Part shown: positions 1 through 64,000 of the stretch, piece by piece
Layout of the letters: each line of letters opens with the position of its first letter
How positions within the stretch are numbered: the stretch's first letter is position 1
Assembly (NCBI GenBank): GCA_963664405.1
Contig: OY761158.1
Location: 544,001-608,000, forward strand
Length of the DNA stretch: 64,000 bases
Source of the DNA: Thermoanaerobaculia bacterium
GTDB taxonomy: Bacteria; Acidobacteriota; Thermoanaerobaculia; Multivoradales; Multivoraceae
Direction of reading: 5' to 3'
Translations under genes and position numbers: made by a program
The notes under the pieces: generated by a model
The model's input: the letters and a program-made list of their open reading frames with translations, nothing else
What the model was told of the DNA's origin: nothing
Database searches by the model: none

Positions 1-254
1 CCTGCGTCCTTGGTGCTCACCAGGTCGATGCCGTGCCGATCGGCAATACCTTGCAGCACCCGCTCTACATGAGAAGGGCTTTCACCATCACTTTTGATAG
101 CCGAATGCACGTAGCCGGAGGACTTACTGAGAAAGAGCACCCGCGGCGCTTCCGCAAAGGAGGCCGCGCAGGTCAGGGAGACCAGGAGGTTGGCGAGGAA
201 AAGGGGCTTGAGGCGATCGAGCAAGAGGCGATCGAGCATAAGGCGATCGAGCAT
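1..254 (-). CDS. 5' part of a secreted ThuA-like domain protein (runs off the window start)
   Basis: Manual minus-strand translation MLDRLMLDRLLLDRLKPLFLANLLVSLTCAASFAEAPRVLFLSKSSGYVHSAI...STKDA shows a signal peptide and a ThuA-type 'VLFxSKSSGxxHS' motif. It stays open to position 1. Confidence 0.6.
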   Translation of the reverse strand, partial: MLDRLMLDRLLLDRLKPLFLANLLVSLTCAASFAEAPRVLFLSKSSGYVHSAIKSDGESPSHVERVLQGIADRHGIDLVSTKDA

Positions 255-262
255 GAGGCGAT
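211..262. repeat. 15-bp tandem repeat (~3.5 copies, AGGCGATCGAGCA core) encoding repeated xLDRL at the ThuA N-terminus
   Basis: aggcgatcgagcaag / aggcgatcgagcata / aggcgatcgagcatg / aggcgat. Confidence 0.85.
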
Positions 263-401
263 TCTGTCATGGCGAAGCGCAACCCAGTTATGGGATTCGG
301 AGAGCCTTGATCAGACGCTCTAGGGTCCGCCTAAGCAGAGACAGGGATGGGTCACCACGCTCGCCGGCCACGGCAAGCACCGCAGCAGGTACACTGGAGC
401 C

Positions 402-3217
402 TTGAGCTCCACAGAACAGGTCCGCTGGGCTGACAAGATCGACCAGCTCATTGCACTCTCGGACGATGAGGAGCGCGAAGCGTTCTTTGCGAAGCATCCT
501 GAAGTCTGTTGTTCGGAAGTGGCGCGACAGCTGGGTCGCAGAACCACGAAACTGGCACACATGGACATCCCCGCGGCAAGCCGTGCGGGTGAGACGCTTA
601 GACAGCTTGGAGGTCTTTCTCAGGAGGAGCTCTATCTGAGGGCTACAGCCAGCGCACGCTGGCGGCTATCAGTCAGCTCCAGGGCGTCGACTATAACGTC
701 CAGCTCAAACACCTAAGAGCGGCGATCAAGCACTTCGAGTCGGCCTCGAGAGAGGATGAGGTCGCGATCACTTGCTCCAACGGACTCATGGCGCTTGCGA
801 TCCTAGGGGAGCACGATCTCCTGAAGGCTTGGGAGCAGCGAGCCAGACGCTATTTTGAATCGCACTCAGATCGGCTCCGCCTAGGCCGACTCGAGCTAAA
901 TGTTGGCAACCTGGCAGGCTGGCAATGTAAATGGCAGAAGGCAGTAGACGCCTACCGCAAGGCGCACCGTCTAATGCTTCTCGCGGGCGCAGAGCAAAGT
1001 GACGAACTAGCCGCACTCGCCAACCTCTCTTTCTGCCTCCTGAAGCTTGGCGATCTGTCCGCGGCGACGTCACTGATCGAGAAGACTCTTACTATCGGCC
1101 AGGAAAATGGCTGGGACCTTGATGTCGCTACGGCAGAAGCACAGCTAGCGCGACTCAGGTACCTTCAGGGCGACTTCAGATCAGCCCTCGACCTCGCAAG
1201 AACGGCAAGAACACGCTATCGGCGACACGGTTCACTCCACAGCGAAGCCCAAGTATCCGTAGCGGAAGCGGACATTCTCCTCGCGATCTGCGCACCTGAA
1301 CAGAGCGAAGCGCTGGCGCATCGGGCTCTAAGGGATTTTGAGCAGATCGGCGTTCCACTTGAGATAGGTAACGCCCTTTTGAGACTCGGGCATTGTGCGA
1401 ATTGTAAGATGAGACACCGCCTCGCACTCCGCCTCTTTCGACGCGCGAAGAAGCTCTTCAAAGAATCTCACAGCACAGCGAAGTCACTGCTGGCTAGCTA
1501 CTACATCGCTGCAACACTTAACGATCTCGGTCGCTACTCGCATAGCCGGCGGGAGGCAGAACGGGTCCTCAGGACGCCCGATTCGCGTTCGGGAACCTTT
1601 CTTCCCGTTCAGTGCCGCCTTCTACTTGGAAAACTGGCGCTAGAGCGGGGAGACGTCGAGGATTGCATCGACAACGTCGACTTGGCGCTGCGTAACATTA
1701 ACTATCTCGACTCGGCGATGATGGAAGCCGAAGCCTTCCTCGTGCTAGGTGCGGCGAGAGAGCAAGCAGGCCTGCCCGAACAGGCATATCACTCATATCA
1801 GCGATCGGAACGCAGCCTCGAGGGCGCCCGAAGGTTTCTCTCGACCGGTGAACTAGCGATCTCCTTCCTAGGCGACAAGTTGGAGGTATACGAAGCTCTT
1901 TTTGACCTCGCCCGCAAGCAAGGCAACCTCAAGGAGGCGATCTATTTCGCAGAGAAAGCTAAATCGCGAACTTTGTCGGACCTGATGCGAGAAGAGGTCC
2001 AGGATGGGAGCGGCGGTAACCGGAACCGGGATCTGAGCCCTTCGCCACTGAACAGTAGGCTGAGAGGCTACGAGAAGAGGATTCGGGAGCTCGAGTTCTC
2101 GGACGAACGCGACGTACTCGGGCAAATTGCGAGGCTGCGGGAACTCGCGAGTGACCTAACCGGGACTGCAAGCGGAGACGTGCCGAGGAAAGCAGAGAGA
2201 TTATTTGGTAGGTCGTCGCCAACTGACCAGAAACGGCCGGAGAACGTCCGAGAGTGCCTGGGGAGCGGAGAAACCCTCCTCGAATATTTCTTCTCACGAG
2301 GAACCGTATTCGCAATCGTTGTCAGTCGAGAGAACCTACAAATCGTACCCGTATCGTCAGTCTCCCGCGCTGAGAAGGTCCACCGCCTCCTCATGGCGAC
2401 TCTCTCCAGGCGTGAGGCGGAGTCGCATCTCGACAGCAGCACGCACTACCTCCAGCAACTCTACGAGCTACTCTTGGCCCCAGTCCGGCCTCTCCTCGAG
2501 GGTCCGAATGTTGTCGTCGTTCCCCATGACTTTCTCCACCAGTTACCCTTCCACTCCCTGTTAGACGGCAGTTCGTACCTCGTCGACCAATTCAGCTTTA
2601 GCTACGCGCCAAGTGCAGAAAGCCTTCGATTAGCGCGCCTGAGACCTCCCAGTAAGAACGAGGGGATTGCGGTTTTCGGACGTTCAGATGCCACCGCTCC
2701 CAATATCGCTGACGAAGTCCGTTCCCTAAACGAGCTTCTTCCCAACTGTCGCGTCTTCCTCGATGGGGATGCGACACTAGAGCGACTGCAAGAGTCGTGT
2801 CGCGAGGCCCGGTGGATTCACGTCGCAGCGCATGGACTCTTTCGAGAGGCGGATCCGGCGGCCTCTTCGATGAAATTGGACGGTTTTCTACTTTCGCCCA
2901 ACAGACTGCGCAACCTCGAACTGCAAGCCGACCTAGTTGTCCTGAGCGGCTGCAGCACAGGCCGGGGAGTGATTCGAGGCGCGGATGAGATACTCGGCCT
3001 CTCGAGGAGCCTCCTCGAAGCGGGAGTTAGATCCACAGTTGTCAGCCTGTGGGACGTTGACGACGCGGTCACAGCGGCGCTGATGCCCTCGTTCTATCGA
3101 GCTCTCCAACAAGGAGAGTCCTACAGCGATGCGCTTCGAAAGGCAATGCTAGATATTAGGCAGGTCGCACCTCATGTGTCCTTGTGGGCACCGTTCGCTC
3201 TCATGGGAGCCGGCTGA
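402..3217 (+). CDS. TPR-CHAT (caspase HetF-associated) protease 1, catalytic dyad intact, apparent 1-bp frameshift near 637
   Basis: ORF 788..3217 has TPR repeats and CHAT motifs (AEKAKSRTL, VVPHDFLHQLPF, HVAAHG, LVVLSGCSTG, SLWDVDD, WAPF). Its frame extends upstream to ~602 (EGYSQRTLAAISQLQG...) and matches CHAT2. ORF 402..716 matches the CHAT2 N-terminus. Confidence 0.85.
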
Positions 3218-3323
3218 GCTGCTAGCGAGCTCTCCAAGTGTTAGACTCGCCCAAGACGGTTCCACACCCCCGCCGAACCGCCGCTGTGGCAAGTGCCGTC
3301 TACGTCATCCGCACGGACTTGCA

Positions 3324-6176
3324 GTGTCTTCAACGTCCAGCGCACCGGAGCTTGTCGCTCCTCTTGTCGAGAGCCTCCAGCGTCTTCCAGAAGGCCAAGT
3401 CGGAGAGTTTTTCCACAACAGAAAAGAGCTCGTCACCCGTTCGACTGTCGAGGATTTGACAAGAGAAGCGACGAGGCTGCTAAGAATTGACCTGGAACTC
3501 TCTCGGCGCCTCTCCGAAGCGTCACTCTGGCTCTCGGAACAACTCGACGACGACTACTCTCGCGCCAAAGCCCATCGAGCAGCCGCCAACCTAGCTCACG
3601 CTCAGGGTCGACACACGGAAGCCCTTGAGCGCTATCGCAGAGCCCGATCCCTCTTTGAACTAATCGGAAACCAAGAAGAGGCCGCGATCACCGCGAGTTC
3701 CTCGCTGCAGGCTCTCACTTACGTCGGCGATCACGAGGCTGCCTTCGCCGAAGCCAAATTCGCGCGAACAACGTTCGAGCGCGTTGGCGATCGCTTGCGG
3801 CTGGCCCGCCTGAACTTCAACTACGCGAACATTCTTCACCACAGAGACCGATGGGCCGAGGCGGCGGGCCATTACGAGGACGCCTATCGCGACTTTCTGG
3901 AAATTGGGGAGAAGGAGGACGTTGCGGTTTGTCTCGGCAACATGGCTGTTTGCCACCAAAAACAGCAGGACTTCGTACAGGCACTCGCCTTCTATGAACG
4001 AACCCGGGAGTTCTGCGAAGAGAACGGGCTGACTGTCCTAGTGGCCGACATCGACTACAACATCGCTTACCTCTACTACCTGCGTGGCGAATACACTAGG
4101 GCACTCGAGCTCTATAGGGAGGCGAGGGTCAAGCACCGAGAGCTAGGTGACCGACACCATGAGGATCTGTGTGCTCTCGACGAAGCAGAGATCTACCTTG
4201 AGCTGAACCTGACAGTCGAGAGCGCGGATCTCGCGGGCTCAGCGTTCGATGGTTTTCAGCAAAGGGGCCTTGTTCATGAAAGCGCGAGAGCACTGACGAA
4301 TCTTGCCTTGGCGGAAGGTCGCCAAGGTAAGTCTTTTCTCGCCCTAGAATTGCTGGGCCAGGCAAGAGATCTCTATTCACAAAACGAGAACCATGTTTCG
4401 GCGGCGCTTGTTGACCTGTACAAGGCCGGTGTGCTCTATCGAGCGGGACGTCCTTTCGAAGCGAGAAGCTTCGCGAGTCAAGCAGGATGCGGTTTCGGAG
4501 AAGCCGGCCTCGCCACCAAGCAAGCCGCGTGTGAGCTTCTGTTGACACGGATCTCTCTCGATGACGGCGACCTAACTGCCGCCGCAAAACACAGCCAGTC
4601 GGTACTAGAGAAACTCTCGCTGGTCGATGCACCCAGCCTCTCTCATCTTGCGTATCTGCTGCTGGGAGAGATCGAGGAGCGCCTTGGCAATGCCGTCGGC
4701 GCCAAGGAAGCTCTGACTCAGTCACACGAACAGCTCGAGAGAATCAGAGGTCCGATGCAGACCGAGGAACAGAAGGTCGGATTCCTCGACGACCAGCTCG
4801 TCGTCTACGAGAGTCTGGTCAGCGTGATCCTCCAAGGGGACGACTCTTCAGAAGAAAAGGAAGAGGCCTTTGCCTGGGCAGAGAAGGCAAAGTCCAGAAG
4901 CCTTGCAAATCTCCTCGCGTTTCGAGCTCATCTCCTGCCCGCTACCTCGCCCGGGCGCAGCAAGCTGGCAGACCAGGTCAGACAGCTCCGCGAAGAGCTC
5001 AACTGGTACTACCGGCAGATCAATCTCCAAGAAATGCGGAGCGACGCTCCCTCAACCGAAGGCGTCGAAGCTCTGCGTGCCTACAGCAGGCAGCAGGAAG
5101 GTCGCCTCATCCGCACCCTTTCGCAGTTCCAACAGGACGATCAGGAGTTTCGTTCGCTGCAGGAGGGTCTCACCACCGACCTCGAAACGATCAGGCGCGA
5201 CCTGTCATGGGGTACAACGCTGCTCGAGTACTACGTCGCTCGAGGAACGGTATACGCACTGATCGTCGATCACCGCACGATCGAGATCGTCCCGCTCACA
5301 CTCGAGAAGACGGTACGTGGGCTCAGCGGGCTACTGCGCTCCGCGCTCTCGCGGCGCCGCGATACGAGCGACCTGCGACATCGTAAGGAGTCCGCCGCAT
5401 TCGAGTATCTTGCGGCCCTGTACGAAGAGCTCGTGGCGCCAGTGCACGACCTCCTGCGGGGTCCATCTCTAGTGGTGATTCCACACAGTCTACTCTTCTA
5501 TCTTCCCTTCCACGCATTCCCCACCGGCTCCGGCTACCTCGCCGACGAATTCACGGTGTCGTACGCGCCAAGCGCAACAGTTTTTCATCTATCCAAGATC
5601 AAAGACCCGAGCGACGACGCTACTGGTACCGTGTTTTTCTGCCCCGATGACACGCGAACCGACCTTCTCGAGCTGGCGGCAGCTATCAAGAGACTCGAGC
5701 CCGATACTGAGCTGATACCTGGGCAGCAAGCGACCGGAGAGGCACTCCAAGCCAGGGCGAGCAAAGCTCGCTTCATCTATCTGTCGGCGCAGGGCCATTA
5801 TCGAGAAGACAATCCAATGTTCTCGTCTCTCGAAATGGGAGGCGGATCGATCCACCTTTTCGATCTCTTTCAGCTTCATCTGCGAGCCGACGTAGTGTCA
5901 CTGCTTGGCTGCGGACCAGGGCTGAACACACAAGGCAAGGGTGACGAAGTGGTGGGCCTGGTCCGCGGCCTCCTGTACGCGGGAGCTCGCTCCGTAGTGA
6001 CGACCGTTTGGGACGTCGAGGATTCCACCGCCGCCGAGTTCTCTTCCGCCTTCCACCGACACCTCCAGAACGGAGAGAGCAAGGCACTCGCGACCAGTCT
6101 CGCCATCACCGAGCTCAGGAGCAGGCACCCCGACCCCTACCACTGGGCTGGATTCGCGCTCTACGGTGAGGCCTAG
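3324..6176 (+). CDS. TPR-CHAT protein 2, probable pseudo-protease (catalytic His replaced by Gln)
   Basis: TPR repeats plus a CHAT domain (AEKAKSRSL, IPHSLLFYLPF, IYLSAQGH, LLGCGPG, WDVED, HWAGFALYG). GTG at 3324 chosen as the likely start; the ORF is open from 3174. Confidence 0.85.
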   Translation: MSSTSSAPELVAPLVESLQRLPEGQVGEFFHNRKELVTRSTVEDLTREATRLLRIDLELSRRLSEASLWLSEQLDDDYSRAKAHRAAANLAHAQGRHTEALERYRRARSLFELIGNQEEAAITASSSLQALTYVGDHEAAFAEAKFARTTFERVGDRLRLARLNFNYANILHHRDRWAEAAGHYEDAYRDFLEIGEKEDVAVCLGNMAVCHQKQQDFVQALAFYERTREFCEENGLTVLVADIDYNIAYLYYLRGEYTRALELYREARVKHRELGDRHHEDLCALDEAEIYLELNLTVESADLAGSAFDGFQQRGLVHESARALTNLALAEGRQGKSFLALELLGQARDLYSQNENHVSAALVDLYKAGVLYRAGRPFEARSFASQAGCGFGEAGLATKQAACELLLTRISLDDGDLTAAAKHSQSVLEKLSLVDAPSLSHLAYLLLGEIEERLGNAVGAKEALTQSHEQLERIRGPMQTEEQKVGFLDDQLVVYESLVSVILQGDDSSEEKEEAFAWAEKAKSRSLANLLAFRAHLLPATSPGRSKLADQVRQLREELNWYYRQINLQEMRSDAPSTEGVEALRAYSRQQEGRLIRTLSQFQQDDQEFRSLQEGLTTDLETIRRDLSWGTTLLEYYVARGTVYALIVDHRTIEIVPLTLEKTVRGLSGLLRSALSRRRDTSDLRHRKESAAFEYLAALYEELVAPVHDLLRGPSLVVIPHSLLFYLPFHAFPTGSGYLADEFTVSYAPSATVFHLSKIKDPSDDATGTVFFCPDDTRTDLLELAAAIKRLEPDTELIPGQQATGEALQARASKARFIYLSAQGHYREDNPMFSSLEMGGGSIHLFDLFQLHLRADVVSLLGCGPGLNTQGKGDEVVGLVRGLLYAGARSVVTTVWDVEDSTAAEFSSAFHRHLQNGESKALATSLAITELRSRHPDPYHWAGFALYGEA

Positions 6177-6264
6177 GTGTACTTCATTGCCGCTGCATCC
6201 GGCTATGCCACACGCATGGCCGGGTTAGCGGAGATGAAGAGATTTGCATATACTGTGAAGTTCT

Positions 6265-6987
6265 ATGACTCTAGAGCTCTCGGCACCCGGCTCCTTAGTT
6301 ACCCGAGCGAGGGAGAAGAACCCTCGTCTCGCTCACCTCCAGCGAAGAAGGCTGGAGGAGGAGCTGAAGTCGGTAAAGACGGGGATCATGTGCGCGCTCA
6401 ATATGCTGCTGGATCTCAAAAATCTGCGCACTGGATTGCACGCGACACGCCTCGCCGAATGGGCGGTCCTCGCAGCCGAGAACCTAGGAGTGGATGAGAG
6501 TGAGCTCCGAGATATCGAGGCCGCATCTCTTTTACACGACATCGGCAAGATCGGTCTCCCGGATTCCATTCTGCTGAAGCCGGGAAAGCTCTCCGATGAA
6601 GAGTTCGCGATCACCAAGAAGCATCCCGAGTACGGCTGGGCAATCCTGAGATCGATTCCCGGACTCGAGAAAGCCAGCCTCTTGGTGCTGCATCATCACG
6701 AACGTTTCGACGGTAGGGGCTACCCCTCGGGCCTAGCGGGAGAGAACATCCCTCTCGGGTCTCGCATCGTGGCCGTCGTCGATGCCTTCGACGCCATGAT
6801 CTCGAGCCGCGCCTACCGAGACGCCCTGCCCCTCGAAGAGGTGCTTCGCCGCCTCGACGCCGACACCGGCAGTCAGTTCGACCCCAAGATCACGCCCTTC
6901 TTCATCGAGCTGTCGAAGGAGCATCTGCCCGAGCTGATGAAGCGCGACGAAGACGTCCCCGCCGGCCTGGCCCGGGTTCTGCCTTAG
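6265..6987 (+). CDS. HD-GYP domain protein (cyclic-dinucleotide phosphodiesterase family)
   Basis: HATRLA, LLHDIGKIG, HHHERFDGRGYP, RIVAVVDAFDAM, QFDP motifs. Confidence 0.92.
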   Translation: MTLELSAPGSLVTRAREKNPRLAHLQRRRLEEELKSVKTGIMCALNMLLDLKNLRTGLHATRLAEWAVLAAENLGVDESELRDIEAASLLHDIGKIGLPDSILLKPGKLSDEEFAITKKHPEYGWAILRSIPGLEKASLLVLHHHERFDGRGYPSGLAGENIPLGSRIVAVVDAFDAMISSRAYRDALPLEEVLRRLDADTGSQFDPKITPFFIELSKEHLPELMKRDEDVPAGLARVLP

Positions 6988-7188
6988 TCTCGGCTCTCCA
7001 CTGGCCCATACACATCTTTGCATTGGCTCAAGCGACTGGGCTACAATTACTGGTTAGCCTTTAGGGGTCAAGCGGATTTTCCGCACAAAGACCCTTTGAA
7101 ACACCTTCTCCCGCGTTACGGCGGGGGTAGGAAATCAGTACTGCGCTTTGGCGCAGTAGCTGCGCATTGTATTAATAACAAAGGAGTT

Positions 7189-7284
7189 ATGCATGTATCA
7201 GCCACACACGAAGACCGGTCATTCCGTCAGTCCAATCCTGGAGTAAGTGCTCCGATAGCGATTCTTATAGGAGACACGACATGA
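7189..7284 (+). CDS. possible 31-aa small ORF at the head of the peptide array (MHVSATHEDRSFRQSNPGVSAPIAILIGDTT)
   Basis: AAAGGAG lies just upstream but with unusually short spacing. Its stop overlaps the next ATG (ATGA). It lacks the shared leader and core motifs. Confidence 0.3.
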   Translation: MHVSATHEDRSFRQSNPGVSAPIAILIGDTT

Positions 7285-7448
7285 AGATCAAAACGGACCT
7301 CCGAGGCGGCTATTCGTCGCCCAAAGCCGATTCAGAACGGCCAAGCAACAACCCGCAGGAATACTGCATTCAACGCCCATCGTCGCTTCTTTGGCCCCCC
7401 TCCGCTATCACGCAGACGGGTAACTGCGTCGCGGCGATTCTCGAATAG
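7281..7448 (+). CDS. peptide precursor, long type 1 (55 aa) MKIKTDLRGG-YSSPKADSERPSNNPQEYCIQRPSSLLWPPSAITQTG-NCVAAILE
   Basis: RBS AGGAG, ATG 7281, TAG 7446-7448; double-Gly-type leader; C-terminus shared with neighbouring ORFs. Confidence 0.8.
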   Translation: MKIKTDLRGGYSSPKADSERPSNNPQEYCIQRPSSLLWPPSAITQTGNCVAAILE

Positions 7449-7479
7449 AAACCCAACCTAAACCTAGATCGGAGAAGAG

Positions 7480-7533
7480 ATGAAAAACCTAGTCCTAAAG
7501 ACAGGCAACACCGTAGCAGCCATCTTGGAATAG
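7480..7533 (+). CDS. peptide precursor, short type B (17 aa) MKNLVLKTG-NTVAAILE
   Basis: RBS GGAG, ATG 7480, TAG 7531-7533; same VAAILE C-terminus as the long types. Confidence 0.75.
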   Translation: MKNLVLKTGNTVAAILE

Positions 7534-7574
7534 TGGCTCCACAATACCGAACGCGAATTTTTCGAGGAGATCCG

Positions 7575-7631
7575 ATGAACGTCAAGACCAACGTCAAAGC
7601 TGGTTCCCATCTCAACCACATCATGGAATAG
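7575..7631 (+). CDS. peptide precursor A copy 1 (18 aa) MNVKTNVKAG-SHLNHIME
   Basis: RBS GAGGAG; three synonymous differences from the other copies. Confidence 0.85.
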   Translation: MNVKTNVKAGSHLNHIME

Positions 7632-7666
7632 CCCTAGCTAACTCAACAGATATTTGGAGAAATCAA

Positions 7667-7723
7667 ATGAACATCAAAACCAACGTCAAGGCCGGTTCCC
7701 ATCTCAACCACATCATGGAATAG
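7667..7723 (+). CDS. peptide precursor A copy 2 (18 aa) MNIKTNVKAG-SHLNHIME
   Basis: RBS GGAG; conservative V-to-I change in the leader. Confidence 0.85.
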   Translation: MNIKTNVKAGSHLNHIME

Positions 7724-7759
7724 CCCTTAGCTAACTCAACAGATATTTGGAGAAATCAA

Positions 7760-7816
7760 ATGAACGTCAAAACCAACGTCAAGGCCGGTTCCCATCTCAA
7801 CCACATCATGGAATAG
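7760..7816 (+). CDS. peptide precursor A copy 3 (18 aa) MNVKTNVKAG-SHLNHIME
   Basis: RBS GGAG, ATG...TAG in a 93-bp repeat unit. Confidence 0.85.
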   Translation: MNVKTNVKAGSHLNHIME

Positions 7817-7852
7817 CCCTTAGCTAACTCAACAGATATTTGGAGAAATCAA

Positions 7853-7909
7853 ATGAACGTCAAAACCAACGTCAAGGCCGGTTCCCATCTCAACCACATC
7901 ATGGAATAG
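7853..7909 (+). CDS. peptide precursor A copy 4 (18 aa) MNVKTNVKAG-SHLNHIME
   Basis: RBS GGAG, ATG...TAG in a repeat unit. Confidence 0.85.
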   Translation: MNVKTNVKAGSHLNHIME

Positions 7910-7944
7910 CCCTAGCTAACTCAACAGATATTTGGAGAAATCAA

Positions 7945-8001
7945 ATGAACGTCAAAACCAACGTCAAGGCCGGTTCCCATCTCAACCACATCATGGAGTA
8001 G
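7945..8001 (+). CDS. peptide precursor A copy 5 (18 aa) MNVKTNVKAG-SHLNHIME
   Basis: RBS GGAG; final Glu codon is GAG instead of GAA (synonymous). Confidence 0.85.
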   Translation: MNVKTNVKAGSHLNHIME

Positions 8002-8008
8002 CGCAGTC

Positions 8009-8179
8009 ATGAAAATCAGAACAGACATCAAAGCAGGCTATTCAGCAACCAAGATGGAATCCCTCCCCAACCTGGAGCTGCCGCGACTCACACTCGACGA
8101 CTTCCCCAGCGTGAAGGAAGAGACTCTCAGCAGGCCCTTCTTCAAGACCGGCCAAGCAGTCGCTGCGATCCTCGAGTAG
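8009..8179 (+). CDS. peptide precursor, long type 2 (56 aa) MKIRTDIKAG-YSATKMESLPNLELPRLTLDDFPSVKEETLSRPFFKTG-QAVAAILE
   Basis: ATG 8009, TAG 8177-8179; leader and C-terminus homologous to 7281..7448. Confidence 0.8.
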   Translation: MKIRTDIKAGYSATKMESLPNLELPRLTLDDFPSVKEETLSRPFFKTGQAVAAILE

Positions 8180-8223
8180 GTTTCTTTGAAGGGGGAGCCG
8201 CAGTGCTCCAACCCGACAAGGAA

Positions 8224-8256
8224 GGGACTCGAACTTCTTCTTGAAGAGAGTGTCCC
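8224..8256. terminator. possible hairpin between the convergent peptide array and ABC gene
   Basis: gggac...gtccc outer arms with an inner cttc/gaag stem; no clear U-tract. Confidence 0.25.
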
Positions 8257-10373
8257 TACGAGTGCGCGATCGCGACGACGCTGGGAACCCGCTCTAACAC
8301 GAGCTTCGAAGCTCTCAGAGCGTTACCACTATCCAGCGGCTCGAAACTCTCATCGAGAATCGTAAGACCTTCGTTCTGAAGAAGCGTTCGCGCCAGAAAG
8401 ACCCGGTTTCGCTCACCATGAGAGAGCTGCCAACCGGTGTCACCCACCATCTGAAAAATCCCTGCAGGCATTCGCTCGATTAGCTCGCCAAGACCGAGCT
8501 CGCGACACACCTGTTCCGCCTCAGCAATGTCTGAAGGCAACGCCGGCCATCGGCGGCCCATCAAGAGATTGAAGGCGAGGCTCTCGCTGAGGATGTGGTT
8601 CTCGTGGAATTGAGGAGCCAAGACGACCTGGCGGCGCCAACGCTTCACGCCGGTACTGTGCTGATCGAGCCCCCCAAGCAATAGAAGGCCCGAGTCCGGG
8701 CGACGCAAGCCTGCCAGGAGCGCAGCCAGGGTGGACTTGCCTCCGCCCGAAGGCCCCTGCAACAAAATACGGTCTCCCTCTCTGACTTCCACGTCACAAG
8801 AGTGGAGTACCGCCTCTGGCCGACCCGGGTAGGAGAAGCTCAGATCTCGGGCCTCCAAGAGCTTCCCATCCGCCGGTCTGTCACCCACCACGACACCTGG
8901 CGCACTCGGTAGCTGGGGTCGCGCGGCGGCGGCGAAGATCTCTCGAACGCTCCGCCACGCCACGACGGCGCCGAAGAGCTGCGCCATGCCCGCTGCGATC
9001 GACAGCAAGGCCCTGTAGGTGAGCAACACTCCACCAAGACCTATGGCAACCCGTACTAGAGTGACCTCGCCCGCCACCATGCTGGGGGCGAGCCCAAGAA
9101 CGCCTATCACCAGCCAACCGCGAGGTACGAGCGCGCCGAGCGCGGCGGTAACCCGATCGAGACCCACCGAGTGGCGAAGGTAGGCCTCGAGCTCCTGATC
9201 CTCCTGATCATGCCAGTGCGCCCTTCCCTCCTGGGCGAGGCGAGTCCGATACCCAAGCATGTTCTCGACCAATTGATGAGTAAGCTCGAGACGCGCCGAA
9301 GTCCACTGCTCTCGACAGCGAAAGTAAAACCAGCCGAGGCCGGCGGTCACTCCCAGCCACAACAGGAGCAACAGAACATGGAGAGCGCCGCCCGCGCCCT
9401 CGGCCAAAACGAAGGACGCCATCAGCACTTCGATGCTGCCAAAGAACAGCAGGAATCCCCCGCCGAGCGCAAGCGACTCCAGCGCCTCCGACTCCAAGAC
9501 CTTGCCGAGCAGCTCACCAGCTCCCTGATGGCGAATCTCCTCGGGCTCGAGCCGCATCGCGCCAGCAAGCAGTCTCTGCTTGAGGGCTCCCCCCGCTCGA
9601 ACGGAGATCTCGCCCTGCAGCCAGGTACTCCACATCCGCAGCGGCACCAGACTAAAGAGAATGAGCACCCAAGCGGTCAGCCAGCCACGGTCGATATGCC
9701 CCTGTAAGGCAGCACGTCCCACGATCCACCAAGACAGCATGTACATGGCGTATTGGGCAGCATGGGCAACGCCAAGGGCCACAGAGCGCCCGACAACACC
9801 CATACGCGAGAGTCGGCGGCGAAACGAAGAGCCAGCTGGGGCGCGCAGCATCCATATACTGCCTAAACGCTGCGAGGCCAGACGCTGCCGCAAGATCTCT
9901 TTCCTTGCCCGCTCCTCGTCTTTCGCCGCCACCCCCGCACTGCGAAGGAACGCCCTGACTTCACCGTCGAGAGGATCCTCGAGGCGCGCGCAGATCCAGC
10001 CCGCCACAGTTTCCGCCGGCACTCGCTCGATCGCGAGGTCGGGGCTCAGCAACAAGGCTCTGCCACGGCGTGAGCCAAGCAGGGCCAGGAAGCGAAACTC
10101 CTGATCGACTCGCAGCCGCAGAACAGCCGGACCGCCTCGCCGAAGGAAGAGCTCGACCTCGGGGTAAGTTACTTGTGTAGCCTCGGCGTCGACACCGAGC
10201 CACTCACAAGCGGTCTCGGTCCACAACGCTACTTCCGCCGCGTCGTCAGGGTTGAAAGAAGCGGGAGGGTCCTCGACCTTCTGGCGCGAGAGCCCAGATC
10301 GAAAGGTCATCTCGCGAAGAAGCTCTCCGAGCCTTGCCGCCGGCCACGTCGCCTCCCAGGGGCCGACGATCAC
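8256..10373 (-). CDS. ABC exporter subunit 2 (TM + NBD, N-terminal C39-like domain without catalytic Cys)
   Basis: Walker A GPSGGGKST, LSHGERNR, LTILDES. The GTG start at 10373 overlaps (GTGA) the reconstructed stop of the upstream PCAT gene. Confidence 0.88.
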   Translation of the reverse strand: MIVGPWEATWPAARLGELLREMTFRSGLSRQKVEDPPASFNPDDAAEVALWTETACEWLGVDAEATQVTYPEVELFLRRGGPAVLRLRVDQEFRFLALLGSRRGRALLLSPDLAIERVPAETVAGWICARLEDPLDGEVRAFLRSAGVAAKDEERARKEILRQRLASQRLGSIWMLRAPAGSSFRRRLSRMGVVGRSVALGVAHAAQYAMYMLSWWIVGRAALQGHIDRGWLTAWVLILFSLVPLRMWSTWLQGEISVRAGGALKQRLLAGAMRLEPEEIRHQGAGELLGKVLESEALESLALGGGFLLFFGSIEVLMASFVLAEGAGGALHVLLLLLWLGVTAGLGWFYFRCREQWTSARLELTHQLVENMLGYRTRLAQEGRAHWHDQEDQELEAYLRHSVGLDRVTAALGALVPRGWLVIGVLGLAPSMVAGEVTLVRVAIGLGGVLLTYRALLSIAAGMAQLFGAVVAWRSVREIFAAAARPQLPSAPGVVVGDRPADGKLLEARDLSFSYPGRPEAVLHSCDVEVREGDRILLQGPSGGGKSTLAALLAGLRRPDSGLLLLGGLDQHSTGVKRWRRQVVLAPQFHENHILSESLAFNLLMGRRWPALPSDIAEAEQVCRELGLGELIERMPAGIFQMVGDTGWQLSHGERNRVFLARTLLQNEGLTILDESFEPLDSGNALRASKLVLERVPSVVAIAHS

Positions 10374-10433
10374 CCCCGGCCCTCCTCCCCCGCGATCTCG
10401 CGCAACCCACCTCGCTCCAACCAAAGCCGGCGC
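10370..10433 (-). pseudogene. detached native 3' end of the peptidase-containing ABC transporter
   Basis: Removing IS21 and one GGCGC copy restores ...SGARWR-RLWLERGGLREIAGEEGRG*, with TGA at 10370-10372. Confidence 0.8.
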
Positions 10434-10461
10434 TGTTACCGGCTACGAGAAAGCGCACTTA

Positions 10462-12466
10462 GGGTCGGCGCGGAAATAACTTCACATTATCGCCGGAGCG
10501 TGTGAGGCCGAGGCGCCACAGGGCGGTCGCTGCATTGGAGGTGGTGGTGAGCTGAGCCCAGGCTGTGGGGCAAGCTCTTCCTGCTCGGTTCGCGGTCTCG
10601 GCGAGAGGGTGTAGTTCCACTTTCCTAGGAAGTCGCTCCTGGCCACCGCGAGCTGCAGCATTTCCTTGTCCGATACCCTGACTCCTTTCTGGTATTGGCG
10701 TTGATCACGGCACGGCTCGACGCGCAGTCCGGTGGATGTCGTCGTGTTGCGGACGAGGTTGACGAGGATCTCGAAACTCTCGAGAGGAACTCCGGCCCAG
10801 TTCTTGCTGATCTCGCTGAACATCCTGTGCTCGATGGGATTCCATTTACTGGTGCCAGTTGGATAGTGGGCGACGGTGATGATGAGGCCGCACTTGTCTA
10901 CGAGCTTCTCCTGGAGGTACTTCTTCCAGGCTCGAAGCCGTGCGCCGTTGCTTGCGCCGCTGTCGGCAAGAATGAGGAGACGCTGAGACGCCGGATAGTG
11001 AGATCGACCGTATTTGAGCCACCAGGTCGCGATGCTGTTGACAGCGAACTCCGGCGTGTCCGACGACTGTCCGAGGACGAGAACGCCGAAGTTCCTCTGA
11101 AGATCGTAGATCCCATAGGGGGAGGCGATGGCGAGAGCTTCGGACCGGAAGTCGTGATCCTTGACCCGCTTGGCCTCGCGGCACCATGTCTGTCCCTGGT
11201 TCTTGAACCGACCGATCAGCTCCTTCTTCTTCGTATCGACGCTGATGATCGGGTCGCCAGCGCTTGTGAAATCCTCGCGCAGTCGCTTGATGGCCTTGAA
11301 CTGTGCATCACGATCTGGGGAGTTCCCCGAAGACAGACATTTCCTATTGCTCTTGAGGGAATAGTTCAGGTCTGCGAGCAATCGACGCACCACCGTAGCC
11401 GATACGATGATGTCAAGGCGTTCGGCAAGGCATTGGGCCACCTTTGCAGCGGTCTCGTGCGTCCATCTTTTTGATGACATGGGATCACCAGCTATATCGG
11501 CCTCGAGTATGGAATGGATTCCATCGACTATCTCGGGCGTTTTTTTTCCACTCGTTGGTTGCCACCGCCTGCTCTTCGAACTCTTCCGCGCTCCACGGAG
11601 CCGCCGAAGAGCTCGCGACGTCCTTTTGCGACTGTATGAGGGTCCAGGTCCAGAAGATCGGCGATCTTCCGGTCGCCGCCATGCCCGAGCTTGGTCGCTT
11701 CCAGGCCAGCGAAGAGCCGCCGCTGGCGTTCGTCTAGCAGGCTGAAGAATAAAACGATGGCAGCCCTGAGCTCCTCGGGGAGCACTTCTGGAACGAGGCT
11801 GGCAGCTACATCCTGGAGAGCCTGCCGTTCGTTGCGCATCAGCTTCTGCTGACGACGGCGCCCTGTTTCCGAGCACAAGTATACGAACCTCTTCCCAACT
11901 CTGGATCGTACGATTCTCTTGCGACGAACGAGGTGCAACATCGCGTGCTTGACCTCGACCTGCAGCAGGAGCTCGAGTTCAGAAGCCGTATAGCCGGCAG
12001 CGGACCGGTCCACGGCAGCCACCGCAGTTTCGAGGAGGCTGCCATGCCGACTGAACCTCGCCGAACCGCACGACCACAAACCCAGATCGTCGAAATCGGG
12101 AATCTCGTTCAAGGTATAGAACCGCCCTCGATCCGAGTAGCTGGCCAAATAGCCCAATCGAGACAGCGAACGGTAGACCGTCATGGTGGCTCGGGTTCCC
12201 ATGGCGTCCTTGAGCTCATCCATGGTGGCCATCTGTTCGCTCATCAAGAGCTCGCGCACTGTTGCATCACGATCTTCGGCTCGTACCATTTGGTATAGTT
12301 CCCCTTCCAAAAGAGGTGACAGGGAAAACTATACCAAATGCGGGCAGGGCTATGCTAGCTCTAAACCTTGCAAACAAGGCGCGTACCGGAGGATTATGCG
12401 GTGGCTGAAGAAGGGGGCAGTGGTATGGTCACCCCAGATACTGGAAACTTATTTCCGCGCCGACCC
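10462..12466 (-). mobile_element. ISAzo13-family element (2005 bp), 18-bp IR GGGTCGGCGCGGAAATAA, TSD TTA
   Basis: Perfect IRs; TTA at 10459-10461 and 12467-12469; lengths agree (3390+2005+3=5398). Confidence 0.93.
10482..12310 (-). CDS. ISAzo13-family transposase, two ORFs joined by a -1 frameshift at an A8 run
   Basis: ORF 11528..12310 (LDERQRRLFAG...RRAGGG) and downstream frame (ISVDTKKKELIG, ADSGASNG, SKWNPIEHRMF); T8 on the + strand at 11540-11547. Confidence 0.88.
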
Positions 12467-12807
12467 TTAGTTGGCTGCGAGTCGGTTTTTTGTCCCCGCG
12501 AGGCGTGACTCAGGGTGTGGCGCAGATAGTCGAGGTACCCCTCGGGGGGTGGCGTCGTGGGGAGTTCTCGGAGGATGGGGAGAAAGTAGGCGAGGGATCG
12601 GATGGGCTGGAGCTTTGGTAGGCGCGGATCTCGGCATGCGCGTCGGGCGGAGCCGAGGAGGAGGGCGGCCTGGAGGACGGTGAGAGGCAGGTCTTGGTCG
12701 AAGAGCTGGTCGACGATGACGCGGTCGCCGTGGTGGAAGCGGTGCGGGGTGTCGGGAAGGAGTCGATAGAGGCGGAGGAGCTGGCGCCGATAGTGGCTTC
12801 GGGTCAT
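12394..12807 (-). CDS. IS21 accessory ORF, C-terminus altered by the ISAzo13 insertion
   Basis: Identical to 52361..52717 up to ...SQPTK; ATGA overlap with istB. Confidence 0.55.
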   Translation of the reverse strand: MTRSHYRRQLLRLYRLLPDTPHRFHHGDRVIVDQLFDQDLPLTVLQAALLLGSARRACRDPRLPKLQPIRSLAYFLPILRELPTTPPPEGYLDYLRHTLSHASRGQKTDSQPTKGRRGNKFPVSGVTIPLPPSSATA

Positions 12808-13598
12808 GAGCGTCGTCGTGCTGCGCTCCGCCTTTTGGCGCGGTCCTTGGCCTTTTTTTCAGCAGCCTCCTTGGCCTCCTTGCGGCGATAGGAGTTAGCC
12901 TCGATCTTGACGATCTCGGCGTGGTGGGTGAGTCGATCGACGAGAGTGACGACGCAGGAGGCGTTGGGAAAGACCTCGGCCCATTCGGCGAAGGGCTTGT
13001 TGGTGGTGAGAAGAATGGGCTTGTTGCCGTATCTCCTGGAGACGACCTCGAAGAGGAGATCCGCGTGGCGGTGGTCGTAGGAGAGATAGCCGAGCTCATC
13101 GATTGCCAAAAGCGAGGGTCGGGTGTATTTGGAGAGCCTTCTCTGGAGCGCCGAGGGGGTTTCCTGGACGGCGAGATCGTTGAGCATGTCGGAGGCGGTG
13201 ACGAAGCTGGCGGTGGCCCCTCGTTGCAGCGCCTGGTAGAGGAGGTTCTTGGCAATCATGGTCTTGCCGACACCGTTGGGTCCGAGGAGGATGACGTTGG
13301 TGATGTCGTCGAGGAATTGGAGGGTGAGCAGATCCTGGATCTGCTCGCGGTCGATGCGCTGGGGCCAGGAGAAGTCGAAGTCGGCGATGCTCTTGAAGAG
13401 CCCGACGCGGCTGGTGCGGATGCGCCGTTCGAGGCTGCGCCGTTTGCGCTCGGCCTCTTCTTTGCGCAGCAGCTGTTCGAGCCAGGGCTGTTCTCGGTAG
13501 GTGCCCCAGTCGTCGACGAGGGCGTAGAAGCCGAGGGATCGGGCGAGCTCTCGTAGTGGTTCGTCAGGGATCGTTGGACTCTTCCTGGGTCGGGCCAT
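12804..13598 (-). CDS. istB: IS21 helper ATPase IstB
   Basis: FDFS, GPNGVGKT, LLAIDELGY, LTTN, DRLTHH, SYR. Confidence 0.95.
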   Translation of the reverse strand: MARPRKSPTIPDEPLRELARSLGFYALVDDWGTYREQPWLEQLLRKEEAERKRRSLERRIRTSRVGLFKSIADFDFSWPQRIDREQIQDLLTLQFLDDITNVILLGPNGVGKTMIAKNLLYQALQRGATASFVTASDMLNDLAVQETPSALQRRLSKYTRPSLLAIDELGYLSYDHRHADLLFEVVSRRYGNKPILLTTNKPFAEWAEVFPNASCVVTLVDRLTHHAEIVKIEANSYRRKEAKEAAEKKAKDRAKRRSAARRRS

Positions 13599-15072
13599 CG
13601 TCGTTGCCTCCAAGTTGGTCGTAGTCCTCGAGGTTGTGCGGTCTCACGGAGAGATCTCGCTGTTGGAGCTCCTGGCTGAGCGGCACCGGTAAAGCCGGGG
13701 GCTGACCGAGGCCGCGCTGGTGCCGTTCGAGTAGGAGCCGGACGGACTGGAATCGCGGTGCGTGGTTCAGGAGCGCTTCGCGCACGGCTTTGTCGAGTCG
13801 CTGGGGGCCGTACTGGCGCAGGAGTCGGAGCAGGCCGGCGGTCTGCGTTCCGAGGTTCTCGCCTCGCTCGGCGAGCTGCTGCATCAGCTCTTCGCATCGA
13901 GGCACAGCGGAAAACAGCCGATGGAAGCCCCGGTGTCGTCGGGCCCTGCGTTTGTGAGCGAGGAGCTCCTCGAGGTGTTGAGGATCGAGGATCTGCTCGC
14001 CCCGGGAGTACGAGCGAGGGTGCTCGGCGAGGAGCTCCTGGCCATCGAGGATCCGCACCCGATGCTCGCTGGCGAGGAGCGTGACGGTCCTCTGCACATG
14101 ACTGTGCGGCACCGAGTAGTCGTTGAGGTCGAAGCGCACGATCGGCGTCTTTCTGACCTTGATCTCCAGTCGCAGGTCGGTTTCGAAGTCGTCTCCGGGA
14201 AGCTCAAGCAGTCGAGGTCGTTCCTGGGCCAGGGCGCTTTTCACGGTTCGCTGTCGGTCCTGCGGCCAGGGTCTGCGCTGCGACCTCTGGCACCATTCCA
14301 GGACCTGCCGATTCAGACGATCCAAATCGCTCACCGTTCGGGCGCCGAAGAACGAGCTTCGCAGGAAGCGGATTGCGCGCTCGACGCGGCCTTTCTCATT
14401 TCCCCGAGCCACCGCGGCGACGGTGGGAAGGAAGCCGTAGTGGCTGGCGAAATCGAGCAGCACGGGATGGAAGCGCACCGCGGTTCCCTGCCGCTCGATC
14501 ACCGCGGTTCGCAGGTTGTCGTACAGAACGGTCCTGACGACGCCGTCGACGTAGTGGAAGGCCAGCTGGTGAGCGTGCAAGAAGGTTTCGAGACGAGTGT
14601 CGAGGGTGAAGTGCACGAAGACCGTGCGCGAGAACGACAGCACGAAGACGAAGGCATAGAGCCGACGATGTGCCCGGCCGACGCGGAGCCGACCGAAGTG
14701 GCCCCAGTCGACCTGCGCCTGCTCTCCTGGCAGCATGCGCAGCGAGAGAAACGCCTCGCGCTGGGGCTTCGGTCGCATCGAGGCCACCAGGTGGCGAAAC
14801 TGATCCGGGCCTCCTGGATAGCCGCGCTCCACCACCATGGTGTAGAGACGGCTCGCCGGCAGTCGTGGGTAGGTCCCGAGCACCTGCTCGATGAACGGCA
14901 GGTAAGGATCGATCATCCTCCCTCGTCGCTGCTGGGGTAGCACGCCGGACTTCTCCAGCGCCCGGCGCACGGTTGAGGGGTGCAGCTGTAGCTGTCGAGC
15001 GATCGTGCCGACTTTCCACTTCTCGACCAGGAACAGACGACGGATCTCCCCGCGCAGCTGTGCGTCGATCAC
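13564..15072 (-). CDS. istA: IS21 transposase IstA
   Basis: PGEQAQVDWG, LYDN, KGRVER, YSVP; probable GTG start at 15072. Confidence 0.95.
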   Translation of the reverse strand: MIDAQLRGEIRRLFLVEKWKVGTIARQLQLHPSTVRRALEKSGVLPQQRRGRMIDPYLPFIEQVLGTYPRLPASRLYTMVVERGYPGGPDQFRHLVASMRPKPQREAFLSLRMLPGEQAQVDWGHFGRLRVGRAHRRLYAFVFVLSFSRTVFVHFTLDTRLETFLHAHQLAFHYVDGVVRTVLYDNLRTAVIERQGTAVRFHPVLLDFASHYGFLPTVAAVARGNEKGRVERAIRFLRSSFFGARTVSDLDRLNRQVLEWCQRSQRRPWPQDRQRTVKSALAQERPRLLELPGDDFETDLRLEIKVRKTPIVRFDLNDYSVPHSHVQRTVTLLASEHRVRILDGQELLAEHPRSYSRGEQILDPQHLEELLAHKRRARRHRGFHRLFSAVPRCEELMQQLAERGENLGTQTAGLLRLLRQYGPQRLDKAVREALLNHAPRFQSVRLLLERHQRGLGQPPALPVPLSQELQQRDLSVRPHNLEDYDQLGGNDDGPTQEESNDP

Positions 15073-15076
15073 GCCC

Positions 15077-15472
15077 CTATCTCCGTCGGCAACGACGAAA
15101 GCTCGTTCGCACAAACTCTCGGCAGGCCTCTCCACACTGCATGCATCGCGGATTCCTCGGGTCGTAGCGCACTTCGCGCCTCGGAGTCTCGATCCGACAC
15201 AGTGTCCTCCCCGAAGTACCGCCTGGGGTACCCTGATGCGTCACTTTCTCTGCCCGCTCGCGCTGGCGCCGACGGTAGCGGGCCTGACGGGCGGCATGAC
15301 AATGCCGACCTCGGAGGCTTCGCTGGTACCGATGGCCGGCCGCCCGAGTCGATTCCCGACGAGCCACCAGAGCACAAGCCCGGCAGTAACGCTGGCCACG
15401 GTCACAGTGCGAGCACAGCGAGATACGCCGACGGCATCGAGCACAGTCGAAGAGTCGGTAGTCCGGTCGCAT
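15077..15472 (-). CDS. Cys/Arg-rich accessory ORF upstream of istA
   Basis: CARC...CSHCDRGQRYCRAC...CMQC; GGGAGG RBS; present in both IS copies. Confidence 0.6.
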   Translation of the reverse strand: MRPDYRLFDCARCRRRISLCSHCDRGQRYCRACALVARRESTRAAGHRYQRSLRGRHCHAARQARYRRRQRERAEKVTHQGTPGGTSGRTLCRIETPRREVRYDPRNPRCMQCGEACREFVRTSFRRCRRR

Positions 15473-15769
15473 CGTCGCCTCCCATTCGACGACGACCCCG
15501 ACTCTCTGCCATACTGCAAGCGCAGCTAATGCTGCGGTTTGGGGCAGAGCCCGGGGCGTTTTCTACTTCGCTTTCCCGGGCTCTCGCCGTCTCTGGTCGG
15601 CCTGCTCTATCAGAGCAGAGCCCGCACTGCAAAGCCCTACACCGACTCACGCATCTCTTCCGACCGCAAACACGCCGCCGGGACCACGCACCCGGACCGC
15701 CGTTCCGGCGGGATGATGCCGCCCTTCCTGAAGAAGGCCTAGCTTTCCCGCGGTCGCGAAGCCCTCAGC

Positions 15770-18478
15770 TCACTCCATCCCGGAAACTGCGCTCGCAGCC
15801 AACGGGATGCGCTTTCTCGCAGCCATCAACAGGCGCCAACGAGCACCCGACCACATCTCATTCCGTGCCACCTCGTCCGCCGTGAGCAACGCGGCGTAAC
15901 GACTCTCCGGCTGTCGCGCCAACTCCTCCGGCTTCCCCTGCTCAACAACTCGGCCACTTTCCATCACCAGCACTTTGTCGAACGCCAGAGTCTGCCGCAT
16001 GTCATGGGTGACGTAGAGCAGCGTCGCACCACTCCACAGTGCCCTACAACGCTGCAAGAGAAGGTTTCGATCGTGTCGATCAACCCCTCGAAATGGCTCG
16101 TCAAGCACGACGAGGCGCGCCTCGGGCCTCATCATGCCGCGCCCCAGCCGCACCCGCTGGCCCTCTCCTCCCGACACCAACCCTCCGCCTTCGCCGAGGG
16201 TGGTCTGCATGCCGTCGGGCAAGCTCTCGAGGACCTCCTTCAGCAACGCCGCTTCGATGACTCCACCGAACCCCTCCCGACGCGCGCTGTAACGAAGGTT
16301 CTCTACCAAAGAGCGATTCCAGATCCTCACACCCGGATCGACCCACGCGGTATCGGCGCGAAGGCGCTCGAGCCTGGCAGGGCCGAGCGGAGCATCATCG
16401 ACGAGCAGCTCGCCGGTGGCCGGCCGATACCAGCCGAGAAGAAGCCCCACCAGAGTCGATTTCCCAGAGCCCGACGGCCCGACAATCGCCACGTGCTCGC
16501 CCGCTTGCACCTCGGTCTGAACGTCACGCAAGATCGGGTGCCCGCCGACCACGACGCCAAGCTCACGCATCCCGATCGTAATCCCTCCACCGAGGCGGCC
16601 CTCCACAACATCCTCGGCGCCCGCATCCTCCTCAGGAGTCGACGCACCCAAGGGCTCGAGCAACCTCAGAGCGACATTGCGCTGCCACGGGTACCGACTC
16701 CACAAGGCGGCGATCTCCTGAGCCAGGGCCGGCAAGCTCAAGGCCCAATAGACGAGTAAGAGTACGGTGCCTGCCGATGCGGAACGCTGCAAATGGGACA
16801 GAACAAGAACGACCACCAGTCCAAAACCGACAAACTGCTGAAGTCCCTGGAGTGAGGCGATCAGGCGCTGCAGCCGAAAACCGGCTCGAGACCACTCACT
16901 GACCAGGATCTCGTGCTCTCTTTGCACCACACTCTCCGCCGAGTGAGCGCGGACCGCGACAAGGCCAAGCAGGCCGTCCAGGTAGAAGCGCGTCAGCGCG
17001 CCGGCGTGACTGCGCAAACGAAGATCGCGCTCAACCAGAGAGCGGTGCGCTAGGAGTGGAATTGCCAACGCTGCTACCGCGGCTCCGATCGCCCATGGCG
17101 CGCTGCGTGGGTCGAGCCAGATGATCCCGGCGGTCACCAGCACCAGCTCGAAGCTGGCCCTCAGGAGCTGGCCGACCAGAGGCGTCACATTACGCAGCTG
17201 ATGAATGGCGTGGCTGCGCTCAGCCATGTCCGAGCTCAAGCGGCTCGAAAAGTAACGCTCGCCCAAGGCGGGCAACTTGCGTAAGAAAGCGATCCGCAGG
17301 CGCAGCTCGAGGCGACGACCCAGACGCAATAGACCCTGCGCAACCGGAAAATCCAGTAGCAGCAGAAGGAAGGCCAGAGAGCCGACCGCCAACACAGCGC
17401 CAAGGCGCTGCACCGAAAGTTCCAGCTGAAGCCCGAGATCAAGTACCGACCGCAGTAGCAAAGCTTCGAGCAATACCCCGCCCGCCGCCACCGCGGTCGC
17501 GCCGATCAGCACCGAAGGCGCCAGCAAACCGTCCTCGCGTAGAAGCTCCAAGAGCTTCCGTCCCGGACTCGCTCCGGTCTCACGGAGGGTGGCTAAGACA
17601 CTCTCTGGGGCGACACCCGCGGCCTCGCCCCGCGACTCTCCCGCATTTGCGCCCGCCCCCTTCTCGCCGTCTCGACGTCCTTTGATCCTGACCAGTAGCG
17701 ATCCGACAAGAGCAAGATCGCCGCTCTGACCGTCAGCCCCAGCCTTCGCGGTCGCGGGCCTCACCGACCAATAGGTTTCCGGAACCTCCTCGGCACGCGC
17801 GCCTTCGAGAGCCGCCAGAGCCTGGCTACCTGCGTCGAGTCCCCCGGCCCTCACCAGTGCATCAACCATACGAGTGGACGCATCAAGCAGTGCGATCGAC
17901 TTCCAGCTCTCATCTTCGAAAGCATGATCCACGATCTGCGCCCCGCCGCCCTTGGCCACCCCGACCCGATCCAGACGCCGCGTAAGCGCCCCTACGAACT
18001 CATCCGACTCGGTCCACTGTCGCCAACCCTCGCTCGGAACCACGAACTCATGGGCGTAGACCTCTTCGAGAAAGTCTCTCGCATGCACCCAGCGGCGGCC
18101 GATGGACGGGTCCATGACCTGAAGGTACGAGCCATGGCGCCGCCATGCCACAACGAAGTGAGTAGACCCGTTGGGTAGGCTGGTCACAACGATGGCAGGC
18201 AGCGCGCGGGCCTCGGGAATCAACAGGTGATCGCGGGGCACCATCACCTGCTCGGCATCGAGCCCGAGACTGCAGGCCAATTCTTCGAGAGTGTCGATCG
18301 AAGTGCCGTCGACATCGGTCTGGCAGGCCTCGCGGAGGCGGCCATAGCTAGCGTCAATGCCGTAGCCCCCCAGAATTGCCTTGAGCACCGCAGGACCGCA
18401 GTCCATGGCGGAGCTCTGGATTACTTCGGGGACAACAAGCTTCCGGCTTTGAGACTTTGGCAGTCGGGCTACCATCAA
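15770..18478 (-). CDS. peptidase-containing ABC transporter (C39 + TM + NBD); last 20 aa derive from the IS21 end
   Basis: QSSAMDCGPA (Cys), HFVV (His), MDP (Asp); GPSGSGKST, VSGGEGQR, LVVLDEP. Confidence 0.93.
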   Translation of the reverse strand: MMVARLPKSQSRKLVVPEVIQSSAMDCGPAVLKAILGGYGIDASYGRLREACQTDVDGTSIDTLEELACSLGLDAEQVMVPRDHLLIPEARALPAIVVTSLPNGSTHFVVAWRRHGSYLQVMDPSIGRRWVHARDFLEEVYAHEFVVPSEGWRQWTESDEFVGALTRRLDRVGVAKGGGAQIVDHAFEDESWKSIALLDASTRMVDALVRAGGLDAGSQALAALEGARAEEVPETYWSVRPATAKAGADGQSGDLALVGSLLVRIKGRRDGEKGAGANAGESRGEAAGVAPESVLATLRETGASPGRKLLELLREDGLLAPSVLIGATAVAAGGVLLEALLLRSVLDLGLQLELSVQRLGAVLAVGSLAFLLLLLDFPVAQGLLRLGRRLELRLRIAFLRKLPALGERYFSSRLSSDMAERSHAIHQLRNVTPLVGQLLRASFELVLVTAGIIWLDPRSAPWAIGAAVAALAIPLLAHRSLVERDLRLRSHAGALTRFYLDGLLGLVAVRAHSAESVVQREHEILVSEWSRAGFRLQRLIASLQGLQQFVGFGLVVVLVLSHLQRSASAGTVLLLVYWALSLPALAQEIAALWSRYPWQRNVALRLLEPLGASTPEEDAGAEDVVEGRLGGGITIGMRELGVVVGGHPILRDVQTEVQAGEHVAIVGPSGSGKSTLVGLLLGWYRPATGELLVDDAPLGPARLERLRADTAWVDPGVRIWNRSLVENLRYSARREGFGGVIEAALLKEVLESLPDGMQTTLGEGGGLVSGGEGQRVRLGRGMMRPEARLVVLDEPFRGVDRHDRNLLLQRCRALWSGATLLYVTHDMRQTLAFDKVLVMESGRVVEQGKPEELARQPESRYAALLTADEVARNEMWSGARWRLLMAARKRIPLAASAVSGME

Positions 18479-18683
18479 AAACCTCCCCTGAGCGGGAGAC
18501 CCGCTTCCTCGGTCGCTTCCCAGGCACTCTAGAGGGGACTGCGGTGACTGTCAAACCCCGATGAAGAAAGAGATTTTCTGACTTCGAGCCAGGTGGAATC
18601 TTGGACAGCTCCGACGGCGCTGGGCTAAGATCGCCTCCGAGCTTCTTGACTACCCTTATACTGGCGTCAAGATCTAGTTAGCT

Positions 18684-19316
18684 ATGACCGACTGGCAACT
18701 CACAGATCTCGTCGACTACCTCCGCGGCGCCAGCCATGCCGAGACCACGGAGGCAATCAAACAGGATCTCGCGGCCGGGAATCGAGAAGCCCGCGCCGAC
18801 CTCGACCTCTTCGGCGAAGTCGCAGCGGTGGTAAGCACCGACTTCTCCGACACCCCCCCCGAATCGGCCCTTCGAGCGGCAAGAGCCGCCTTCACCCTGA
18901 CCTCGCCCTTCAGCACCTCGGCACCTCCATTTCTAGAAACGCAAAAAATAGGGAACTCCGACGCGGCCTCGCAGACCGTCGGTTTGCGCGGACCGGCGAG
19001 AGATCACCAAGACCTGCACTTTCGCGGCGCAGGCTTCGATCTCGAGCTCAGCGTGGACATGCCGACCGAGAGCAGCGACGTCGTGATCGTCGGCCGCCTG
19101 TCGAAAGCGGCCTCGCAGCCGTGGAGCATCGATGAGGTGCCGGCTCTCCTCATCAGCCGCGACGAGCCCCTCGCCTCGACGGTGACCAACCGCTTCGGTG
19201 AGTTCCATGTGCAATGTCACAGCGAAGACAGCGTCGAGCTCCGCATTCTTGTCCCAGATCTTGGCCAGATTCGTATTCCCCTCGAGCTCCCCGAGTCGGG
19301 CGACGCCCCGTCCTGA
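18684..19316 (+). CDS. soluble anti-sigma-like protein (degenerate zf-HC2-type N-terminus, beta-rich C-terminal domain)
   Basis: LVDYLRG...EAIKQDLAAGNREA resembles an anti-sigma domain lacking Zn ligands; no TM segment; directly upstream of the ECF sigma gene. Confidence 0.55.
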   Translation: MTDWQLTDLVDYLRGASHAETTEAIKQDLAAGNREARADLDLFGEVAAVVSTDFSDTPPESALRAARAAFTLTSPFSTSAPPFLETQKIGNSDAASQTVGLRGPARDHQDLHFRGAGFDLELSVDMPTESSDVVIVGRLSKAASQPWSIDEVPALLISRDEPLASTVTNRFGEFHVQCHSEDSVELRILVPDLGQIRIPLELPESGDAPS

Positions 19317-19323
19317 AACACCA

Positions 19324-19899
19324 GTGACGGATCCGCCCTCCTCCAGCTGGGATGACGCAGCCCTAGTTGACGCCTGCATCAGCGGCAGTCAGGAGGGCTG
19401 GGACGCACTAATTCTCAAGTATCAGAACCTGGTGTGGGCGATCATCCGGCGCAGCGGGGCAGCCAGCGGTGAGGAGGAGGACGCTTTTCAGGCGGTATGG
19501 CTCGACGTCTACAACGAGCTCGAGAACCTTCGCAGTCGAGAGTCTCTGCAAGCCTGGATCGCCACCGTCACCCGCCACAAGTGCTACCACTGGCGCGCCA
19601 AGCGTCGAAGACTACCGCAGGGCCTAGACGAGACCTGGGCCAACGCGATCCCCGACCAAAACGCACTTCCAGAGGAGGCTCTCGAGCGACTCGACCGAGA
19701 TCAAAAGATTCGGCTGGCCATTCATAGCCTGCAGCCGGAGTGCCGGGAGCTCCTGGCCCGGCTCTTCCTCAGTGATCCTCCACGGCTCTACCGCGAGATT
19801 GCCGAAGAGCTTGGAATGGCGATCGGGTCGATCGGCTCGCTGCGGTCCCGATGTCTCGAGAGGCTCAAGGAGGAGCTGGTTCGCCAGGGGCTGCCGTAG
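19324..19899 (+). CDS. ECF-type sigma-70 factor
   Basis: DAALVDACISGSQEGWDALI, EDAFQAVW, AWIATV, YREIAEELGMAIGSIGSLRSRCLERL; probable GTG start at 19324. Confidence 0.92.
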   Translation: MTDPPSSSWDDAALVDACISGSQEGWDALILKYQNLVWAIIRRSGAASGEEEDAFQAVWLDVYNELENLRSRESLQAWIATVTRHKCYHWRAKRRRLPQGLDETWANAIPDQNALPEEALERLDRDQKIRLAIHSLQPECRELLARLFLSDPPRLYREIAEELGMAIGSIGSLRSRCLERLKEELVRQGLP

Positions 19900-20218
19900 G
19901 CTCGCCCAAGAAGTCCTCCGCCAGGATCGCCGTCGCCGCTTCGAGCTCGGACGCCGGCACCACCACGTGAACGGACCCCAGAGCGCCAAAGGTCACCGGC
20001 TCCTGATGATAGAGCAGAGAGTAGACCTTGGAGCGAACACCGCGACTCCGCAGAAGACCCGCCACCAGCGCAGCATCGTGCTCCGTGCCCTCGGTTCTCA
20101 CCACCTCCCACGCTTCGTCCGCGGGCCGCTCCGGCAGAGTCTCGACCAAATCGACGAGGCAGTCTGGGCAACGATCGATGCCGGATCGGAACTCGCCATC
20201 ACAGACCGGACAGAACAA
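19865..20218 (-). CDS. DUF2007-like small protein with N-terminal CPxC...CPDC
   Basis: MFCPVCDGEFRSGIDRCPDC; AALVAGLLRSRGV; VHVVVP. Confidence 0.7.
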   Translation of the reverse strand: MFCPVCDGEFRSGIDRCPDCLVDLVETLPERPADEAWEVVRTEGTEHDAALVAGLLRSRGVRSKVYSLLYHQEPVTFGALGSVHVVVPASELEAATAILAEDFLGEPTAAPGEPAPP

Positions 20219-20383
20219 GAGTTAGTGTCCTGTATCAGTGGTTCGTTGCATAAATCGCGCAGTCATTTTGTGGGCTGCCAAGGCGCGCCGACGAAGTCAT
20301 ATTGGGTATATTTCGAGGAGGTGCAACGACGGCAGGACGCAAAAGGGCCAGCGAGTTATGTGACGAACTACTGGTACAGGACA

Positions 20384-21547
20384 CTAGGCTCCCTCTACCA
20401 GTCTCCCGACCGACCTCAATACCAGTCCCAACGGTGACGAGCTCTCGACCTCGACCTCGAGCTCACCCGGCAATCCATGCTCGAGCACGATCCCGGCAGG
20501 CACGCCCGGTTCGATACTGAACTCCACTCGGACCCTGCCATCGCGGGCCTCTGAGTCTACGTTCGATACTCGAGCCTCGACGCTCCCGTAATGGGTCCAT
20601 GGGTACCCATCGAGCCGTAGGCGCGCACGTTGCCCCGGTCGGATGCGACCGACGGCCTTGCCGGGCTCGAACTCGGCCACCACGACATGCCCCCTGTCAC
20701 TCTCAGGCACGATCGCACAAAGCTGATCGCCCGCCGCAACGTAGGCGCCCTGGAGAAGAGACTCCGCGATCTTAGCGACCGTACCGCTGACGGGCGCTCT
20801 GATCGAGCGTTGCCCGAGCTCTACCTCTAGCCGCTCCTCGGTTCTTTCAGAAGTGTCGATCGAGCCGCGCAACTGACTTGCCTGCCGGTGCAGACCCTCG
20901 ATGTCACTCCGGCGATCCCTCTCCTCGATTCGCAGTTGCTCCTGACGCCGCGCCACCGCCGTACGACGCTGCGACTCGATCGCCTGAGCCATCGCCATCT
21001 CCGACTTCGCCTTCTCGAGATCTCGAACCGATTGCACCCCCTGCTCTTTCAGTTCCAGGACCTTGGCGTGATTGGAGACCGCGAACTCTCTCGCCGCCTC
21101 GGCTTCGTTCAAAGAGGCCTCCAGCTCCTCTACCTCCAGGCGGGCCGCGTTCTTCAACTGCGCCAGCGCCTTCTCCTCGGAAGCGATCTCGCCGCTGAGG
21201 TCGGTCAACTCCGATTCGCTCCCTCTACGCGCGGACTGCCTCTCGGCCAATTGCAGCTCCTCGGTGCGGGGGTCCAACTCGAGCAGAAGGTCACCGGCTT
21301 CGACTCGTCTCCCCAGCGAGATGTGAGTCGCGACAACTCTTCCAGATACGGGCGCGGCAACCGCATGGCTCGCGCCACGAACCTCCACCCGAGCCGTCTC
21401 ACTCACTTCGTAGAGAGAGATGCTGGCGAAGAAGAACCACAAGCCCCAGGCGGTCAGGAGCAACAGCGAAGCCACCAGCATGACTGCTGAGAACCGGAAC
21501 GAATCCGCCTCTAAGGAGCGCGCAGAGCGTGAGAATGGGATCGCCAT
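20384..21547 (-). CDS. HlyD-family membrane fusion protein
   Basis: N-terminal TM, VAAPVSGRV, coiled coil, IRAPVSGTV, YPWTHYG. Confidence 0.92.
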   Translation of the reverse strand: MAIPFSRSARSLEADSFRFSAVMLVASLLLLTAWGLWFFFASISLYEVSETARVEVRGASHAVAAPVSGRVVATHISLGRRVEAGDLLLELDPRTEELQLAERQSARRGSESELTDLSGEIASEEKALAQLKNAARLEVEELEASLNEAEAAREFAVSNHAKVLELKEQGVQSVRDLEKAKSEMAMAQAIESQRRTAVARRQEQLRIEERDRRSDIEGLHRQASQLRGSIDTSERTEERLEVELGQRSIRAPVSGTVAKIAESLLQGAYVAAGDQLCAIVPESDRGHVVVAEFEPGKAVGRIRPGQRARLRLDGYPWTHYGSVEARVSNVDSEARDGRVRVEFSIEPGVPAGIVLEHGLPGELEVEVESSSPLGLVLRSVGRLVEGA

Positions 21548-21618
21548 CGCCGGGTCTCGGGGCTAAAGAGTCGAGGGGCTAGTTAGAGAAGTATACAGAG
21601 GAGCAAATAATGGGCCTA

Positions 21619-23853
21619 TCAGACCACCTCGAGCAGCGCCCCGTCGTCTCGCCTCGCGACCACTCTCCCGATCCTCGCGACAGGTGTCGCCGCAGCAAGA
21701 GACCTCGACAGATCGGGCACCAGCCCGGGATCGACCCCAAACAGGAGCCCACCCGAAGTCTGCGGATCGAAGAGGAGCTCCAGGCGTGGATCCCCAGTGA
21801 GCCTCGGCTCCACCACGATGCCCCTACGAGCGCGCTCGTTCTCGGCATGAAAGGTACTGCGCAGACCTCGGGCGAGAAGCGCCTCCGCACCCTCGAGAGC
21901 AGGAAGGCTGTCGAGCTCCACCGAGCTGCTGGCACCGCTGGCACGAAGCATCTCGCCCAAGTGACCGGCGAGCCCGAAACCGGTCACATCAGTTGCCGCC
22001 TCGACTCCGTAAGATCGCAGCACCTCGAAAGCCGCTGCGTTGCTTTCGAGCACCGAGAGCAGAGCACCCTCCAGCCAGCGGCCCCGGGCCAGACCTTGCA
22101 TGTCACTATGGAAGATCACACCAGTGCCCAAACGCTTGGTCAGGAGCAACTCCTGTCCCTCCCGCAGTGCGTCGAGCCGAAAGAGCGCAGCCTCCGATTC
22201 CGCAAAGCCATCGACCGAGAAGCCCACCATCAATCGAGCTGCCGTCGTGGTGTGGCCGCCGAGAAGCCGAACCCCGAGTGCCCCGAATGCGGCCCTGGCT
22301 CCCGACAACGCCTGGAACAGGATCTCTTCCGCCTCCACGCTGTCGCTGCTCTCAGGCACCGCAACCAACGCCATGGCGTAGCGCGGTCGCACACCCGTCG
22401 CCAGTAGATCGGAGGCAGCGTTTACCGCCGCCGCTCCGCCAACAGACCAGGCGTCATCCGTAAAGGCGCTGAACATGTCGACACTGGTGGCAAGCAGTTG
22501 GCCCCCGGGCATGCGCACCGCCGCTGCATCGTCGGCGCTATCGAGGCCGAGGACGACATCGCCATCGCCATCGCCATGGTCAGGCCCCACTCGCTCCAAT
22601 GCGCGCTGAAGCACGGTCTGCCCCACTTTTGCAGCGCAACCGCCACATAGCATCGACATCTCGCGGTTCATTGCCGGGAACTCCTCCGAGAGCTCTCCCT
22701 CCCTGCTCAAAACCTGAAAACGACGCATGAAGCGGCGATCAATCCAGTCCTTCAACCGCATCACCCAGCGCCCCTCGAAAGAGAGCCTCCACTTACTACC
22801 AATGGCAGTCCCGTCGCCGAGATTGAGCAAGGCAAGGAAGTCGGACTGCGGCCGATACCGGCGCAGCTCACCCTCGTCGAGGGCGGCGCGAAGGTTGTCG
22901 ATCAGATAGGGCCCCTGCCGAACCGCATAGACCCCGGCCTTCGCCGTGCCGGGGTGGTCTCGCAGCGTCGCGCAGTCGCCCACGGCGAAAATATCGTCGT
23001 GGCCATCTACCTGTAGGGTTGGCCGCGCGCACACAAAGCCCTGGGCGTCCACCGTCAGCCCCGAGCCGGCAAACAGGCCATGACCTGCGGCACCCGTGAC
23101 CCAAAGCAGAAGGTCGAAGTCGACCTCGCCTCCCCCCTCGAGCAAGACCCGACCCTCCTCCGCGGAGGCGACCTTGGCGCCGCAGCGAACTTCGATACCG
23201 CGAGCCTCAGCCCGCTCCATCACCCGCTTCACCAGACTTGGTGGCGAGCCCAGCAGGATCCGATCTTCTGCGTGCAGCAGAACGATCTCCACACCTTCAA
23301 GCCCCTCCCTTTGCAGCCGGACCTGAAGGGTGAAGGCCAGCTCGACACCGGCGACGCCGCCCCCCACCAGTACGGCCCTGAATCGGCCGGACTCTGCGTC
23401 CGCGCTTGCGCGCTTCACCGCCGCGTCGACAGAGTGAACAAAGCGGCCGATGGGACGCGTCGGCCGGGCGTATTCCCGCACTCCGGGCAGGTCGAGTCCG
23501 CGCACTGTAGAGCCGACATCGAAAGACACCACATCGTATGGAACCGGCGGACGACCGACGAGGAGCACCTTCTTCTCCTCAGGGTCCACGCCTTCCGCGG
23601 GCGCGAGAATCACTCGAGCACCGGCACGCCGCGCCAGAGGCACTACGTCGATCTCGAGCTCGTGCTCGTCGTACTGACCCGCGACGAAGCCCGGGACCAT
23701 ACCGGAGTACACCGCGATCGGCGTGTCGAGGACCACCGTGATGCGCGTCGCCGCCGGCGGCGCCATCGCGAACCGCCGTAGCACCTGAACGTGGGTGTGC
23801 CCGCCGCCGACGAGAACCAGCTCTCGCATATGAGTCGGAGTGACCAAATCCAC
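21619..23853 (-). CDS. selD: selenide,water dikinase fused to an N-terminal pyridine nucleotide-disulfide oxidoreductase
   Basis: LVLVGGGHTH, FAVGDCA, KAGVYAVRQG; CGGCAAKVG, DDAA, GGHT, ATDVTGFGLAGHLGEM, DPQTSGGLL. Confidence 0.93.
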   Translation of the reverse strand: MDLVTPTHMRELVLVGGGHTHVQVLRRFAMAPPAATRITVVLDTPIAVYSGMVPGFVAGQYDEHELEIDVVPLARRAGARVILAPAEGVDPEEKKVLLVGRPPVPYDVVSFDVGSTVRGLDLPGVREYARPTRPIGRFVHSVDAAVKRASADAESGRFRAVLVGGGVAGVELAFTLQVRLQREGLEGVEIVLLHAEDRILLGSPPSLVKRVMERAEARGIEVRCGAKVASAEEGRVLLEGGGEVDFDLLLWVTGAAGHGLFAGSGLTVDAQGFVCARPTLQVDGHDDIFAVGDCATLRDHPGTAKAGVYAVRQGPYLIDNLRAALDEGELRRYRPQSDFLALLNLGDGTAIGSKWRLSFEGRWVMRLKDWIDRRFMRRFQVLSREGELSEEFPAMNREMSMLCGGCAAKVGQTVLQRALERVGPDHGDGDGDVVLGLDSADDAAAVRMPGGQLLATSVDMFSAFTDDAWSVGGAAAVNAASDLLATGVRPRYAMALVAVPESSDSVEAEEILFQALSGARAAFGALGVRLLGGHTTTAARLMVGFSVDGFAESEAALFRLDALREGQELLLTKRLGTGVIFHSDMQGLARGRWLEGALLSVLESNAAAFEVLRSYGVEAATDVTGFGLAGHLGEMLRASGASSSVELDSLPALEGAEALLARGLRSTFHAENERARRGIVVEPRLTGDPRLELLFDPQTSGGLLFGVDPGLVPDLSRSLAAATPVARIGRVVARRDDGALLEVV

Positions 23854-24368
23854 GTACCGGCCCGATCCCTATGCGCGCGCCAACTCGACGACGACTCTCG
23901 ACAAAGCCTGGGTGAAGCCGACCATCTTCGGCAGATCCCCGGCTTCGGACCAACGATCAGCAGTTTCCGGAGCGGCGAGGAGGTCCTTGCGGGTAACAGC
24001 ATCTGACCCTAGAGGCAGACGAGTCCGATCCTGTGTCTGAGGGTTGCTCATCTCGATCTACTTCGACAGGGGCCGCGTCCAGAGCCTACAACAGCCCTGC
24101 CCTCAGCTGCTTCCCCTCGAAACCGGGCCACCGGGCTCGCCTCGCGAGGCTCTCCCAAGCCCAGCCGCTAGCAACGAATATGAGCCACGCCAGCGACGCC
24201 ATGTAGCGATATGCCAACTTAGTGTGCATACCAAGATTGACAAAATAATGTACATGCGACTACCATTTCTTGTTAGTGCCTAGCTCCAAGGCAGGACTTT
24301 GAAGCATTAGGCCACTCGCAGGTCCTCTCCGTCCAGAGAGCCGACCAGGCCACATAGCCGGAACACGC

Positions 24369-24983
24369 ATGACCACCGTACTAAGCCCTCCGACCGCCGA
24401 GACCGTCCCAACGCGACGAAAGCTCTTCCAGCAGCAGTCAGAGATCGGAATCGCCCTGTGCCGGCGCGGAGACTGGGATGGCGGAATCGATCGCCTACTT
24501 CGGCTGAAGGAGACCAGCAGCAACGAAGAATGGACACCGGGCCTCGCCTCCTCGTACCTCGGCTACGGGCTCGCCTCCCGGCAGAAGAAGTACGACGAGG
24601 GCCTCCGCTATTGCGAAGCGGCCGTGCGGAGAGAAGTCTGGGAGCCAGACACCTACCTCAACCTCGCCCGCACCCATGTTCTTCGCAAAGACCCGAAGCG
24701 GGCCGTTTCGGCCCTCGAGCGCGGCCTGCAGATCGACCCGGACCACAAAGAGCTCCTGCTCCTCCAAAACAAGCTCGGGAACCGGCGCAAGCTCACTTTC
24801 CCCCTCCTGGCACGCGGCCACTTCCTCAATCGGATCGCCGGAAAGGTCCGGCATGGCTTAGCAACCAATCGCTCGACCAAGGGCGACGCGAAGACGACAG
24901 AATCGCCTACCTCGCAGGCGACTAGCCCCGGAACACGGCCCCCCCTGGTCCGCCCTCCGGCTCAGACCTCCCATAGTAGCTAG
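24369..24983 (+). CDS. TPR-repeat protein
   Basis: SYLGYGLA...YLNLARTH...ALERGLQIDPDH. Confidence 0.75.
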   Translation: MTTVLSPPTAETVPTRRKLFQQQSEIGIALCRRGDWDGGIDRLLRLKETSSNEEWTPGLASSYLGYGLASRQKKYDEGLRYCEAAVRREVWEPDTYLNLARTHVLRKDPKRAVSALERGLQIDPDHKELLLLQNKLGNRRKLTFPLLARGHFLNRIAGKVRHGLATNRSTKGDAKTTESPTSQATSPGTRPPLVRPPAQTSHSS

Positions 24984-25055
24984 TGCTAGTCGCCTGCGTC
25001 GTCGTCTTTTCCCCGGAAGACGGGCTTTGCCCTGCTCCGGCCCAGCCTGCTGCGC

Positions 25056-26861
25056 CTAGCTGTCGTCGGAGCGCAGTACCGAGATAAAGGCTTCCTGGGG
25101 AATCTCGACGGCACCCACCATCTTCATCCGCTTCTTGCCTTCTCTCTGTTTCTCGAGCAGCTTTCTCTTCCGGGTGATGTCGCCGCCGTAGCACTTCGCG
25201 GTTACGTCCTTGCGAAAGGCATTGATCGTCGCACGAGCGATAATCTGCCCACCGATCGCTCCCTGAATGGCGATCTTGAACTGCTGGCGCGGGATCGTAC
25301 CCTTGAGACGCTCGCAGTAGCGAAGCGCCCGAGCCCGAGCGTGCTCGCGATGAATCAACTGCGACAATGCGTCGACCGACTCGCCGTTGACCAGGATGTC
25401 GACCTTGACCAGATCGGTAGCCCGGTAATCCAGGAGCTCGTAGTCGAAGGAACCGTAGCCCTGGGTCACCGTCTTCAGGCGATCGTAAAAATCGAACAAG
25501 ACTTCCGCGAGCGGTAACTCGGACGTAAGCTCGACTCGACCGACAGCCAAGTAATTGTACGTGATCTTCTCGCCACGCCGCTCCCGGCAGAGCTCCATCA
25601 CCGGGCCTACGTAGCGCTCGGGCATCATGATCGAGCCCTGGATATAGGGCTCGGTGACGCTCTTGATCTCACTTGGGTCGGGATACAACGAAGGATTGTC
25701 GACCTCGATGACGCGGTCGTCACTCATCGTCACCACGTATCTCACCGAGGGTGCTGAGAGCACCAACGAGAGTCCGTGCTCCCGCTCCAGACGCTCTTGG
25801 ACGATGTCGAGATGCAGCAGCCCGAGAAAACCGCACCGAAAGCCAAAGCCAAGGGCAACCGACGAGTCCTTCTGATAGGTCAGCGACGCATCGTTGAGCT
25901 TCAGCTTTTCGAGAGCCTTACCCAGATCCGGGTAATCCACCGAAGATACCGGGTACATTGAAGAGAACACCACCGACTTGGCCTCTCGATATCCCGGAAT
26001 GGGAGAGCTCGCCGGACTCTCAGCGTCGGTGATCGTGTCGCCGATGGCGATTTCACTGATGTTCTTGACTCCGGCGATGACATACCCGACGTCCCCTGCA
26101 GCGAGCTCGGGCGTAATGTTGCGCTGCAACTGAAGAGCGCCCACTTCCTCGACTGAGTACTCCTTCTCAGAGTGCATGAGTCGAACCCGCTGTCCCTTTC
26201 GCAGGGTACCCTCGGCGATGCGACAGAACAGAATGACGCCTCGATAGGGATCGTATTGGGCATCAAATATGAGTGCCTGCAGCGCACCATCCCTGTCACC
26301 GGTCGGAGCCGGAAGCTTGTGAATGATCGCTTCGAGCAGCTCGTCGATACCCTCCCCCGTTTTCGCCGAACAGTGAGCCGCTTCGAAGGGGTCGAGTCCG
26401 AGGTCGGCATCGATCTCTTCGTTCACACGCTCGATATCGGCCGAGGGTAGGTCGATTTTGTTGATTACAGGCAAGATCTCCAAGTCGTGCTCGAGGGCCA
26501 GATATAGATTCGCGACCGTCTGTGCCTCTACGCCTTGTGCCGCATCGATCAACAGCAGCGCGCCCTCGCACGACATGAGTGAGCGGCGCACCTCGTGCGA
26601 AAAGTCGACGTGTCCGGGGGTGTCGATCAGATTCAACCGGTACCGCCGACCATCGGCGGCGTCATAGAGCAAGGTGATGGTATTGCTCTTGATCGTGATC
26701 CCTCGCTCCCGCTCGATATCCATCGAGTCGAGGATCTGATCGCGAAAGTCCCGATCCGAGACCCCACCGCAGCGCTGAATCAGACGATCCGCAAGCGTCG
26801 ACTTGCCGTGGTCGATATGGGCAATGACGCAGAAGTTGCGAGTGAGCTCGAGATCGTGCAT
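25056..26861 (-). CDS. lepA: translation elongation factor 4
   Basis: RNFCVIAHIDHGKSTLADR, DTPGHVDF, GFRCGFLGLLH, AKCYGGDITRKRKLLEKQ. Confidence 0.98.
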   Translation of the reverse strand: MHDLELTRNFCVIAHIDHGKSTLADRLIQRCGGVSDRDFRDQILDSMDIERERGITIKSNTITLLYDAADGRRYRLNLIDTPGHVDFSHEVRRSLMSCEGALLLIDAAQGVEAQTVANLYLALEHDLEILPVINKIDLPSADIERVNEEIDADLGLDPFEAAHCSAKTGEGIDELLEAIIHKLPAPTGDRDGALQALIFDAQYDPYRGVILFCRIAEGTLRKGQRVRLMHSEKEYSVEEVGALQLQRNITPELAAGDVGYVIAGVKNISEIAIGDTITDAESPASSPIPGYREAKSVVFSSMYPVSSVDYPDLGKALEKLKLNDASLTYQKDSSVALGFGFRCGFLGLLHLDIVQERLEREHGLSLVLSAPSVRYVVTMSDDRVIEVDNPSLYPDPSEIKSVTEPYIQGSIMMPERYVGPVMELCRERRGEKITYNYLAVGRVELTSELPLAEVLFDFYDRLKTVTQGYGSFDYELLDYRATDLVKVDILVNGESVDALSQLIHREHARARALRYCERLKGTIPRQQFKIAIQGAIGGQIIARATINAFRKDVTAKCYGGDITRKRKLLEKQREGKKRMKMVGAVEIPQEAFISVLRSDDS

Positions 26862-26909
26862 TCGTCGCTCGGAGAATCGAAATTTGTAAGCAAAGGCGAA
26901 GAGCCGTCG

Positions 26910-27386
26910 CTAGACGATTGCAGCCTTGATTCCGAGCTTCTTGCAGATGATCTTCCACTCCGCCGTTGTCACCGGCTGCACCGACAAGCGCTGGCCACGT
27001 CGTAGCAGGGCCATCCCCTCGAGCTCGGCCATCTCACGCAGATCGGGGAGTGAAAGGATCTCTTCGAGAGCAGCCACGAACTCGATATCCACCATCGACC
27101 ACCGCGGGTTGTCGGGATCCGACTTCGGGTCGAAGTGCTTATCTTCCGGGTCGAACTGGGTGTGATCGGTATATGCCTCTTTGCAGACTCTAGCGACCCC
27201 GACGATTCCAGGTGGTTTCGCGACGGAGTGATAAAACAGCACCCCGTCCCCCACTTTCATCGAGCGCATCAAGTTGCGCGCCTGATAATTGCGGACCCCG
27301 TCCCAGTAGATCGACTTGTCTCTCTCGAGATCCGAGATCGAGTAGTCCCCGGGCTCCGTCTTCATCAGCCAGTAGCGTTTCGCCAC
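26910..27386 (-). CDS. EVE domain protein
   Basis: YWLMKTEP, WDGVRNYQARN, FYHS, RLSVQPV; probable GTG start at 27386. Confidence 0.92.
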   Translation of the reverse strand: MAKRYWLMKTEPGDYSISDLERDKSIYWDGVRNYQARNLMRSMKVGDGVLFYHSVAKPPGIVGVARVCKEAYTDHTQFDPEDKHFDPKSDPDNPRWSMVDIEFVAALEEILSLPDLREMAELEGMALLRRGQRLSVQPVTTAEWKIICKKLGIKAAIV

Positions 27387-27397
27387 AATCGACTCCC

Positions 27398-28411
27398 TCA
27401 ACGCGCGATCTGCCCCTCGCGCAGCGGTTGCTGCGGAGAGCGCGGCTCGTCCGGATAGAGATCGGCAACGTACTCTTCGTAGCCGTTGAACATCGCAGTG
27501 TCGAAAGCCTGGTTCGTATCCAGCCAATACGACTGAGCCTGACTCCAGCGAGGATGAGGGATGTTGGGATTGACGTTGGAGATGAAGCCGTACTCGTGAG
27601 CTTGCACCTGCCAGAAGGTCCGGGGCTCCTTGGCGACGAGCTTGATTTTGACGATCGACTTCGGGCTCTTGTAACCAAACTTCCAGGGGACGGCAATACG
27701 AATTGGCGCGCCGTGTTGTTTCGGCAACGGCTCACCGTAGACGCCGGTGACCACCATCGCCAAATCGTTCATCGCTTCGTCGAGCCGCAAGGCCTCGTGA
27801 TAGGGCCACGGGTACCAATGCGCCTCGACCATACCCGGCATCTGCGCGGCTCGGCTCACGGTCTCGAAACGTACGAACTTCGCTTTCGCCGTCGGCTCGA
27901 CCTTGTCGAGAAGCAGGCGCAGTGGGAAGCCACTCCACGGAACATTCATCGCCCAGCGCTCGACGCAGCGAAAGTGATACAAGCGCTCTTCGTGGGGGAA
28001 GGAGAAGAGATCATCGAGGTCGAGCGTCATCGGCTTCGCACACAAGCCGCTGATCTCGATCTTCCAAGGCTCGACCACGAAGTCGTCGACATGCCGCCAG
28101 ACCGGCCCCCCACGCCCAGGGAGGAACTCATAGAAGTTGTTGTGACTGCCGGCCGTCAGTCTCGGGGTCAACTCCTGGCGGAGTCCTTCCGGCAACTCGT
28201 ACTCTTCGTTCCGCTTCGCCGGAAAAACCTTCGAACGGGAAAGAGCGGGCCGGACAATGCGCGCCGCCTCATCCTGCGCAAAACCGGCCCCAGGGAGTGC
28301 CGTAGCGGCGATTCCTGCACCGGCGGCAACCAAAAACCTGCGCCGATCGAAGAAAACTTCCGATGACGTTGCTTGACGGTCCAGAATTGTCGGCTCGAAG
28401 CGCTTAGACAT
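27398..28411 (-). CDS. msrP: protein-methionine-sulfoxide reductase catalytic subunit (molybdopterin, Tat-exported)
   Basis: DRRRFL Tat motif, HNNFYEF, FRCVERW, LRLDEAM, PWKFGYKS, NVNP...HPRWSQA. Confidence 0.93.
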   Translation of the reverse strand: MSKRFEPTILDRQATSSEVFFDRRRFLVAAGAGIAATALPGAGFAQDEAARIVRPALSRSKVFPAKRNEEYELPEGLRQELTPRLTAGSHNNFYEFLPGRGGPVWRHVDDFVVEPWKIEISGLCAKPMTLDLDDLFSFPHEERLYHFRCVERWAMNVPWSGFPLRLLLDKVEPTAKAKFVRFETVSRAAQMPGMVEAHWYPWPYHEALRLDEAMNDLAMVVTGVYGEPLPKQHGAPIRIAVPWKFGYKSPKSIVKIKLVAKEPRTFWQVQAHEYGFISNVNPNIPHPRWSQAQSYWLDTNQAFDTAMFNGYEEYVADLYPDEPRSPQQPLREGQIAR

Positions 28412-28470
28412 AGCCCCTCCTTGGATGCTCATTGTAGCGCGCGGCCGCCGATGACTGGCAGACGAGTCGC

Positions 28471-29517
28471 TCAGAACGAAGAGGGCGCGATCGTCACCTT
28501 CGCCGGCGCTCCTACTTCTTCTCGCACCAAACGCGGTACTAGGTAACCCGGCAGCCGTCGGGCGAGCTCCCTGTGGAGCGCGACGGCCTCAACCTCGCCA
28601 ACGTGAAAGTGAGCGGCCCCTGCCACTCGATCCAGGAGATGAAGGTAATAAGGCGAAACGCCGGCACCAAACAAGACATCACTCAGCTCACAAAGAGTGT
28701 CGGCAGAGTCGTTGACCCCGCGCAGAAGAACGGATTGATTGAGCACCGGGATCCGGCAGTCCCCGATTGCCCGTAGAGCCCGCGTCACATCTTCGTCGAT
28801 CTCCCGAGGATGATTGCTGTGCACCACGACCACCGACTCCAAACGGGAGTCTTGCAGCAGTCGAAGAAGGCCGACTCCCACTCGTTCGGGAGCAACAACG
28901 GGCCAGCGCGTATGCAGCCGAAGTCGCTCGAGGTGAGGAATCGCAGCCAAGCGCGCCTCGAGCTCCCGCAGCGCCGCATCGGGCAGCGAAAGCGGATCTC
29001 CTCCGCTCAAGATCACTTCTCGAATGCTGCTGTCGCCCTCGATGTAGCTCAGTGCCCGGTCCAGCCGCTGCCCCTGAGCGCGCTGGTCTTCGTAGGGGAA
29101 GTGACGCCGGAAGCAATATCTGCAGTGCACCGGGCACGCTCCGGTAACCACCAGGAGAACGCGGCCGTGGTACTTGTGCAAGAGGCCAGGAACCGGTGAG
29201 CTCGCTTCCTCAGCGAGCGGGTCATCTACGTACCCCTCAATCTCATCGGTCTCCTCTGCAGCCGGGGCAACCTGCCGAAGTAGCGGATCCTCAGGATCCC
29301 CCGCCTTCATTCGCGCCGCGAACGCATGCGGCACTCGTACAGGGAACTGCTTTGCTGCCGCTCTTGCGCCGCCGGCCGTAAAACTCTCAGCCGCTTCCCC
29401 GAGATCGAGCAGCTCGACAAGCTCTTCGGCCGAGCGCACAGAAGCCGCGAAAGCGGTACGCCAATCCTCTTCGCCCCACGAGACCAAAGTCTGGGATGCG
29501 AGCTTCGATTCCACCAT
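28471..29517 (-). CDS. epmB: EF-P beta-lysylation lysine 2,3-aminomutase
   Basis: [44 protein letters not shown]; divergent from efp. Confidence 0.93.
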
Positions 29518-29628
29518 CAGGCTCCGATTCTACGCCTCTGTGCTCGGCCCGCGCTCTGCCTGAAGCCGCGCTGCTATCATGCAACGCCGCCAAAGCTGCA
29601 GTACGCCAGAGCCGATCCTGGAGCCAGC

Positions 29629-30198
29629 ATGCCAACCTACAGCACCAACCAGTTCAAAAACGGTCTCAAGATCCTCATCGGCGGCGACCCTTGCTCGATC
29701 GTCGAAACCGAGTTCGTCAAGCCGGGCAAGGGGCAAGCCTTCACCCGCATCAAGTACAAGAATATGAAGAGTGGCCGGGTGGTCGAGCGCACCTTCAAAT
29801 CGGCGGAGACGATCGAAGGCGCCGACGTTGTCGAGACCGACATGCAGTTCCTCTATCGCGACGGCGAGGGCTGGAACTTCATGGATCCGGAGAGCTACGA
29901 GCAGGTCAGCGCGAGCGAGACCGCGGTCGGTGAGACCGCCAATTGGATCAAGGAGGAAGACGTCTGCACGGTAACCCTCTGGAACGGCGCGCCGATGATA
30001 GTCGCGGCGCCAAACTTCGTTTCCCTCGAGATCACCGAAACCGACCCTGGGCTCAAGGGCGACACCTCGAGCGGCGGCCAGAAGCCGGCTACGATGGAGA
30101 CCGGGGCGGTCGTTCGTGTGCCTCTCTTCCTCCAGATCGGCGACCTCATCAAGATCGATACCCGCACCGGTGACTACGTCTCACGGGCCAAAGAGTGA
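29629..30198 (+). CDS. efp: elongation factor P
   Basis: [32 protein letters not shown]. Confidence 0.98.
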
Positions 30199-31153
30199 CT
30201 GGCGTCCGCTTGCGGACACCCAGACTCTGAGGGCGAGAGCGGAGCTCCTCCGCGAGCTGCGAGCCTTTTTTTCCGCACGCGGGGTCCTCGAGGTCGAGAC
30301 CCCCCAGCTGGTGAGTCACGCGACCACCGACACTCATCTCGCCTCCTTCGCCACCCGATTCAGCGGCCCGGGCGCCCACGATGGGCAGGAGCTGTATCTC
30401 AGTACCTCGCCCGAGCTCGCCATGAAGCGGCTTCTGGCGGCAGGAAGCGGTCCCATCTTTCAGATTTGCCGGGCCTTCCGTAACGGCGAGAAAGGCCGCC
30501 GTCACAACCCCGAGTTCACCATTCTCGAGTGGTACCGCCCCGGCCTCGATCACATCGCCCTGATGGCGGAGATAGAAGAGCTACTCGCCGTCGCTCTGGG
30601 CGTCGACCGCTGCGATCGCATCACCTACCAAGCAGTCTTCGAGGAGGAGCTCGGTGTGTCACCACACCAAACCAGCGTGGCATTGCTTGAAGAAGTAGCC
30701 GCCGATCGCGACCTATCGCTCTCATCGTTCGCCGACGTTGACGAAGGCCTCCAGTTCCTCCTCGCGGAGGTGATTGAGCCGAGCCTCGGAATCGATCGGC
30801 CGATCTTTGTGTACGACTATCCGGTGAGCCAGGCGGCGTTGGCCCGCATCCGCTCCGACACGCCTCCGGTGGCCGAGAGGTTCGAGGTCTACTTCAAGGG
30901 TGTCGAGCTAGCCAACGGCTTTCACGAGCTCGCCGACGCCGAAGAGCAGCGCCGGCGATTCGAAGACGACCGGGCGAGCCGAGAGCGCAGGGGGCTTCCG
31001 ATTCCACAGCTCGACGAAGCCTTCCTCGACGCTCTCGACTTCGGGCTGCCGCAGTGCGCCGGCGTAGCGCTCGGCCTCGATCGTCTCCTCATGCTCCAAA
31101 TCGGCGCAGACACTATTGAAGAAGTCCTAGCCTTTCCCCTCTGCAGGGCCTGA
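30170..31153 (+). CDS. epmA: EF-P lysine aminoacylase
   Basis: [51 protein letters not shown]; start uncertain (GTG 30170). Confidence 0.95.
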
Positions 31154-31258
31154 GCCGGGCTTTCCGCTCGGCCGCTTCGGCCCCCTAAACCACTCGCACC
31201 ACGAAGTGATTCCCGAGAACCCCTGGGGCGAACGCGAAGCTCGGCTAAACTCGGCGAC

Positions 31259-32503
31259 GTGACGAAGGCCTCAATCGAGCTCAAGGTCATCAACGAGCTG
31301 TCGGCGATCCCGCAGAAATCATGGGATCGCCTCCGGCCGCCCGATGGCAACCCTTTCCTTTCCTGGAGCTTTCTCGAAGCGCTGGAGCGCTGCGGTTGCG
31401 CCTCCGCGAGCCGGGGCTGGTGGCCTTGCCACCTCACGGCGTGGCAAGAGGGCGAGCTCATCGCCGCCGCTCCCGCTTATGTCAAGGGAGACAGCTCGGG
31501 TGACTTCTCGCGCGATTGGGGGCTGCCCGACTCAGCCGCGAGAGAAGGCGTCTCCTACTATCCGAAACTCGTGATCGGCGTTCCCTTCAGCCCGGTCACC
31601 GGCAGGCGGGTCTTGCTCCGCGAAGGCTACGACCGGCCGGAGGTCACTCGCTGGCTCCTGGCCCTGGCTCGTGAGCTCTGCCAACACTCCAAGCTCTCTA
31701 CGATTCAGGTGCTCTACCATCATCCAGATGAGGTTGACGCCTTTGCCAGCGCCGGCCTCAGTTGTCGTGTCCTGGTGCAGTATCACTGGCGCAACCGTGG
31801 TTACTCGGACTTCGCGGAGTGGCTGACGGCACTACCGGCAAAGAAGCGTACCCAGATACGACGCGAGAGCAAGGAGCCCGGTCGACAGGGAATCTCGATT
31901 CGTACTATCCGCGATGACGAGATGAGCGCCGAATCCGAAAACTGGGCCGACATCGCCTGGAGCCTCTACCAAGCGAACTCCCGCAAGCACTACTGGGGAG
32001 GCACCTACCTCAACCACGAGTTCTTCTCACATCTCTTCCGCACGATGCCAGACCAGGCGGAGTTGGTCATTGCCGAAAGGGAAGGTCGCACGATCGCCGG
32101 CGCAATCAACCTCGCCTCCCAGACTCACCTCTTCGGACGTTACTGGGGATGCCTCGAAGAGCACCGATTCCTCCATTTCAACGTGGGTCTCTACCATTCC
32201 ATCGCCGAATGCATCGCGCACTCGAGGCAGGTCTTCGAAGGAGGAGCTGGGGGCGAGCACAAATTGGCTCGCGGCTTCGACCCCACCCTCGTCTACACCG
32301 GCTATCTCTTCCTCGACGAGGCCTTCCACGACGCAGTGAGCCGTTACTTCAGCGCAGAAACTGCGTCGCGAGAACAAGAACTGGGCCGTTGGCACGCTCA
32401 GAAGAAAGCACGAGCAGCTTCGCCTACCGCCGAAGCCCAAGGCATGCGAAAACAGTCACGCGGGATCTGGTTTCCCACCGGCTTTGCGATCGTGAAAAAA
32501 TGA
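31259..32503 (+). CDS. FemAB-like GNAT family protein (DUF482 type)
   Basis: NPFLSWSFLEALE, YYPKL...PFSPVTG, LFGRYWG, FEGGAGGEHKLARGF. Confidence 0.88.
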   Translation: MTKASIELKVINELSAIPQKSWDRLRPPDGNPFLSWSFLEALERCGCASASRGWWPCHLTAWQEGELIAAAPAYVKGDSSGDFSRDWGLPDSAAREGVSYYPKLVIGVPFSPVTGRRVLLREGYDRPEVTRWLLALARELCQHSKLSTIQVLYHHPDEVDAFASAGLSCRVLVQYHWRNRGYSDFAEWLTALPAKKRTQIRRESKEPGRQGISIRTIRDDEMSAESENWADIAWSLYQANSRKHYWGGTYLNHEFFSHLFRTMPDQAELVIAEREGRTIAGAINLASQTHLFGRYWGCLEEHRFLHFNVGLYHSIAECIAHSRQVFEGGAGGEHKLARGFDPTLVYTGYLFLDEAFHDAVSRYFSAETASREQELGRWHAQKKARAASPTAEAQGMRKQSRGIWFPTGFAIVKK

Positions 32504-32859
32504 GCCTGAAGCGCAAGGGAGATGCGGAGAGCCAAGTTCTTCCGCGAACTCGCACCAAAAAGAAGCTCAAGAGGCCACCACTCTACAAAGTCCTCTTCCA
32601 CAATGACGATTACACACCGATGGAGTTCGTCGTATTGCTGCTGACCTCTATCTTCGGCCGCTCGGAGGTCGAGGCGACAGAAATCATGCTTCACGTCCAC
32701 AACAATGGCCTGGGAGTCGCGGGCATCTACCCCTTCGCCATCGCCGAGACCAAGGTCACTGAGGCCTCGGCGGCGGCGGAAAAATCGCAGTACCCCCTGT
32801 TGGTGACGATGGAGCCGGCTGACGACGGCGAGGACGCGGAGGGCCCTTCTTCTTCATGA
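32500..32859 (+). CDS. clpS: ATP-dependent Clp protease adaptor
   Basis: PPLYKVLFHNDDYTPMEFV, IMLHVH, IAETKV. Confidence 0.96.
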   Translation: MSLKRKGDAESQVLPRTRTKKKLKRPPLYKVLFHNDDYTPMEFVVLLLTSIFGRSEVEATEIMLHVHNNGLGVAGIYPFAIAETKVTEASAAAEKSQYPLLVTMEPADDGEDAEGPSSS

Positions 32860-35144
32860 ACATCACCGACGAGCTACGCGCGACTCTCGAGTCCGCATTC
32901 GACGAGGCAAGGGCCCGGCGCCATGAGTACGTGACCCTCGAGCATCTCCTCCTCGCGCTGTGCGGGAGCTTAGAAGGCCTCACCATTTTCAAGGCCACCG
33001 GCGTCAGCGTTGATGATCTGCTGGAAGACATCGAAGGCTACCTCCAAGAGAACTTCGCCGCCGTCCCCAACGAAGACGAGCTCGAGCCTCGCCAAACGGT
33101 TGCCTTCTGGCGGGTTCTGCAGCGGGCGGCGATGCACGTTCAAAGCTCTGGGAAGGGTGAGATCGGCGCCGGCAATGTGCTCGCGTCGATTTTCCGCGAG
33201 GAAGAATCCCACGCCGTCTATCTGCTCAAGAAGTACGGGCTGACCCGGCTCGACATCACCCGCTATCTGTCGCACGGCGTGGCCAAGCCACAGGCCCTCG
33301 AGTCTCGGTCATCAAGCGATCCGGACAGCGAAAGCGACGGCGAAGAAGTGTTCGAGGACGAAGTCGCTGAAGACCCGCTCGAGGCCTTCACCACCGACTT
33401 GGTGGAGCGCGCATCACGAGGCGGAATCGACCCCCTCGTGGGCAGGAAGAACGAGCTCCTGCTGGTCAGCCAAACCCTCGCGAGGCGGCGCAAGAACAAT
33501 CCTGTCCTGGTCGGTGACCCGGGCGTTGGCAAGACAGCGATTATCGAGGGACTGGCTCTTGCCATCCTCGAGGGCAACGTGCCCGACTTTCTCAGTGACG
33601 CTCGAATCTACTCTCTCGATATGGGCGCGGTGCTGGCAGGAACTCGCTATCGGGGCGACTTCGAAGAGCGCCTCAAAGCCGTCATCCAGGCGATCGTGGA
33701 GCAACCGAAGTCGATCCTCTTCATCGACGAGATCCACACCATTGTCGGCGCCGGAGCGACCAGTGGCGGAACTCTCGATGCTTCTAACCTGCTCAAGCCC
33801 GCCTTGGCGTCGGGCGAGCTACGGTGTATCGGCTCGACCACCTATTCCGAGTTCAAAGCTTCCTTCCAAAGGGATCGTGCCCTGGCGCGGCGCTTCGAGA
33901 GAATCGACATCGACGAGGCTTCGGTCGACGACTCGATCAAAGTCCTCAAGGGCCTACGTGATCGCTACGAGGATCACCACGAAGTCCGCTACGAGAACGC
34001 GGCACTGACCACTGCGGCGGAGCTCGCGGCCAAGTACATCAACGAGCGGCGCCTGCCCGACAAGGCGATCGACGTCATCGACCAGGCAGGAGCCGCCAAT
34101 CGTCTCCTACCCAAGAGCCGCCGCAAGAAGAGACTCAACTCCTCGGACATCGAGGCCATCGTCGCCAAGCTCGCACAGATCCCGGAAAAGAACATTTCGC
34201 GCTCCGACAAGGAGGCGCTCGGCGAGCTCGAGAAGGAGCTCAAGAAGGTCATCTTTGGACAAGACAAGGCGATCGACACCCTTGCCGGCGCGATCAAGCT
34301 CTCCCGGGCCGGTCTAGGGCCAGAGGAGCGACCGATCGGCTCCTTCTTGTTCTCAGGCCCTACTGGAGTCGGGAAGACCGAATTGGCCAAGCAGCTCGCC
34401 GAGGCGATGGGCATCCGCTTCATTCGCTTCGACATGTCGGAGTACATGGAGAGGCACACCGTCTCGAGGCTCATCGGCGCGCCTCCCGGCTATGTGGGTT
34501 TCGACCAGGGCGGGCTTCTGACCGATGCCGTCCGTCGCACTCCACACGCCGTGCTCTTGCTTGACGAGATCGAGAAGGCGCACCCGGACGTCTTCAACAT
34601 TCTGTTGCAGGTAATGGACCACGCAACCCTCACCGACAACAACGGCAACAAGGCGGACTTCCGCCACGTCATTCTGTTGATGACCACCAATGCCGGAGGG
34701 CGCGAGCTCACCTCCGGCGGCCTCGGCTTCGCCGGCTCCACCACTTCCACAAGAGTGAAGTCCCAGGAATCTATCGAGCGATTCTTCAGTCCGGAATTTC
34801 GCAACCGGCTCGACGCATGGGTCGTCTTCGAGCCACTCGAAGGCGATTCGGTGACTCTCATCGTCGACAAACTGATCGCGGAGCTCAAGCAGCAGTTGGT
34901 CGCAAAGAAAGTAGAGATCGAGCTCAGCGAAGCGGCCAGGCGTTGGCTCGCAGAAAAGGGCTACGACGCCAGCTTCGGTGCTCGACCCATGAGTCGGCTG
35001 ATCGAGCGCGAGATCAGGCGCCCCCTGGTCGATAAGATCCTGTTCGGAGAGCTGGAGAACGGGGGAACTCTGCGCATCGAGGCGCCGGCCGAAGAGGGAG
35101 AAGAAGAGCATCTAGTTCTGGTAGCGGAGCCGGTAGCGAGTTGA
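32856..35144 (+). CDS. clpA: ATP-dependent Clp protease ATP-binding subunit
   Basis: Two AAA+ modules (GDPGVGKT; GPTGVGKT), RRRKNNP, DMSEYME; follows clpS. Confidence 0.96.
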
Positions 35145-35371
35145 AACGGGCCTGGGCGTTAAAGAGCCTGGACCTGTCGAGCACAATGTGGCAAAATCGC
35201 CCGCCTGGGAACGTCCACGTGCCCAGGTAGATAGCAACTGAGGATTGAACTCATCGCAACGATCTCCGGCCTCCGCTCCTCATCTCACTTCCACTAAGGT
35301 AGGGCCTCCTTTCGAGCGGGTCGTGGTACGCGAGCAGAAGCCGGCAAGACGTAAGCGAACGGAGGAGTCAG

Positions 35372-35971
35372 TTGAACTACACCGGACCCAAAATCAGGCT
35401 TTCGCGCAAGCTCGGCATCTCCCTGACGCCGAAGGCCGATAAGTATCTAGAGAAGAAGCCGTACCCGCCCGGCGCCCATGGTTTTCGCCGGCGTCGGCGC
35501 TTGAGCCCTTATGGGACCCAGCTGATCGAAAAGCAGCGGCTTCGCTTTCAGTACAACGTGACTGAGCGCCAGATGCGCAACTACTTCGCCCGAGCCGCTC
35601 GGCGCAAGGGAACAACCGGTGACACCTTGGTACAGATGCTCGAAAGCCGCCTCGACGCTCTCGTGCTTCGCGCTCGCCTCGCTCGCACGATCTATCAGGC
35701 GCGTCAGGTAGTGACCCATCGGCACATCCTGGTCAACGGCAAGATTGCCAAGAGCCCTGCCTACCAATTGCGCCCCGGTGACACCGTCTCGGTGAAGGAG
35801 TCGAGCCGCAAGCTTCGCTGCTTCAACGAAGGGGTGATGACTACTGCGCTGCCGCCCTATTTGAGTGTCGACGACACCGGCTACACCGCAGAGCTCTCCT
35901 ATGCGCCTCCGCGCAACGAAGTGCCGGTCGTCTGCGACGTGCAGCTCGTCGTAGAGTTCTACAGCCGTTAG
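35372..35971 (+). CDS. rpsD: 30S ribosomal protein S4 (stand-alone, TTG start)
   Basis: YTGPKIRLSR, EKQRLRFQY, LESRLD, QARQVVTHRHI, VVEFYSR; RBS GGAGG. Confidence 0.96.
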   Translation: MNYTGPKIRLSRKLGISLTPKADKYLEKKPYPPGAHGFRRRRRLSPYGTQLIEKQRLRFQYNVTERQMRNYFARAARRKGTTGDTLVQMLESRLDALVLRARLARTIYQARQVVTHRHILVNGKIAKSPAYQLRPGDTVSVKESSRKLRCFNEGVMTTALPPYLSVDDTGYTAELSYAPPRNEVPVVCDVQLVVEFYSR

Positions 35972-35981
35972 GCCGCGCTCG

Positions 35982-36740
35982 CTACGGTTTCACTAGGCGA
36001 CGGGCTGCGATGACAGCCTTCATCGCCAGCTGTGTATCTGTGCCTACGGGCAAGAATCGCCAGCCCTCGGCGGCGCGGCGCGCAGCTTCCTCGGGGCCGG
36101 CGGTGAAGATCCCCGGCGCCACGCCGTGCCTCTGACAACCCTCGAGTACCTGGGTGCAGAGCGCTTGATGGCCTGGGTCGGGATGATCCGCCCGCGGCGG
36201 CAAGCCCATGTCCAAAGCCAGGTCCGTAGGACCGATCATCACTCCGTCAATCCCCTCTACCGAGAGAATTTCATCGATCCTTTCGACTGCGGCTACCGTC
36301 TCGATCTGGATGATGCAAGCGATCTCGTCGTTGGCGTGGGCCGCATAGTCGCGCCCGCCGTAGAGCGCACCGCGCCAAGGGCCAAAGCCTCTCTGCCCGA
36401 CCGGCGGGTATCGGCAGGCGGCCACCGCCTGCTGTGCTTCTTCCCGGGTGTTCACCCAAGGAATGACCACACCGTAGGCACCGGCATCGAGGACGCGCTT
36501 GATCTCGACCGCATCGTTCCACTGCACGCGAGCCAGGGGGATCACGTCTGTGGTCGAGATCGCTTGAAACATCTGCACCATGGTCGGAAGGTCCACAGGA
36601 CTGTGCTCGCCATCCACCAATAGCCAGTCGAATCCGACCGACGCGATCTGCTCGGTGAGAAGGGGGCTACAGGAGCCCAGCCATACGCCGAAGGCCGGCT
36701 TGCCCTCTTTCCACAGTTGCTTCACTACGTTGGGGCGCAT
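35982..36740 (-). CDS. HpcH/HpaI aldolase family protein
   Basis: GFDWLLVDGEHS, LDAGA, RYPPVGQRG, QIET, IGPTDL. Confidence 0.92.
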   Translation of the reverse strand: MRPNVVKQLWKEGKPAFGVWLGSCSPLLTEQIASVGFDWLLVDGEHSPVDLPTMVQMFQAISTTDVIPLARVQWNDAVEIKRVLDAGAYGVVIPWVNTREEAQQAVAACRYPPVGQRGFGPWRGALYGGRDYAAHANDEIACIIQIETVAAVERIDEILSVEGIDGVMIGPTDLALDMGLPPRADHPDPGHQALCTQVLEGCQRHGVAPGIFTAGPEEAARRAAEGWRFLPVGTDTQLAMKAVIAARRLVKP

Positions 36741-36991
36741 ACCAGCATTCTCCTTCTTGTCTCTATGGGTGGGGGCGAATCATAGAATACTCTGCCTAGT
36801 GTCCCGTGCGGGAAGTTCGTTGCCATTCGAGCGCCGATGCATCCCGCTGGGCGGCGTTGCTCCTCGTCGACAGAGTCCCAGCTATGCCTGCCTCGGAGCG
36901 CCTTGCCCAGCGGGCGCCTCGACGCTCTCGGTGGTCAACGAACTTCCCACACGGGACACTAGCGACAAAGGAGACACGCAGGATCCGGCGA

Positions 36992-37294
36992 GTGGTCGCA
37001 GTCAAGCTCAAAGAGGCCTACTCCAACCCTGATGATCGCGCCGTGGCGGCGGGTCACACGCGAGAGGTCCTGGCAGCGGCGCCCGGAGTTCGCGAAATCG
37101 AGGTCGACACTCCAGCCGACGCCACCACGGAGCGGTCTTGGGACTTGCTGATCCTGCTCAGCTTCGACAGCATGACTGCTGTCGAAGAGTACCGAGCTCA
37201 TCCGCTGCATCGCCAATACCTGGATGTCTTCCTGAGACCCATGCTCGAAGTGATCAAAGTCTGGAACTTCGAGCAGCTCGAGACCCCGTACTAG
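36992..37294 (+). CDS. Dabb (stress-responsive A/B barrel) family protein
   Basis: WDLLILLSFDS...YRAHPLH; start uncertain. Confidence 0.65.
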   Translation: MVAVKLKEAYSNPDDRAVAAGHTREVLAAAPGVREIEVDTPADATTERSWDLLILLSFDSMTAVEEYRAHPLHRQYLDVFLRPMLEVIKVWNFEQLETPY

Positions 37295-37301
37295 GCGCTC
37301 C

Positions 37302-37706
37302 TTACTTCAAAGGCCTCCCACGCTGCACGAACTGAAGCGGCGCACCTTCGGGATCGCGGAAGAACAACAACTTGTTCTCACCCATCGTCGCCGGCTCTCC
37401 CTCCATCTCGACCCCTGCGGCTGCCAGCCCGGCTACGGCTTCATCCATGTCTTCCACATCGAACGCCAAATGGACGTGAGCGGTACTGATGTCGCCCAGC
37501 TGCGCTGTGTCACCCGCGGGCATGGGAATGATCTCGATAAAACCGGTCCCGGCTGGGTCCTTGAGAAAAAAGATATGCGCTCCGATCGTCGGATGCACAA
37601 ATTTCACAGCGACTTCAAACCCCAGTACGTCGCAGTACCACTGCGCTGCCGCATCCGTGTCTCGATAAGCCACAGCAACGTGCTCCAGCGAGCCGATCTT
37701 GATCAT
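37302..37706 (-). CDS. VOC/glyoxalase family protein
   Basis: LEHVAV, WYCDVLGF, HLAFDVEDMD, FFRDPEG; RBS AAGGAG. Confidence 0.9.
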   Translation of the reverse strand: MIKIGSLEHVAVAYRDTDAAAQWYCDVLGFEVAVKFVHPTIGAHIFFLKDPAGTGFIEIIPMPAGDTAQLGDISTAHVHLAFDVEDMDEAVAGLAAAGVEMEGEPATMGENKLLFFRDPEGAPLQFVQRGRPLK

Positions 37707-37901
37707 CAGGGACTCCTTTTCAAAGTGCTCTTCGGAGCCCGAGAGACTAGCACGCCAAGACTGCGACAAGCTGAGCTCCAGTCGCTTCAAATTCAGATAG
37801 CGCCATCCCCTCGCAAAACCCATCAAAGAGCGCTGAAAGTGTTTTCAGCGAGGGTTCTGCCCCCCGAGCGCGTCTAAGGGGGTAGGAAGGGAGAATGATC
37901 G

Positions 37902-38498
37902 ATGAACATGTTGAATCCCTCGAGTACGTTGGTTTCGCGAAGTCAGACGAGGCCGGCCGAGAGGCGCAAGCTCTGGCGCAAGCGGGGTAGAAATATCCGT
38001 GGGCTCGCCTTCGACTCCTCAGGAGGTCGTCTGTGTATCGGTTTCCGTACTCCCCTGTTCGACGACAAAGCTCTGTTGGTCGCACTCGAACGTCGCCGGC
38101 GAGCCTTCATGGGCATGAAGGAGCGCGACCCCCAAAACGAGCTGGTGCTTCTCGATCTCGACGGTGACGGCATCCGTGACCTAGCTCACTGCTCTAGTCT
38201 CGGAGGCTGGCTCATACTCAGCCAACGCGAGGCCCAGAAGCGCCGGCGCTGCAAGCTATGGCTGTGGAGCGGCGATCCGTCCGCCAGACCCAAGAGAGTG
38301 CGGGTTAGCGGCAGCGACCATCTCGACCGGGCCGAGGGGATTACACCCTTGACGCTCGCCGGCAAGCAGAAGCTCCTGCTCGGAAGAGGCGATGCTGACT
38401 TGGTTCACCAACCCGGAGCAAAGGGTCGCATTATAGACTTCAGCGAGCTACGAGTCGAAAGCGAGGAGTCGGCTCAGAGACAAGCCGCCGGTCTATGA
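37902..38498 (+). pseudogene. DUF3616-like beta-propeller fragment, probably 5'-truncated
   Basis: NIRGLA, IGFRTP, LDLDGDGIRDL, LWLWSG, AEGIT; N-terminus looks non-homologous. Confidence 0.45.
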
Positions 38499-38510
38499 GA
38501 GTCAGCGGCC

Positions 38511-39233
38511 TCAGCCAAGGTGGCGGCGTAGGAGAGCATGCACTCGCTCCCAGTGCAGTTCGGAGGCCGCCCGGTTGTAGCGCTCACCCCCCGGCGCGTA
38601 CCCGTGAAGAGCCTCCTCCAACCAATCGAGAGTGTAGGTGATGCCGGCCGCATCGAGGGCCTCGCGCATCACCGGCACGTGCTCGGCGGGCGCGGTCGGA
38701 TCGTTGTCACACCAACCGAAGTAAACCTCGGCCTTGACCGAGTCCAGGCCCAGATGCGGCGAGTCGGGCGTGTCCCTAACCAGCCAAGCGCCGTGAATCG
38801 AAGCCACGGCCGCGACTCGTTCGGGCATAGCTCTGGCCAGGGAGATCACTAGGCCGCCGCTCATACAGAAACCGACGGCCCCAATCTTCCCGCCCGCAGC
38901 CGCCGGGTCATCGCCCGCCACTGCCAAGAGCGCTTCGGCGTCGCTGATGATGTTGGTGGGTGTCACCGTCCCCATCAGATCTCTTCTAACGTGCATATCC
39001 TCGTCACTTTGACCGAACTCTCGGAACGGCCCGCCGCGGTAAAACAGGTACGGCATCATCACGTAGTACCCGGCGCTAGCGAGTCGCGAGGCCATCTCCT
39101 TGAGGGCGGGTCGGATGCTGGGGGCGTCCATCAAGTAGAGCACGACCGGGTGCGGCCCTCCGTGCTCGGGGTGGTAGATGAAGGTCTTCATATCGCCTTC
39201 GGTTGTCGTGATATCCAGCTCGCGGTCAATCAT
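38511..39233 (-). CDS. dienelactone hydrolase family protein
   Basis: GFCMSG nucleophile motif, HGY. Confidence 0.92.
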   Translation of the reverse strand: MIDRELDITTTEGDMKTFIYHPEHGGPHPVVLYLMDAPSIRPALKEMASRLASAGYYVMMPYLFYRGGPFREFGQSDEDMHVRRDLMGTVTPTNIISDAEALLAVAGDDPAAAGGKIGAVGFCMSGGLVISLARAMPERVAAVASIHGAWLVRDTPDSPHLGLDSVKAEVYFGWCDNDPTAPAEHVPVMREALDAAGITYTLDWLEEALHGYAPGGERYNRAASELHWERVHALLRRHLG

Positions 39234-39313
39234 GCCGTCATCATCTCATGTGCAGATCGTAAAGACAGGCCGCTGCCAATCAAGAGAAACGTCGATGTTA
39301 GTGTTCGCCGAAT

Positions 39314-40102
39314 ATGACGAACCTAAAGGGAAAAACTGCACTCGTCACTGGAGCAAGCCGAGGCATTGGCGAAGCGAGCGCCAGGGCCCTCGACGCCGCC
39401 GGGGCGCGCGTACTACTCTCCGGCCGCACTGTCTCCGATCTCGAGCGAGTCGCCTCAGACCTAGACAACGAACCGGCCGTTTTCGAATCCGATCTCGCCC
39501 CGCCACGGGCAGGGACCGAGCTTGCAGAGCGAGTCCTCGCCGAGACGGGCGGCGTCGACATCCTGGTCAACAACGCCGGGATCGCGATGCGCCGTACACC
39601 GGACAAGTTGAGCGAAGAAGACTTCGACCTCGTCTTCTCGATCAACGTTCGGTCTCTTCTGATGCTGACTCTCGGCCTCGGCCCGGCGATGATCGAGCGC
39701 GGCGGGGGCTCGGTGATCAATATTTCGTCGATCGCGAGTCTGCGAGGGCCGATGGGAAGGGTGGCCTATGCCGGAACCAAAGGTGCCGTTGACGCGATGA
39801 CACGCGCACTGGCCGCCGATTGGGGACCCGATGGCATTCGTGTCAACGCGATCTGCCCTGGGCTCATCTCCACAGCAATCTGGGAAGAGAGTCGCAACAC
39901 GGTCCCCGGCCTCATAGAAGAGCTCGAAGAGCGCATCGCACTCAAACGTTGGGGCGACGGGAGTGACATCGCCGACGTGGTCGTCTTCTTCGCCTCCGAC
40001 GCCTCCCGCTACGTCACCGGCGAGGTGATGGCGGTCGACGGCGGCATGGCGCGAGTGGGCTCGGCACCGCGCAAAGGCGTCAAAGTCCCCGGGACGAGTT
40101 AG
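39314..40102 (+). CDS. SDR family oxidoreductase
   Basis: TGASRGIG, NNAG, YAGTK, RVNAICPG. Confidence 0.95.
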   Translation: MTNLKGKTALVTGASRGIGEASARALDAAGARVLLSGRTVSDLERVASDLDNEPAVFESDLAPPRAGTELAERVLAETGGVDILVNNAGIAMRRTPDKLSEEDFDLVFSINVRSLLMLTLGLGPAMIERGGGSVINISSIASLRGPMGRVAYAGTKGAVDAMTRALAADWGPDGIRVNAICPGLISTAIWEESRNTVPGLIEELEERIALKRWGDGSDIADVVVFFASDASRYVTGEVMAVDGGMARVGSAPRKGVKVPGTS

Positions 40103-40113
40103 ACCGGGACGGC

Positions 40114-40779
40114 TTACTTGAAACTGAGCCGACCGGTGCCCTCGCGCCAGCTCCAAAGTGCCTCGGAGCCTGAATCGTAGTCGGAGCGCTCGAAGTTCGC
40201 GACCCATCCCTCGCCGGGGCCCTCGGCGCCGAGGAGCGTCCAGGGTATGGAGAGGCTGGCGACCCAGAGCTCCAACTTGTCGTGATTGGGCTTCCCCGGG
40301 ACGAACATCGCTCCTTCGCCCACGACCATCGCCGACGTCTTCAACGGTTCGAGATCGGTCGCCGAAAGCCGGCTGAATCCTCCTTCTCGTGCTCGTCTGC
40401 CCCGCACCTGGCCCAAGGCCGAGAGCACGACGTCGACCCCATCACCCGAGGGAGATCTCAGCATTACTCGCACCTGGTCCTCCCCTGCCAGCCTGGATCC
40501 GGCGTCGACCACACTGGCGCTCAGCCGAGTGTCTTCACACTCGAAGCTCACTCGCAGCCCGTTGTCATCGTAGCCGACTCTCAGGCGGGTGCTGAGAGCC
40601 AACCCGCCGCCCTTCCGGAAGGCGATGCTCTTCGGGCGCAGGCTGGATGACATCGGCTTGATCGGGCCGTCGACGCGTTCGATGAGGAAGGGCTCCTCGT
40701 TCTGCGCCTCGGCACGAGGGCCAAAGGCGCATCCGGCGATGAGTGCTACGAGAGCGAAAGCGATTGTATGGTGGCGCAT
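40114..40779 (-). CDS. secreted protein, carbohydrate-binding family 9-like
   Basis: Signal peptide; YDDNGLRVSFECED, SIPW, WVANFER. Confidence 0.55.
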   Translation of the reverse strand: MRHHTIAFALVALIAGCAFGPRAEAQNEEPFLIERVDGPIKPMSSSLRPKSIAFRKGGGLALSTRLRVGYDDNGLRVSFECEDTRLSASVVDAGSRLAGEDQVRVMLRSPSGDGVDVVLSALGQVRGRRAREGGFSRLSATDLEPLKTSAMVVGEGAMFVPGKPNHDKLELWVASLSIPWTLLGAEGPGEGWVANFERSDYDSGSEALWSWREGTGRLSFK

Positions 40780-41004
40780 GGACCGGAGCTCCTGTGGACC
40801 AAGGCCGTGGATTGGCGGCACATCAGCCGAGGCTCAGAGCGAGTCGCCTCGAACCCTCATTCGATTGCGACTGACGAGTGTCGATTGTAGCCTCTATTGA
40901 AGAACCGTGGAGGTCGCCACATCGCGAAGATCACTCCGCCTGGAGAGGTAGTCATCACCAGTGCACCACCTCCTCGGCTCTGCGAAGTCGAGTCCTTCGT
41001 CACG

Positions 41005-41167
41005 AGTACATGCGGCCATAAGTACGGGTACGTTTCGAACGTCGATGCGCCTCGCCAGCAAGACGCGCGACTGAGGCGTACCTGGGAGTACGTCGCAGGG
41101 AGCGCAACGCCGCTGGAGAGGATGCAGCGGCGTTCCAAACGTGCCCGTACTTGTGGCCACATGTACT
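41005..41167. repeat. palindromic intergenic element 1 (37-bp imperfect terminal IR, structured core)
   Basis: agtacatgcggccataagtacgggtacgtttcgaacg vs cgttccaaacgtgcccgtacttgtggccacatgtact (33/37 complementary). Confidence 0.85.
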
Positions 41168-41271
41168 AGTAGCTTCCGTCGCAGTGTGGCTGTAGGACAA
41201 AAGATCTGTCCGTTTGCGATGACCCGGATGAGGAGATTAGACTGGTGAACCAATCCGTCTGGAGGTCCATG

Positions 41272-42375
41272 ATGATGAAACTAAAGGCGAGCCTGCTCAC
41301 GGCAGCCGCCCTCGCTGTTGTAAGCGCACCGCCCCTAGTTGCAGAGGCCGACGGCATCGCACGCACGGCGAGCGGGCACCCGAATTTGTCGGGCACCTAC
41401 AACGCCGCCACCCTCACTCCTCTGGAGCGCCCAAGAGCGCTGGGCGAAAAGGCCTTCCTGACAATCGAGGAAGCCAAAGCTCTCGCCGACGAGGAGCGCG
41501 ACGTGATCTCCAGGGCCTCAGCGCAGTCGGACGCCAACCGAGAGGCGCCGGCCGAAGGCGGCGCAAAAGTCGTCGGCCTAGAGCACACCGCGACCGGAGG
41601 CAATGAGTTCGGTGCCGGCAACGTCGGCGGTTACAACTTCTTCTGGATCGACCGCGGCAGCGATGCCTTCGCTATCGACGGTCAGCTCCCGACGTCAATC
41701 ATCGTAGATCCGTCCAACGGACGCATGCCAGCCATGAGGCCGGCAGCAATGAGGGAGCTGATGGCCCGGTTCTCGAGCTTCCTCCGCCCCAACGATGGCA
41801 CCGCGTGGTGGGTCACTCAGGATGGGCCTGGCCCCTATGACGGGCCCGAGTCGCTCGCGGTCAGCGAGCGCTGCATTGTCGGCTTCACCGGCGCCGCGCC
41901 GACCCTTCCCAGCCTCTACAACAACTTCAAGAGAATCGTGCAGACCGACGATGACATCATGATCCTTATCGAGATGGTCCACGACGCGCGCCTCGTGCGC
42001 ATGAAATCCGAAGGGCGCCCCGCGACGCACTTACCACCCGGCGTGAACAAGTGGCTCGGCGACTCGATCGGCTGGTGGGAGGGCGACACGTTGGTCGTCG
42101 ACACCACCAACTTCCACCCCCAGGCGGCAATGCGCGGCGGCTCGGAAAACACCCACGTCGTCGAGCGCTTCATGATGCAGCCGGACGGCAACGTCGTCTA
42201 TCGCTTCACGGTCGAGGACGACGGGGTATGGACGGCGCCATGGACCGGTGAGTACATCTGGCGGGCGAGCGACGATCGCGTCTTCGAGTACGCCTGTCAC
42301 GAAGGAAACTACGCGATGGGTAACATCATGCGTGGAGCTCGGCTACTCGAAAAGGAAGCTCTAGAAGCGAACTAA
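41272..42375 (+). CDS. secreted hypothetical protein (family shared with 44891..45910)
   Basis: Signal peptide; RTASGHPNLSG, TPLERP, GDSIGWWEGDTLVVDT, EYACHEGNY. Confidence 0.85.
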   Translation: MMKLKASLLTAAALAVVSAPPLVAEADGIARTASGHPNLSGTYNAATLTPLERPRALGEKAFLTIEEAKALADEERDVISRASAQSDANREAPAEGGAKVVGLEHTATGGNEFGAGNVGGYNFFWIDRGSDAFAIDGQLPTSIIVDPSNGRMPAMRPAAMRELMARFSSFLRPNDGTAWWVTQDGPGPYDGPESLAVSERCIVGFTGAAPTLPSLYNNFKRIVQTDDDIMILIEMVHDARLVRMKSEGRPATHLPPGVNKWLGDSIGWWEGDTLVVDTTNFHPQAAMRGGSENTHVVERFMMQPDGNVVYRFTVEDDGVWTAPWTGEYIWRASDDRVFEYACHEGNYAMGNIMRGARLLEKEALEAN

Positions 42376-42577
42376 GTCGAAGCCGACGCGAGGCCGCGTG
42401 CTTAGCCTCGCATGTGAGCAGGAGCTCAGACAGCTCCCGGTGAGGAGCGGCAAGCCGCACTTCATACGCACTCATCTGACCTACGGTAGCAGTCGCGGCA
42501 GAGCGCAAGTACGGGCACTCCTGAGGCGGGCCGGAATCACGTGCCTTCCGATTCTCACAATCCTACTTGTCTCTAAG

Positions 42578-43090
42578 CTACTCGCCGCGAAAGTTCAAAT
42601 CGGAAACGGTCCGGCCCATCATCTCGCGAATGCTCTGCCGCAGCTCCTCCGGCGTCGGTCGACCGACGAAGTACCAGCCGTTCCAGATCCGGTGGATCTC
42701 GAGGCTGGGCAGCAGTGCAAAGGTGAAGGGCACCGGTAACGGACCGTGCCGTTTGTCTGTGGTCTCGCGAATGCCAAGCTCGTCCGTCAGGCGAAGCTCC
42801 TCGTCGCTCAGGAACGGAAATCTCGCGCCGAGGCCGCAACGAAAAGCCTCCTGCACCCGCGGTGGATCGACCGAGATCGCGGCGACGCGGCAGTACGCGA
42901 CCTCGCTAGATTGGTGGAACTCGACCAGCTCCCTCAGCTGCAGCTGTCACTTCGGTCACCACGGCCCTCGATAGAAGGCCAGAATCAGGGGATTGCCGTC
43001 GGCAACCTCTGCGATGGAGACTGTCTGGCCCCGATCGCTGGTTAGAGGAAGCGACGGGAAGGTGTCACCGACATCGAGCCGTAGAGACAT
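42578..43090 (-). CDS. AhpC/TSA (peroxiredoxin-like) redoxin with two in-frame TGA codons, putative UxxU selenoprotein (170 aa)
   Basis: MSLRLDVGDTFPSLPL...LILAFYRGPW-TGA-PK-TGA-QLQLRELVEF...AISVD...FPFLSD...GRPT is one continuous frame. Confidence 0.8.
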
Positions 43091-43273
43091 GAGAAGTTTT
43101 TGAGGGAGTTTCTGTTTCCACAACCGGCGATCAACTCGAAACCGAGTAGATCGGCTCAGAACCCACCTACAGTACCGCATGACCTGCGTAGCGCGATTAC
43201 GTCAGCTGAGAGGATCGCCGAGAGCGGCGTTCTACTCCTTGCGATGCACCTTGGCGTATCGTTCGATGCCGTC

Positions 43274-43639
43274 CTACGCAGGCTGAAAGAGCTCGACTAC
43301 GTTGCCAGAAGGGTCTAAGCAAAGAATCTGTTTGCGCCCCCCCTGCTCCACAATGTCGTTCCTGAATTGCACACCATCGTCCTTCAGCTTGGAGACGAGG
43401 GACTCCAAATCATCAACAGTCAAGACGAACCTCGACCAGCCTCCCGGCTTGGGCGTGGCGCCATCTGGCATTGGCCTGGACGCTGATGCTGTTGGCCCCG
43501 CAACCCATAGCGTCAAGTCGCCATGTACCAAGATCGCGATCGCAGAGCCGTATTGCTGTTCGAGCTCAAAACCAAGCTTTGAAACATAGAAGGCAACGGC
43601 ATCATCTACGTCATCTACGATGTATCTTACTTGTGCCAT
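43274..43639 (-). CDS. VOC/glyoxalase family protein
   Basis: VRYIVDDVDDAVAFY, PGGWSRF, DPSGNVVELF; RBS GGAGG. Confidence 0.92.
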   Translation of the reverse strand: MAQVRYIVDDVDDAVAFYVSKLGFELEQQYGSAIAILVHGDLTLWVAGPTASASRPMPDGATPKPGGWSRFVLTVDDLESLVSKLKDDGVQFRNDIVEQGGRKQILCLDPSGNVVELFQPA

Positions 43640-43649
43640 CCTCGTCTCC

Positions 43650-43769
43650 TCCGTTCAAAGCTCCGTGAGCCGCGTATCCCATATGGGCATCCGGCAATAC
43701 CACCCCTGATTGCAGCTCGAAATCGCCGAGCTCGAAGCGGCCCTCGATCGGTGTTGGCTGGCTACTCAT
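43650..43769 (-). pseudogene. N-terminal fragment of a homoserine O-acetyltransferase-like alpha/beta hydrolase
   Basis: FELGDFELQSGVVLPDAHMGYAAHGALN, then an abrupt switch into the VOC gene RBS. Confidence 0.6.
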
Positions 43770-43889
43770 CGAGCAGATTATAAGCGGCCTTTCCTGTCGC
43801 CCTTCTGGGATCAGCGGCTCAGGGCTCGATTCCCGCTGTCGCAAAGCACCTCCTGAGGTCTCGGCCGTACCCCCATGAGAAGACTCTCG

Positions 43890-44807
43890 TCAAGGGTGCG
43901 GGAGAGGATCCCAGGCCCAGAAGGCGCCGAGCCACTCCTTGAAGGTCGCCGCCTTCGCCTCCCGCATCATGATCGCGACATGGGCGTAGCGGTGAAGCAC
44001 GCACCAGGCGCGGAGTGACCGGAGGAGCTCTCGGGTCGGTTCCACCCCCCGTCCCTCCAGCATCCCCCGCTCTGCCGCTTCGTCTCCGCGGGTGAGGTAG
44101 CAGGCCGGCGCGGCGAGCTCGTAGGTCCAGGGCCCGACGAACGCGTCCGCGAAGTCGATCAGTCCAACGATACGACCGCCACGCACGAGGAAGTGGTCGC
44201 TGGTCAGATCCGCGTGAAGCAACACCGGCTCCGCGGAGACTAATTCGGGCAGTGGGGTCACGAATCGAAGCAGCGCGGCTTCGAGCTCGTCGTCACCGCC
44301 CCGATCACGCTGGTCTTCACACAGCGCCGGCAGACGTTCCGCCACGAGGGCATCTTGGTCGATCTGCAGGTGTTCCAGTCCGGCGGTCGGCAGGTCGTTG
44401 AGCCGCGCCATCGTCTCCCCCATCTGCCGAGCGAAAGAGACGCGCTCCGAGGGGGACGACCGGGGCCAGACCTCAACTATGGGCTCGCCCTCGAGATGGC
44501 TCATCACGACATAGGGCCAGCCGTCTATCTCTCCAACATGCTCCAGCTGGGGAACGCGGATCTGCGCGCCCGTCAGATGCCGTAGGAGCGAGACTTCCAC
44601 CTCCGCGTCCTCGGGCCAGAGGGGAACGAAGACCTTCAGGACCGATCGCTTCGTGTGCCAGACCAGGTGCGTACCGCGGTCGAAGGGCCGGAGCTCCGAC
44701 GCGGAGAGCCCGTGCCGCTCGGCGATGGCAATCATCGCCCGGCGCTGGGCCCCGGTGTCGTGCCGGAGCGCGCGGTACTCCTCGATGGACGGAACGGGCG
44801 GCAACAT
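43890..44807 (-). CDS. aminoglycoside phosphotransferase / choline kinase family protein
   Basis: VLKVF, WPYVVM, LLHADLTSDHFL, LIDFAD. Confidence 0.85.
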   Translation of the reverse strand: MLPPVPSIEEYRALRHDTGAQRRAMIAIAERHGLSASELRPFDRGTHLVWHTKRSVLKVFVPLWPEDAEVEVSLLRHLTGAQIRVPQLEHVGEIDGWPYVVMSHLEGEPIVEVWPRSSPSERVSFARQMGETMARLNDLPTAGLEHLQIDQDALVAERLPALCEDQRDRGGDDELEAALLRFVTPLPELVSAEPVLLHADLTSDHFLVRGGRIVGLIDFADAFVGPWTYELAAPACYLTRGDEAAERGMLEGRGVEPTRELLRSLRAWCVLHRYAHVAIMMREAKAATFKEWLGAFWAWDPLPHP

Positions 44808-44890
44808 CCCGAAATCCTATCGACTCGCGCGCGGTTCCCAACTCACGCTCCCGGAGCGACGTAGATGAAACGCCCCGACCTCCTCAGCGA

Positions 44891-45910
44891 CTACTTCTCG
44901 GCGCCACTTTTCAAGGAGGTCTTCTCTTCGAGGGCGGCCTTCTCCTGGTAGCGGGCTCCGGACAGAATGTTGGGCAGTCCGTAGTTGCCCTCGTGACACG
45001 CGAACTCGTAGATCGGTCCCTCGATGGCGCGTAGCGTGTTCTCGAGAGTCCACGACTGCGTATAGCTCGCCGGATCGGTCACGGTGAGTGAGTAGTCGAT
45101 CGTATTCTCGTCGAATCGCACGAGGCGCTCGACCAAACGCAGGCCGGCCGTCGCGCCCATGAACGGGTTGCGGCCATCGAAGCCGGCCGTCTCGATCACC
45201 AGAGTGTCTCCTTCCCAGTGGCCACGTGAAGATCCGTCCCAGAGGGCGATGTCCTCGCCGAGGGCCGGCCGGCCGTCGAGGGGAACCAGGCGGATCTGCG
45301 GACCGTGCTCGCTGAGGATGGCCACGGTTTCGGGCGTCTGGAGGATGTGATGGTTGTGCAAATAAAGGTTGCTGGGAAAATAGAAGAAGCCGGTCATCAG
45401 GCAGCGGGTGGCGATGTGCAGATCCTCGTGCGAGTCGAGAGACCCGAAGCCGAGCAATTGGAGCGTCGACTTTGTGTTCCGCTGACGACCTTCCGGGGTG
45501 AATGGGATCTTGCCGTCCGGCGGGTCCACGACCAACGACGTGCGGCGACTGCGCACGACTTCAGTGCCTGGCTCGAGGAAGATCTCGGTCAGCTCACCGG
45601 TGGTCTTGCCCTCTGCCGTGCCTTCGACGAGGTTGAGGACGTTCTCGAGGCCGGTGCCCCGTAGCGCCTCAGCCTCCTCTTCGCTCAGGTGAGTCTTGTC
45701 TCCCAGCTCGGCGGAACGCTCCATGGGAGTGACGGTGGCATTGCTCCACAGGCCCTGGAGATCCGGATCGCCCCACTCGGTGCGAGGTGCCGTCTGCGCC
45801 TCGGCGGCAAGTACCGCGAACGCCGTCGTCGCGGCAACGGCGAGGGCGAGTTGGATAAAGATTCGTCGAGGTCTCATGCGCCGCCTCGCGGGGGCCGAGC
45901 GGCCGGCCAT
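44891..45910 (-). CDS. secreted hypothetical protein (family shared with 41272..42375)
   Basis: RTEWGDPDLQGLW, TPMER, GSSRGHWEGDTLVIET, EFACHEGNY; TGATG overlap with the upstream gene. Confidence 0.85.
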   Translation of the reverse strand: MAGRSAPARRRMRPRRIFIQLALAVAATTAFAVLAAEAQTAPRTEWGDPDLQGLWSNATVTPMERSAELGDKTHLSEEEAEALRGTGLENVLNLVEGTAEGKTTGELTEIFLEPGTEVVRSRRTSLVVDPPDGKIPFTPEGRQRNTKSTLQLLGFGSLDSHEDLHIATRCLMTGFFYFPSNLYLHNHHILQTPETVAILSEHGPQIRLVPLDGRPALGEDIALWDGSSRGHWEGDTLVIETAGFDGRNPFMGATAGLRLVERLVRFDENTIDYSLTVTDPASYTQSWTLENTLRAIEGPIYEFACHEGNYGLPNILSGARYQEKAALEEKTSLKSGAEK

Positions 45911-46551
45911 CAACCAGCCCGGACCAAGCCGTCCTGGTCGTAGTGGTGGACGCAGAAGAGCGCCCATGAATCTTCGAACGCCATTTCCAGCTCACCGTTC
46001 ACCGAGGTCGTGCCTCGTCCGATTGCCCCGTAGGTGAACTCGAAACTACCGCTCGGGCGCACCAGTGCAATGTCGAACGGTTCGCCATTGAACTCGTTGA
46101 TCATCGGTCTGCCGCTACTCTTCACGACGCCAGGGATGTCGACCTTCGCGGTCCTGAGCTCCAGGTCCACCTCGAGATCGATCGGCAGAAACAGTGTCTC
46201 GAAAAACTCCGAGCACAAGGAACCGAACACGGCGAAATGATTGCTGAGAGGCGCGCATGCCTCGCCCGCGACTATCGTCTCGAGAGCAATCCGCTGAGCC
46301 TCGTCCGCACGCTCGTCGACAACGATCTGGCGCTTCCCGTTTCCCTCGGCGATCTCACCGGGGAATATGCAAAGCATCGACCAATTCAGGCCCGAGAGCG
46401 GCGTGTCGTTGAAATGACCTTCCACGACGGTGCCGACGTAGGCGAAGTGACAATTGCCGTGTGTCGTGGGCTCGTTGAATTGACAACCACAGCTCACGGA
46501 GCAATTGCAGTTGTCGTAGGTATGGCTCCTGAACTCCCAATGGTCAGGCAT
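45910..46551 (-). CDS. DUF1326 domain protein
   Basis: DNCNCSVSCGCQF...PTTHGNC, VDERADEAQR. Confidence 0.82.
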   Translation of the reverse strand: MPDHWEFRSHTYDNCNCSVSCGCQFNEPTTHGNCHFAYVGTVVEGHFNDTPLSGLNWSMLCIFPGEIAEGNGKRQIVVDERADEAQRIALETIVAGEACAPLSNHFAVFGSLCSEFFETLFLPIDLEVDLELRTAKVDIPGVVKSSGRPMINEFNGEPFDIALVRPSGSFEFTYGAIGRGTTSVNGELEMAFEDSWALFCVHHYDQDGLVRAG

Positions 46552-46581
46552 CTCACCGATCCTCCCTGGCGGTTGTGGCAA

Positions 46582-46749
46582 CTAGTGGACCGTAACACTC
46601 GAACGTTTAGTGGCTGAGTGAGTCATTCGTGGTCGAGATCAAGGCGCGCTGACGCAGGCATAGCGGGGACTATGTCGAGGAAGCGTAACGCAGAGATCGG
46701 CCACGAGGGCCGCTCAGGCGCTAAACGTTCGGGTGTTACGGCCCGCTAG
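46582..46749. repeat. palindromic intergenic element 2 (~50-bp imperfect IR, CTAG at both ends)
   Basis: ctagtggaccgtaacactcgaacgtttagtggctgag vs ctcaggcgctaaacgttcgggtgttacggcccgctag. Confidence 0.85.
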
Positions 46750-46855
46750 CCTACTTGCAAGCCCATTGGCGGATCAAGCGCTGGAGATCCGCCATTTGCT
46801 TCCAACCCCGTCGTGTATCCTCTTCTCATCTGGCAAATTCGTAGCGTGAGGACAT

Positions 46856-47524
46856 ATGCAAAGCGTACTTTTTGGGGACCAGTTTCAGGAAACCCAGACC
46901 ACCGACCTGATGGTCGTTCAGAATCAGCATCTGGTGAAGGTCAATCTCGATGGAACCATCCACGCCAAGCAGGGCTCGATGGTTGCTTACCAGGGCGAGG
47001 TGAACTTCAAGTACAAGGGGGCCGGCGCCAAGCGTCTGCTCAAGAAGCTGGTTTCGGGCGAGGACTTCCAGCTCATGGAGATCACCGGCAAGGGCGACGT
47101 ATTCCTTGCCGATACCGCCCAGGATGTCTACCTCGTGTTCCTCGAGAACGAGGCCCTCTCGATCAAGGGCGACCACGTGCTGGCGCTTGATGCCGCCCTC
47201 AGCTGGGACATCAAGTTCAACAGGTTGGCCGGTATGCTGGCCGGAGGTTTAGTGAACGTCATCGTCTCGGGAACCGGTTGGGTCGCGCTGACGAGCCACG
47301 GTGTGCCGGTCGTGCTTCAGGTTGATCGGCCGACCTTGACCGACATCAATGCGACTGTCGCGTGGTCGACCAGCCTCGATCAGGCGATCAAGAAGTCAGA
47401 CAGCGTGTTCAAGACGGCCATCGGCAGAGGCGGCGGAGAGCTCTTTCAGATGTCCTTTTCAGGAGACGGACATGTGATCGTGCAGCCGAGCGAGGGCTTC
47501 CCGGTAGCGCCGTCCAGCGGATGA
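46856..47524 (+). CDS. AIM24 family protein
   Basis: AKQGSMVAYQG, GKGDVFLAD, GTGWVAL, VAWS, GELFQMSFSGDGHVIVQPSE. Confidence 0.9.
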   Translation: MQSVLFGDQFQETQTTDLMVVQNQHLVKVNLDGTIHAKQGSMVAYQGEVNFKYKGAGAKRLLKKLVSGEDFQLMEITGKGDVFLADTAQDVYLVFLENEALSIKGDHVLALDAALSWDIKFNRLAGMLAGGLVNVIVSGTGWVALTSHGVPVVLQVDRPTLTDINATVAWSTSLDQAIKKSDSVFKTAIGRGGGELFQMSFSGDGHVIVQPSEGFPVAPSSG

Positions 47525-47724
47525 CCCATGGGATGCCCGCGAGACCCCGGCGCCTTCTCAGTCGGCGGGCTCTTGAGGCTTTCGCGTAGCTAGCCCCCGA
47601 AGATGCTTGTTTGGCGCTGATCTCGTATCGCAGTTCGCCCGGAAAGGCGACTAGCCAAGGATTTCAGGTGCCCTGTCCACCACGAGGGTTGATCGACTCT
47701 AAACACCGCGGGGTGTACGGAGCG

Positions 47725-47889
47725 TCAATCGTCATCGCCACCGTCATCGCCGTCCGACGGGTCGTCCGTCCCTGAGAAGGGATCGTCGCGCTTGGCGTTG
47801 TCGCTGCGGTCCAGACGAAAACCTTTTCGCGCCACCGCGGCGACGATGGCAACGACGACGCCAATCGCGATCAAGAGCTCCAAAGACAT
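47725..47889 (-). CDS. 54-aa small membrane protein with an Asp-rich tail
   Basis: AAGGAGG RBS; MSLELLIAIGVVVAIVAAVARKGFRLDRSDNAKRDDPFSGTDDPSDGDDGGDDD. Confidence 0.6.
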   Translation of the reverse strand: MSLELLIAIGVVVAIVAAVARKGFRLDRSDNAKRDDPFSGTDDPSDGDDGGDDD

Positions 47890-48014
47890 GTTTCCTCCTT
47901 TGTCAGCGCGGACCAGGGTACTGCATTTGGCACCATCTCCTGTCGCCCTCCTGCTCCGAGGCCAGGACCAGGATGTCGCCTCTCACCCAGAAAGGCGTAT
48001 CTGGACTCCTCTGT

Positions 48015-48300
48015 CAAGGACTCCTCCTTTGTTTCTTCAGGAAGTTCGGGCGATCACATGGTCATTGCCTCCGGGGCGAGCTCGAGAGCGAATCCTAGAC
48101 GGTAGGTCTGACTGCAGTCGTATCTTCGGCCCGTTGGTGGAGCTTCTCTATGCTCCTGGCCAGGATGGATTCCGCGGGCGGGGAGCCAATCGACACACGG
48201 CCCTGAATAGGCCAGCCTTTCGTCGGCTCTCCCCCGCCCCGGTCCGACCGGTTCGCCATCGTTACGTCTCTCGAAGCAGTCACTGGGTGGGTTCTAGTAA
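48015..48300 (-). ncRNA. candidate bridge/seek RNA-encoding non-coding region of the IS1111-type element
   Basis: ~290-nt non-coding stretch between the transposase stop and the right IR, where IS1111-group elements encode their guide RNA; structure not computed. Confidence 0.5.
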
Positions 48301-48306
48301 GGGGAT

Positions 48307-49336
48307 CTACGCGGCTTTTCTTTCGATGGTGAAGTCTCGATCCTCGCGCCACACCGTCCAGGCAATGCGGGCGATCTTGTTCGCCAGCGCGACGGCGGCG
48401 CGGTTGTGTCCTCGGCGTTTCTCGACCTGCAGCGCCCACGTGTACAGAGGGCTTGGGTTGTGGACTCTCTTGGCCGCCAACAGACAGGACCGAGCGCCGT
48501 GAATCAGAAGCCACCGCAGGTACTCGTCGCCTTGTTTGCTGATGTGGCCGAGCCGACGCTTTTGGGCGGTGGCGTGCACGCGCGGGGTCAGGCCCAAGTA
48601 CGATCCAAAGCGTCGAGCCGAGGGGAAGCGGTGGATCTCGCCGACAAACGCCACCATCGCGGTGGCGGTGAGCGGGCCGATGCCGGGCACAGATTGCAGA
48701 TGCGCGACGGCGGGCATCGTCGGGGCCAGTGCCTCGAGCTGCTTGGAAACGCTCGCGCAGCGCCGCTCCAGCTCCCGGATCTCCTCACATGCTTCCGCCA
48801 GGGTCAAACGCATGGGGTCGGGCAGATCGTTGGCGTCATCTGCGATCAGCTCTCGTACCCGGGGCACTACGTTCTTGGCACCCTGGGCGATGAAGTGACC
48901 GTGCTCTCGCAACAGGCCGCGTACGCCGTTCAGCCGTGCCGTGCGCGTCTCCATCCAGGCCGAGCGCAACCGGTGCAAGGCCCCCACACCGCGCTGCTCG
49001 ACGGTCTTGATCGGCACCGGCTCGATCTCCTCGTTGCGGTCGGCTTCCAGCAGCGCCTTCGCATCCGTGCGATCGGTCTTCTTGTGCCGGCGACGGTAGG
49101 GCCGTACCAGGTGAGGCGGTAGCAGCACCACCTCGTGACCGAGCTTCTGGATCTCCTCAGCCCAGAAGTGGGCGGAACCACATGCCTCCAGAAGCACACG
49201 CGAAGCCTCGCGCTGCGCGAAGAACCGCAGAAACTTCTTCCGCGACAAGCGACACCGTTCGGCCACCTTCCCGGGAACGTGGGACACGGCGATCTCCAAG
49301 ACGTTTTTCGCCAAGTCGACGGCGATGGTCGTAGAC
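48307..49336 (-). pseudogene. IS110 transposase, start codon (52736) and RBS separated by IS21
   Basis: Rejoined N-terminus MQSTTIAVDLAKNV; EACG, KTDRTDA, PGIGP, GLTP, GHISKQGD, ALANKIARIAW. Confidence 0.9.
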
Positions 49337-49695
49337 TGTTGATGGCTGCGAGAAAGCGCATCCCGTTGGCTGCGAGCGCAGTTTCCGGGATGGAGTGAGC
49401 TGAGGGCTTCGCGACCGCGGGAAAGCTAGGCCTTCTTCAGGAAGGGCGGCATCATCCCGCCGGAACGGCGGTCCGGGTGCGTGGTCCCGGCGGCGTGTTT
49501 GCGGTCGGAAGAGATGCGTGAGTCGGTGTAGGGCTTTGCAGTGCGGGCTCTGCTCTGATAGAGCAGGCCGACCAGAGACGGCGAGAGCCCGGGAAAGCGA
49601 AGTAGAAAACGCCCCGGGCTCTGCCCCAAACCGCAGCATTAGCTGCGCTTGCAGTATGGCAGAGAGTCGGGGTCGTCGTCGAATGGGAGGCGACG

Positions 49696-50091
49696 ATGCG
49701 ACCGGACTACCGACTCTTCGACTGTGCTCGATGCCGTCGGCGTATCTCGCTGTGCTCGCACTGTGACCGTGGCCAGCGTTACTGCCGGGCTTGTGCTCTG
49801 GTGGCTCGTCGGGAATCGACTCGGGCGGCCGGCCATCGGTACCAGCGAAGCCTCCGAGGTCGGCATTGTCATGCCGCCCGTCAGGCCCGCTACCGTCGGC
49901 GCCAGCGCGAGCGGGCAGAGAAAGTGACGCATCAGGGTACCCCAGGCGGTACTTCGGGGAGGACACTGTGTCGGATCGAGACTCCGAGGCGCGAAGTGCG
50001 CTACGACCCGAGGAATCCGCGATGCATGCAGTGTGGAGAGGCCTGCCGAGAGTTTGTGCGAACGAGCTTTCGTCGTTGCCGACGGAGATAG
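49696..50091 (+). CDS. Cys/Arg-rich IS21 accessory ORF
   Basis: Same sequence as 15077..15472. Confidence 0.6.
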   Translation: MRPDYRLFDCARCRRRISLCSHCDRGQRYCRACALVARRESTRAAGHRYQRSLRGRHCHAARQARYRRRQRERAEKVTHQGTPGGTSGRTLCRIETPRREVRYDPRNPRCMQCGEACREFVRTSFRRCRRR

Positions 50092-50095
50092 GGGC

Positions 50096-51604
50096 GTGAT
50101 CGACGCACAGCTGCGCGGGGAGATCCGTCGTCTGTTCCTGGTCGAGAAGTGGAAAGTCGGCACGATCGCTCGACAGCTACAGCTGCACCCCTCAACCGTG
50201 CGCCGGGCGCTGGAGAAGTCCGGCGTGCTACCCCAGCAGCGACGAGGGAGGATGATCGATCCTTACCTGCCGTTCATCGAGCAGGTGCTCGGGACCTACC
50301 CACGACTGCCGGCGAGCCGTCTCTACACCATGGTGGTGGAGCGCGGCTATCCAGGAGGCCCGGATCAGTTTCGCCACCTGGTGGCCTCGATGCGACCGAA
50401 GCCCCAGCGCGAGGCGTTTCTCTCGCTGCGCATGCTGCCAGGAGAGCAGGCGCAGGTCGACTGGGGCCACTTCGGTCGGCTCCGCGTCGGCCGGGCACAT
50501 CGTCGGCTCTATGCCTTCGTCTTCGTGCTGTCGTTCTCGCGCACGGTCTTCGTGCACTTCACCCTCGACACTCGTCTCGAAACCTTCTTGCACGCTCACC
50601 AGCTGGCCTTCCACTACGTCGACGGCGTCGTCAGGACCGTTCTGTACGACAACCTGCGAACCGCGGTGATCGAGCGGCAGGGAACCGCGGTGCGCTTCCA
50701 TCCCGTGCTGCTCGATTTCGCCAGCCACTACGGCTTCCTTCCCACCGTCGCCGCGGTGGCTCGGGGAAATGAGAAAGGCCGCGTCGAGCGCGCAATCCGC
50801 TTCCTGCGAAGCTCGTTCTTCGGCGCCCGAACGGTGAGCGATTTGGATCGTCTGAATCGGCAGGTCCTGGAATGGTGCCAGAGGTCGCAGCGCAGACCCT
50901 GGCCGCAGGACCGACAGCGAACCGTGAAAAGCGCCCTGGCCCAGGAACGACCTCGACTGCTTGAGCTTCCCGGAGACGACTTCGAAACCGACCTGCGACT
51001 GGAGATCAAGGTCAGAAAGACGCCGATCGTGCGCTTCGACCTCAACGACTACTCGGTGCCGCACAGTCATGTGCAGAGGACCGTCACGCTCCTCGCCAGC
51101 GAGCATCGGGTGCGGATCCTCGATGGCCAGGAGCTCCTCGCCGAGCACCCTCGCTCGTACTCCCGGGGCGAGCAGATCCTCGATCCTCAACACCTCGAGG
51201 AGCTCCTCGCTCACAAACGCAGGGCCCGACGACACCGGGGCTTCCATCGGCTGTTTTCCGCTGTGCCTCGATGCGAAGAGCTGATGCAGCAGCTCGCCGA
51301 GCGAGGCGAGAACCTCGGAACGCAGACCGCCGGCCTGCTCCGACTCCTGCGCCAGTACGGCCCCCAGCGACTCGACAAAGCCGTGCGCGAAGCGCTCCTG
51401 AACCACGCACCGCGATTCCAGTCCGTCCGGCTCCTACTCGAACGGCACCAGCGCGGCCTCGGTCAGCCCCCGGCTTTACCGGTGCCGCTCAGCCAGGAGC
51501 TCCAACAGCGAGATCTCTCCGTGAGACCGCACAACCTCGAGGACTACGACCAACTTGGAGGCAACGACGATGGCCCGACCCAGGAAGAGTCCAACGATCC
51601 CTGA
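50096..51604 (+). CDS. istA: IS21 transposase IstA
   Basis: QVDWG, YDN, KGRVER. Confidence 0.95.
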   Translation: MIDAQLRGEIRRLFLVEKWKVGTIARQLQLHPSTVRRALEKSGVLPQQRRGRMIDPYLPFIEQVLGTYPRLPASRLYTMVVERGYPGGPDQFRHLVASMRPKPQREAFLSLRMLPGEQAQVDWGHFGRLRVGRAHRRLYAFVFVLSFSRTVFVHFTLDTRLETFLHAHQLAFHYVDGVVRTVLYDNLRTAVIERQGTAVRFHPVLLDFASHYGFLPTVAAVARGNEKGRVERAIRFLRSSFFGARTVSDLDRLNRQVLEWCQRSQRRPWPQDRQRTVKSALAQERPRLLELPGDDFETDLRLEIKVRKTPIVRFDLNDYSVPHSHVQRTVTLLASEHRVRILDGQELLAEHPRSYSRGEQILDPQHLEELLAHKRRARRHRGFHRLFSAVPRCEELMQQLAERGENLGTQTAGLLRLLRQYGPQRLDKAVREALLNHAPRFQSVRLLLERHQRGLGQPPALPVPLSQELQQRDLSVRPHNLEDYDQLGGNDDGPTQEESNDP

Positions 51605-52364
51605 CGAACCACTACGAGAGCTCGCCCGATCCCTCGGCTTCTACGCCCTCGTCGACGACTGGGGCACCTACCGAGAACAGCCCTGGCTCGAACAGCTGCT
51701 GCGCAAAGAAGAGGCCGAGCGCAAACGGCGCAGCCTCGAACGGCGCATCCGCACCAGCCGCGTCGGGCTCTTCAAGAGCATCGCCGACTTCGACTTCTCC
51801 TGGCCCCAGCGCATCGACCGCGAGCAGATCCAGGATCTGCTCACCCTCCAATTCCTCGACGACATCACCAACGTCATCCTCCTCGGACCCAACGGTGTCG
51901 GCAAGACCATGATTGCCAAGAACCTCCTCTACCAGGCGCTGCAACGAGGGGCCACCGCCAGCTTCGTCACCGCCTCCGACATGCTCAACGATCTCGCCGT
52001 CCAGGAAACCCCCTCGGCGCTCCAGAGAAGGCTCTCCAAATACACCCGACCCTCGCTTTTGGCAATCGATGAGCTCGGCTATCTCTCCTACGACCACCGC
52101 CACGCGGATCTCCTCTTCGAGGTCGTCTCCAGGAGATACGGCAACAAGCCCATTCTTCTCACCACCAACAAGCCCTTCGCCGAATGGGCCGAGGTCTTTC
52201 CCAACGCCTCCTGCGTCGTCACTCTCGTCGATCGACTCACCCACCACGCCGAGATCGTCAAGATCGAGGCTAACTCCTATCGCCGCAAGGAGGCCAAGGA
52301 GGCTGCTGAAAAAAAGGCCAAGGACCGCGCCAAAAGGCGGAGCGCAGCACGACGACGCTCATGA
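51570..52364 (+). CDS. istB: IS21 helper ATPase IstB
   Basis: GPNGVGKT, IDELGY. Confidence 0.95.
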   Translation: MARPRKSPTIPDEPLRELARSLGFYALVDDWGTYREQPWLEQLLRKEEAERKRRSLERRIRTSRVGLFKSIADFDFSWPQRIDREQIQDLLTLQFLDDITNVILLGPNGVGKTMIAKNLLYQALQRGATASFVTASDMLNDLAVQETPSALQRRLSKYTRPSLLAIDELGYLSYDHRHADLLFEVVSRRYGNKPILLTTNKPFAEWAEVFPNASCVVTLVDRLTHHAEIVKIEANSYRRKEAKEAAEKKAKDRAKRRSAARRRS

Positions 52365-52717
52365 CCCGAAGCCACTATCGGCGCCAGCTCCTCCGCCTCT
52401 ATCGACTCCTTCCCGACACCCCGCACCGCTTCCACCACGGCGACCGCGTCATCGTCGACCAGCTCTTCGACCAAGACCTGCCTCTCACCGTCCTCCAGGC
52501 CGCCCTCCTCCTCGGCTCCGCCCGACGCGCATGCCGAGATCCGCGCCTACCAAAGCTCCAGCCCATCCGATCCCTCGCCTACTTTCTCCCCATCCTCCGA
52601 GAACTCCCCACGACGCCACCCCCCGAGGGGTACCTCGACTATCTGCGCCACACCCTGAGTCACGCCTCGCGGGGACAAAAAACCGACTCGCAGCCAACTA
52701 AGTGCGCTTTCTCGTAG
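52361..52717 (+). CDS. IS21 accessory ORF downstream of istB
   Basis: ATGA overlap; LPDTP...PIRSLAYFLP. Confidence 0.6.
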   Translation: MTRSHYRRQLLRLYRLLPDTPHRFHHGDRVIVDQLFDQDLPLTVLQAALLLGSARRACRDPRLPKLQPIRSLAYFLPILRELPTTPPPEGYLDYLRHTLSHASRGQKTDSQPTKCAFS

Positions 52718-53006
52718 CCGGTAACATAGACTGCATAGCGGACTCCTCTCATGTGAACGTTACGGTTCGTGCGACCTTGACATCTTAGATGCCGCTACAA
52801 GTCGCGGGAGGAGTCCATTCCATCAACATAGCCACTTTCTGAAGGCTTGAACGAAGGCCGCTGCGCGGCAGTTCCGGACGATGAGTCGAAGATCGTGGTC
52901 GTAGCGCCGGGCGTGAGCCGCGCCGAGAGTTAGCCACGGTCGAGGAAAGTCTCCATCCTCTTGGTTTGGCGTCAATGCCGACGCCTGCAACGAGGAGGAC
53001 CCTGTC

Positions 53007-53867
53007 ATGGGTGCACTGAGAGATCGGATGGAGACGGACATGAAGCTGCACGACTTTCGACCGGCGACCCAATCGCAGTACTTGCACTGCGTGCGCCGGC
53101 TGGCGAAGCACTACGGGCGCTCGCCCGATGAGCTGTGCGAAGAGGAGGTGCGCAGTTTCCTGCTCTACCTCCGCGAGGACCGTGCTTTGAGCTCGGCGAG
53201 TATCAGCACCTACACGGCGGCGCTGAAGTTCTTCTACGGGATCACCCTTCACCGCGAGGAGATGGTGCCCTCGTTAGGCGCGCCGAAGGTGCGCACGCAG
53301 CTTCCGGTCATCCTCTCGGGCACCGAGGTCGCGGCGGTGCTTGGCGCGATCCGCTCGCACGAGCTGCGTACGTTGGCCACGGTTCTGTACGCTTCGGGCC
53401 TGCGCATCAGCGAAGCGTGCGCGCTGGAGGTGTCAGACATCGACTCCGAGCGCATGCTGATCCATGTGCGCGACGGTAAGGGCGGGCGCGACCGCTTCGC
53501 CCTTCTCAGCCCGCAGCTGCTCAAGGTGCTGCGTCGATACTTCCGCAAAGAGCGCCCCGAGCCGCCCTATCTGTTTCCCGCTCCGCGCTCCGGCAAGACG
53601 TTGCGCCCCGACACGGTGCGTAAGAGCCTGCATCGGGCGGCTTTGCGCTGCGGGATTGTCAAGCGTGTGACCCCACACCTGCTGCGTCACTGCTTTGGCG
53701 CCCACATGCTGGAACTGGGCACTGATATCCGTGTGCTGCAGGCGCTGTTGGGTCACCGCTCGATCCGCACGACCCAGCTGTACGTACAGGTCTCCACCCA
53801 GCTGATCGCGCGCACCCCAAGCCCGTTGGACCTGCTCGGCACTCCCGCGGGCAAGGTCCTCGGATAA
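53007..53867 (+). CDS. tyrosine recombinase/integrase
   Basis: YASGLRISE, GKGGRDR, HLLRHCFG, LLGHRSIRTTQLY. Confidence 0.93.
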   Translation: MGALRDRMETDMKLHDFRPATQSQYLHCVRRLAKHYGRSPDELCEEEVRSFLLYLREDRALSSASISTYTAALKFFYGITLHREEMVPSLGAPKVRTQLPVILSGTEVAAVLGAIRSHELRTLATVLYASGLRISEACALEVSDIDSERMLIHVRDGKGGRDRFALLSPQLLKVLRRYFRKERPEPPYLFPAPRSGKTLRPDTVRKSLHRAALRCGIVKRVTPHLLRHCFGAHMLELGTDIRVLQALLGHRSIRTTQLYVQVSTQLIARTPSPLDLLGTPAGKVLG

Positions 53868-53885
53868 CCGCGCGCTACAGCAACC

Positions 53886-55112
53886 GTGCACCCCCAGCAG
53901 GGGTGCGCTCGGCAGCTCGACCGCAAGGCGGGTCGGCCTCGCTTTGAGCTCGGCGAGATCTTCCGGGCGCACATCGACGCCTTTCGCGACCGCACCACCC
54001 TGAGCCCAGAGCAGGCTCAGGTGGTGCGGGCCCTCTGTGCCTGCCGCACCGCGCAGCTCGGCGGGCATCTGGACGTATGTCTGAACTGCGGCTTTAGGCG
54101 CCCGGCCTATAACTCATGCCGGAATCGTCACTGCCCCAAGTGCCAGGCGCTGGATCAGCACCGCTGGCTCGAGCGGCGCCTTTCTCGCATCCTGCCGGTC
54201 GCGTACTTTCACGTCGTCTTCACTCTGCCAGGAGAGCTTGCCTCGGTCGGCCTGCGCAACCGGCGGTTGGTGTACGAGCTGCTCTTCCGAGCCGCCTCCG
54301 AAACGCTGTTGACCCTTGGCAAGGACCCCCAGCGGCTCGGGGCTCTGCTCGGCATCACAATGGTGCTGCACACCTGGACCCGGGACCTGCGCTTCCATCC
54401 GCATGTGCACGCCATCGTCACGGGCGGGGGTCTGAGCCTCGAGGGTCAGCGGTGGCTCTCGACGGGCAACAAGTATCTGTTTCCCGTGAAGCTTCTGGGC
54501 AGGCTGTACCGCGGCAAGTTTCTGCACCACCTCGCCCGCGCTTACCAAGACGGACAGCTCGACCTGCCAGCAGAGCTGGCTGCCGACGGTGGCTTCGACC
54601 GCCTGCTGGACAAGCTCTACGCCAAGGACTTCATCGTCTACGCCAAGCGTCCCTTCGCCGGCCCGCAGCAGGTCTTCTCCTACCTCGGCCGCTATACCCA
54701 TCGGGTCGCCCTGTCCAACCACCGAATCCTCGACGTTACCGACAAGGCCATCACCCTCGCCACCCGCCACCCAAAGACGGTGACGCTGTCCCCCGAGGAG
54801 CTCATCCGCCGTTTCCTACTGCACGTCCTGCCCCGACGATTCCAAAAGATCCGCCATTACGGATTGATGGCCTCGGCCAACGTCCACTCTCGCCTCGAGC
54901 GAGCCCGCGCTCTGCTCGAGTCCACCGCCACAGCTACCCAGGCCGAAACCTCCCGCCCCGTCCCCATCGAGTCGGAAACCACAAACGAGCTCCTCCAACG
55001 CCTCACCGGCATCGACCTCGCGATCTGTCCCGCCTGCCAAGGTCCCCGCCTCCAACGTTTCCCCCTCGACCCTCCTGCCTACGCCCGGCCTCCACCGGTG
55101 GCGGCCGCGTGA
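53886..55112 (+). CDS. IS91-family transposase (Zn-binding + HUH/Y2)
   Basis: CRTAQLGG, SCRNRHCPKCQ, YFHVVFTLP, HPHVH, YLGRYTHR, RHYG. Confidence 0.93.
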   Translation: MHPQQGCARQLDRKAGRPRFELGEIFRAHIDAFRDRTTLSPEQAQVVRALCACRTAQLGGHLDVCLNCGFRRPAYNSCRNRHCPKCQALDQHRWLERRLSRILPVAYFHVVFTLPGELASVGLRNRRLVYELLFRAASETLLTLGKDPQRLGALLGITMVLHTWTRDLRFHPHVHAIVTGGGLSLEGQRWLSTGNKYLFPVKLLGRLYRGKFLHHLARAYQDGQLDLPAELAADGGFDRLLDKLYAKDFIVYAKRPFAGPQQVFSYLGRYTHRVALSNHRILDVTDKAITLATRHPKTVTLSPEELIRRFLLHVLPRRFQKIRHYGLMASANVHSRLERARALLESTATATQAETSRPVPIESETTNELLQRLTGIDLAICPACQGPRLQRFPLDPPAYARPPPVAAA

Positions 55113-55497
55113 TCCCACGCCTTTCTCTTCCCGCGCTCCCGGTCCCGCCGCGGACAAGGCGGAGGTGTGCCCGCGGTGGCTCCGAACCCAAAATCGAGAC
55201 GCCGGTGGACCTCCCAGGGGCCGCGCAGGCGCCTGACCGCAACCCAGTGCACCTCTGGAACTACCTCACAACCCTCGACCTGGGGCGCGTCGCGCGCAGC
55301 ACAGCCTGCCAACGAGGCTGATAACCCCATACACAACCGCTCGTCTGGCGGCCTCCGCTCAAGCCAGGTCTAGCAGAATCCCGCTCGGGTAGATCCGCGC
55401 GACGACGACCCTCCTACCTCGCGGGACTCTGCGAGATCCTTCTCCTTATGCAGAACGAGCTATAGCTGTCGTAGTGCGCCGAAAACTGCGACACCCA

Positions 55498-55929
55498 TCA
55501 GAGCGCAAGCGCGCCGAAGTAGACAAAGGGCGCGCTGATGGCGATGCGCACCAGTCCCAACAGGCGCCACCCGATCAGGCTCCCACTCAGGTCAGAGGGC
55601 ACGAACGCCTGGATGATGGCTCGGAAAGAGCCTGGGAACAGCACCAACGCTGTTGTCATGAACACGACCAAGACCCAGCCGATGAGCGACAGGATGAACG
55701 CCAAGGTGCTCTGCCCATTCAGGTCCAAGGACCCCTGCTCTGAAGCTCCTGCCCAAATCATCGCCAACCCGAGTGGGAGCAGGAACGCCCCGAACGTTCG
55801 GGTTCGACCGTTCGTCGTGGTCGTCCTAGTGAACCAGCGCAGCACAGACGCTGGCGCGACGAAGACGAAGCCCCCGTAGCCAACACCGAGGACCCCAACC
55901 GCGATGCTCACGATTCCAAGCGCGCTCAC
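55498..55929 (-). CDS. small integral membrane protein
   Basis: Four hydrophobic segments; RBS AAGGAGG. Confidence 0.7.
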   Translation of the reverse strand: MSALGIVSIAVGVLGVGYGGFVFVAPASVLRWFTRTTTTNGRTRTFGAFLLPLGLAMIWAGASEQGSLDLNGQSTLAFILSLIGWVLVVFMTTALVLFPGSFRAIIQAFVPSDLSGSLIGWRLLGLVRIAISAPFVYFGALAL

Positions 55930-56403
55930 GAGCCCTCCTTAGAGACTTCCTTGGGGGTGGCTGAACAAGCTACCCGAGTGGCTGCTTTCAGCGCCATCGA
56001 ATGGACAGCATTCTAGCTGGCGGTTCAGGAGCCTGATAGCTATTCAGCTCTTCCTGTCGTCCTTCGCCACATTTCGCGACACGCGACCTAGACCAGAGGA
56101 ATGGTCCAGCTACGGCACGACGCAGATCGAGTCCGAGGCCCCGATCGGAGTGCCATCGAAGAGCGTACCGGCAAGGGCGGCTCGGCGACACCGACGAACG
56201 GTACCCCGAGCTGCAGCGGGTTGAGAGGCAGTAGTGGTAGTGAAGCCGCCGCCGCTAGCCGCGGCGAGCCGAGGGGCTCAAGAGCTCCTGGTGACCAGCC
56301 CGGAAGCCGAGCCGCTGACGGGCGGACCTCGCCCGGTGGCACACGGCGAGGCCTCGGCAACGTACGGCTCCCAGAGGCGACCGGTCTCGAACAGACAGCG
56401 AAC

Positions 56404-57837
56404 CTAAGCAGTCTCCGCTGCCGCGACCGACGTCCATTCGTGCAACTCGTCCACCGTCTTGCGGTAGTGCTTCATACCCACATAGAGAAATGACGCCGCC
56501 ATCAGATGCGCGAAGCAACCGACGAGAACGATCGAATAGTTGATCTTCATTTCGTCCTGAAAGAGCAAATCGGTCGCCAGCCCGAGAGCGCCAGGGCCGA
56601 GCCCGAGACCGATCAGCGCATTGAAGAAAATGAAAATGGCGGACGCCTGGCCCCGCAACGTATTGGGCATGATCTCTTGGATGGCCGCCGCCTGGACGCC
56701 GATCGTCATCGCACCAATGAAGGCTGGCGGGACCATGAACGCGGCGGCGAGATACACATTCGGCATGAGCGGATAAAGAAGACCGCACGGTAGCCAGGCC
56801 AGACTAACCCAGACGCCGATCCGCATCTTGGCGTCGCGGTACCCGCGAGCATAGAGACGATCCGCCGCCCACCCCCCGAAAACCGTCCCTGCCGTGCCAA
56901 AGACGATTCCGACGCCCCCCAGCAGGTAACCGGCCTGCGTCGCCGTCAAGCCATGGACGCGCATATAGAACGCGGGGAGCCAAGCGCCGAGGCCGTAGCC
57001 CGAGAACGCCAGCCACGCGTAGCCGACGTTGTGGCACAACACTGTCTTCCAGTTCTTGCGCAGATAGAGCACCAGCTCGCCTCTCGGCGGCTTGGCCATC
57101 TGCCACTCACCGTCGTCGTCTCGGACTCGCCTCACGTTTCGGCGGAACGGTTCCTTCACAAACAGCATCAACGCCGTTAGAGGAATGGTCGGCAGGCAAA
57201 TCAGGAAGAACACAATCTGCCAGCGGTATCGCTCTCCGAGAACGGGCACCTCATACAACACGCCAGGCTCCATCAGCCCAACTGCCCACGCCCCAAGAAG
57301 GTTCGCGACGTTCGCTCCCAGCGTGACCCCCATCCCGTAGACGCCTAGCGCCAACGCGATCTTCTTGAGCGGAAAACTGTCCGCGACGATCGAGTAGGCC
57401 GAAGGCGACAACGTCGCTTCCCCAACCCCCACGCCGAACCGGCAAGTGAACAACTGCCAATAACGCGTGGCCAAGCCGCAGGAGAAGGAGGCCAGCGTCC
57501 AGAAGATCTGACCGACGATAATGATCCGAGTCCGCTTGCTCCGGTCGACGAGATATCCAATGGGCAGACCGGCGGTCGCATAGAAGAACGCAAACGCGAT
57601 ACCCATCAGCAAACCCATCTGCGTGTCGCTGACATCAAGAGAGTCCTTGATGTCCTCAACCAGCAAACCCATGATTTGCCGGTCGAGAAACGAATTCAGA
57701 TAGATGCCGACAAGAATCGAGACCGTAAGCCAAGACTTCCATTCCGCCGGAAGGGGCGGATCCTCAGGCGCGCCACCAGGAGCCTCCTCCAGTTCTGGCG
57801 CGATCCCATCCGGGTTCCTCGGTTCTTCTGGGGTCAT
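56404..57837 (-). CDS. MFS transporter (spinster-like)
   Basis: SFLDRQI, GYLVDRSKR, RFGVGVGEA, LRGQASA; ~12 TM segments. Confidence 0.92.
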   Translation of the reverse strand: MTPEEPRNPDGIAPELEEAPGGAPEDPPLPAEWKSWLTVSILVGIYLNSFLDRQIMGLLVEDIKDSLDVSDTQMGLLMGIAFAFFYATAGLPIGYLVDRSKRTRIIIVGQIFWTLASFSCGLATRYWQLFTCRFGVGVGEATLSPSAYSIVADSFPLKKIALALGVYGMGVTLGANVANLLGAWAVGLMEPGVLYEVPVLGERYRWQIVFFLICLPTIPLTALMLFVKEPFRRNVRRVRDDDGEWQMAKPPRGELVLYLRKNWKTVLCHNVGYAWLAFSGYGLGAWLPAFYMRVHGLTATQAGYLLGGVGIVFGTAGTVFGGWAADRLYARGYRDAKMRIGVWVSLAWLPCGLLYPLMPNVYLAAAFMVPPAFIGAMTIGVQAAAIQEIMPNTLRGQASAIFIFFNALIGLGLGPGALGLATDLLFQDEMKINYSIVLVGCFAHLMAASFLYVGMKHYRKTVDELHEWTSVAAAETA

Positions 57838-58346
57838 CCCTTCTGCTTTCACAATAGGGCCTGCGTAAAGGTACGTGAGCGTAGCCACTGACAGCCAGCG
57901 CGTCAACGGTAGGGCCGTCAGCCTGGATCCCGCAGGCTCTCGGACTAGGATTCGATGCTCTGGCAGACCGACTTCACCAGGCACCAGATGCGATATCGAG
58001 TCAGGAGGCCTGCCATGACAACCGAGGACGAAGTCATCCTCACGATTCCTCGGAAGCCGTTCCGCCGGCTGAAGGAACTGGCCCGCAGAGAAGGCACCGA
58101 ACCCGAAGGCGATTATTATCGAGTCGCTGGAGATGAGGCTGGCGGACGAGCGGCGTGACTCCGCGCATCGTATCGCCTCAATTGAGAGCTATCTTCGCGC
58201 AGTCTCGCAATCCACCCAAAAGTGCGACAGCGGGAGACTTATTCGCTTCGAGCTATTCCTGTCGTACTCCGCCACATTTCACGACAACTTCCCGTCACTC
58301 GGTCGCAACTAGCGGACTAGGCCGCTACTCTGATGCCCGCGCCCAG

Positions 58347-59798
58347 GGCGGATTCAACTGGTCGTCGCAACATCTCGTGATGGAGGTGTTTCGATGGGAG
58401 TTGGCAAGTGTCAGGGTGCGATTCGAGCGATGCGTGGCCAGATGCGGTCACCTGGCCGGCCCTCGACAGCGCGGCGCGAGGACCGGATCCGGTTCTGGGA
58501 GACGATCGCTCGTGGGGCGTCCAGCGAGGACGCCGCAACAGAGGCTGGGGTGTCGCCGGCTGTCGGGTCGAGATGGTTCAGGCAAGCTGGTGGAATGCGA
58601 CCTATCTCGTTGGCTCCGGTGTCGGGGCGTTATCTGTCGTTCGCCGAGCGTGAAGAGATCGCCATCCTTCACGCTCAGCATGTTGGGGTACGTGAGATCG
58701 CTCGCCGCCTGGGTCGTTCACCGTCGACGATTTCGCGGGAGCTGCGCCGCAACGCGGCGACTCGCAGCCGTGCCGTAACTTATCGGGCCACGACTGCGCA
58801 GTGGCACGCGGAGCGGCGCGCCAGCCGTCCGAAGGTCTCCAAGCTTGCCGCGAACGATGCCTTGCGTGAGTACGTGCAGAACCGCCTCGCCGGCGTGATC
58901 GCAAGGCCTGACGGGGAGCTGGTGCCGGGTCCGGATGTGCGTTGGATCGGCCGTCGGCACGGCCGTCGCCAGGATCGGCGTTGGGCGAAATCCTGGAGTC
59001 CGGAGCAGATCTCGAACCGGCTTCGGATTGATTTCCCCCATAATGAGTCGATGCGGATCTCTCACGAGGCGATCTACCAAGCGCTCTACATCCAAGGTCG
59101 AGGAGCCCTCAAACGCGAGCTCGTCGCGTGCCTGCGAACCGGGCGAGCGCTACGAGTGCCGCATGCGCGAACCCGGGGGAGAGGCAAGAAATTTGTAACT
59201 CCGGAGATCATGATCAGCGAACGCCCCGCCGAAGCCGCCGACAGGGCCGTGCCGGGTCACTGGGAAGGCGACCTGATCGTCGGGCTCGAGAGCTCAGCGA
59301 TCGGGACCCTCGTCGAACGCACTACGCGGTTCACGATGCTGCTGCACCTGCCCCGCATGGAAGGGCACGGGACCGAATCGAGGGTGAAGAACGGGCCGGC
59401 CCTCGCCGGGCACGGCGCCGAAGCCGTCCGTGACGCGATCGCGGTGTCAATCACCACGCTGCCCGAGCAGCTCCGCCGGTCCTTGACCTGGGACCAGGGC
59501 GCCGAGATGGCTCAACACGCTCAACTCCGCGTCGATACCGGCCTCGCGATCTACTTCTGCGACCCGCACAGCCCCTGGCAGCGGGGCACCAACGAGAACA
59601 CCAACGGACTACTACGCCAGTACTTCCCGAAGGGCACCGACCTTGTCAGATACTCCTGCGACGACCTCGCCGCGGTCGCGCTCGCACTCAACGGCCGACC
59701 CCGCAAGACCCTCGGCTGGAGAACCCCTGCCGAAGTCTTCGATGAGCTTGTACACTCTGCTCACCAAGGCAACGCTGCGACGACTCCTTGAACCCAAG
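58347..59798 (+). mobile_element. IS30-family element
   Basis: Ends GGCGGATTCAACTGGTCGTCGCAACA and ...CTGCGACGACTCCTTGAACCCAAG. Confidence 0.9.
58394..59791 (+). CDS. IS30-family transposase
   Basis: RSPSTISRELRRN, WSPEQI, GHWEGDL, TWDQGAEM, PWQRGTNENTNGLLRQYFPK. Confidence 0.96.
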   Translation: MGVGKCQGAIRAMRGQMRSPGRPSTARREDRIRFWETIARGASSEDAATEAGVSPAVGSRWFRQAGGMRPISLAPVSGRYLSFAEREEIAILHAQHVGVREIARRLGRSPSTISRELRRNAATRSRAVTYRATTAQWHAERRASRPKVSKLAANDALREYVQNRLAGVIARPDGELVPGPDVRWIGRRHGRRQDRRWAKSWSPEQISNRLRIDFPHNESMRISHEAIYQALYIQGRGALKRELVACLRTGRALRVPHARTRGRGKKFVTPEIMISERPAEAADRAVPGHWEGDLIVGLESSAIGTLVERTTRFTMLLHLPRMEGHGTESRVKNGPALAGHGAEAVRDAIAVSITTLPEQLRRSLTWDQGAEMAQHAQLRVDTGLAIYFCDPHSPWQRGTNENTNGLLRQYFPKGTDLVRYSCDDLAAVALALNGRPRKTLGWRTPAEVFDELVHSAHQGNAATTP

Positions 59799-60212
59799 CA
59801 GTACGCCTCGAAGGCTTACCAGGATCGGCTGGCTGAGCTGCGGTTTCGCTGCAGCATGTCCGGCGTCGGAAATTGTTATGACAATGCGGTCTTGGAGAGC
59901 TTCTTCGACAGTCTCAAGACCGAGGTCTGGGACCGACCCTTCGAGACTCGTCAGCGAGCTCACGACGAAGCGGTTTCTTACCTCGAAGTGTTCTACAACC
60001 TGAGACGCCAGCATTCGACGCTCGGATTCCTGAGCCCCGAGGCCTTCGAAGGGGCAGCGTGAACTCACGCGCGACCGGCGGTCGGATCCGAAGGGAGGCT
60101 GCGCTCCCCGAACCTCGCACAGCCTCGTCCGAAGCTGACTACCCGAACTGATGCAGAATAGGAACTGCCCCGATGGGGCTTAACTTGGTGTCCACGAAAC
60201 CGTGACCGCTCA
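59799..60212 (+). mobile_element. 3' remnant of an IS3-family element (orfB C-terminus plus right IR)
   Basis: QYASKAY...SMSGVGNCYDNAVLESFFDSLKTE...FYN..RQHSTLG (stop at 60062); ends ...GTGTCCACGAAACCGTGACCGCTCA. Confidence 0.88.
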
Positions 60213-60290
60213 GAACCCCTGCCGAAGTCTTCGATGAGTTTGTACACTCTGCTCACCAAGGCAACGTTGCGACGACCCCTTGAACCCAAG
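60213..60290 (+). mobile_element. second IS30 right end (78 bp)
   Basis: Near-identical to 59721-59798; followed by CAG, matching CAG at 58344-58346. Confidence 0.9.
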
Positions 60291-61033
60291 CAGTCTGCCT
60301 GCGGCAGCTCTATGGCGAGCACCTCGTCGGCGTCCCGGATCTGCCAGATCGCCTCCTCCGGGACAGCGGGCTCGGGAGCGAGATTGTGGATCGGTGGGAT
60401 CGAGCGCAGGTAGGCGAAGATCGAGATCAGATCCTCGTCGGTCAGGTTGCGAATCCACAGCCATGGCATCGGCGGCAGGACGCCCCGACCGGCCCCGCCG
60501 AGGTGTCGCCCCGTGCGAAAGATGTCGAGGAACATCTCCTCGGTCCAGGAGCCGGTGCCGGTCTCGATGTCGGGGGTGAGGTTGAGGGAGTACATGGTGC
60601 CGAAAGGCAGAGCGAAGCTCGTGAAGGTCGGACCGATCAGGGCGATGTCCCCCGGACCGATGGTTCCCTGGGGATCGGGTGCGCCGCTCGGATGCCCCGA
60701 CAGCATGCGGCTCATGTCGGGTCTCGGGGCGCCGATCACCGGATCGAAGTTCCAGGGCGTGTGGCAGTCGTTGCAGCTGCCGAAACGCACCAGGTACTCA
60801 CCACGCTCGATCTGAGCATCGCTGTAGGGGTTCTCGGGTGCCGTGCCTGGGACGACGGGGCCCAAGTCGAATGGTTCCGGTGGTGGCGATGCCTCCGCAT
60901 CCGGTGTTGTTGCCGCGCCGGTGGCGGATTGCTCGGCTGGCCCTCGAGTGCAGGCTATCAACGCCAGGAACAGAATGGTCACGGCGAGTCCGAAAGCTCC
61001 CCCCAGGATGATCTGCACTCTCGTGTTCTTCAT
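60291..61033 (-). CDS. cytochrome c lipoprotein; last few codons displaced by the IS30 composite
   Basis: Lipobox-like ALIAC, RGEYLV..SCNDCHTP, NLTPD.ETG.G.W, PPMPW; native end ...QAD-WARASE* lies at 58325-58346. Confidence 0.85.
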
Positions 61034-61585
61034 CTCCAACAATGTGTATTCAACTCCTCTGAGGCTCCTCGTGGCCGAGGCGAGTTCCTGCTTCCAGAAC
61101 GATGACTTGGCGACATCTTACCCGTCGCCCGTGGGATCAGCGGCTCAGTGCTCGATCTGTGCGGTCGCACCTCACCGAATTTCACGACAGCCCCTCTGTT
61201 CAGAGGCTTATCCGCTTCCGGCTATACGTGTCGTCTCTCGCCACATAAAGCGTCACACTCCTGACGCGAGAAGGATCTCGTACGAGCGGCTTAGGGGGCG
61301 AGACAATCTTCTTTGCGTTCTGTGATCGCCTCGCCGTACGACAGGAAAGCGCTCTCCTCTCGTCCTTCTCCTCAGTGCTCGGTCGGAGCACCAGGCTATA
61401 CTGGCTTCAACGACCAATGACTTCGCGAGCGAGCGGTCTTGTCGTGCTCCTGGTCTCCGTTGGACCGGCGTTAGCTCAGGAGGGCCAACAGGTCCCAGAT
61501 CCGGGCGCCGAGACCCGCGTCGTCCCCTATACAGACCACTTTGGGGATACTCGAGTCGACTACATTATTGGCGGTCGGGCTGACC

Positions 61586-61775
61586 GGAATGGCATTAACA
61601 TCTTCATATAACGTGCGTGGCCAACGGTTAAGCATTGCTTTCCCGCCGCAGCTGCCAACGTGTGACAGCTACGAAATCATTGGGGGTTTCGCCCGCCGAA
61701 GTCTTGCAGCATTGAAGTCACAGCATGACGTAACCGTTGTCGTGATTGGTTTTACGAAGATGTTAATGCCATTCA
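61586..61775. mobile_element. MITE (~190 bp), 22-bp IR GAATGGCATTAACATCTTCRTA, flanking direct repeat GGGCTGACC
   Basis: IR at 61587-61608 and 61753-61774; direct repeat at 61577-61585 and 61776-61784. Confidence 0.85.
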
Positions 61776-61828
61776 GGGCTGACCGCAGCGAAGCCCCCGT
61801 CGTCTGCAATTCCATGACCGGTTGAACC

Positions 61829-63538
61829 ATGATGATTGACGAGTCGGCGTTCTCGGCGTATTTGGACTGCCCATATAAGGCCTTTCTTACATTGCAACAA
61901 CTGACTGGCCCACAGCGCGAATTTCAGAAACTGCGGTCGAGGCTCCACGAGAAACTCCTGTCCCGTGTCGAATCAGAGATCCTTCGGGTAATAACGCCAC
62001 GTACTCTGTCGAGAAAGTCTCGGACGACAGTTTCAGATCTAAGACGAGGATCGCCCCTCATCCTCAACACCGTACTGTCCAGCTCTCAGTTTTCTTGTCG
62101 AGTTGCCGCGCTCCAACGCATAGATGGTCCATCCTCGTTAGGATCCTTCCTTTACACACCAATCCTTTTTCACGAGGATGCGGCGATTACGTCATCTCAG
62201 AAACTTCTTCTAGCATTTGCTGCGAATGTATTGGGCCGGGTTCAAGGATACGAACCGTCGGTTGGGCACATTGTTTCAGGAACGTCATGTACGCTGAAGA
62301 AGGTTTCCCTGAAGGCACTATCCCAACAGGTTGAAGATATCATTAACGAACTCCAGCGGTACTCTTCCCAGATATCGGAACCTCGACAACTCCTAAACTC
62401 GCATTGTCATATTTGCCAGCACCATGACCGATGCGAGTCTGACGCACAGCAAATCGACCATCTAAGCAGGCTCAATCGAATAAGCGCGAGTGAAATCGAC
62501 AAGTTGAATGCCAAGGGGATATTCACCGTTCATCAGTTGTCCCACACGTTTCGGCCACGGAAGCGTCCGAAGCGGCAAGGTGGACGCGACTACATCCCAT
62601 ACCACCATTCGCTGAGAGCCCTCGCGATTCGCGAGCAGAAGATCCACGTCTTTCAGCGTCCACCAAGCGTCTCTGCTACGACTCGCGCCTACATTGACAT
62701 GGAAGGCGACCATGCCGCGCGGCACGTTTACCTAATCGGCCTCTTCCTTATCCGAAATGGGCGCCAACAGTACACGTCGTTCTGGGCCGAGAATCGAGAC
62801 GACGAAGAACGCATCTTCCACGCACTGTTCGACAGACTATCGCGGCTAGACGACTGCCATTTGTTCCACTATGGAAGCTATGACGGGCGTGCGCTAAAGC
62901 GCATGGTTCACTTGGCTCCAACGGAGAGTGTGAAGGAGCTAGTCACGAAGAACACTACCAATGTCCTCACAAACATCTATGCGCAGGTGTATTTCCCGAC
63001 ATACGGCAATCGACTGAAGGACGTTGCTGCGTTCCTCGGGTTTGAGTGGACCTACCCAGATTATTCTGGCATGGAAGCGATCTTGTGGCGACACCTGTGG
63101 GATCTCAGCCACTCCGCACAAATAAAGGCCCTGCTGACCAAATACAACCGTGACGACTGCATGGCATTGAGGCTCGTGCATGAGGCGATCGAAGAAATCG
63201 CGACTGACTCACATGAACCGGTCGCTTGCGTGTCCTCGGAGTCAAATCCGCTGAAAGAGCCGATTGTATCCACAGAATCCCTCATGCACTCATCTGACTA
63301 TAAAGATTGGGGACGAAGGGAGTTTGCGCGAGAAGAGTTTCGTCTTGTGGCCGACAGCGCCTACTTCGACTACCAACGAAACAGAGTCTACGTCCGCACG
63401 AACACAAAGGTGAGACGATATCAGCGACGGTCAAAGAAGCGGAGTGAGAAGGTCACGACTCGCCCGAACAAGATCATTGATTACACTGTCGCAGTGTGTC
63501 CGCGATGCAAGTCCGACCCTCTCTGCCAAGATGCTTGA
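61829..63538 (+). pseudogene. TM0106-family RecB-like nuclease / RNase H-like domain protein, truncated by an IS at ~63524
   Basis: YLDCPYKAFL, LNSHCHICQHHDRC, YIDMEG, HYGSYD, YFPTYGNRLKDVA, YNRDDC; lower GC; ends at CPRC just before the IS end. Confidence 0.75.
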
Positions 63539-64000
63539 GACATCTCGCCACCGCTTAAATAGAGTAGGGCGGAGAGGTGAAACCTGATGTCTGAAGAGAG
63601 GAAGATGCAAGAGATGAGATCAGCAGGCACGTCCATTGCGGTCCGGGGCGAGGAGGAGGTTTCCCAGCTTCCCCCGTGCGCCCAGATGGGGTCCGCGGAG
63701 GCGCCGACGGGCGAGCGTAGCGAGCACGGAGACGCAGCAGCGGGCGCCATCTGGGCGCGGCCGAGCCCTGTGTTGGATCCTGAGGTGGTCGCCAAGCCAA
63801 CGCGGCGAACCTTCACGGCCGAGTACAAGCTGCGAATCCTCGAGGAAGTCGAAGTGGCCACGCCTGGCGACATCGGCGCGATCCTGCGTCGCGAGGGATT
63901 GTACAGCTCACACCTGACGGCCTGGCGCAGGGCACGCAGGACCGGCGCTCTGCGAAGGCTGGGCCGAAGGCGAGGGCGCAAGGCGAAGTCCGGCAATCCG
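63524..64000 (+). mobile_element. IS3-family element left end with orfA (ATG 63587, runs off the window)
   Basis: TGCCAAGATGCTTGAGACA end; [22 protein letters not shown]...[19 protein letters not shown]. Confidence 0.8.

Follow-up and report, generated by a model that had tools for sequence, protein, structure and literature searches.

A peptide-array exporter cassette beside a TPR-CHAT/ECF sigma module in a Thermoanaerobaculia bacterium: a candidate octapeptide-signalling locus

In the RRNPP systems of Firmicutes (Rap/NprR/PlcR/PrgX), a peptide is exported, processed by a subtilisin-type protease, imported by Opp and sensed by a cytoplasmic TPR receptor. The precursor of the yeast alpha-factor carries tandem pheromone units that are processed by the S8 protease Kex2, and cyanobacterial peptide signalling through PatS/HetC/HetF involves a C39-type transporter and a CHAT protease. 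In Craspase, of type III-E CRISPR, the TPR-CHAT protease Csx29 reportedly cleaves Csx30, which is said to hold an ECF-type sigma factor. In DdvA/DdvS of Myxococcus xanthus, a TPR-CHAT, an anti-sigma domain and an ECF sigma factor are coupled, and proteolytic release is proposed (PMC11506125).

The locus described here lies in a window of 64,000 nucleotides from a soil-type Thermoanaerobaculia bacterium (Acidobacteriota). Every gene listed in a first-pass annotation of this DNA was recovered by ORF calling and Pfam and NCBIfam searches (the slash precedes the C-terminal octamer):

402–716, plus strand: 5' fragment of CHAT1, in a frame different from the remainder of the gene
788–3217, plus strand: CHAT1 (Pfam CHAT, E=5.3e-62; TPR_12, E=7.4e-14)
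3174–6176, plus strand: CHAT2 (Pfam CHAT, E=7.6e-38)
6265–6987, plus strand: stand-alone HD-GYP of the c-di-GMP phosphodiesterase type (Pfam HD_5, E=2.6e-42)
7281–7448, plus strand: micro-ORF 1, 55 aa, MKIKTDLRGG...QTG/NCVAAILE
7480–7533, plus strand: micro-ORF 2, 17 aa, MKNLVLKTG/NTVAAILE
7575–8001, plus strand: micro-ORFs 3–7, five 18-aa copies starting at 7575, 7667, 7760, 7853 and 7945, MN(V/I)KTNVKAG/SHLNHIME
8009–8179, plus strand: micro-ORF 8, 56 aa, MKIRTDIKAG...KTG/QAVAAILE
8256–10424, minus strand: ABC2, partner ABC exporter (Pfam ABC_tran)
10429–15831, no strand assigned: nested IS block, an IS21-family element split by an ISAzo13-family element
15770–18478, minus strand: PCAT, C39 peptidase-ABC exporter (Peptidase_C39, E=1.6e-20; ABC_membrane; ABC_tran)
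18684–19316, plus strand: asig, 210 aa, no match in Pfam or NCBIfam
19198–19899, plus strand: ECF sigma factor (TIGR02937, 76.4 bits against a cut-off of 42.9)
19865–20218, minus strand: Cys-rich small ORF, DUF2007-like
20384–21547, minus strand: HlyD-type membrane fusion protein (HlyD_3, E=1.9e-16)
21619–23853, minus strand: SelD fusion

The ORF at 3–323, previously named thuA-like, gave no match in the family search. The DUF2007-like ORF had been listed among the genes of the region; it scored 17.7 bits against a cut-off of 25.7, had no counterpart in the sister genome G001, and is probably not part of the system. Farther along the window, a radical SAM gene (28474–29517) accompanies EF-P and an EpmA-like gene.

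In the reading preferred here, which we consider evenly balanced between right and wrong, two modules of the locus work together as a single circuit for peptide signalling. The C39 domain of PCAT would cut the 9–10-residue leader of the eight micro-ORF precursors, either at the leader end (M-K/N-x-K/R-T-N/D-x-K/R-A/G-G, with KAG as its typical form) or at an internal K-T-G, and octapeptides of the form xxxxxI(L/M)E would leave the cell via PCAT, ABC2 and HlyD. The sensing part is orthologous to a widespread acidobacterial operon of opp, ECF, TPR-CHAT, asig and S8. A re-imported octapeptide would bind the TPR domains and act on the TPR-CHAT pair, in which CHAT1 would supply the proteolytic activity and its paralogue CHAT2, itself inactive, would serve as sensor or scaffold. 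Asig would then be cleaved or otherwise inactivated by the pair, which would release the ECF sigma factor; as an accessory output, HD-GYP would bring down c-di-GMP. The ancestral operon would have drawn its peptide from QSTxxILD units repeated in tandem within a flexible S8 loop, a role that the array and PCAT would have assumed in the window's family. The first-pass annotation had put forward a quorum-sensing-like circuit, and sequence comparison makes it plausible, because the S8 repeats resemble the micro-ORF cores and the array and PCAT seem to stand in for S8.

Such a circuit would share the logic of RRNPP systems. It would differ from them in its phylum, in its output (a caspase-like protease acting on an anti-sigma factor, as against an HTH or a phosphatase) and in its peptide source, which would be either a set of repeats within S8 or a micro-ORF array served by a C39 exporter. 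An octapeptide signal sensed by a caspase-like protease that controls a sigma factor is a design seemingly not described before. In contrast to alpha-factor and Kex2, the repeats lie inside S8 itself, between the catalytic Asp and His. The locus resembles Craspase in pairing the gene of a cytoplasmic TPR-CHAT with that of a soluble protein that, by prediction, binds an ECF sigma factor, and in the idea of sigma release driven by a protease. Nevertheless, the Csx29 model, which has a cut-off of 300 bits, scored 41.7 and 40.2, the proposed input here is a peptide instead of target RNA, and asig is a 210-aa protein with a four-helix domain and a beta-sandwich. Family scans of window positions 1–35 kb and of the module loci examined found no Cas7-11 or CRISPR genes. 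DdvA combines its parts in one transmembrane protein, whose TPR-CHAT is periplasmic, and controls a CBASS/CRISPR island (PMC11506125), whereas here the CHAT and putative anti-sigma proteins are separate and soluble, and opp, S8 and a peptide exporter lie nearby. With double-glycine/PCAT systems (ComC/ComAB, class II bacteriocins, NHLP/Nif11 TIGR03794/03796/03797) the locus shares a C39-ABC, HlyD and second ABC set and a leader ending in a small-residue pair, but the leader is only 9–10 residues long and has its own consensus, MKxK(T/S)NVKAG.

Linkage of all these genes in other genomes, as expected by the first-pass annotation, was found for one part: ECF sigma, TPR-CHAT and asig form a unit conserved well beyond the window genome, and the exporter-peptide cassette is independent and far more widespread. 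In relatives, the module operon comprises an opp importer (OppB, OppC, OppD and OppF), the ECF sigma, a cytoplasmic TPR-CHAT, asig and an S8 subtilase that is secreted, and in some cases HD-GYP; in G112, G184 and G533, the genes for ECF, CHAT and asig are direct neighbours. A metagenome survey yielded 80 loci found via asig, and counts were restricted to those with enough sequence. CHAT was directly upstream of asig in 27 of 35 loci, ECF was upstream in 26 of 33, S8 was directly downstream in 45 of 47, and SBP_bac_5 was present in 14 of 20. In four of the eight loci where CHAT was missing upstream, its place was taken by a CHASE3-GAF histidine kinase. Signal-like segments are present at the N-termini of S8 and SBP. 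The adjoining importer and the octapeptide repeats of S8 tie the sensor module to peptide traffic, which supports the earlier circuit in part; the two modules themselves proved separable.

At least two octapeptide motifs were found between the catalytic Asp and His in 31 of the 33 module S8 ORFs, as tandem QSTxxILD repeats. For comparison, at least two motifs occurred in 19 of 6,686 long frames of the window's own genome, and at least four in none. The repeat loop was modelled with a pLDDT of 43–49 in an otherwise confident prediction (pTM 0.84). When a matrix derived from 22 distinct S8 octamers was applied to the micro-ORF peptides, five of nine distinct C-terminal octamers of the window's family exceeded the 99.9th percentile of random octamers. 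QAVAAILE of micro-ORF 8 scored 14.2 (random fraction 5e-6) and the octamers of micro-ORFs 1 and 2 scored 8.7 (1.7e-4 for micro-ORF 1); the 64 C-terminal octamers of leader peptides at other PCAT loci never scored above -1.7 (median -18.1). SHLNHIME is weakly similar to the S8 repeats (random fraction 0.028, and 0.18 over the first five positions). The module S8 was found in G112, but not in the window-family genomes G000, G001 and G006, two of which (G000 and G006) showed the micro-ORF array. Since the S8 repeats resemble the xxVAAILE cores and the window's family lacks that S8, the array with PCAT appears to replace S8 as peptide source in this family.

Micro-ORFs 3–7 form a tandem repeat (period 93 bp, 4.6 copies, 97% matches), with GGAG 8–12 nt upstream of every ATG, and the G006 homologue of micro-ORF 8 ends in KTGQAVSAILE. 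In the 6.78-Mb genome of the window, all matches to a strict leader motif (6/6) and to a looser one (7/7) fell at the locus. The strict motif was found in 51 of 73 PCAT-orthologue loci, in 94 peptides from several phyla, and in none of five shuffles of all loci. The micro-ORFs of this leader family, with the consensus MK(V/I)K(T/S)NVKAG, adjoin HlyD-PCAT-ABC2. A scan of 14 peptides with at least 20 residues gave no match to any NCBIfam model, and the leader sequence was not found in print in the literature searched. The first-pass annotation had cited leaders of the GG/GA type as those after which C39 PCATs cleave. An Isosphaeraceae locus with two MvdD ATP-grasp genes encodes, next to them, microviridin-type precursors in which PFFARYL...VKTNVKAG immediately precedes a TxKWPSDDDE core; this puts KAG at the leader end, in agreement with the earlier reading.

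A TPR-CHAT protease pair had been proposed, and one of its two members retains a dyad: in CHAT1, AAHG and SGCS occupy the dyad columns, with His and Cys kept. The gene is frameshifted in this strain. The CHAT N-terminus of G533 aligned to 432–629 and then to 632–1195 in the frame of 788–3217, and one open frame is restored in sister-strain contigs, which have two letters fewer at 630. The CHAT1 orthologue of G006 carries a separate frameshift. CHAT2 has Gln in place of His (SAQG), and its G006 orthologue lacks both His and Cys; it is probably a pseudoprotease. With 35–42% identity to the CHAT of G112, G184 and G533, CHAT2 is the paralogue nearest to the lone CHAT of the ancestral module. In G001 (91% complete), whose contig ends within ABC2, a search for a CHAT2 orthologue found none. 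HD-GYP, in which the motif HHERFDGRGYP was read, is 57% identical to that of the G184 module, and HD-GYP occurs in four metagenome modules. A scan for hydrophobic segments found none in CHAT1, CHAT2, asig, ECF or HD-GYP.

The gene at 18684 had been called anti-sigma-like, and structure prediction agreed with this. The model of asig (AF2 pLDDT 82.7) begins with four helices, which a linker connects to a beta-sandwich, and the predicted complex of asig with the ECF sigma scored 0.78 (0.79, 0.78 and 0.77 in three runs), the best of three controls scoring 0.00. Of 80 solved complexes, 58 attained the mark used for this score, as did 2 of 110 mismatched pairs; the pass may partly mirror likeness to known structures, because sigma/anti-sigma complexes have already been solved. 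Contact agreement was at least 93% and partner pLDDT at least 81, and asig residues 5–78 touched sigma regions 2 and 4, so that asig is predicted to clamp the ECF sigma in an anti-sigma manner. In an alignment of 13 rows, HxxxCxxC was present in G112, G184, G307 and G533, the four genome relatives that do not belong to the window's family, and the window's asig lacks this zinc motif. A conserved element ahead of asig scored 8.4 in the window against 19–23 in relatives. The ECF sigma is 35–57% identical to the module ECFs; its true start probably lies near 19336, since conservation in the alignment begins at residue ~47.

The two modules might simply be unrelated neighbours, the peptides serving another purpose and ECF-CHAT-asig-HD-GYP sensing something else, which we think rather unlikely. 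Each module is widespread without the other: G112, G184, G307 and G533, all with the sensor module, have no PCAT orthologue at E<=1e-60, and among 76 clustered loci (73 fetched, the window and two G006 copies) CHAT clustered solely in the window and G006, and ECF/asig solely in the window and G001. The asig-ECF pair of G006 is unlinked from the remainder, on a separate contig with no exporter within about 9 kb, and no promoter motif common to the array and the ECF sigma was found. Points against the circuit itself are that the window genome has no opp/SBP orthologue of the module, the best SBP match being 24% identical and ~35 kb away, that SHLNHIME is only weakly like the S8 repeats, that the window's asig lacks the zinc motif, and that the element ahead of asig is poorly matched in the window. 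However, the likeness of the cores to the S8 repeats and the presence of the array in genomes where S8 was not found speak against mere adjacency, as does the fact that CHAT-CHAT-HD-GYP adjoins the array in G000 and in the two copies of G006; the gene order in G006 is OppB-OppC-SBP-CHAT1-CHAT2-HD-GYP-peptide array-ABC2-PCAT. A protein-foraging regulon, with basal S8 activity freeing peptides from outside proteins, Opp importing them, TPR-CHAT sensing them and ECF raising S8/Opp, would suit an operon with a secreted S8 and a complete opp importer; the micro-ORF peptides found in the window's family would then be decoys or a side branch instead of pheromones. It is quite improbable, for it leaves unexplained both the S8 repeats and a dedicated array and exporter in place of the missing S8.

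We also give little credence to an ordinary bacteriocin/RiPP cluster, whose products would be antimicrobial or modified and whose regulators would merely control production, even though the leader and exporter also serve graspetide-type precursors (L038) and adjoin FAD-dependent, halogenase-like enzymes (L080, L041). The NHLP bacteriocin export cassette gave the best NCBIfam models, all below threshold (192 against 853, 94.7 against 709 and 37.6 against 156). Pfam and NCBIfam scans of 402–21547 bore out the earlier statement that it holds no tailoring enzyme, and none was present in G006; nor was any tailoring family conserved across the 76 loci, where a constant one had been named as the sign of a RiPP cluster. 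The cores have just 8 residues at this locus and 6 in most Acidobacteriota, and no immunity-like gene was seen. Caspases prefer an acidic P1. The CHAT proteases could on that basis be maturation enzymes cutting long precursors or S8 repeats at acidic unit boundaries, as the S8 units would, by analogy with the cores, end in Asp/Glu, and the 55–56-aa precursors require a second cut before the final octamer. This seems very doubtful to us: the CHAT proteins lack signal or TM segments while S8 has a signal sequence, the second site, KTG, resembles a C39 site, and the tightest partners of the CHAT gene are ECF and asig (27/35 loci).

For the peptide-signalling circuit, the lesions of this strain also matter, and it is probably impaired here by the CHAT1 frameshift and the IS between PCAT and ABC2. 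PCAT carries the motifs MDCGPA, THFVV and MDPS (Cys/His/Asp), as read by eye in the translation. Its orthologues align as far as residue about 884–891, and its final ~20 codons may be insertion sequence, given the strain joint at 15832. ABC2 has five TM-like windows and no recognisable C39 domain, and its orthologues come after PCAT in related loci; HlyD clustered in 52 of the 76 loci and was directly upstream of PCAT in those listed. The IS block, first described as 5.4 kb, measures 5,403 bp, is nested (ISAzo13-family transposase, IstB, IstA) and is absent from sister strains. The insertion is strain-specific: in two other studies (runs X8 and X10), contigs pass directly from 10428 to 15832 and lack these 5,403 bases, and contigs of runs X1 and X2 join 10457 to 12466 at a depth of about 210–255x.

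The ORF listing and the family scans bore out the gene list of the first-pass annotation for the region 402–21547, apart from two labels: the DUF2007 match was below threshold and not conserved, and the "thuA-like" name found no support in the family scan. The genes concerned, together with the first one beyond them, were as follows.

788–3217, + strand: CHAT1, a TPR-CHAT protease gene with a 5′ fragment at 402–716 (ORF listing and family scans)
3174–6176, + strand: CHAT2, its paralogue (ORF listing and family scans)
6265–6987, + strand: stand-alone HD-GYP protein (HD_5, E = 2.6e-42; HHERFDGRGYP motif)
7281–8179, + strand, as CHAT1, CHAT2 and HD-GYP: eight micro-ORFs (ORF listing)
8256–10424, opposite strand: ABC2, the partner ABC protein (ORF listing and family scans)
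15770–18478, opposite strand: PCAT, the C39 peptidase-ABC exporter (Peptidase_C39, E = 1.6e-20; ABC_membrane; ABC_tran)
18684–19316, + strand: asig, an anti-sigma-like protein of 210 aa (ORF with no family match)
19198–19899, + strand: ECF sigma factor (TIGR02937, 76.4 bits against a cut-off of 42.9)
20384–21547, − strand: HlyD, the membrane fusion protein (ORF listing and family scans)
21619–23853, − strand: SelD joined in one gene with a pyridine nucleotide-disulfide oxidoreductase domain (TIGR03169, 397.6 bits, cut-off 310)

Between ABC2 and PCAT were transposase genes, belonging to the ISAzo13 and IS21 families. The exporter had the C39 Cys and His, the MDCGPA, THFVV and MDPS motifs and five TM-like windows, and the N-terminus of ABC2 showed a weak C39 likeness (E = 0.021). 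The sigma factor comprised regions 2 and 4, and its best solved relatives were ECF sigma factors. The HD-GYP protein, with both HD_5 and the HHExxDGxGYP motif, is a putative c-di-GMP phosphodiesterase. As the first-pass annotation had held, no RiPP tailoring enzyme was detected by the family scans beside the precursor genes or elsewhere in 402–21547. Past SelD the window carried housekeeping genes, the sole radical SAM gene there adjoining EF-P and an EpmA-like gene. SelD was followed by a small TPR protein (24369–24980).

Five of the micro-ORFs were 18-aa copies, MN(V/I)KTNVKAGSHLNHIME, within a 93-bp tandem repeat, one was a 17-aa peptide, MKNLVLKTGNTVAAILE, and two of 55–56 aa ended in NCVAAILE and QAVAAILE. 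Each had a GGAG 8–12 nt 5′ of its ATG, and the leader motif was confined to this locus within the 6.78-Mb genome. Orthologues of PCAT (E ≤ 1e-140) were present in 7 of 40 related genomes, and a wider scan with one genome per species returned 73 PCAT-orthologue loci (L037–L109), mostly from Acidobacteriota and also from Planctomycetota, Verrucomicrobiota, Myxococcota and Pseudomonadota. A strict leader, M(K/N/R/Q)x(K/R/Q)(T/S)x(V/I/L/M)(K/R/Q)(A/S/V/T)G, was found in micro-ORFs of 51 of the 73 loci (94 peptides, mostly of 16 aa; no matches in five shuffles); judged by its ending, of the GG, GA or AG type expected of PCAT substrates, these micro-ORFs are candidate substrates of the exporter. A few of the 22 "empty" loci had variants (GTG start, KTG), and several others were cut contigs.

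The cores behind the leader differed among taxa: xxxWGA in Acidobacteriaceae and Bryobacteraceae, DPPIIxxGG in Pyrinomonadaceae (one locus with 14 genes), NRCDTVRR in Gammaproteobacteria, and, in one verrucomicrobial and one myxococcal locus, multi-core precursors in which the leader recurs between cores. ORF clustering covered 76 loci, namely these 73, the window and two copies from G006, a genome of the window's family. The ABC proteins, in 72 loci, and HlyD, in 52, were the only ones to recur, and no tailoring family was conserved among the neighbours. Tailoring enzymes were seen only in some distant loci (L038, L080 and L041). In L038 (15667–16180 and 16584–18829), from Isosphaeraceae, two microviridin-like precursors, PFFARYL...VKTNVKAG followed by a TxKWPSDDDE core, adjoined two MvdD-type ATP-grasp genes and an orthologous HlyD-PCAT-ABC2 cassette. 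Since KAG directly precedes the graspetide core in L038, it was taken as the end of the leader. A FAD-dependent, tryptophan-halogenase-like gene was noted 5′ of the exporter in L080 (Pseudomonadota; 4222–5895, 7284–7430), which has the variant precursor MKKIKIKSGVKTGRSCW, and its product could possibly be a modified Trp peptide. The unknown neighbours of the distant loci had no Pfam match, the NCBIfam scan gave no model for 12 related peptides of at least 20 residues or for the 55- and 56-aa precursors of the window, and the leader strings had no match in the literature searched. The 10-residue leader is a large unannotated family marking micro-peptides in several phyla.

The regulatory genes belong to a second module, an operon of ECF, TPR-CHAT and asig associated with peptide traffic. 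In the search with CHAT2 over 151 genomes of the class (the window genome included), a single true orthologue was found, in G112, where the CHAT gene lay between an ECF sigma factor and an asig homologue and was followed, after asig, by a secreted Peptidase_S8 subtilase (S8). The search with asig over 401 genomes of the phylum (again including the window genome) added G184, G307 and G533. The order in G184 was OppD, OppF, OppB, OppC, SBP_bac_5, ECF, TPR-CHAT, asig, Peptidase_S8 and HD-GYP; G307 had the same genes in a different order, and G533 had OppB, OppC, SBP, ECF, CHAT, a sigma-54 regulator, asig and S8. No PCAT orthologue was found at E ≤ 1e-60 in any of these four genomes, all 97–100% complete.

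A scan of metagenomes with the asig alignment gave more than 294 relatives, and neighbours were counted in 80 fetched loci, each count being restricted to those with enough flanking sequence. The gene directly upstream of asig was CHAT in 27 of 35 loci, and the one directly downstream was S8 in 45 of 47; ECF (26 of 33) and SBP (14 of 20) were also found upstream, and HD-GYP was present in 4 loci. A conserved bipartite element, CCTATATTT-N13-15-ACCCTTT, was found between CHAT and asig in 62 of the 80 loci, with 67 matches against 27 in three shuffle sets. It was also found at L129:332, L134:9627 and L136:7599, once per locus and just 3′ of CHAT; in most loci it stood just before asig, and in G533 (L136) it preceded the sigma-54 regulator ahead of asig. 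The element probably acts as promoter for asig and S8 as a unit. In the window its score was just 8.4, at 18624, it was absent before the peptide array, and its −10-like word occurred once, which is within chance. No shared promoter was found in intergenic alignments. Four asig-S8 pairs (L160, L173, L189 and L207) had neither CHAT nor ECF upstream; a divergent CHASE3-GAF histidine kinase lay upstream in these, that is, in four of the eight asig loci lacking CHAT, with a YflT-like small protein additionally in L173 and L189. These kinase loci may be a second wiring of the asig-S8 pair.

A threshold of E ≤ 1e-3 gave 3,035 representative clusters for the asig family, and one of E ≤ 1e-30 gave 431; all 13 close relatives returned were unnamed or "hypothetical". 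Neither the zf-HC2 profile of class I anti-sigma factors (ASD/ZAS) nor any other Pfam family matched the window asig or four relatives. An HxxxCxxC motif was nevertheless at the expected place in asig of G112, G184, G307 and G533, while the window protein reads QDLAAGNREA there; the window's clade has lost the motif. The AF2 model of asig (pLDDT 82.7) had four N-terminal helices (residues 6–73), a low-confidence linker and a beta-sandwich. Its predicted complex with the ECF sigma factor scored 0.78 (runs 0.79, 0.78 and 0.77) against 0.00 for the best control, a mark that 58 of 80 solved complexes attained, as did 2 of 110 mismatched pairs; contact agreement was at least 93% and partner pLDDT at least 81. 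In this model residues 5–78 of the helices touch sigma regions 2 and 4, and asig would possess the sigma-clamping helical N-terminal domain of a class I anti-sigma factor. As sigma/anti-sigma complexes have already been solved, the prediction speaks of likeness and not of binding. In the PDB, Foldseek found no structure matching at E ≤ 1e-3, just beta-sandwich rows, and a sequence profile search had a single weak match, again to a beta-sandwich; the Atlas search returned "hypothetical" clusters, one with zf-HC2 on 27% of its members. We regard asig as a large unannotated anti-sigma-like family of those 3,035 representative clusters.

Since CHAT1, CHAT2, asig, ECF and HD-GYP were devoid of hydrophobic segments, the switch was placed in the cytoplasm; S8 and SBP had signal-like N-termini. 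Two metagenome proteins of 677–687 aa, P0105 and P0162, joined asig, a hydrophobic segment and a repeat-bearing S8 in one chain and would be transmembrane anti-sigma factors with an outside protease domain.

These two fusions drew attention to the S8 sequence. The S8 proteins of the module carried tandem eight-residue repeats between the catalytic Asp and His (for example QSTDSILD, QETTPILD, QSTAAILD, GSVVSILD and QSTAAMVD, and QSTAHILE in G112), in a loop with pLDDT 43–49 within an otherwise confident subtilase model (pTM 0.84). At least two units within 110 residues were present in 31 of 33 S8 ORFs. As an own-genome control, 19 of 6,686 long frames had at least two units, one had three and none had four or more. 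Among the other long frames of the same loci, 25 of 708 reached two, those with 4–6 units probably being S8 frames missed by the S8 filter. A scoring matrix was built from 22 distinct S8 octamers and applied to the C-terminal octamers of the micro-ORFs of the window's family.

Scores of C-terminal octamers of the micro-ORFs with the S8 matrix, and fraction of random octamers
QAVAAILE: score 14.2, random fraction 5e-6
QAVSAILE: score 12.2, random fraction 1e-5
NTVAAILE and NCVAAILE: score 8.7, random fraction 1.7e-4
QSSCAITE: score 7.7, random fraction 2.5e-4
QSIDCIKE and QSIDCINE: score 0.4, random fraction 0.006
SHLNHIME: score −4.4, random fraction 0.028
SRGVPIQE: score −6.1, random fraction 0.046

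For comparison, leader peptides at other PCAT loci supplied 64 C-terminal octamers, whose scores had a median of −18.1 and did not exceed −1.7. The final three octamer positions had entered into the selection rule; when only the first five were scored, the lowest fractions were 0.0009 to 0.003, and that of SHLNHIME was 0.18, not significant. By these scores the xxVAAILE class is clearly like the S8 units and the tandem-array class loosely so. All the listed micro-ORF peptides of the window genome and G006 ended in I-x-E. A repeat-bearing S8 was found in G112 and, on the same search, not in the three genomes of the window's family (G000, G001 and G006). In G006, OppB-OppC-SBP lay directly upstream of CHAT1-CHAT2-HD-GYP-array-ABC2-PCAT. 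The S8 octamers had no match in the literature searched.

The simplest account we infer has three parts. The ancestral operon would sense an octapeptide from, or mimicking, the S8 loop, taken up by Opp; TPR-CHAT would read the octapeptide, act on asig and free the ECF sigma factor; and in the window's family a micro-ORF array borrowing the widespread KAG-leader exporter would have replaced S8. This would agree with the core of the circuit proposed at first, in which exported unmodified peptides are sensed by the TPR-CHAT pair, which cleaves the anti-sigma factor, and would add the Opp and S8 context and an origin for the octapeptide. Against a single circuit, the leader-exporter module and the opp-ECF-CHAT-asig-S8 module were also found apart; the window genome has no adjacent opp, and its own copy of the locus is damaged. 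As a whole, a peptide quorum sensing of new design in Acidobacteriota is a tentative reading, which we consider rather less probable than its negation: an octapeptide QSTxxIL-D/E, encoded as subtilase repeats or in 10-residue-leader micro-genes with a C39 exporter, would be re-imported by Opp, and a cytoplasmic TPR-CHAT would destroy a soluble anti-sigma factor and free the ECF sigma factor. Both the leader peptides and the asig family are directly testable with synthetic octapeptides.

The NHLP/Nif11 export cassette (TIGR03794/03796/03797) gave the best NCBIfam matches for the exporter, yet all were below the curated cut-offs (192 vs 853.3, 94.7 vs 709.4 and 37.6 vs 156.2). The window CHATs reached 41.7 and 40.2 bits with the craspase protease Csx29 (NF041237), whose cut-off is 300, and the Pfam and NCBIfam matches included no cas family for any ORF scanned, whether from the window or from the module loci; in being cytoplasmic the switch resembles craspase and differs from DdvA. 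DdvA is a single transmembrane chain with a cytoplasmic ZAS and a periplasmic TPR-CHAT, whereas the window has separate genes without hydrophobic segments. In RRNPP receptors, TPR is fused to an HTH or phosphatase output and the peptide gene is adjacent; the window has the TPR, but its output domain is CHAT, so that the logic is common and the family is not. PADLOC gave only weak domain-level matches (BovA, subtilase). In the literature searched, a CHAT domain with ECF and anti-sigma factors led only to DdvA or type III CRISPR systems, and the TPR-CHAT publications listed from 2023 onwards were reviews or dealt with craspase, with DdvA or with unrelated uses. Neither "caspase" nor "oligopeptide" occurs in the main text of the paper that re-classified ECF sigma factors (PMC7826278), whose supplementary tables may list such gene contexts.

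If true, the circuit would be related to craspase signalling yet independent of CRISPR, and would be the first RRNPP-like circuit with a protease as receptor. Bacterial TPR-CHAT (caspase-like) proteases would gain a physiological role beyond CRISPR and phage defence, peptide cell-cell signalling would extend to one of the major phyla of soil, for which no such route is known, and a secreted protease would itself contain pheromone repeats.

Further TPR proteins were noticed beside the exporter cassette in 7 of 19 diverse loci scanned (L039, L041, L068, L075, L077, L084 and L108), standing alone or with a kinase or winged-helix domain, which is a lead only. Sigma factors adjoined the cassette in L038 and L039. 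In L032 (15534–16448), a 304-aa ORF, TPR-like by eye only, lay between an XRE-type-looking regulator ORF and HlyD.

The damage to the window's copy was followed by aligning contigs of public sequencing runs across 301–20300, the short-read contigs leaving the tandem array at 7632–7967 without coverage. Runs X1 and X2, from two studies, were identical to the window. X8 and X10, from two further studies, had 33–109 other letters per listed 2–4.5-kb piece (about 1.5–2.5% divergent) and joined 10428 straight to 15832, so that the 5,403-bp IS block is an insertion. This block (10429–15831) was nested, with a 2,008-bp ISAzo13-family element within an IS21-family element, and X1 and X2 joined 10457 to 12466 at a depth of about 210–255x. 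From the joint at 15832, the insertion would supply the last ~20 codons of PCAT and separate ABC2 from it. Two letters at 630 were absent in X8 and X10, so that 402–716 and 788–3217 share a single frame there. This frameshift in CHAT1, already indicated by the pattern of homology, is thus peculiar to the window's strain.

In the catalytic columns, CHAT1 had His and Cys, and CHAT2 had Gln in place of His. In G006 the CHAT2 orthologue had lost both, and the CHAT1 frameshift, different from that of the window, fell between His and Cys. The single CHAT of G184 and that of G533 had a complete His-Cys dyad. The CHAT2/HD-GYP/peptide/ABC2/PCAT locus was present a second time in G006 (L022, G006:C1:1-10200), in a copy with CHAT2 and HD-GYP split into several frames and only two micro-ORFs left, MKIRTNVKVGQSIDCINE and MKIKTSVKVGQSSCAITE. 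The IS parts were about 210–450x deep in X1 and X2 against about 6x for the flanks, and so were high-copy in those samples; another two ORFs of IstA/IstB size (523 and 269 aa) were present as a pair at 50033–52364 of the window.

Follow-up and report, generated by a model that had tools for sequence, protein, structure and literature searches.

What nine unannotated micro-ORFs of 17-56 codons, packed beside a peptide-cutting exporter, may encode is the question raised by the 64-kb stretch of a Thermoanaerobaculia genome analysed here, referred to as the window. All nine end in a glycine followed by eight residues that close on I-[LM]-E. We propose, with somewhat more belief than doubt, that the array encodes precursors of miniature peptides that would be cut after this glycine by a C39 peptidase and exported as linear octapeptides, probably acting as extracellular signals; the cut site, the export, the unmodified state and the role in signalling are all predicted. 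Genes of 16-19 codons escape standard annotation, and the family described here is recognisable by its 10-residue leader and its dedicated exporter.

The micro-ORF array

The array occupies about 1 kb of the forward strand. It opens with a 17-aa micro-ORF, MYQPHTKTG-HSVSPILE (7193..7246, +), which lacks the canonical leader, ends in TAA and has an AAGGAG 7 nt upstream. This is followed by a long precursor of 55 aa (7281..7448, +; P0124 in the collection), composed of the leader MKIKTDLRGG, a 37-aa spacer and a QTG-NCVAAILE end, and by a second 17-aa micro-ORF, MKNLVLKTG-NTVAAILE (7480..7533, +). Five tandem 18-aa precursors MN[VI]KTNVKAG-SHLNHIME come next (7575..8001, +; individually 7575-7631, 7667-7723, 7760-7816, 7853-7909 and 7945-8001), every one preceded by a GGAG ribosome-binding site of its own, and the array closes with a long precursor of 56 aa (8009..8179, +), in which the leader MKIRTDIKAG and a spacer precede a KTG-QAVAAILE end. 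A first-pass annotation of this DNA had described eight micro-ORFs; all eight exist with the coordinates and translations it gave, seven open with the 10-aa leader it proposed, all eight end in TAG and a Shine-Dalgarno sequence of GGAG type precedes each by 6-10 nt, but the ORF at 7193-7246 had been overlooked. The TAG stops are unremarkable, because among the genome's open frames of 400 codons or more, 37% terminate in TAG.

As in double-glycine precursors, a small-residue pair stands directly before the core: the pair closing the leader is A-G in six of the nine ORFs, G-G in one and T-G in two, and both long precursors have an additional internal T-G before the core. Neither the two 17-mers nor the internal sites in the long precursors show the canonical leader; by our count a bare [KQ]-T-G replaces it in three of the nine ORFs. 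The SHLNHIME 18-mers form a tandem DNA repeat with a unit of 93 bp (4.6 copies, 97% identity), and the five copies differ by four synonymous changes and one conservative V/I replacement.

These features are specific to the array. In six frames of the 6,780,313-bp genome, G-x5-I-[LM]-E followed by a stop is matched 12 times, nine of them inside this 1 kb; the leader expression with a ribosome-binding site, in ORFs of 12-60 aa, is found eight times genome-wide and seven times inside the array; and a 48-nt degenerate pattern gave five matches in the window versus none in 100 shuffles. Among 13 homologous 18-mers from nine loci, K8, A9, G10, Q11, S12, I16 and E18 are invariant, while each of these positions is written with two to four synonymous codons, serine appearing as both TCN and AGC. 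The homologues keep the peptide despite synonymous codon change, so the ORFs are translated genes. They are real and under selection at the protein level, and the first-pass reading of them as peptide genes whose short leader ends in glycine is supported. Three short contigs of 100% identity, from two metatranscriptome runs and a third run guessed to be RNA, map to 6783-6930 (the adjacent HD-GYP gene) and to 7344-7494 and 7698-7820 (the array); DNA may be present in these libraries, and the contigs give only a weak hint of transcription of the array. Scans for promoters and terminators found nothing that exceeds shuffles, and no Rfam family matched positions 6900-8350 at E <= 1.

A family of short-leader precursors

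The array is one instance of a broader family, as yet without a name, in the order Ca. Multivoradales (Thermoanaerobaculia, Acidobacteriota); precursors of this family occur in dozens of genomes. Members are marked by a basic leader of 10 residues (68 of 84 family rows), M-x-[VI]-K-[TS]-x-[VIL]-K-A-G, in which K-A-G is close to universal. Lysine or arginine stands at about -3, -7 and -9, and hydrophobic residues only at -4 and -8. Strict DNA patterns applied to 401 genomes of the class recovered 18-mers in G602 (three) and G722 (one) with no control hits; across 185,579 species they returned four records, and two metagenome contigs were also found. L038, from the metagenome scan, was rejected (37% G+C and no matching ORF). 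Searching 41 relative genomes with the 56-mer gave weak matches only (E >= 0.07), of which G006:C12 later proved real. P0002 was the sole relative in a word-indexed protein search, and a profile search returned 18 hits, the mark of a rare family. All six of the clusters looked up that hold long-precursor relatives in the protein collection are unnamed, no NCBIfam model matched family precursors of at least 20 aa (including those of 48-66 aa) at E <= 1 to 10, and literature searches turned up no description of such precursors in Acidobacteria or Thermoanaerobaculia.

The two peptide classes distinguished in the first-pass annotation are borne out by these relatives. The VAAILE-type core sits in a conserved long precursor of 48-57 aa, whose 13 relatives all close with TG and eight residues ending in [AS][AS]ILE, while the 18-mer core evolves faster, being SHLNHIME here and QSIDCIKE, QSVVAILE or QSTAGILE elsewhere. 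In the long precursors, the spacer (…ELPxLxLD…) resembles the amphipathic helix of double-glycine leaders. The constancy of core length and C-terminus claimed for the array holds only within the window's clade, those 13 long precursors included; elsewhere cores run to 6-11 or more residues and mostly end in D or E. The annotation had named homologous arrays with unconstrained cores as evidence against its proposal, and outside the clade core length and end do vary to some extent in this way. In arrays at orthologous exporters (n=67), cores of 6, 7, 8, 9 and 11 residues number 16, 4, 34, 8 and 5, and the last residue is E in 26, D in 22, G in 10 and another in 9; other arrays at such exporters have cores of 20-30 residues or are concatenated. 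In multi-unit precursors (L071, L098, L101), V-[RK]-[ST]-x-V-K-A-G is repeated ahead of every core, and in P0139 four such units are joined to a canonical ...ELSDKDLEQVAGG leader. This repetition before each core suggests that the family leader behaves as a processing signal.

The exporter and its linkage to the peptides

Convergent with the array lies a gene for an ABC exporter subunit of 722 aa without a recognisable peptidase domain (ABC2; 8256..10424, -), followed by a C39-peptidase ABC exporter of 902 aa (C39-ABC; 15770..18478, -; Pfam Peptidase_C39, E 1.6e-20) and a HlyD-family membrane fusion protein of 387 aa with one N-terminal transmembrane helix (20384..21547, -). Q21, C27, H107 and D123 of the 902-aa protein align with the C39 domains of the PCAT1 and ComA structures; with this catalytic Q/C/H/D set present, the domain looks active. 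Residues ~140-330 of C39-ABC (~190 aa) and the N-terminal 262 aa of ABC2 matched no Pfam family at E <= 10. A degenerate C39-like domain in the ABC2 N-terminus was considered and set aside, the BLASTP alignment with the C39 region covering 34 residues at E 0.045, which is too weak. Two insertion sequences split the operon (10482..15135, -), namely an ISAZ013-family transposase gene (10482-11876, -) and IS21 istB/istA (12804-13613 and 13564-15135, -), and a 1.9-kb insert separates the HlyD and C39-ABC genes, whereas the two ABC genes abut in other loci. With the operon broken in this manner, export may be impaired in this genome, though the three ORFs are full length.

A C39-ABC orthologue at E <= 1e-100 is present in 65 of 300 genomes of the order, and the same micro-ORF family adjoins it in 26 of the 40 best exporter loci, with leader-bearing micro-ORFs within about 8.6 kb, and is absent from the examined flanks of the other 14; these figures overstate the case because related genomes are not independent. 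Conversely, the exporter accompanies nearly all family members found by DNA pattern or synteny. In G602 and L034 an 18-mer stands directly upstream of HlyD, at about 85 nt, and is followed in G602 by C39-ABC and ABC2 on the same strand; the L034 stretch contained only HlyD and part of C39-ABC. L037 has the layout of the window minus the IS elements (HD-GYP, array, convergent ABC2 and C39-ABC), and in L073, L076 and L079 the array lies downstream of ABC2. The peptide-exporter linkage is conserved, and the tie to a C39 ABC exporter put forward in the first-pass annotation stands.

Clustering of the neighbouring ORFs of 44 loci recovered only ABC, HlyD, kinase, CHAT, HD-GYP and ECF sigma proteins as recurrent groups, and no tailoring enzyme or immunity gene common to more than a few. 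The alcohol dehydrogenase and GCS2 genes beside the L037 exporter were rejected as tailoring enzymes, the orthologous pair lying at 6.06 Mb in the array's genome (G000), 5.5 Mb off; the alcohol dehydrogenase between the two micro-ORFs of G602 was likewise rejected, since the orthologous pair is unlinked to the array in G000. A 513-aa ORF upstream of the G602 micro-ORF, with tblastn matches in G836 and G838, gave no lead (ESM Atlas best score 0.85).

Signalling-type neighbours

Upstream of the array, on the same strand, are encoded two TPR-CHAT proteins, of 809 aa (788..3217, +) and of 950 aa as called in the collection (3324..6176, +; the open frame starts at 3174), which are paralogues of 33% identity, and a stand-alone HD-GYP domain protein of 240 aa (6265..6987, +) with intact HDIGK and HHHERFDGRGYP motifs. 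Transmembrane segments are absent from all three. The caspase-like His and Cys of the second TPR-CHAT protein are invariant among 48 homologues, and it alone of the two has orthologues at related arrays, where they stand upstream of HD-GYP. The first-pass ideas of one ligand per TPR protein and of agonist and antagonist peptides are conjectural. The order TPR-CHAT, HD-GYP, array, in one direction, is shared by the window and both G006 loci (L069, L070), and HD-GYP directly precedes the array in L037 as well. A single strand of L094 carries CHAT, 18-mer, HD-GYP, ECF sigma, kinase, HlyD, C39-ABC and ABC2. TPR-CHAT was found in 6 and HD-GYP in 5 of 44 loci, and the I-L-E-type 18-mers of G602, G722, G835 and G836 have neither within the examined flanks. 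A complex prediction of residues 21-690 of the second TPR-CHAT protein with the 56-aa precursor reached a median score of 0.31 against a mark of 0.32.

Elsewhere in the family it is a membrane Ser/Thr kinase that recurs as the TPR protein, and in the G722 kinase one strong transmembrane helix separates the kinase domain from the TPR domain. A PF07638-type ECF sigma gene and a Ser/Thr kinase hit share the same flanks in 11 of 47 loci, mostly co-oriented and upstream of the peptides or HlyD; at 4-13 such sigma genes per 4.4-7.4-Mb genome (five genomes), ~3-4% would be expected per 20 kb, an enrichment that relatedness among the genomes again inflates. The window lacks an ECF/kinase pair of this kind; the best one in the genome lies at 5.37 Mb. 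The enrichment of the loci in ECF sigma with TPR Ser/Thr kinase, and in TPR-CHAT with HD-GYP, suggests signalling peptides.

Discussion

We propose that the 10-residue basic leader, M-x-[VI]-[KR]-T-x-[VIL]-[KR]-[AG]-G, is a cut-down export signal of the double-glycine type, behind whose glycine the adjacent 902-aa ABC transporter would cleave with its C39 domain, and that C39-ABC would carry the product out of the cell together with ABC2 and HlyD. The products are predicted to be linear octapeptides without modification: SHLNHIME, encoded by five gene copies, NTVAAILE, NCVAAILE, QAVAAILE and HSVSPILE. The long precursors, with their leader site and internal KTG/QTG site, could yield a ~45-mer after one cut and an octapeptide after two. 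The ~190-aa segment of C39-ABC could be a modifying domain, so that "unmodified" is an assumption. The role would be extracellular signalling, the peptide-exporter unit being wired in related loci to a membrane Ser/Thr kinase, with its TPR domain outside the cytoplasm, and to an ECF sigma factor, and in the window's clade to a cytoplasmic TPR-CHAT protease and a HD-GYP c-di-GMP phosphodiesterase. A more specific version, which we advance only tentatively, is a peptide-pheromone system of Ca. Multivoradales. Unmodified peptides of about 6-11 residues, from genes of 16-21 codons, would leave through the dedicated C39 ABC exporter and be sensed by the extracytoplasmic TPR domain of the Hanks-type kinase, which would switch on the ECF sigma factor; in the window's clade, a cytoplasmic TPR-CHAT and HD-GYP branch would couple the peptide signal to c-di-GMP, and the array's two peptide classes, with an 18-mer core that evolves fast and a conserved ..AAILE core in the long precursor, would be two channels.

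Exported peptides need not be signals, and antimicrobial or competition agents, metal-binding peptides or precursors of modified products, with the tailoring enzyme elsewhere or in the transporter segment, must be weighed, although we regard this as rather unlikely. This family combines a conserved leader and a hypervariable core, the hallmark of bacteriocin and RiPP precursor families; many cores are rich in metal-liganding residues (SHLNHIME, AFHWIDD, ..QHNE.., ..CGCG.., QSIDCIKE), and the nearest curated models of the exporter are the NHLP bacteriocin export ABC pair, albeit far below cut-offs. The octapeptide core is, however, constant across families, which is easier to reconcile with a conserved partner than with an arms race; at 5-8 residues, linear peptides that carry no modification are small for bacteriocins that act on membranes; and no modification enzyme or immunity gene recurs in more than a few of the 44 loci, the dehydrogenase and GCS2 genes of L037 being remote from the array in the window's genome.

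Action inside the cell can also be hypothesised: cytoplasmic TPR-CHAT proteases, transcribed together with the peptides, would read the free -I-x-E end, and the peptides would serve them as ligands, substrates or inhibitors, with the convergent exporter being only a disposal or side route. Certain TPR domains hold on to free C-terminal ends (EEVD in the case of Hop, SKL in that of PEX5), the CHAT His and Cys are invariant, and neither the TPR-CHAT proteins nor HD-GYP have transmembrane segments; the co-direction of TPR-CHAT, HD-GYP and array in the window, L069 and L070, the CHAT, 18-mer and HD-GYP of L094 and the HD-GYP ahead of the L037 array are all consistent with it. We nevertheless judge intracellular action improbable: these genes accompany a subset of the loci only, I-L-E-type 18-mers occur without them in the examined flanks of four genomes, and almost every family member recovered through DNA pattern or synteny has the exporter with it. 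Furthermore, the ~950-aa TPR-CHAT family has at least 1570 relatives at E <= 1e-20 versus 18 precursor profile hits, so that most such proteases would work without these peptides. Already disfavoured, and hardly credible, is the notion that the ORFs are not peptide genes at all, being either fortuitous frames of a tandem repeat that codes for nothing or attenuators placed upstream to regulate neighbouring genes. The five 18-mers do lie within the 93-bp repeat, and the single micro-ORF ahead of HlyD in G602 and L034 is in a possible regulatory-leader position; yet across genera and families the amino acids are kept while codons change synonymously, a separate ribosome-binding site precedes each copy, Rfam gave no match, and an array that is convergent with the exporter (window, L037) or downstream of ABC2 (L073, L076, L079) cannot attenuate it in those loci.

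If the cut site is as predicted, the minimal C39 recognition code and the tools for leader removal are affected; we know of no shorter leader of a C39 transporter than the predicted 10 residues. Peptide-based cell-cell communication is a hallmark of Gram-positive bacteria, and to our knowledge no peptide-pheromone system has been known in the diderm phylum Acidobacteriota. If the peptides are signals, such communication extends to this phylum, and two orphan architectures, the TPR-coupled Ser/Thr kinase with ECF sigma and the TPR-CHAT protease, acquire defined ligands. The peptides are short enough for cheap synthesis, which makes the hypothesis directly testable.

Comparison with known systems

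The classic double-glycine leader has about 15-30 residues and forms an amphipathic, often acidic helix with hydrophobic residues at -4, -7, -12 and -15, a consensus to which the array-family leader does not conform, being only 10 residues long and basic rather than acidic-amphipathic. Like the systems of this type (ComA-ComC, PCAT1-CtA, LahT and class II bacteriocins), the array family has an N-terminal leader that ends in a small-residue pair (A-G, T-G or G-G), an adjacent ABC transporter whose N-terminal C39 domain bears all the catalytic residues (Q/C/H/D), and a HlyD-type adaptor, in a diderm. It differs in cores of 6-11 residues instead of 20-60, in genes arranged as tandem identical copies and multi-unit concatemers, and in a ~900-aa transporter with a ~190-aa insert that matches no family, paired with a peptidase-less second ABC. 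The C39 domain LahT150 is reported to accept leaders trimmed to the last 13-14 residues (PMC6363468), the shortest leaders of C39 substrates among the reports consulted, compared with 10 in the array family. The three-gene exporter, C39-ABC with a peptidase-less second ABC and HlyD, is also that of the NHLP/Nif11 (NHLM) systems, and NCBIfam TIGR03796 and TIGR03797 are the best-scoring curated models for the two ABC genes; both score far below the curated cut-offs, however (C39-ABC 192 bits versus 853 for TIGR03796, ABC2 94.7 versus 709 for TIGR03797), and the array-family precursors have no nitrile-hydratase-like or Nif11-like leader. A tailoring enzyme conserved with the precursor, as expected of RiPPs, was not found among the neighbours of the 44 loci.

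The RRNPP pheromones of Firmicutes (Phr, PapR, NprX, SHP, XIP) derive from tiny precursors, are active as the C-terminal 5-8 residues and have TPR proteins encoded alongside. The array shares very small precursors, a predicted active C-terminal part and nearby TPR-domain proteins, but its phylum is diderm, export is predicted to proceed through a C39 ABC transporter and not Sec or PptAB, and in place of HTH regulators or phosphatases it has a CHAT protease and a membrane Ser/Thr kinase as TPR partners. The RRNPP arrangement of a cytoplasmic TPR receptor with HTH or phosphatase output and Opp re-import is not that of this family, no Opp-type importer being seen among the recurrent neighbours of the 44 loci.

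In heterocyst-forming cyanobacteria, PatS-type peptides carry a C-terminal RGSGR motif and are received by HetR, which is not a TPR protein, and HetF, a CHAT-family protease, acts in the PatS/HetC pathway. HetC, a C39-peptidase ABC exporter, is reported to be linked to PatS handling (PMC4133259, PMC10986499). The likeness to the array lies in a micro-gene of ~17 codons whose short C-terminal peptide is active, and in a C39-peptidase ABC exporter and a CHAT-family protease that are both in the picture. The array family has no sequence similarity to PatS and no RGSGR motif in any of its 84 rows, and its array, exporter and CHAT genes are physically clustered, unlike those of PatS/HetC/HetF.

ECF sigma factors are reported to be activated by adjacent Ser/Thr kinases, and some ECF groups to have CHAT proteins in their context (PMC8999054); sigma-kinase pairs of ECF43 type include EcfP/PknT and EcfK/PknS. 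As in the pairs described (PMC8999054, PMC13147305), a PF07638-type ECF sigma gene adjoins the gene of a transmembrane Hanks-type kinase with no anti-sigma gene. Unlike them, the array-linked kinase bears a large extracytoplasmic TPR domain, and the pair is embedded in a peptide and exporter operon, which would supply it with a defined ligand.

Micro-ORF array and selection on its products

Nine short ORFs lie on the forward strand of the window between 7193 and 8179, and a GGAG-type ribosome-binding site (RBS) stands ahead of every one. The eight listed in the first-pass annotation are exactly as claimed in position and translation: a 55-mer (7281-7448; MKIKTDLRGG...QTG-NCVAAILE), a 17-mer (7480-7533; MKNLVLKTG-NTVAAILE), five 18-mers (starting at 7575, 7667, 7760, 7853 and 7945; MN[VI]KTNVKAG-SHLNHIME) and a 56-mer (8009-8179; MKIRTDIKAG...KTG-QAVAAILE). 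The ninth, absent from that list, encodes MYQPHTKTG-HSVSPILE at 7193-7246 and ends in TAA. Three of the nine are without the canonical leader, M-x-[VI]-[KR]-T-x-[VIL]-[KR]-[AG]-G. The TAG stop of the eight listed ORFs is unremarkable, because 37% of the long open frames of this genome end in TAG. The density of motifs in the array is far beyond chance: when the whole 6.78-Mb genome is translated in six frames, nine of the twelve occurrences of G-x5-I-[LM]-E-stop fall within it, as do seven of the eight ORFs of 12-60 aa that combine the leader motif with an RBS. The five 18-mers form a 93-bp tandem repeat, and what distinguishes the copies is four silent substitutions and a single V/I exchange.

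The 56-mer used as a query retrieved one metagenome protein (79% identical), and its search against 41 related genomes gave no match at a convincing E-value. Degenerate DNA patterns were derived from the 18-mer, with the reversed pattern as a control. Among 401 genomes of the class, the pattern was found only in the genome of the window and in two relatives, G602 (3 matches) and G722 (1), and the control gave none; one genome from each of 185,579 species yielded five stretches in four records, titled as Ca. Multivoradales and Acidobacteria MAGs, and a metagenome collection yielded two true contigs. Every true match is an 18-codon ORF of the form M-x-[IVT]-[KNR]-T-x-[VLI]-K-A-G-Q-S-x-x-x-I-[LFV]-E. 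Across 13 18-mer genes at nine loci, K8, A9, G10, Q11, S12, I16 and E18 are invariant while being encoded by two to four synonymous codons each, serine by both TCN and AGC, a pattern that shows selection on the translated product.

Core grammar and proposed processing

The constant core length and C-terminus described in the first-pass annotation hold within the clade of the window, as "G + 8 residues ending I-x-E", but break down across the wider family. Among genomes with arrays, the closest, G006, encodes four copies of MKIKTSVKVG-QSIDCIKE together with the cores QSIDCINE and QSSCAITE; its one departure from the rule is an 11-residue core, QERSRGVPIQE. A profile of the long precursors returned 18 matches from 1.84 billion representatives; the 13 that are 48-57-aa proteins all end in [KRVQ]-T-G followed by eight residues, ...V-[AS]-[AS]-I-L-E, a test that is not fully independent since the profile already includes this C-terminus. 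In the wider family, the 67 short cores have lengths of 6 (16), 7 (4), 8 (34), 9 (8) or 11 (5) residues and end in E (26), D (22), G (10) or another residue (9); about 5 of the 84 rows of the family table resemble false positives. Examples are GVLVGD, GIMLSD, AFHWIDD, PEIITDPH and ARAQIVIIG, the last as five tandem copies, and Cys-rich 25-mers also occur.

In the concatemers of loci L071, L098 and L101, V-[RK]-[ST]-x-V-K-A-G stands before each of two to four cores, and this internal repetition of the leader argues strongly for K-A-G as the processing site. Protein P0139 joins four leader-core units to a textbook ...ELSDKDLEQVAGG leader. These fused precursors (L071 at 13738-13941, reverse strand; L098; L101; P0139) have cores of the ..[QF][QN]HNE[ST].. 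type, and in P0139 the terminal core, which follows the classical ELSDKDLEQVAGG leader, is of another kind.

We infer that the peptides would be cleaved, exported and left unmodified: the leader would serve as a pared-down signal of the double-glycine type, cleaved after Gly by the C39 domain, and a heterodimeric ABC pair with HlyD would export the product. The C39 domain LahT150 is described as accepting leaders cut to 13-14 residues (PMC6363468), and the 10-residue leader here is shorter than those trimmed leaders and than any other found reported. Each long precursor has two potential sites, separated by a spacer (…ELPxLxLD…) akin to the classical acidic leader helix, and the 18-mers look like the long form minus everything between its two K-x-G motifs.

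Linkage to the exporter

The tie between the micro-ORFs and a C39 exporter, presumed in the first-pass annotation, is borne out. Orthologues of the 902-aa C39-ABC transporter occur at E <= 1e-100 in 65 of 300 genomes of the order, and the 40 best full-length matches were fetched together with flanks of at most 8.6 kb, leaving out the genome of the window, G602, a match truncated at the end of its contig, and rows that were partial or scored lower. Micro-ORFs with the same leader and an RBS adjoin the exporter at 26 of these 40 loci; the fetched flanks (up to 8.6 kb) of the other 14 are without a precursor. In G602 and L034 the gene immediately before HlyD is an 18-mer; in G602, C39-ABC and the second ABC subunit (ABC2) come next on the same strand, and the L034 stretch covers HlyD and only part of C39-ABC. 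Locus L037 mirrors the window without its IS elements: HD-GYP, three 18-mers, one 50-aa long precursor, and convergent ABC2 and C39-ABC.

A second, exporter-free context of the family is the neighbourhood of an AcrB-type RND pump in two different genomes, where a single 18-mer gene lies ~130-200 bp downstream of the pump gene (L029, 6737-10058; L032, 87-2378) and a molybdopterin dehydrogenase gene follows a few kb further downstream, on the strand of the 18-mer in L032. Upstream of the 18-mer of G602 is a 513-aa ORF (L028, 7878-9419) that matches no Pfam family and gave no lead in the Atlas; tblastn found stretches 43-50% identical in G836 (L034/L086), where they precede the 18-mer and HlyD in the same orientation, and in G838 (L084), at a locus without a family micro-ORF.

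In the window, the array is preceded on the forward strand by a pair of TPR-CHAT paralogues (788-3217 and 3324-6176) and by a stand-alone HD-GYP protein whose motifs are intact (6265-6987). On the reverse strand beyond it are ABC2, without peptidase domain (8256-10424, convergent), C39-ABC with its N-terminal peptidase domain (15770-18478) and, beyond a 1.9-kb insert, HlyD (20384-21547); two insertion sequences occupy 10482-15135, between the two ABC genes. In related loci these three genes abut or overlap, which indicates that mobile DNA has split the exporter operon of the window, all three ORFs still being full length. Residues Q21, C27, H107 and D123 of the C39 domain line up with the corresponding domains of PCAT1 and ComA, two transporters of solved structure. 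A further activity could be hidden in a ~190-aa segment of C39-ABC without family assignment. The N-terminal region of ABC2 (~260 aa, 262 searched) has no family match; a 34-residue stretch is weakly C39-like (E 0.045), and the region might be a decayed relative of C39 that lacks the catalytic Cys.

The elements inserted exactly between the two ABC genes are a transposase gene of the ISAZ013 family and the istA/istB pair of an IS21 element; a second ORF pair, equal in size to the latter (523 and 269 aa), lies at 50033-52364 on the other strand. The 1.9-kb insert (18684-20437) carries a sigma-70 r2/r4 gene (19198-19899) with a counterpart in none of 47 related loci, and an ORF (19772-20437) whose last ~65 codons recur at 70-98% identity in at least eight other places of the genome, and which thus probably includes a small repeat element. 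The gene next upstream of HlyD, likewise on the reverse strand, codes for a 744-aa fusion protein (21619-23853) that combines a pyridine-nucleotide disulphide oxidoreductase domain and AIR-synthase-related (selenophosphate-synthetase-like) domains. A box that contains a partial inverted repeat, CTCCGG(T/A)TT(T/C)T(C/T)GC(A/T)GGAGGTG, is conserved between HD-GYP and the first micro-ORF in L036 (~270-300), L037 (~550-580) and L069 (upstream of the array); the hairpin of the window at 7151-7165 differs from it, and a GAACACCT box is common to the window and L069.

Proposed signalling role

We propose, from gene neighbourhood, that the peptides would be a secreted signal with its sensor, a reading ranked first because the wiring matches what is expected of such a pair. 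When every ORF of 100 aa or more in 44 loci was clustered, the only recurrent groups were ABC transporters (41 loci), HlyD (27), Ser/Thr kinases (17), CHAT (6), HD-GYP (5) and ECF sigma factors (5, and 11 of 47 loci by tblastn). Five of these genomes each hold 4-13 copies of the PF07638-type sigma factor, and its frequency of 23% near the loci compares with ~3-4% of 20-kb stretches by chance, an enrichment overstated by the kinship of the genomes. The sigma/kinase pair mostly precedes the peptide genes or HlyD in the same orientation; in L094, CHAT, 18-mer, HD-GYP, ECF sigma, kinase, HlyD, C39-ABC and ABC2 share one strand, and the window has no pair of this type. Activation of ECF sigma factors by neighbouring Ser/Thr kinases is established, and another ECF group has CHAT proteins in its context (PMC8999054). 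In G722 a kinase and a sigma gene directly precede the 18-mer, and in this kinase a single strong transmembrane helix (residues 374-392) separates the kinase domain from some 450 residues of TPR region, an arrangement that places the TPR domain outside the cytoplasm, within possible reach of an exported peptide. Several observations weigh against the proposed reading: the window lacks such a pair, mobile DNA interrupts its exporter operon, three of its nine ORFs are without the canonical leader, and 14 of the 40 exporter loci had no precursor within the fetched flanks. Hypervariable cores behind a conserved leader are just as characteristic of bacteriocin or RiPP families, and His, Cys, Asp and Glu abound in many of the cores; this alternative is weakened, since no tailoring or immunity gene recurs in the clustering of the 44 loci.

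Comparison with known systems

Curated family models gave no match to the precursors, none of the six long-precursor clusters looked up has a name, and no description of such precursors was found in the literature. The NHLP/Nif11 system was rejected, because the precursors are without such a leader and the transporter scores far below the cut-offs. The micro-ORF system would work in a similar way to RRNPP and PatS/HetC, and is a member of neither. Closest to it among known kinds is the double-glycine leader and its PCAT exporter: the micro-ORF leaders do not match it in length and character, but they end in a small-residue pair at the predicted cut site and are adjacent to a C39 transporter predicted to be active.

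Follow-up and report, generated by a model that had tools for sequence, protein, structure and literature searches.

We describe a five-copy tandem array of 18-codon genes in the genome of a Thermoanaerobaculia bacterium which, in our judgement, probably encodes leader-tagged octapeptides that are cleaved after Ala-Gly and exported, the gene being held in several copies for the sake of output. The array is the extreme member of a widespread family of mini-precursors that is undescribed in the sources searched. This family is frequent beside one type of two-ABC pump in Acidobacteriota and occurs also in genomes of Ramlibacter, methanotrophs and others. Since its genes of 16-18 codons fall below the usual limit of gene callers, the family goes unannotated. 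The window, as the term is used here, is the whole stretch of 64,000 nucleotides that was analysed, and all coordinates refer to it (Table 1).

The peptide gene cluster and its central array

Nine mini-genes, all on the + strand, lie at 7193-8179 with the five-copy array at their centre, and all nine products end in [KQ]-[TA]-G, five residues and I-[LM]-E-stop. Written as [TAGS]G-x5-I[LMIV]E-stop, this tail motif has 11 occurrences in the whole 6.78 Mb of the genome, nine of them within the 1 kb of the cluster. Ten short ORFs genome-wide bear the N-terminal tag described below, of which seven are in the cluster; two of the four mini-genes outside the array (55 and 56 codons) carry it, and two of the nine cluster ORFs (at 7193 and 7480) lack its canonical form. 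The peptide region has a G+C content of 48%, compared with about 60% in its flanks. It is bordered on one side by two TPR-CHAT genes and a HD-GYP gene, and on the other by genes for a second ABC transporter, a C39-ABC transporter and a HlyD-family protein. A scan with the sigma-70 consensus returned no + strand promoter upstream of the cluster, and terminator-like sites were no more frequent than in shuffled sequences.

Table 1. Features of the peptide locus and its surroundings, in window coordinates
Feature	Position	Strand	Remarks
Second TPR-CHAT protein, 809 aa	788..3217	+	
TPR-CHAT protein (caspase-like), 928-aa query	3174..6176	+	
Stand-alone HD-GYP (HD_5) protein	6265..6987	+	directly upstream of the peptide cluster
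17-codon gene MYQPHTKTGHSVSPILE	7193..7246	+	AAAGGAG RBS; shared tail motif, atypical N-terminus; coordinates read from ruler
55-codon precursor MKIKTDLRGG...QTGNCVAAILE	7281..7448	+	
17-codon gene MKNLVLKTGNTVAAILE	7480..7533	+	
Five tandem 18-codon genes	7575-7631, 7667-7723, 7760-7816, 7853-7909, 7945-8001	+	ORF reading, TRF
56-codon 'long precursor' MKIRTDIKAG...KTGQAVAAILE	8009..8179	+	
Second ABC transporter, 722 aa, without peptidase domain	8256..10424	-	convergent with the peptide genes
Two high-copy insertion sequences	10458..15831	.	ISAzo13-like ~10458-12470; IS21-like 12466-15831
C39-peptidase ABC transporter, 902 aa	15770..18478	-	Peptidase_C39 (Pfam) E = 1.6e-20
ECF-type sigma factor	19198..19899	+	between the C39-ABC and HlyD genes
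HlyD-family periplasmic adaptor	20384..21547	-	

TRF reports a single array at 7575-8002 with a period of 93, 4.6 copies and 97% matches. The units, counted from ORF start to ORF start, measure 92, 93, 93 and 92 bp and are closed by a 57-bp ORF, and each of the five ORFs is preceded by a GGAG(A) ribosome-binding site (RBS). Their product is MN(V/I)KTNVKAGSHLNHIME, that is, MN(V/I)KTNVKAG followed by SHLNHIME; the copies encode MNVKTNVKAGSHLNHIME, with Ile replacing Val at position 3 in copy 2. An earlier note made from the letters of this DNA had described 92-93-bp units that differ inside the ORF only by synonymous changes and one V/I exchange, and this is correct variant by variant: within the ORFs there are four synonymous changes (aag at K4, aaa at K8 and gct at A9 in copy 1, and gag at E18 in copy 5) and one conservative change (V3I), all five being transitions. 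The note was equally accurate in placing the single-base indel in the spacer, where one additional T in units 2 and 3 is the only variation, and in calling the core SHLNHIME invariant, as it is identical in 5/5 copies. Of all single-base changes possible in this ORF, 20% are synonymous (31% if transitions alone are counted), which gives P = 0.007 to 0.036 for at least four synonymous changes out of five. The synonymous bias within the array is suggestive and by itself weak; the comparative data are much stronger.

Read support and expression

The repeat is not an assembly artefact, since short-read contigs from runs X1 and X3, which belong to two studies, break at the edges of the array (ending at 7631 and restarting at 7968) and the inner unit is over-deep. 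For the inner unit, a 119-bp contig shows a depth of 13.3 compared with 5.1 and 3.1 in the flanks in X1, and of 14.9 compared with 6.2 and 4.4 in X3, which places it at about 2.5-3x flank depth and marks the array as real; with one depth figure per contig, the copy number is checked only roughly and the exact count rests on the assembly. Either X1 or X3 may be the source sample of that assembly. The contigs of both runs contain no alternative joints at the array. A contig of the seawater run X8 that jumps from 7250 to 7575 and from 7600 to 8007 was considered as a different array in a relative and rejected as too weak, with only 26 letters on its short side. In the metatranscriptome run X20, one 123-nt contig is identical to an ORF-spacer-ORF segment (7698-7820), with the flanks absent, and gives a weak hint that the array is expressed; the X20 library may contain DNA, and the uncovered parts of the stretch do not mean silence.

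Coding signature and selection

Across 19 adjacent paralogue pairs, which are partly dependent because L046 and L048 are close kin and L002 and L003 come from one MAG, differences at codon positions 1, 2 and 3 number 24, 19 and 63. Nine pairs outside the window encode identical peptides and differ by 27 synonymous changes, while the 40 nt upstream of them differ at 2-29 positions; non-synonymous differences are zero by definition in such pairs, and the point is that the DNA has drifted with the peptide unchanged. When units of the window, L002, L003 and the genome G349 are aligned, conservation extends over the ORF and the GGAGA ahead of the following start codon but not over the spacers. The comparisons show that these ORFs are coding and conserved, their multi-copy layout is conserved, and they are linked to the exporter type described below. 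The earlier proposal that the repeat is a peptide gene under selection is upheld by the related arrays, which keep the ten-residue N-terminus and the RBS, with diverged spacers and synonymous sites.

That the ORFs are accidental, the repeat being a non-coding element, a small-RNA array or an artefact of assembly, we regard as extremely improbable. The ORFs do lie under the usual size limit of gene callers, and the interior copies are near-identical including their spacers, as in any young repeat. However, variation falls mostly at codon position 3, identical peptides recur in diverged paralogues and in many genomes, an RBS is kept before each ORF, and no Rfam match at E <= 1 was obtained for 6800-8500; the independent short-read contigs and their depth speak against an artefact.

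Related arrays and copy number

The window shares with three other loci (L002, L003 and L125) a layout of HD-GYP gene, tandem 18-codon array, long precursor and convergent ABC gene. The long precursor at 8009..8179 is kept beside the array in all three, with protein P0002 being 79% identical, and the long precursors at related loci end in KTGQAV[AS]AILE. In L002, which belongs to a Thermoanaerobaculia MAG, the ABC protein is 52% and the HD-GYP protein, in matching position, 66% identical to that of the window, and the array consists of four copies of MKIKTSVKVGQSIDCIKE plus one variant with an in-frame insertion. L003 is a second, partly degraded locus of the same MAG, with four units, the cores QSSCAITE, QSIDCINE and QSIDCIKE, and one or two units decayed. 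On the metagenome contig L125 the HD-GYP protein (again in matching position) is 70% and the ABC protein 55% identical, and there are three copies with the core QSVVAILE and with leaders that vary conservatively between copies; each pair of copies differs in the core by two synonymous changes and no non-synonymous change.

Copies number 5, 5, 4 and 3 across the four loci, with cores that are alike within a locus and unlike between loci (SHLNHIME in the window, QSIDCIKE and QSVVAILE in related arrays). Copy number differs between lineages, and concerted evolution, with several copies favoured by selection, would account for the multi-copy state. The comparison of copy number and of synonymous with non-synonymous change in relatives, which the earlier note had suggested, is in agreement with its reading of a peptide gene under selection, with 3-5 copies per locus and the pattern of L125 given above. 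The retention of several copies in all four loci fits selection for dosage; the further step, that dosage is itself the selected trait, we infer. Copy number could also vary within a population. Three features go beyond what the note described: the nine-gene cluster, the large tag-bearing family tied to a C39 exporter, and decayed copies in a relative, namely unit 4 of L002 and two units of L003. This decay looks like birth-and-death turnover rather than non-coding DNA.

A genome from another family of the same order, G349, contains a tag-bearing octapeptide gene, MKVKTNVKAGQSTAHILE, and two GTG-start ORFs that end in NPWFE (read by eye). Its peptide genes adjoin genes for an ECF sigma factor and a kinase-TPR protein, and no exporter was found within 10 kb of the octapeptide gene. 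Orthology between this sigma factor and the ECF sigma factor of the window was considered and rejected (BLASTP E = 0.08).

A tag family found through the exporter

With the tag defined as the first ten residues, M-K-V/I-K-T/S-N-V-K-A-G, 65 tag-bearing mini-ORFs were found in 42 of 80 exporter-anchored loci, compared with none in a reversed-sequence control; these loci were retrieved by similarity to the 722-aa ABC protein only, and many of those without the tag are contig fragments. Most hosts are Acidobacteriota (Acidobacteriaceae, Bryobacteraceae, Pyrinomonadaceae and Thermoanaerobaculia), and the tag is also present in Ramlibacter, Methylococcaceae and one Desulfobacterales MAG. Gene order was assessed in six loci in which a tag ORF is placed directly beside the pump: it is peptide(s), HlyD, C39-ABC, ABC in L009, L047, L061 and L006 (where the HlyD ORF was unrecognised), and the peptide genes come after the second ABC gene in L023 and L057. 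When 401 genomes of the class were searched with a DNA pattern, 17 matched, the source genome included; there was no match among 38 genomes of the same family and none for the reversed pattern.

Together with the 17 loci from this search, the set comprises 71 distinct peptides. M1 and G10 are present in 71/71, positions 4 and 8 are Lys or Arg, and at position 9 Ala (60) predominates over Gly (6), Val (4) and Ser (1). Past G10, both length (6-50 residues) and sequence are unconstrained, with cores of six residues in 33 cases and of eight residues in 7. An invariant tag followed by a variable tail is the pattern of a putative leader and core. Among 59 comparison loci, one tag ORF is found in 38, two in 16, three in 4 and five in 1; the window and L002 are the extremes in tag-ORF number.

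Neither Pfam nor NCBIfam returned a model for the peptides, and in NCBIfam none of 11 tag-bearing peptides of 30-60 residues gave a match even at E = 1; the 18-mers are too short for such searching. In the literature open to text searching, the motif NVKAG appeared only in unrelated papers, and the family was not described in work on Acidobacteria precursors and PCAT, on double-glycine leaders and C39 peptidases, or on peptides associated with CHAT, TPR or HD-GYP proteins.

The exporter and its insertion sequences

The C39 domain was searched alone, as the whole C39-ABC query matched the PDB only at the NBD. It aligns to PCAT1 (4RY2/7N87; E = 5e-9), with ComA also aligned, and its catalytic positions Gln, Cys (DCG), His (HFVV) and Asp (DP) agree with those of PCAT1/ComA-type chains. 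For the 722-aa ABC protein, NHLM_micro_ABC2 is the best specific model, at a score far under its cut-off, and the N-terminal 265 aa have no sequence relative in the PDB. TIGR03796 heads the NCBIfam matches of the C39-ABC protein, and those of the second ABC protein include TIGR03797; the pump proteins fall far short of the NHLP export cut-offs, with scores of 192 vs 853.3, 94.7 vs 709.4 and 37.6 vs 156.2.

All three pump genes are in the window, where they are split by insertion sequences and the sigma-factor gene; in relatives they are contiguous. The ISAzo13-like and IS21-like elements, both recent, each have roughly 20 or more near-identical copies in the genome, and the pair is located exactly where the two ABC genes overlap in L003, whose C39-ABC ortholog ends without any IS. 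The final ~20 codons of the C39-ABC reading frame fall within the IS21 copy, which replaces the original ones, and both ABC reading frames are still open despite the elements. Given this insertion at the C39-ABC/ABC junction, the pump may be impaired, uncoupled or recently damaged in this genome.

Within about 10 kb of the array (window 1-24000), no modifying enzyme was detected by Pfam. This bears on a different reading, in which the peptides would be precursors of RiPPs or of a metal-binding compound, modified by enzymes encoded elsewhere, with His, Cys or Asp of the core as modification or ligand sites. A conserved leader with a hypervariable core is a RiPP hallmark; H-x-x-H, D-C or H occur at matching core positions (SHLNH, QSIDC, QSTAH), MauG-like di-haem peroxidases are encoded near L076 and L079, and a 2OG-Fe(II) oxygenase near L039. 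Precursors may also be distant from their modification genes, and the pump type is broader than NHLP, according to the portion of Haft et al. (PMC2887384) used here. We nevertheless consider this reading unlikely. Genes for radical-SAM, YcaO, LanB/M, ATP-grasp or similar enzymes are absent from the surroundings of the array in the window and in L002, L003 and L125; AAILE cores are without modifiable side chains past their first residues; and among the annotated loci a possible tailoring gene stands beside peptides and pump only in L039, L076 and L079. A recurrent protein of ~510 aa that Pfam does not match is a candidate for a co-occurring receptor or modifying enzyme.

TPR-CHAT and HD-GYP neighbours

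The TPR-CHAT family of the window is large, with 3887 representatives at E <= 1e-30, and almost all of its members keep His797 and Cys841 (928-aa query numbering). An ortholog adjoins the HD-GYP gene in L002 (42% identity), nothing more than a weak fragment of CHAT and a fragment of TPR is left in L003, and L125 has only the HD-GYP gene, with the contig ending there. Of 100 further genomes of the order, 11 carry orthologs of 38-44% identity; at 14/14 of those ortholog loci there are no tag or tail ORFs within 1.5 kb, and the genome G225 has TPR-CHAT and HD-GYP genes with neither peptides nor pump. TPR proteins are encoded beside peptide genes in the window, L002, L003 (as fragments) and G349. 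As general neighbours of the tag family they were rejected, being adjacent in 2 of 44 other tag loci, a count that left out ORFs shorter than 130 aa, exporter genes and loci annotated earlier. Because of these three observations (2/44 neighbours, 14/14 ortholog loci lacking the peptides, and G225), we take the TPR-CHAT/HD-GYP link to be confined to this subfamily, and a receptor role for the proteins is offered here as a hypothesis. By eye, the first 400 residues of the TPR-CHAT proteins of the window contain no signal peptide or membrane anchor. Complex prediction with the TPR-CHAT protein (67-row alignment) and the 56-aa precursor (4-row alignment) gave a score of 0.02 compared with a mark of 0.32, which speaks neither for nor against binding.

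Within the cell, the peptides might instead serve the adjacent TPR-CHAT proteases and the HD-GYP enzyme as ligands or substrates, with an exporter that is unrelated or only removes the excess. Complete TPR-CHAT genes and a HD-GYP gene flank the arrays in the window and in L002, the G349 octapeptide gene is located beside kinase-TPR and ECF sigma factor genes with no exporter, and the invariant hydrophobic-x-Glu-COOH end resembles the C-terminal tails that TPR domains clamp. We hold this possibility to be improbable, however, as the tag co-occurs with the exporter across phyla while TPR neighbours are rare in the other tag loci, and as the 14 TPR-CHAT ortholog loci and G225 are without peptides.

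Discussion

For the export of cleaved octapeptides, which we favour, we propose the following hypothetical sequence of events, in which (i) each array copy is translated into an 18-residue precursor composed of the tag MNVKTNVKAG and the core SHLNHIME; (ii) the C39 domain of the neighbouring ABC transporter, as the most likely mechanism, would cut after Ala-Gly; (iii) this transporter, the second ABC protein and the HlyD adaptor would export free octapeptides ending in hydrophobic-x-Glu-COOH; (iv) identical copies, each with its own RBS, would increase peptide output; and (v) gene conversion or unequal crossing-over would homogenise the copies within a genome, while the core diverges between lineages. 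The cleavage site, the export, the benefit of dosage and a signalling role are all predictions from gene content and comparison. With cores of 6-8 unmodified residues, a diffusible signal is a likelier product than an antibiotic. Several observations count against the export model: the tag breaks the rules established for LahT150, the NHLP scores are low, insertion sequences lie at the pump, G349 has no exporter, and two cluster ORFs are untagged.

In a more far-reaching version, the octapeptides would be self-made quorum signals of a Gram-negative sensing circuit that, after export and re-uptake or through leakage, reach the TPR clamp of the TPR-CHAT proteases by their free C-terminus, with these proteases and the HD-GYP enzyme together resetting c-di-GMP and copy number setting the gain. 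We regard this as quite unlikely; if true, it would mean that Acidobacteriota sense a peptide quorum by way of a protease effector. The RRNPP and arbitrium systems typically use unmodified peptides as short as 5-8 residues that bind TPR receptors; they rely on Sec-type export and Opp import and whose receptors are transcription factors or phosphatases. The likeness lies in the short peptides and in the TPR proteins encoded beside the peptide genes in the subfamily of the window. In contrast, the putative system described here combines TPR-CHAT proteases with a C39 pump, and the linkage between peptide genes and TPR proteins does not extend to the family at large.

Like TPR-CHAT protein and sigma factor in the window, DdvA of Myxococcus xanthus and its ECF sigma partner DdvS, with which it is regulated, combine a TPR-CHAT protein with an ECF sigma factor in one neighbourhood; the part of PMC11506125 consulted describes DdvA as a transmembrane anti-sigma factor, whereas the TPR-CHAT proteins of the window are without an anchor by eye and no anti-sigma factor was identified in the window.

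The closest resemblance of the peptides is to the double-glycine/PCAT systems (ComC/ComAB, BlpC, class II bacteriocins and LahA/LahT), which, as portrayed in the passages of PMC6363468 and PMC7595303 drawn on here, likewise combine a leader ending in Gly with a variable core. Further similarities are the adjacent C39-ABC gene, with its matching catalytic positions, the HlyD adaptor and the Val at -4. According to the sections of PMC6363468 on leader requirements, double-glycine leaders are about 13 or more residues long with hydrophobic residues at -4, -7 and -12, and LahT150 requires a 13-residue motif, with cleavage abolished by the exchange of Leu-7 for Lys. In contrast, the leader of the window has 10 residues, Lys at -7, no position -12 and an Ala-Gly end. 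Across the 71 peptides, -4 is Val, Leu or Ile in 71/71 and -7 is Lys in 65 and Arg in 6, so that the hydrophobic -7/-12 rule is broken, and of the Gly-Gly, Gly-Ala or Gly-Ser leader end only Gly at -1 fits. The cores of 6-8 residues, the unannotated genes of 16-18 codons and the additional peptidase-less ABC protein of the pump also differ from double-glycine systems. We therefore regard the tag as a putative, very short and atypical relative of the double-glycine leader, a variant of the double-glycine/PCAT theme outside every curated family. It would define a minimal export tag of ten residues that breaks the known leader rules, and the family would provide cargo for pumps that otherwise look like orphans.

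The NHLP/Nif11 export systems have the same three-gene pump design (TIGR03794 HlyD-like, TIGR03796 ABC with peptidase and TIGR03797 ABC lacking it) and, as here, multiple precursor copies per genome, as set out in the part of Haft et al. (2010; PMC2887384) available to us. The same text gives their leaders as 70-83 residues long and related to nitrile hydratase or Nif11, compared with 10 residues here. The locus of the window shares the three-gene set with these systems but neither their leader type nor scores above their model cut-offs.

The family offers a handle on peptide communication or competition in soil and marine bacteria that are hard to culture. In the Thermoanaerobaculia arrays, a tiny gene is present in 3-5 tandem copies with a core that changes between loci, which makes selection on dosage and concerted evolution testable. 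Sets of peptides that share one leader and one pump, as here, are also known from the 30 ProcA substrates of Prochlorococcus MIT9313 (PMC6363468) and the 12 NHLPs of P. thermopropionicum (PMC2887384). In the excerpts of these two papers that we used, such sets diversify the core and yield many products, whereas the window array carries one core in five copies with a few variants nearby.

Long precursors and related tag peptides

The N-terminal 17–19 residues of the two long precursors in the mini-gene cluster align with an entire 18-mer, and this aligned part consists in both of the ten-residue tag and an octapeptide-like stretch ending in ME/SE. It is continued by a linker and then another K/Q-T-G plus octapeptide. 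By their sequence the long precursors look like fusions, so that one chain could yield two peptides.

In the Acidobacteriaceae comparison loci, a divergently encoded protein of ~510 aa adjoins 16-codon tag peptide genes (the table lists six of these loci) and is a candidate partner for the xxxWGA peptides, acting either as receptor or as enzyme. Genes for DUF4159 and an M14 carboxypeptidase likewise recur there. The tag peptides of the Ramlibacter loci L033, L042 and L056 are a distinct subfamily: two or three tandem peptides of 30–35 residues combine this tag with a core that is conserved among them (...SINNTV...RC[AV]G[IAVL]), may be modified, and are adjoined by large proteins without Pfam match. 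In L107, the locus of a genome from another family of the same order, two GTG-start mini-ORFs, read by eye, follow the octapeptide gene and encode (V)KARTQVVVGANPWFE and (V)KVRTNLVAGGNPWFE. Genes for a TIGR02999-type ECF sigma factor and a kinase-TPR protein lie upstream.

Exporter junction and neighbouring features

The two IS elements between the exporter genes are each present in ~20 or more genome copies at 99.9–100% identity; together with their position, this indicates that the exporter operon was split in a recent IS expansion. A GC-rich hairpin (cagtactgcgc tttg gcgcagtagctg) between the HD-GYP gene and the first mini-gene was marked terminator-like by the terminator scan.

Coordinates of the features in the window and in comparison loci
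Feature	Location	Strand	Remark
Hairpin	window 7140-7170		
Long precursors	window 8009-8179, 7281-7448		
ISAzo13-like (~2.0 kb) and IS21-like (~3.4 kb) elements, adjoining	window 10458-15831		exactly at C39-ABC/ABC junction
Second IS21 copy	window 49368-52702		
744-aa fusion: pyridine-nucleotide-disulphide oxidoreductase and AIR-synthase-related (SelD/ThiL-like) domains	window 21619-23853	-	adjoins HlyD
~510-aa protein, Acidobacteriaceae	L006:5163-6698, L007:5020-6555, L011:5538-7067, L018:4143-5681, L028:5526-7079, L031:4180-5751		no Pfam match
GTG-start mini-ORFs	L107 ~9520-9700	-

Follow-up and report, generated by a model that had tools for sequence, protein, structure and literature searches.

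On the minus strand of the window, i.e., the stretch of 64,000 nucleotides from a Thermoanaerobaculia bacterium that was analyzed and to which all positions refer unless another source is named, positions 42578-43090 very likely constitute a real gene encoding a thioredoxin-fold redox protein with two selenocysteine (Sec, U) residues, as judged from comparative sequence data. The explanation that fits best, and in which we place good confidence, is a 170-residue cytoplasmic peroxiredoxin (Prx)-like thiol:disulfide oxidoreductase, where Sec45-Pro-Lys-Sec48 would form the redox motif and a single SECIS element (hairpin B below) would serve both Sec codons. The features to which the text refers are the following.

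42578..43090, minus strand: region encoding the Prx-like selenoprotein, 170 codons and a TAG stop, with codons 45 and 48 for Sec
42956..42958, minus strand: UGA1 (codon 45), at the N-terminal, helix-capping position of the thioredoxin-fold CxxC motif
42947..42949, minus strand: UGA2 (codon 48), whose residue is part of the first turn of helix alpha-1 and aligns with the Cys of solved BCP/PrxQ proteins
42935..42946, minus strand: hairpin A, CAGC-UNCA-GCUG, with a 4-bp stem, immediately downstream of UGA2 and 9 nt downstream of UGA1, of presumed role
42916..42932, minus strand: hairpin B, putative SECIS, GGAGCU/GGUCG/AGUUCC, stem of 6-7 bp and 5-nt loop at 42922-42926
21619..23853, minus strand: Pyr_redox_2-SelD fusion gene, Cys-type and selenophosphate-synthetase-like, 744-aa frame, belonging to the selenium-use trait, about 19 kb from the Prx-like gene

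The coding sequence was read as one frame of 170 codons that is closed by a TAG stop. It starts with ATG at 43090-43088, a start Met whose equivalent is shared by six full-length orthologues; the product begins MSLRLDVGD, and the redox site reads LAFYRGPW-TGA-PK-TGA-QLQLRELVEF. The same frame and the same coordinates of the two TGAs had been given in an earlier note made from the letters alone. With Cys put in place of Sec, the product matches the Pfam families AhpC-TSA (PF00578; 68.9 bits at a cut-off of 26, residues 7-116) and Redoxin (PF08534; 46.9 bits), and both matches span the two TGAs. An in-frame ATG is also found 30 codons upstream (43180), from which a 74-aa table-11 open reading frame (42956-43180, minus strand) extends to UGA1. 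No obvious Shine-Dalgarno sequence precedes the ATG at 43090, and a leaderless transcript is possible.

The genome, a single 6.78-Mb contig with 62.6% G+C, harbors a complete set of the components for which a search had been proposed, i.e., SelA (343.6 bits), SelB (63.5 bits, within a frame of 669 aa) and tRNA-Sec (72.4 bits, with anticodon TCA as assigned by ARAGORN), which together with SelD all score above the curated cut-offs. The tRNA-Sec gene is found outside the window, where a tRNA gene search gave none, and an Rfam search of the window gave no match at gathering thresholds. The genome holds two selD genes, a Sec-type gene with one in-frame TGA outside the window (G000:C1:388007-388930) and a Cys-type gene inside it. 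The earlier note was correct in that a selD gene is present in the window (TIGR00476, 242.9 bits at approximately 21727-22650, minus strand, without internal stop), but this gene is the Cys-type fusion form, while the Sec-type selD resides elsewhere. Its Pfam domains are Pyr_redox_2 (residues 12-306), AIRS (441-547) and AIRS_C (564-737), and the fusion resembles the Ndh-SelD fusions that are described in a section of the GOS paper (PMC2398784).

In this genome TGA is the commonest stop codon of long frames, where it ends 1461 of the 2795 frames of at least 400 codons; the code is therefore standard, and reassignment of TGA to a standard amino acid was ruled out on this ground. The genome contains 27 AhpC/TSA matches, 16 of which carry one TGA, in each case at the redox site (types WUPxC, TGGU, WUGC, GUIFC and TUPPF), and the gene at 42578-43090 is the only one of the 27 with two. 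With at least 17 Sec-containing genes of the AhpC/TSA type the host is unusually Sec-rich, which is itself notable. Examples of the single-TGA genes are located at G000:C1: 824886-825257, 1587591-1587992, 6177850-6178221 and 1582530-1582976, and several are found in open frames of 386-441 aa, which suggests fusions.

Homologous DNA was collected from 201 genomes of the phylum, from genomes of named species (18 loci) and from metagenomes (49 loci), and the motif was scored in 96 loci (L011-L106). Two of the rows, L015 and L021, belong to genomes that are unpublished (G152 and G024, respectively); they were counted and placed in the tree, but none of the claims depends on them. The orthologous clade, in which sequences are 61-90% identical, comprises 17 loci with U-PK-U and four with U-PK-C. 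The remaining loci display U-GK-C (3), U-PK-D (7), C-PK-D (10) or C-PK-E (36), or belong to a paralogous group that is 29-37% identical and carries U-P[YFWX]-C (12) or C-P[YF]-C (3); four of the 96 gave no motif.

Codon 45 is TGA in all 21 orthologous loci, and at codon 48 these loci have TGA (17), TGC (three, two of which are copies in one genome) or TGT (one), such that homologues with Cys or TGA at both sites, which the earlier note had proposed to look for, were indeed found. Counted over the 19 distinct clade sequences, codon 48 is TGA in 16. That two chance nonsense mutations are an unlikely origin of the TGAs, as had been argued from the single sequence, agrees with the recurrence of both in homologues from other genomes and from metagenomes. 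In more distant subfamilies the position of codon 45 is occupied by Cys or TGA. At the position of codon 48, Glu or Asp is found in 53 of the family proper's 77 loci (C/U-PK-E/D). The proposal that the two TGAs are located exactly at the positions of the AhpC/TSA WCPxC motif thus holds for the redox site as such, but not for a family-wide Cys at the second position, where the wider family has Glu/Asp.

Selection on the reading frame was assessed from 171 pairs of the 19 full-length clade sequences (a partial sequence, L063, and a duplicate, L037, were left out). At a mean pS of about 0.6, codons 1-44 have a mean pN/pS of 0.41 and codons 49-170 one of 0.30, and these low ratios on both sides of the TGAs indicate that both flanks are translated in this frame. 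The earlier observation that the redoxin fold continues for about 120 codons is borne out by the 122 codons that follow UGA2, by their pN/pS and by the PF00578 match across both TGAs. Residues that are invariant in 28 aligned family members include R41, G42, C/U45, K47, D75, D96, P121 and R155.

In a tree of 66 family sequences, which leaves out the paralogous group, rows of fewer than 150 residues and exact duplicates, the clade with U-PK-[U/C] has a support of 100/99; the joining of the U-GK-C and U-PK-U groups may be a long-branch effect, according to a warning of the tool. The Cys variants are found in two places, i.e., L012 and L013 beside the U-PK-U sequence L014, and L042 beside seven U-PK-U rows, a distribution that may reflect either two losses of Sec from a UxxU ancestor or three gains. 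In a soil-type subfamily (L053, L079-L087, L091-L093 and L105, of which L053 is labeled Blastocatellaceae), U-PK-D and C-PK-D alternate among very close relatives; here the second position is Asp, and the form is a single-Sec one. The orthologues L041-L046 (61-90% identity) are labeled as an Acidobacteriota MAG (90%) and as Acidimicrobiales/Actinomycetota MAGs (61-72%), and SAR324 cluster names are found among shortened protein relatives (P0033, P0095 and P0108). The mixed phylum labels of the orthologues would be explained either by horizontal transfer or by uncertain binning. No conserved gene context was found around eight orthologue loci. A FAD_binding_3 monooxygenase adjoins the orthologue in two of the eight (L043 and L014), and an Ala_racemase_N/D-Ser-dehydratase-like gene in two (L012 and L014, of one genus); in the window, the upstream genes on the same strand are of the glyoxalase and APH families.

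The window was also compared with contigs of four runs from four studies (X1, X4, X8 and X12). A search for RNA runs that contain the stretch listed none. Contigs of X1 and X4 are identical to the window and may be its source; X8 and X12 contain related contigs that differ in 15 and 9 letters, respectively, none of them listed within the two TGAs. X1 and X4 also contain a second contig, which is diverged (aligned with window positions 42915-42988) and where the plus strand has G instead of T at 42947, such that codon 48 becomes TGC. The presence of this copy beside the contig of the window implies that Sec-Sec and Sec-Cys forms co-occur in one community. The diverged contig, of about 4.6 kb, is the more abundant one (depth 14.8-18.5 compared to 7.3-5.9 for the window's own contig).

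Two hairpins follow the TGAs, and both were recovered by RNAalifold from the alignment of the 19 distinct clade sequences. The four pairs of hairpin A are the same in each of the 19 sequences, whereas its loop varies between G, U and A at alignment position 24; the energy of this hairpin is -3.0 to -4.3 kcal/mol. Hairpin B has six core pairs (alignment positions 33-38 with 44-49) that form in all 19 sequences and a seventh, outer pair that forms in nine. One of its pairs is compensatory (GC in 10 sequences, AU in 9), another is GU, AU or GC (12, 4 and 3) and a further one GC or GU (18 and 1); the 10/9 split follows two subclades and may represent a single event. The loop residues G40 and U41 are invariant in the 19 sequences and are also part of a conserved Val codon.

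The bacterial SECIS (bSECIS) consensus, in the form given in the legend of Fig. 2 of PMC13188914, has a loop of 3-9 nt, a stem of 4-16 bp, a G in the first two loop positions, a distance of 16-37 nt from the UGA to the loop and a minimum free energy (MFE) of at most -7.5 kcal/mol. The stem of hairpin B starts 14 nt after UGA2, and its loop follows at 20 nt from UGA2 and 29 nt from UGA1, i.e., where the earlier note had placed the hairpin at 42916-42932. Loop, stem, G and both spacings fit the consensus in all 19 sequences. The proposed compatibility with a bSECIS therefore stands for these elements, but not throughout for the energy limit, which hairpin B alone reaches in 11 of the 19 sequences and misses in eight, and which the region comprising both hairpins reaches in all 19. 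Folding energy as such was dropped as evidence for a SECIS: an 81-nt region folds no better than its shuffled versions (z = -0.45; its energy is equaled or surpassed in 52 of 200 shuffles), and Cys homologues have hairpins downstream of the Cys codon that are just as strong or stronger (mean energy -12.7 kcal/mol for the Cys-type CxxE sequences, n=30, compared to -9.1 kcal/mol for UxxU, n=16).

Synonymous variation offers a more telling test of the recoding signal than energy. The eight 12-codon windows with the lowest synonymous variation in the gene start at codons 44-51, and over codons 46-60 the synonymous codon entropy is 0.85 bits compared to 1.30 bits expected, a value reached in 0.07% of resamplings, a rough figure given that the sequences are related. 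The test was stratified by amino acid, and 8 of 11 codons were usable (K47, Q49 and Q51 were dropped because they have no comparators); in the Cys-only WWCPKE clade the same test gave 0.66 compared to 0.75 bits (18%). For the 17 other Sec codons of the genome, the loop of the best consensus-type hairpin is found 16-25 nt downstream. Three WUPYC paralogues have a GGUCG loop with the stem starting 14 nt and the loop 20 nt after the UGA, i.e., the geometry of hairpin B relative to UGA2. These paralogues (G000:C1:1587591-1587992, 6317090-6317512 and 6329917-6330318) have VFYRSVVWUPYCRTQL as their common Sec context and GCAACU-GGUCG-AGUUGC as their SECIS hairpin, identical in the three, and look like recent duplications.

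The data above raise the question of whether hairpin B acts alone. A more elaborate version, in which the two hairpins form a composite element for both UGAs and the diselenide center has arisen stepwise from Glu/Asp via Cys to Sec, is conceivable but unlikely. Here, hairpin A would either be a minimal SelB site of its own or, when folded at the ribosome entry, shorten the path from UGA1 to hairpin B; the ribosome, upon reaching UGA2, would melt hairpin A, which would leave hairpin B at the standard distance of 14 nt (stem) and 20 nt (loop). The diselenide would have arisen at the position equivalent to the peroxidatic Cys in a family that otherwise has a single Cys or Sec. If true, such a stepwise origin would provide a set of natural variants in which to study the contribution of a second Sec.

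The same protein could also be made with the help of tandem elements, such that UGA1 is served or assisted by hairpin A, which follows it at 9 nt, and UGA2 is served by hairpin B, which follows it at 14 nt; we regard this arrangement as quite unlikely, even though several observations fit it. The pairs of hairpin A are invariant in all 19 sequences while its loop position varies freely, and the Leu52 codon is fixed (entropy 0 compared to 1.56 bits at 12 other conserved Leu codons). Single-Sec relatives and paralogues have stems 8-14 nt after the UGA, which is the placement of hairpin A relative to UGA1 and of hairpin B relative to UGA2, and in the sister U-GK-C group a hairpin is located 11 nt after the UGA, where hairpin A resides here. 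The 29 nt from UGA1 to the loop of hairpin B are, in addition, an outlier with respect to the 16-25 nt of this genome. On the other hand, hairpin A has no more than 4 bp and an energy of just -3.0 to -4.3 kcal/mol, the distance of 13 nt from UGA1 to the start of its loop is below the consensus minimum of 16 nt, and its invariance could in part reflect codon preference, as there are no other conserved Gln codons for comparison. Orthologues that have only UGA1 (L012, L013 and L042) keep hairpin B fully paired, which is expected if hairpin B serves UGA1 and argues that it can act at 29 nt.

That Sec is encoded by UGA1 alone, with UGA2 either acting as a stop that leaves a peptide of 47 residues or being decoded by a molecule different from Sec-tRNA, is very improbable. 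Two closely spaced UGAs should lower the yield, and 4 of the 21 orthologous loci have a Cys codon in place of the second TGA. However, the 122 codons past UGA2 are under purifying selection in frame (pN/pS 0.30) and complete a single thioredoxin-fold domain, hairpin B is located at the standard distance of this genome from UGA2, and codon 48 is kept as TGA in 17 of 21 loci at a pS of about 0.6 and alternates with Cys codons alone, which is the usual signature of a Sec site. It is hardly conceivable that the gene is not functional, whether as a pseudogene that has acquired two nonsense mutations, as the product of an assembly error or because the organism uses TGA for a standard amino acid. Gene callers do treat it as broken (the best 120 of 328 matching proteins start only past the TGAs). 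However, 16 further loci from separate genomes and metagenomes, as well as contigs of other studies, carry both TGAs, purifying selection acts on each flank, and more long frames of this genome end with TGA than with any other stop.

In the preferred reading, i.e., two Sec residues and one SECIS, both UGAs would be decoded by SelB and Sec-tRNA(Sec), with SelB recruited by hairpin B within the coding region. The loop of hairpin B is at the usual distance of this genome from UGA2 (20 nt) and at a long distance from UGA1 that is still within 16-37 nt (29 nt), and the ribosome would use the hairpin twice, three codons apart. An AlphaFold2 model built from a 28-sequence alignment (pLDDT 89.4, pTM 0.86) has helix alpha-1 at residues 46-65, such that Sec45 caps the helix and Sec48 is found in its first turn. 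Sec45, the N-cap, would then be the attacking nucleophile, and Sec48, one helical turn on, would resolve the intermediate to form an intramolecular diselenide that would be recycled by a cellular reductase system; this cycle is suggested by the geometry of Sec45 and Sec48 in the model together with the precedent of selenoprotein L (SelL).

A search of proteins gave 328 matches, of which the best 120 (P0002-P0121) have 95-137 aa, cover at most 71% of the query and all start after the second TGA, which indicates that gene callers stopped at the same place; some of these 120 are named hypothetical protein, peroxiredoxin or redoxin domain-containing protein. The gene and its clade are thus systematically misannotated, with the best 120 of 328 relatives shortened and no NCBIfam model for the subfamily. 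Two-Sec redox motifs in bacterial proteins are catalogued, and the literature search found no bench study of the PF00578 type. The natural series U-PK-U, U-PK-C, U-PK-D and C-PK-E could show what is gained by a diselenide over a selenenylsulfide or a single Sec. As a recoding case the gene is clean, with UGAs 9 nt apart, one consensus SECIS and an invariant extra hairpin, and it bears on how far SelB reaches.

A family named "Prx-like thiol:disulfide oxidoreductase" (PF00578, UxxC/UxxU, one or two Sec) is listed in sections of two reviews (PMC9312934, PMC13188914), both of which cite a 2004 study of the prokaryotic selenoproteome, and the second of which files the family under "predicted with high confidence". 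The same sections list UxxU also in mercuric-reductase-like and FmdB-like proteins, such that the earlier statement that UxxU is known mainly from SelL was too narrow; in a section of PMC2398784, UxxU is found in a different family, Prx-like 2. The window protein shares with the PF00578 Prx-like selenoproteins the common domain, Sec at the start of helix alpha-1, the UxxU variant and a function that is predicted only, and its membership is supported by the PF00578 score (68.9 bits at a cut-off of 26) and by U45-P-K-U48 at the redox site. It differs from the classical group with FYRGxW-U-P[YFW]-C, to which it is approximately 29-37% identical and which is represented by paralogues in the same genome and phylum, in that it belongs to a separate subfamily, RGxW-[U/C]-PK-[U/C/E/D], where the second position is mostly Glu/Asp. 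The literature search found no paper on the U-PK-U subfamily. In two GOS supplement files WUPKC is found 14 times and WUPKU never, and the main texts of BSepDB (PMC13326102) and deep-Sep (PMC12013277) mention no Prx-like proteins, proteins with two or multiple Sec or the phylum, while their supplements may list such entries; sections of PMC2874816 gave nothing pertinent.

Among solved structures, the best folds found by Foldseek were Bcp4 (3hjp, TMq 0.82), BcpB (5epf), ResA (3c71) and AhpE (1xxu), with identities of 15-22%. Proteins of the BCP/PrxQ and AhpE type (3hjp, 5epf, 2cx3 and 1xxu; TMq 0.74-0.82, identity 17-21%) are the closest, and 5epf (E = 2e-4) and 2cx3 (E = 5.5e-4) are the only sequence matches in the PDB, both weak. 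In ungapped HMMER alignments to these two, Arg41, Sec45 and Sec48 are matched with Pro, Thr/Ser and Cys, respectively, which are the catalytic PxxxT/SxxC residues of peroxiredoxins. The canonical BCP/PrxQ motif is thus not present, with Arg41 in place of Pro and Sec45 in place of Thr/Ser, which argues for an oxidoreductase of the CxxC type rather than a canonical peroxidase. At the position of codon 48, BCP/PrxQ proteins have Cys, whereas most of the wider family has Glu/Asp. A likeness of C-PK-E to the C-P-T-E of typical 2-Cys peroxiredoxins was considered and dropped in favor of the ungapped register with 5epf and 2cx3. Proteins of the ResA/TlpA type (1su9 and 3c71, TMt 0.82-0.87) are similar in having a W-C-x-x-C-type motif at the N-terminus of a helix, but the NCBIfam ResA model gives 16.8 bits at a cut-off of 170. 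ResA and TlpA are membrane-anchored and extracytoplasmic; in contrast, the translation of 42578-43090 displays no N-terminal hydrophobic segment by eye.

The arrangement of the window protein recalls that of SelL in the thioredoxin-fold, Prx-like architecture, the two Sec two residues apart and, as proposed here, one SECIS for two Sec, and a 2007 PNAS paper on SelL is said to describe a bacterial SECIS that lies within the coding sequence and serves both UGAs. The protein is, however, not a member of SelL: the SelL-related NCBIfam model NF040769 gives 32.1 bits at a cut-off of 120. This is the best of the NCBIfam models, none of which reaches its cut-off on the product, and it matches all 28 aligned family members weakly (best E = 1.3e-10). 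AhpC-TSA_2, presumably the Pfam family of SelL, gave no match at E <= 0.01 in the Pfam search of the product. According to sections of PMC3541580 and PMC2397514, SelL is a diselenide protein that occurs in aquatic organisms, among them fish, invertebrates and marine bacteria, and that has one SECIS for its two Sec. Two-Sec proteins of the PF00578 type are thus rare but catalogued, SelL is the precedent for a diselenide, and the present gene adds a member; less expected are the Glu/Asp at the second position in the wider family, the truncation of all of the best 120 of 328 matching proteins and an invariant mini-hairpin between UGA1 and the putative SECIS.
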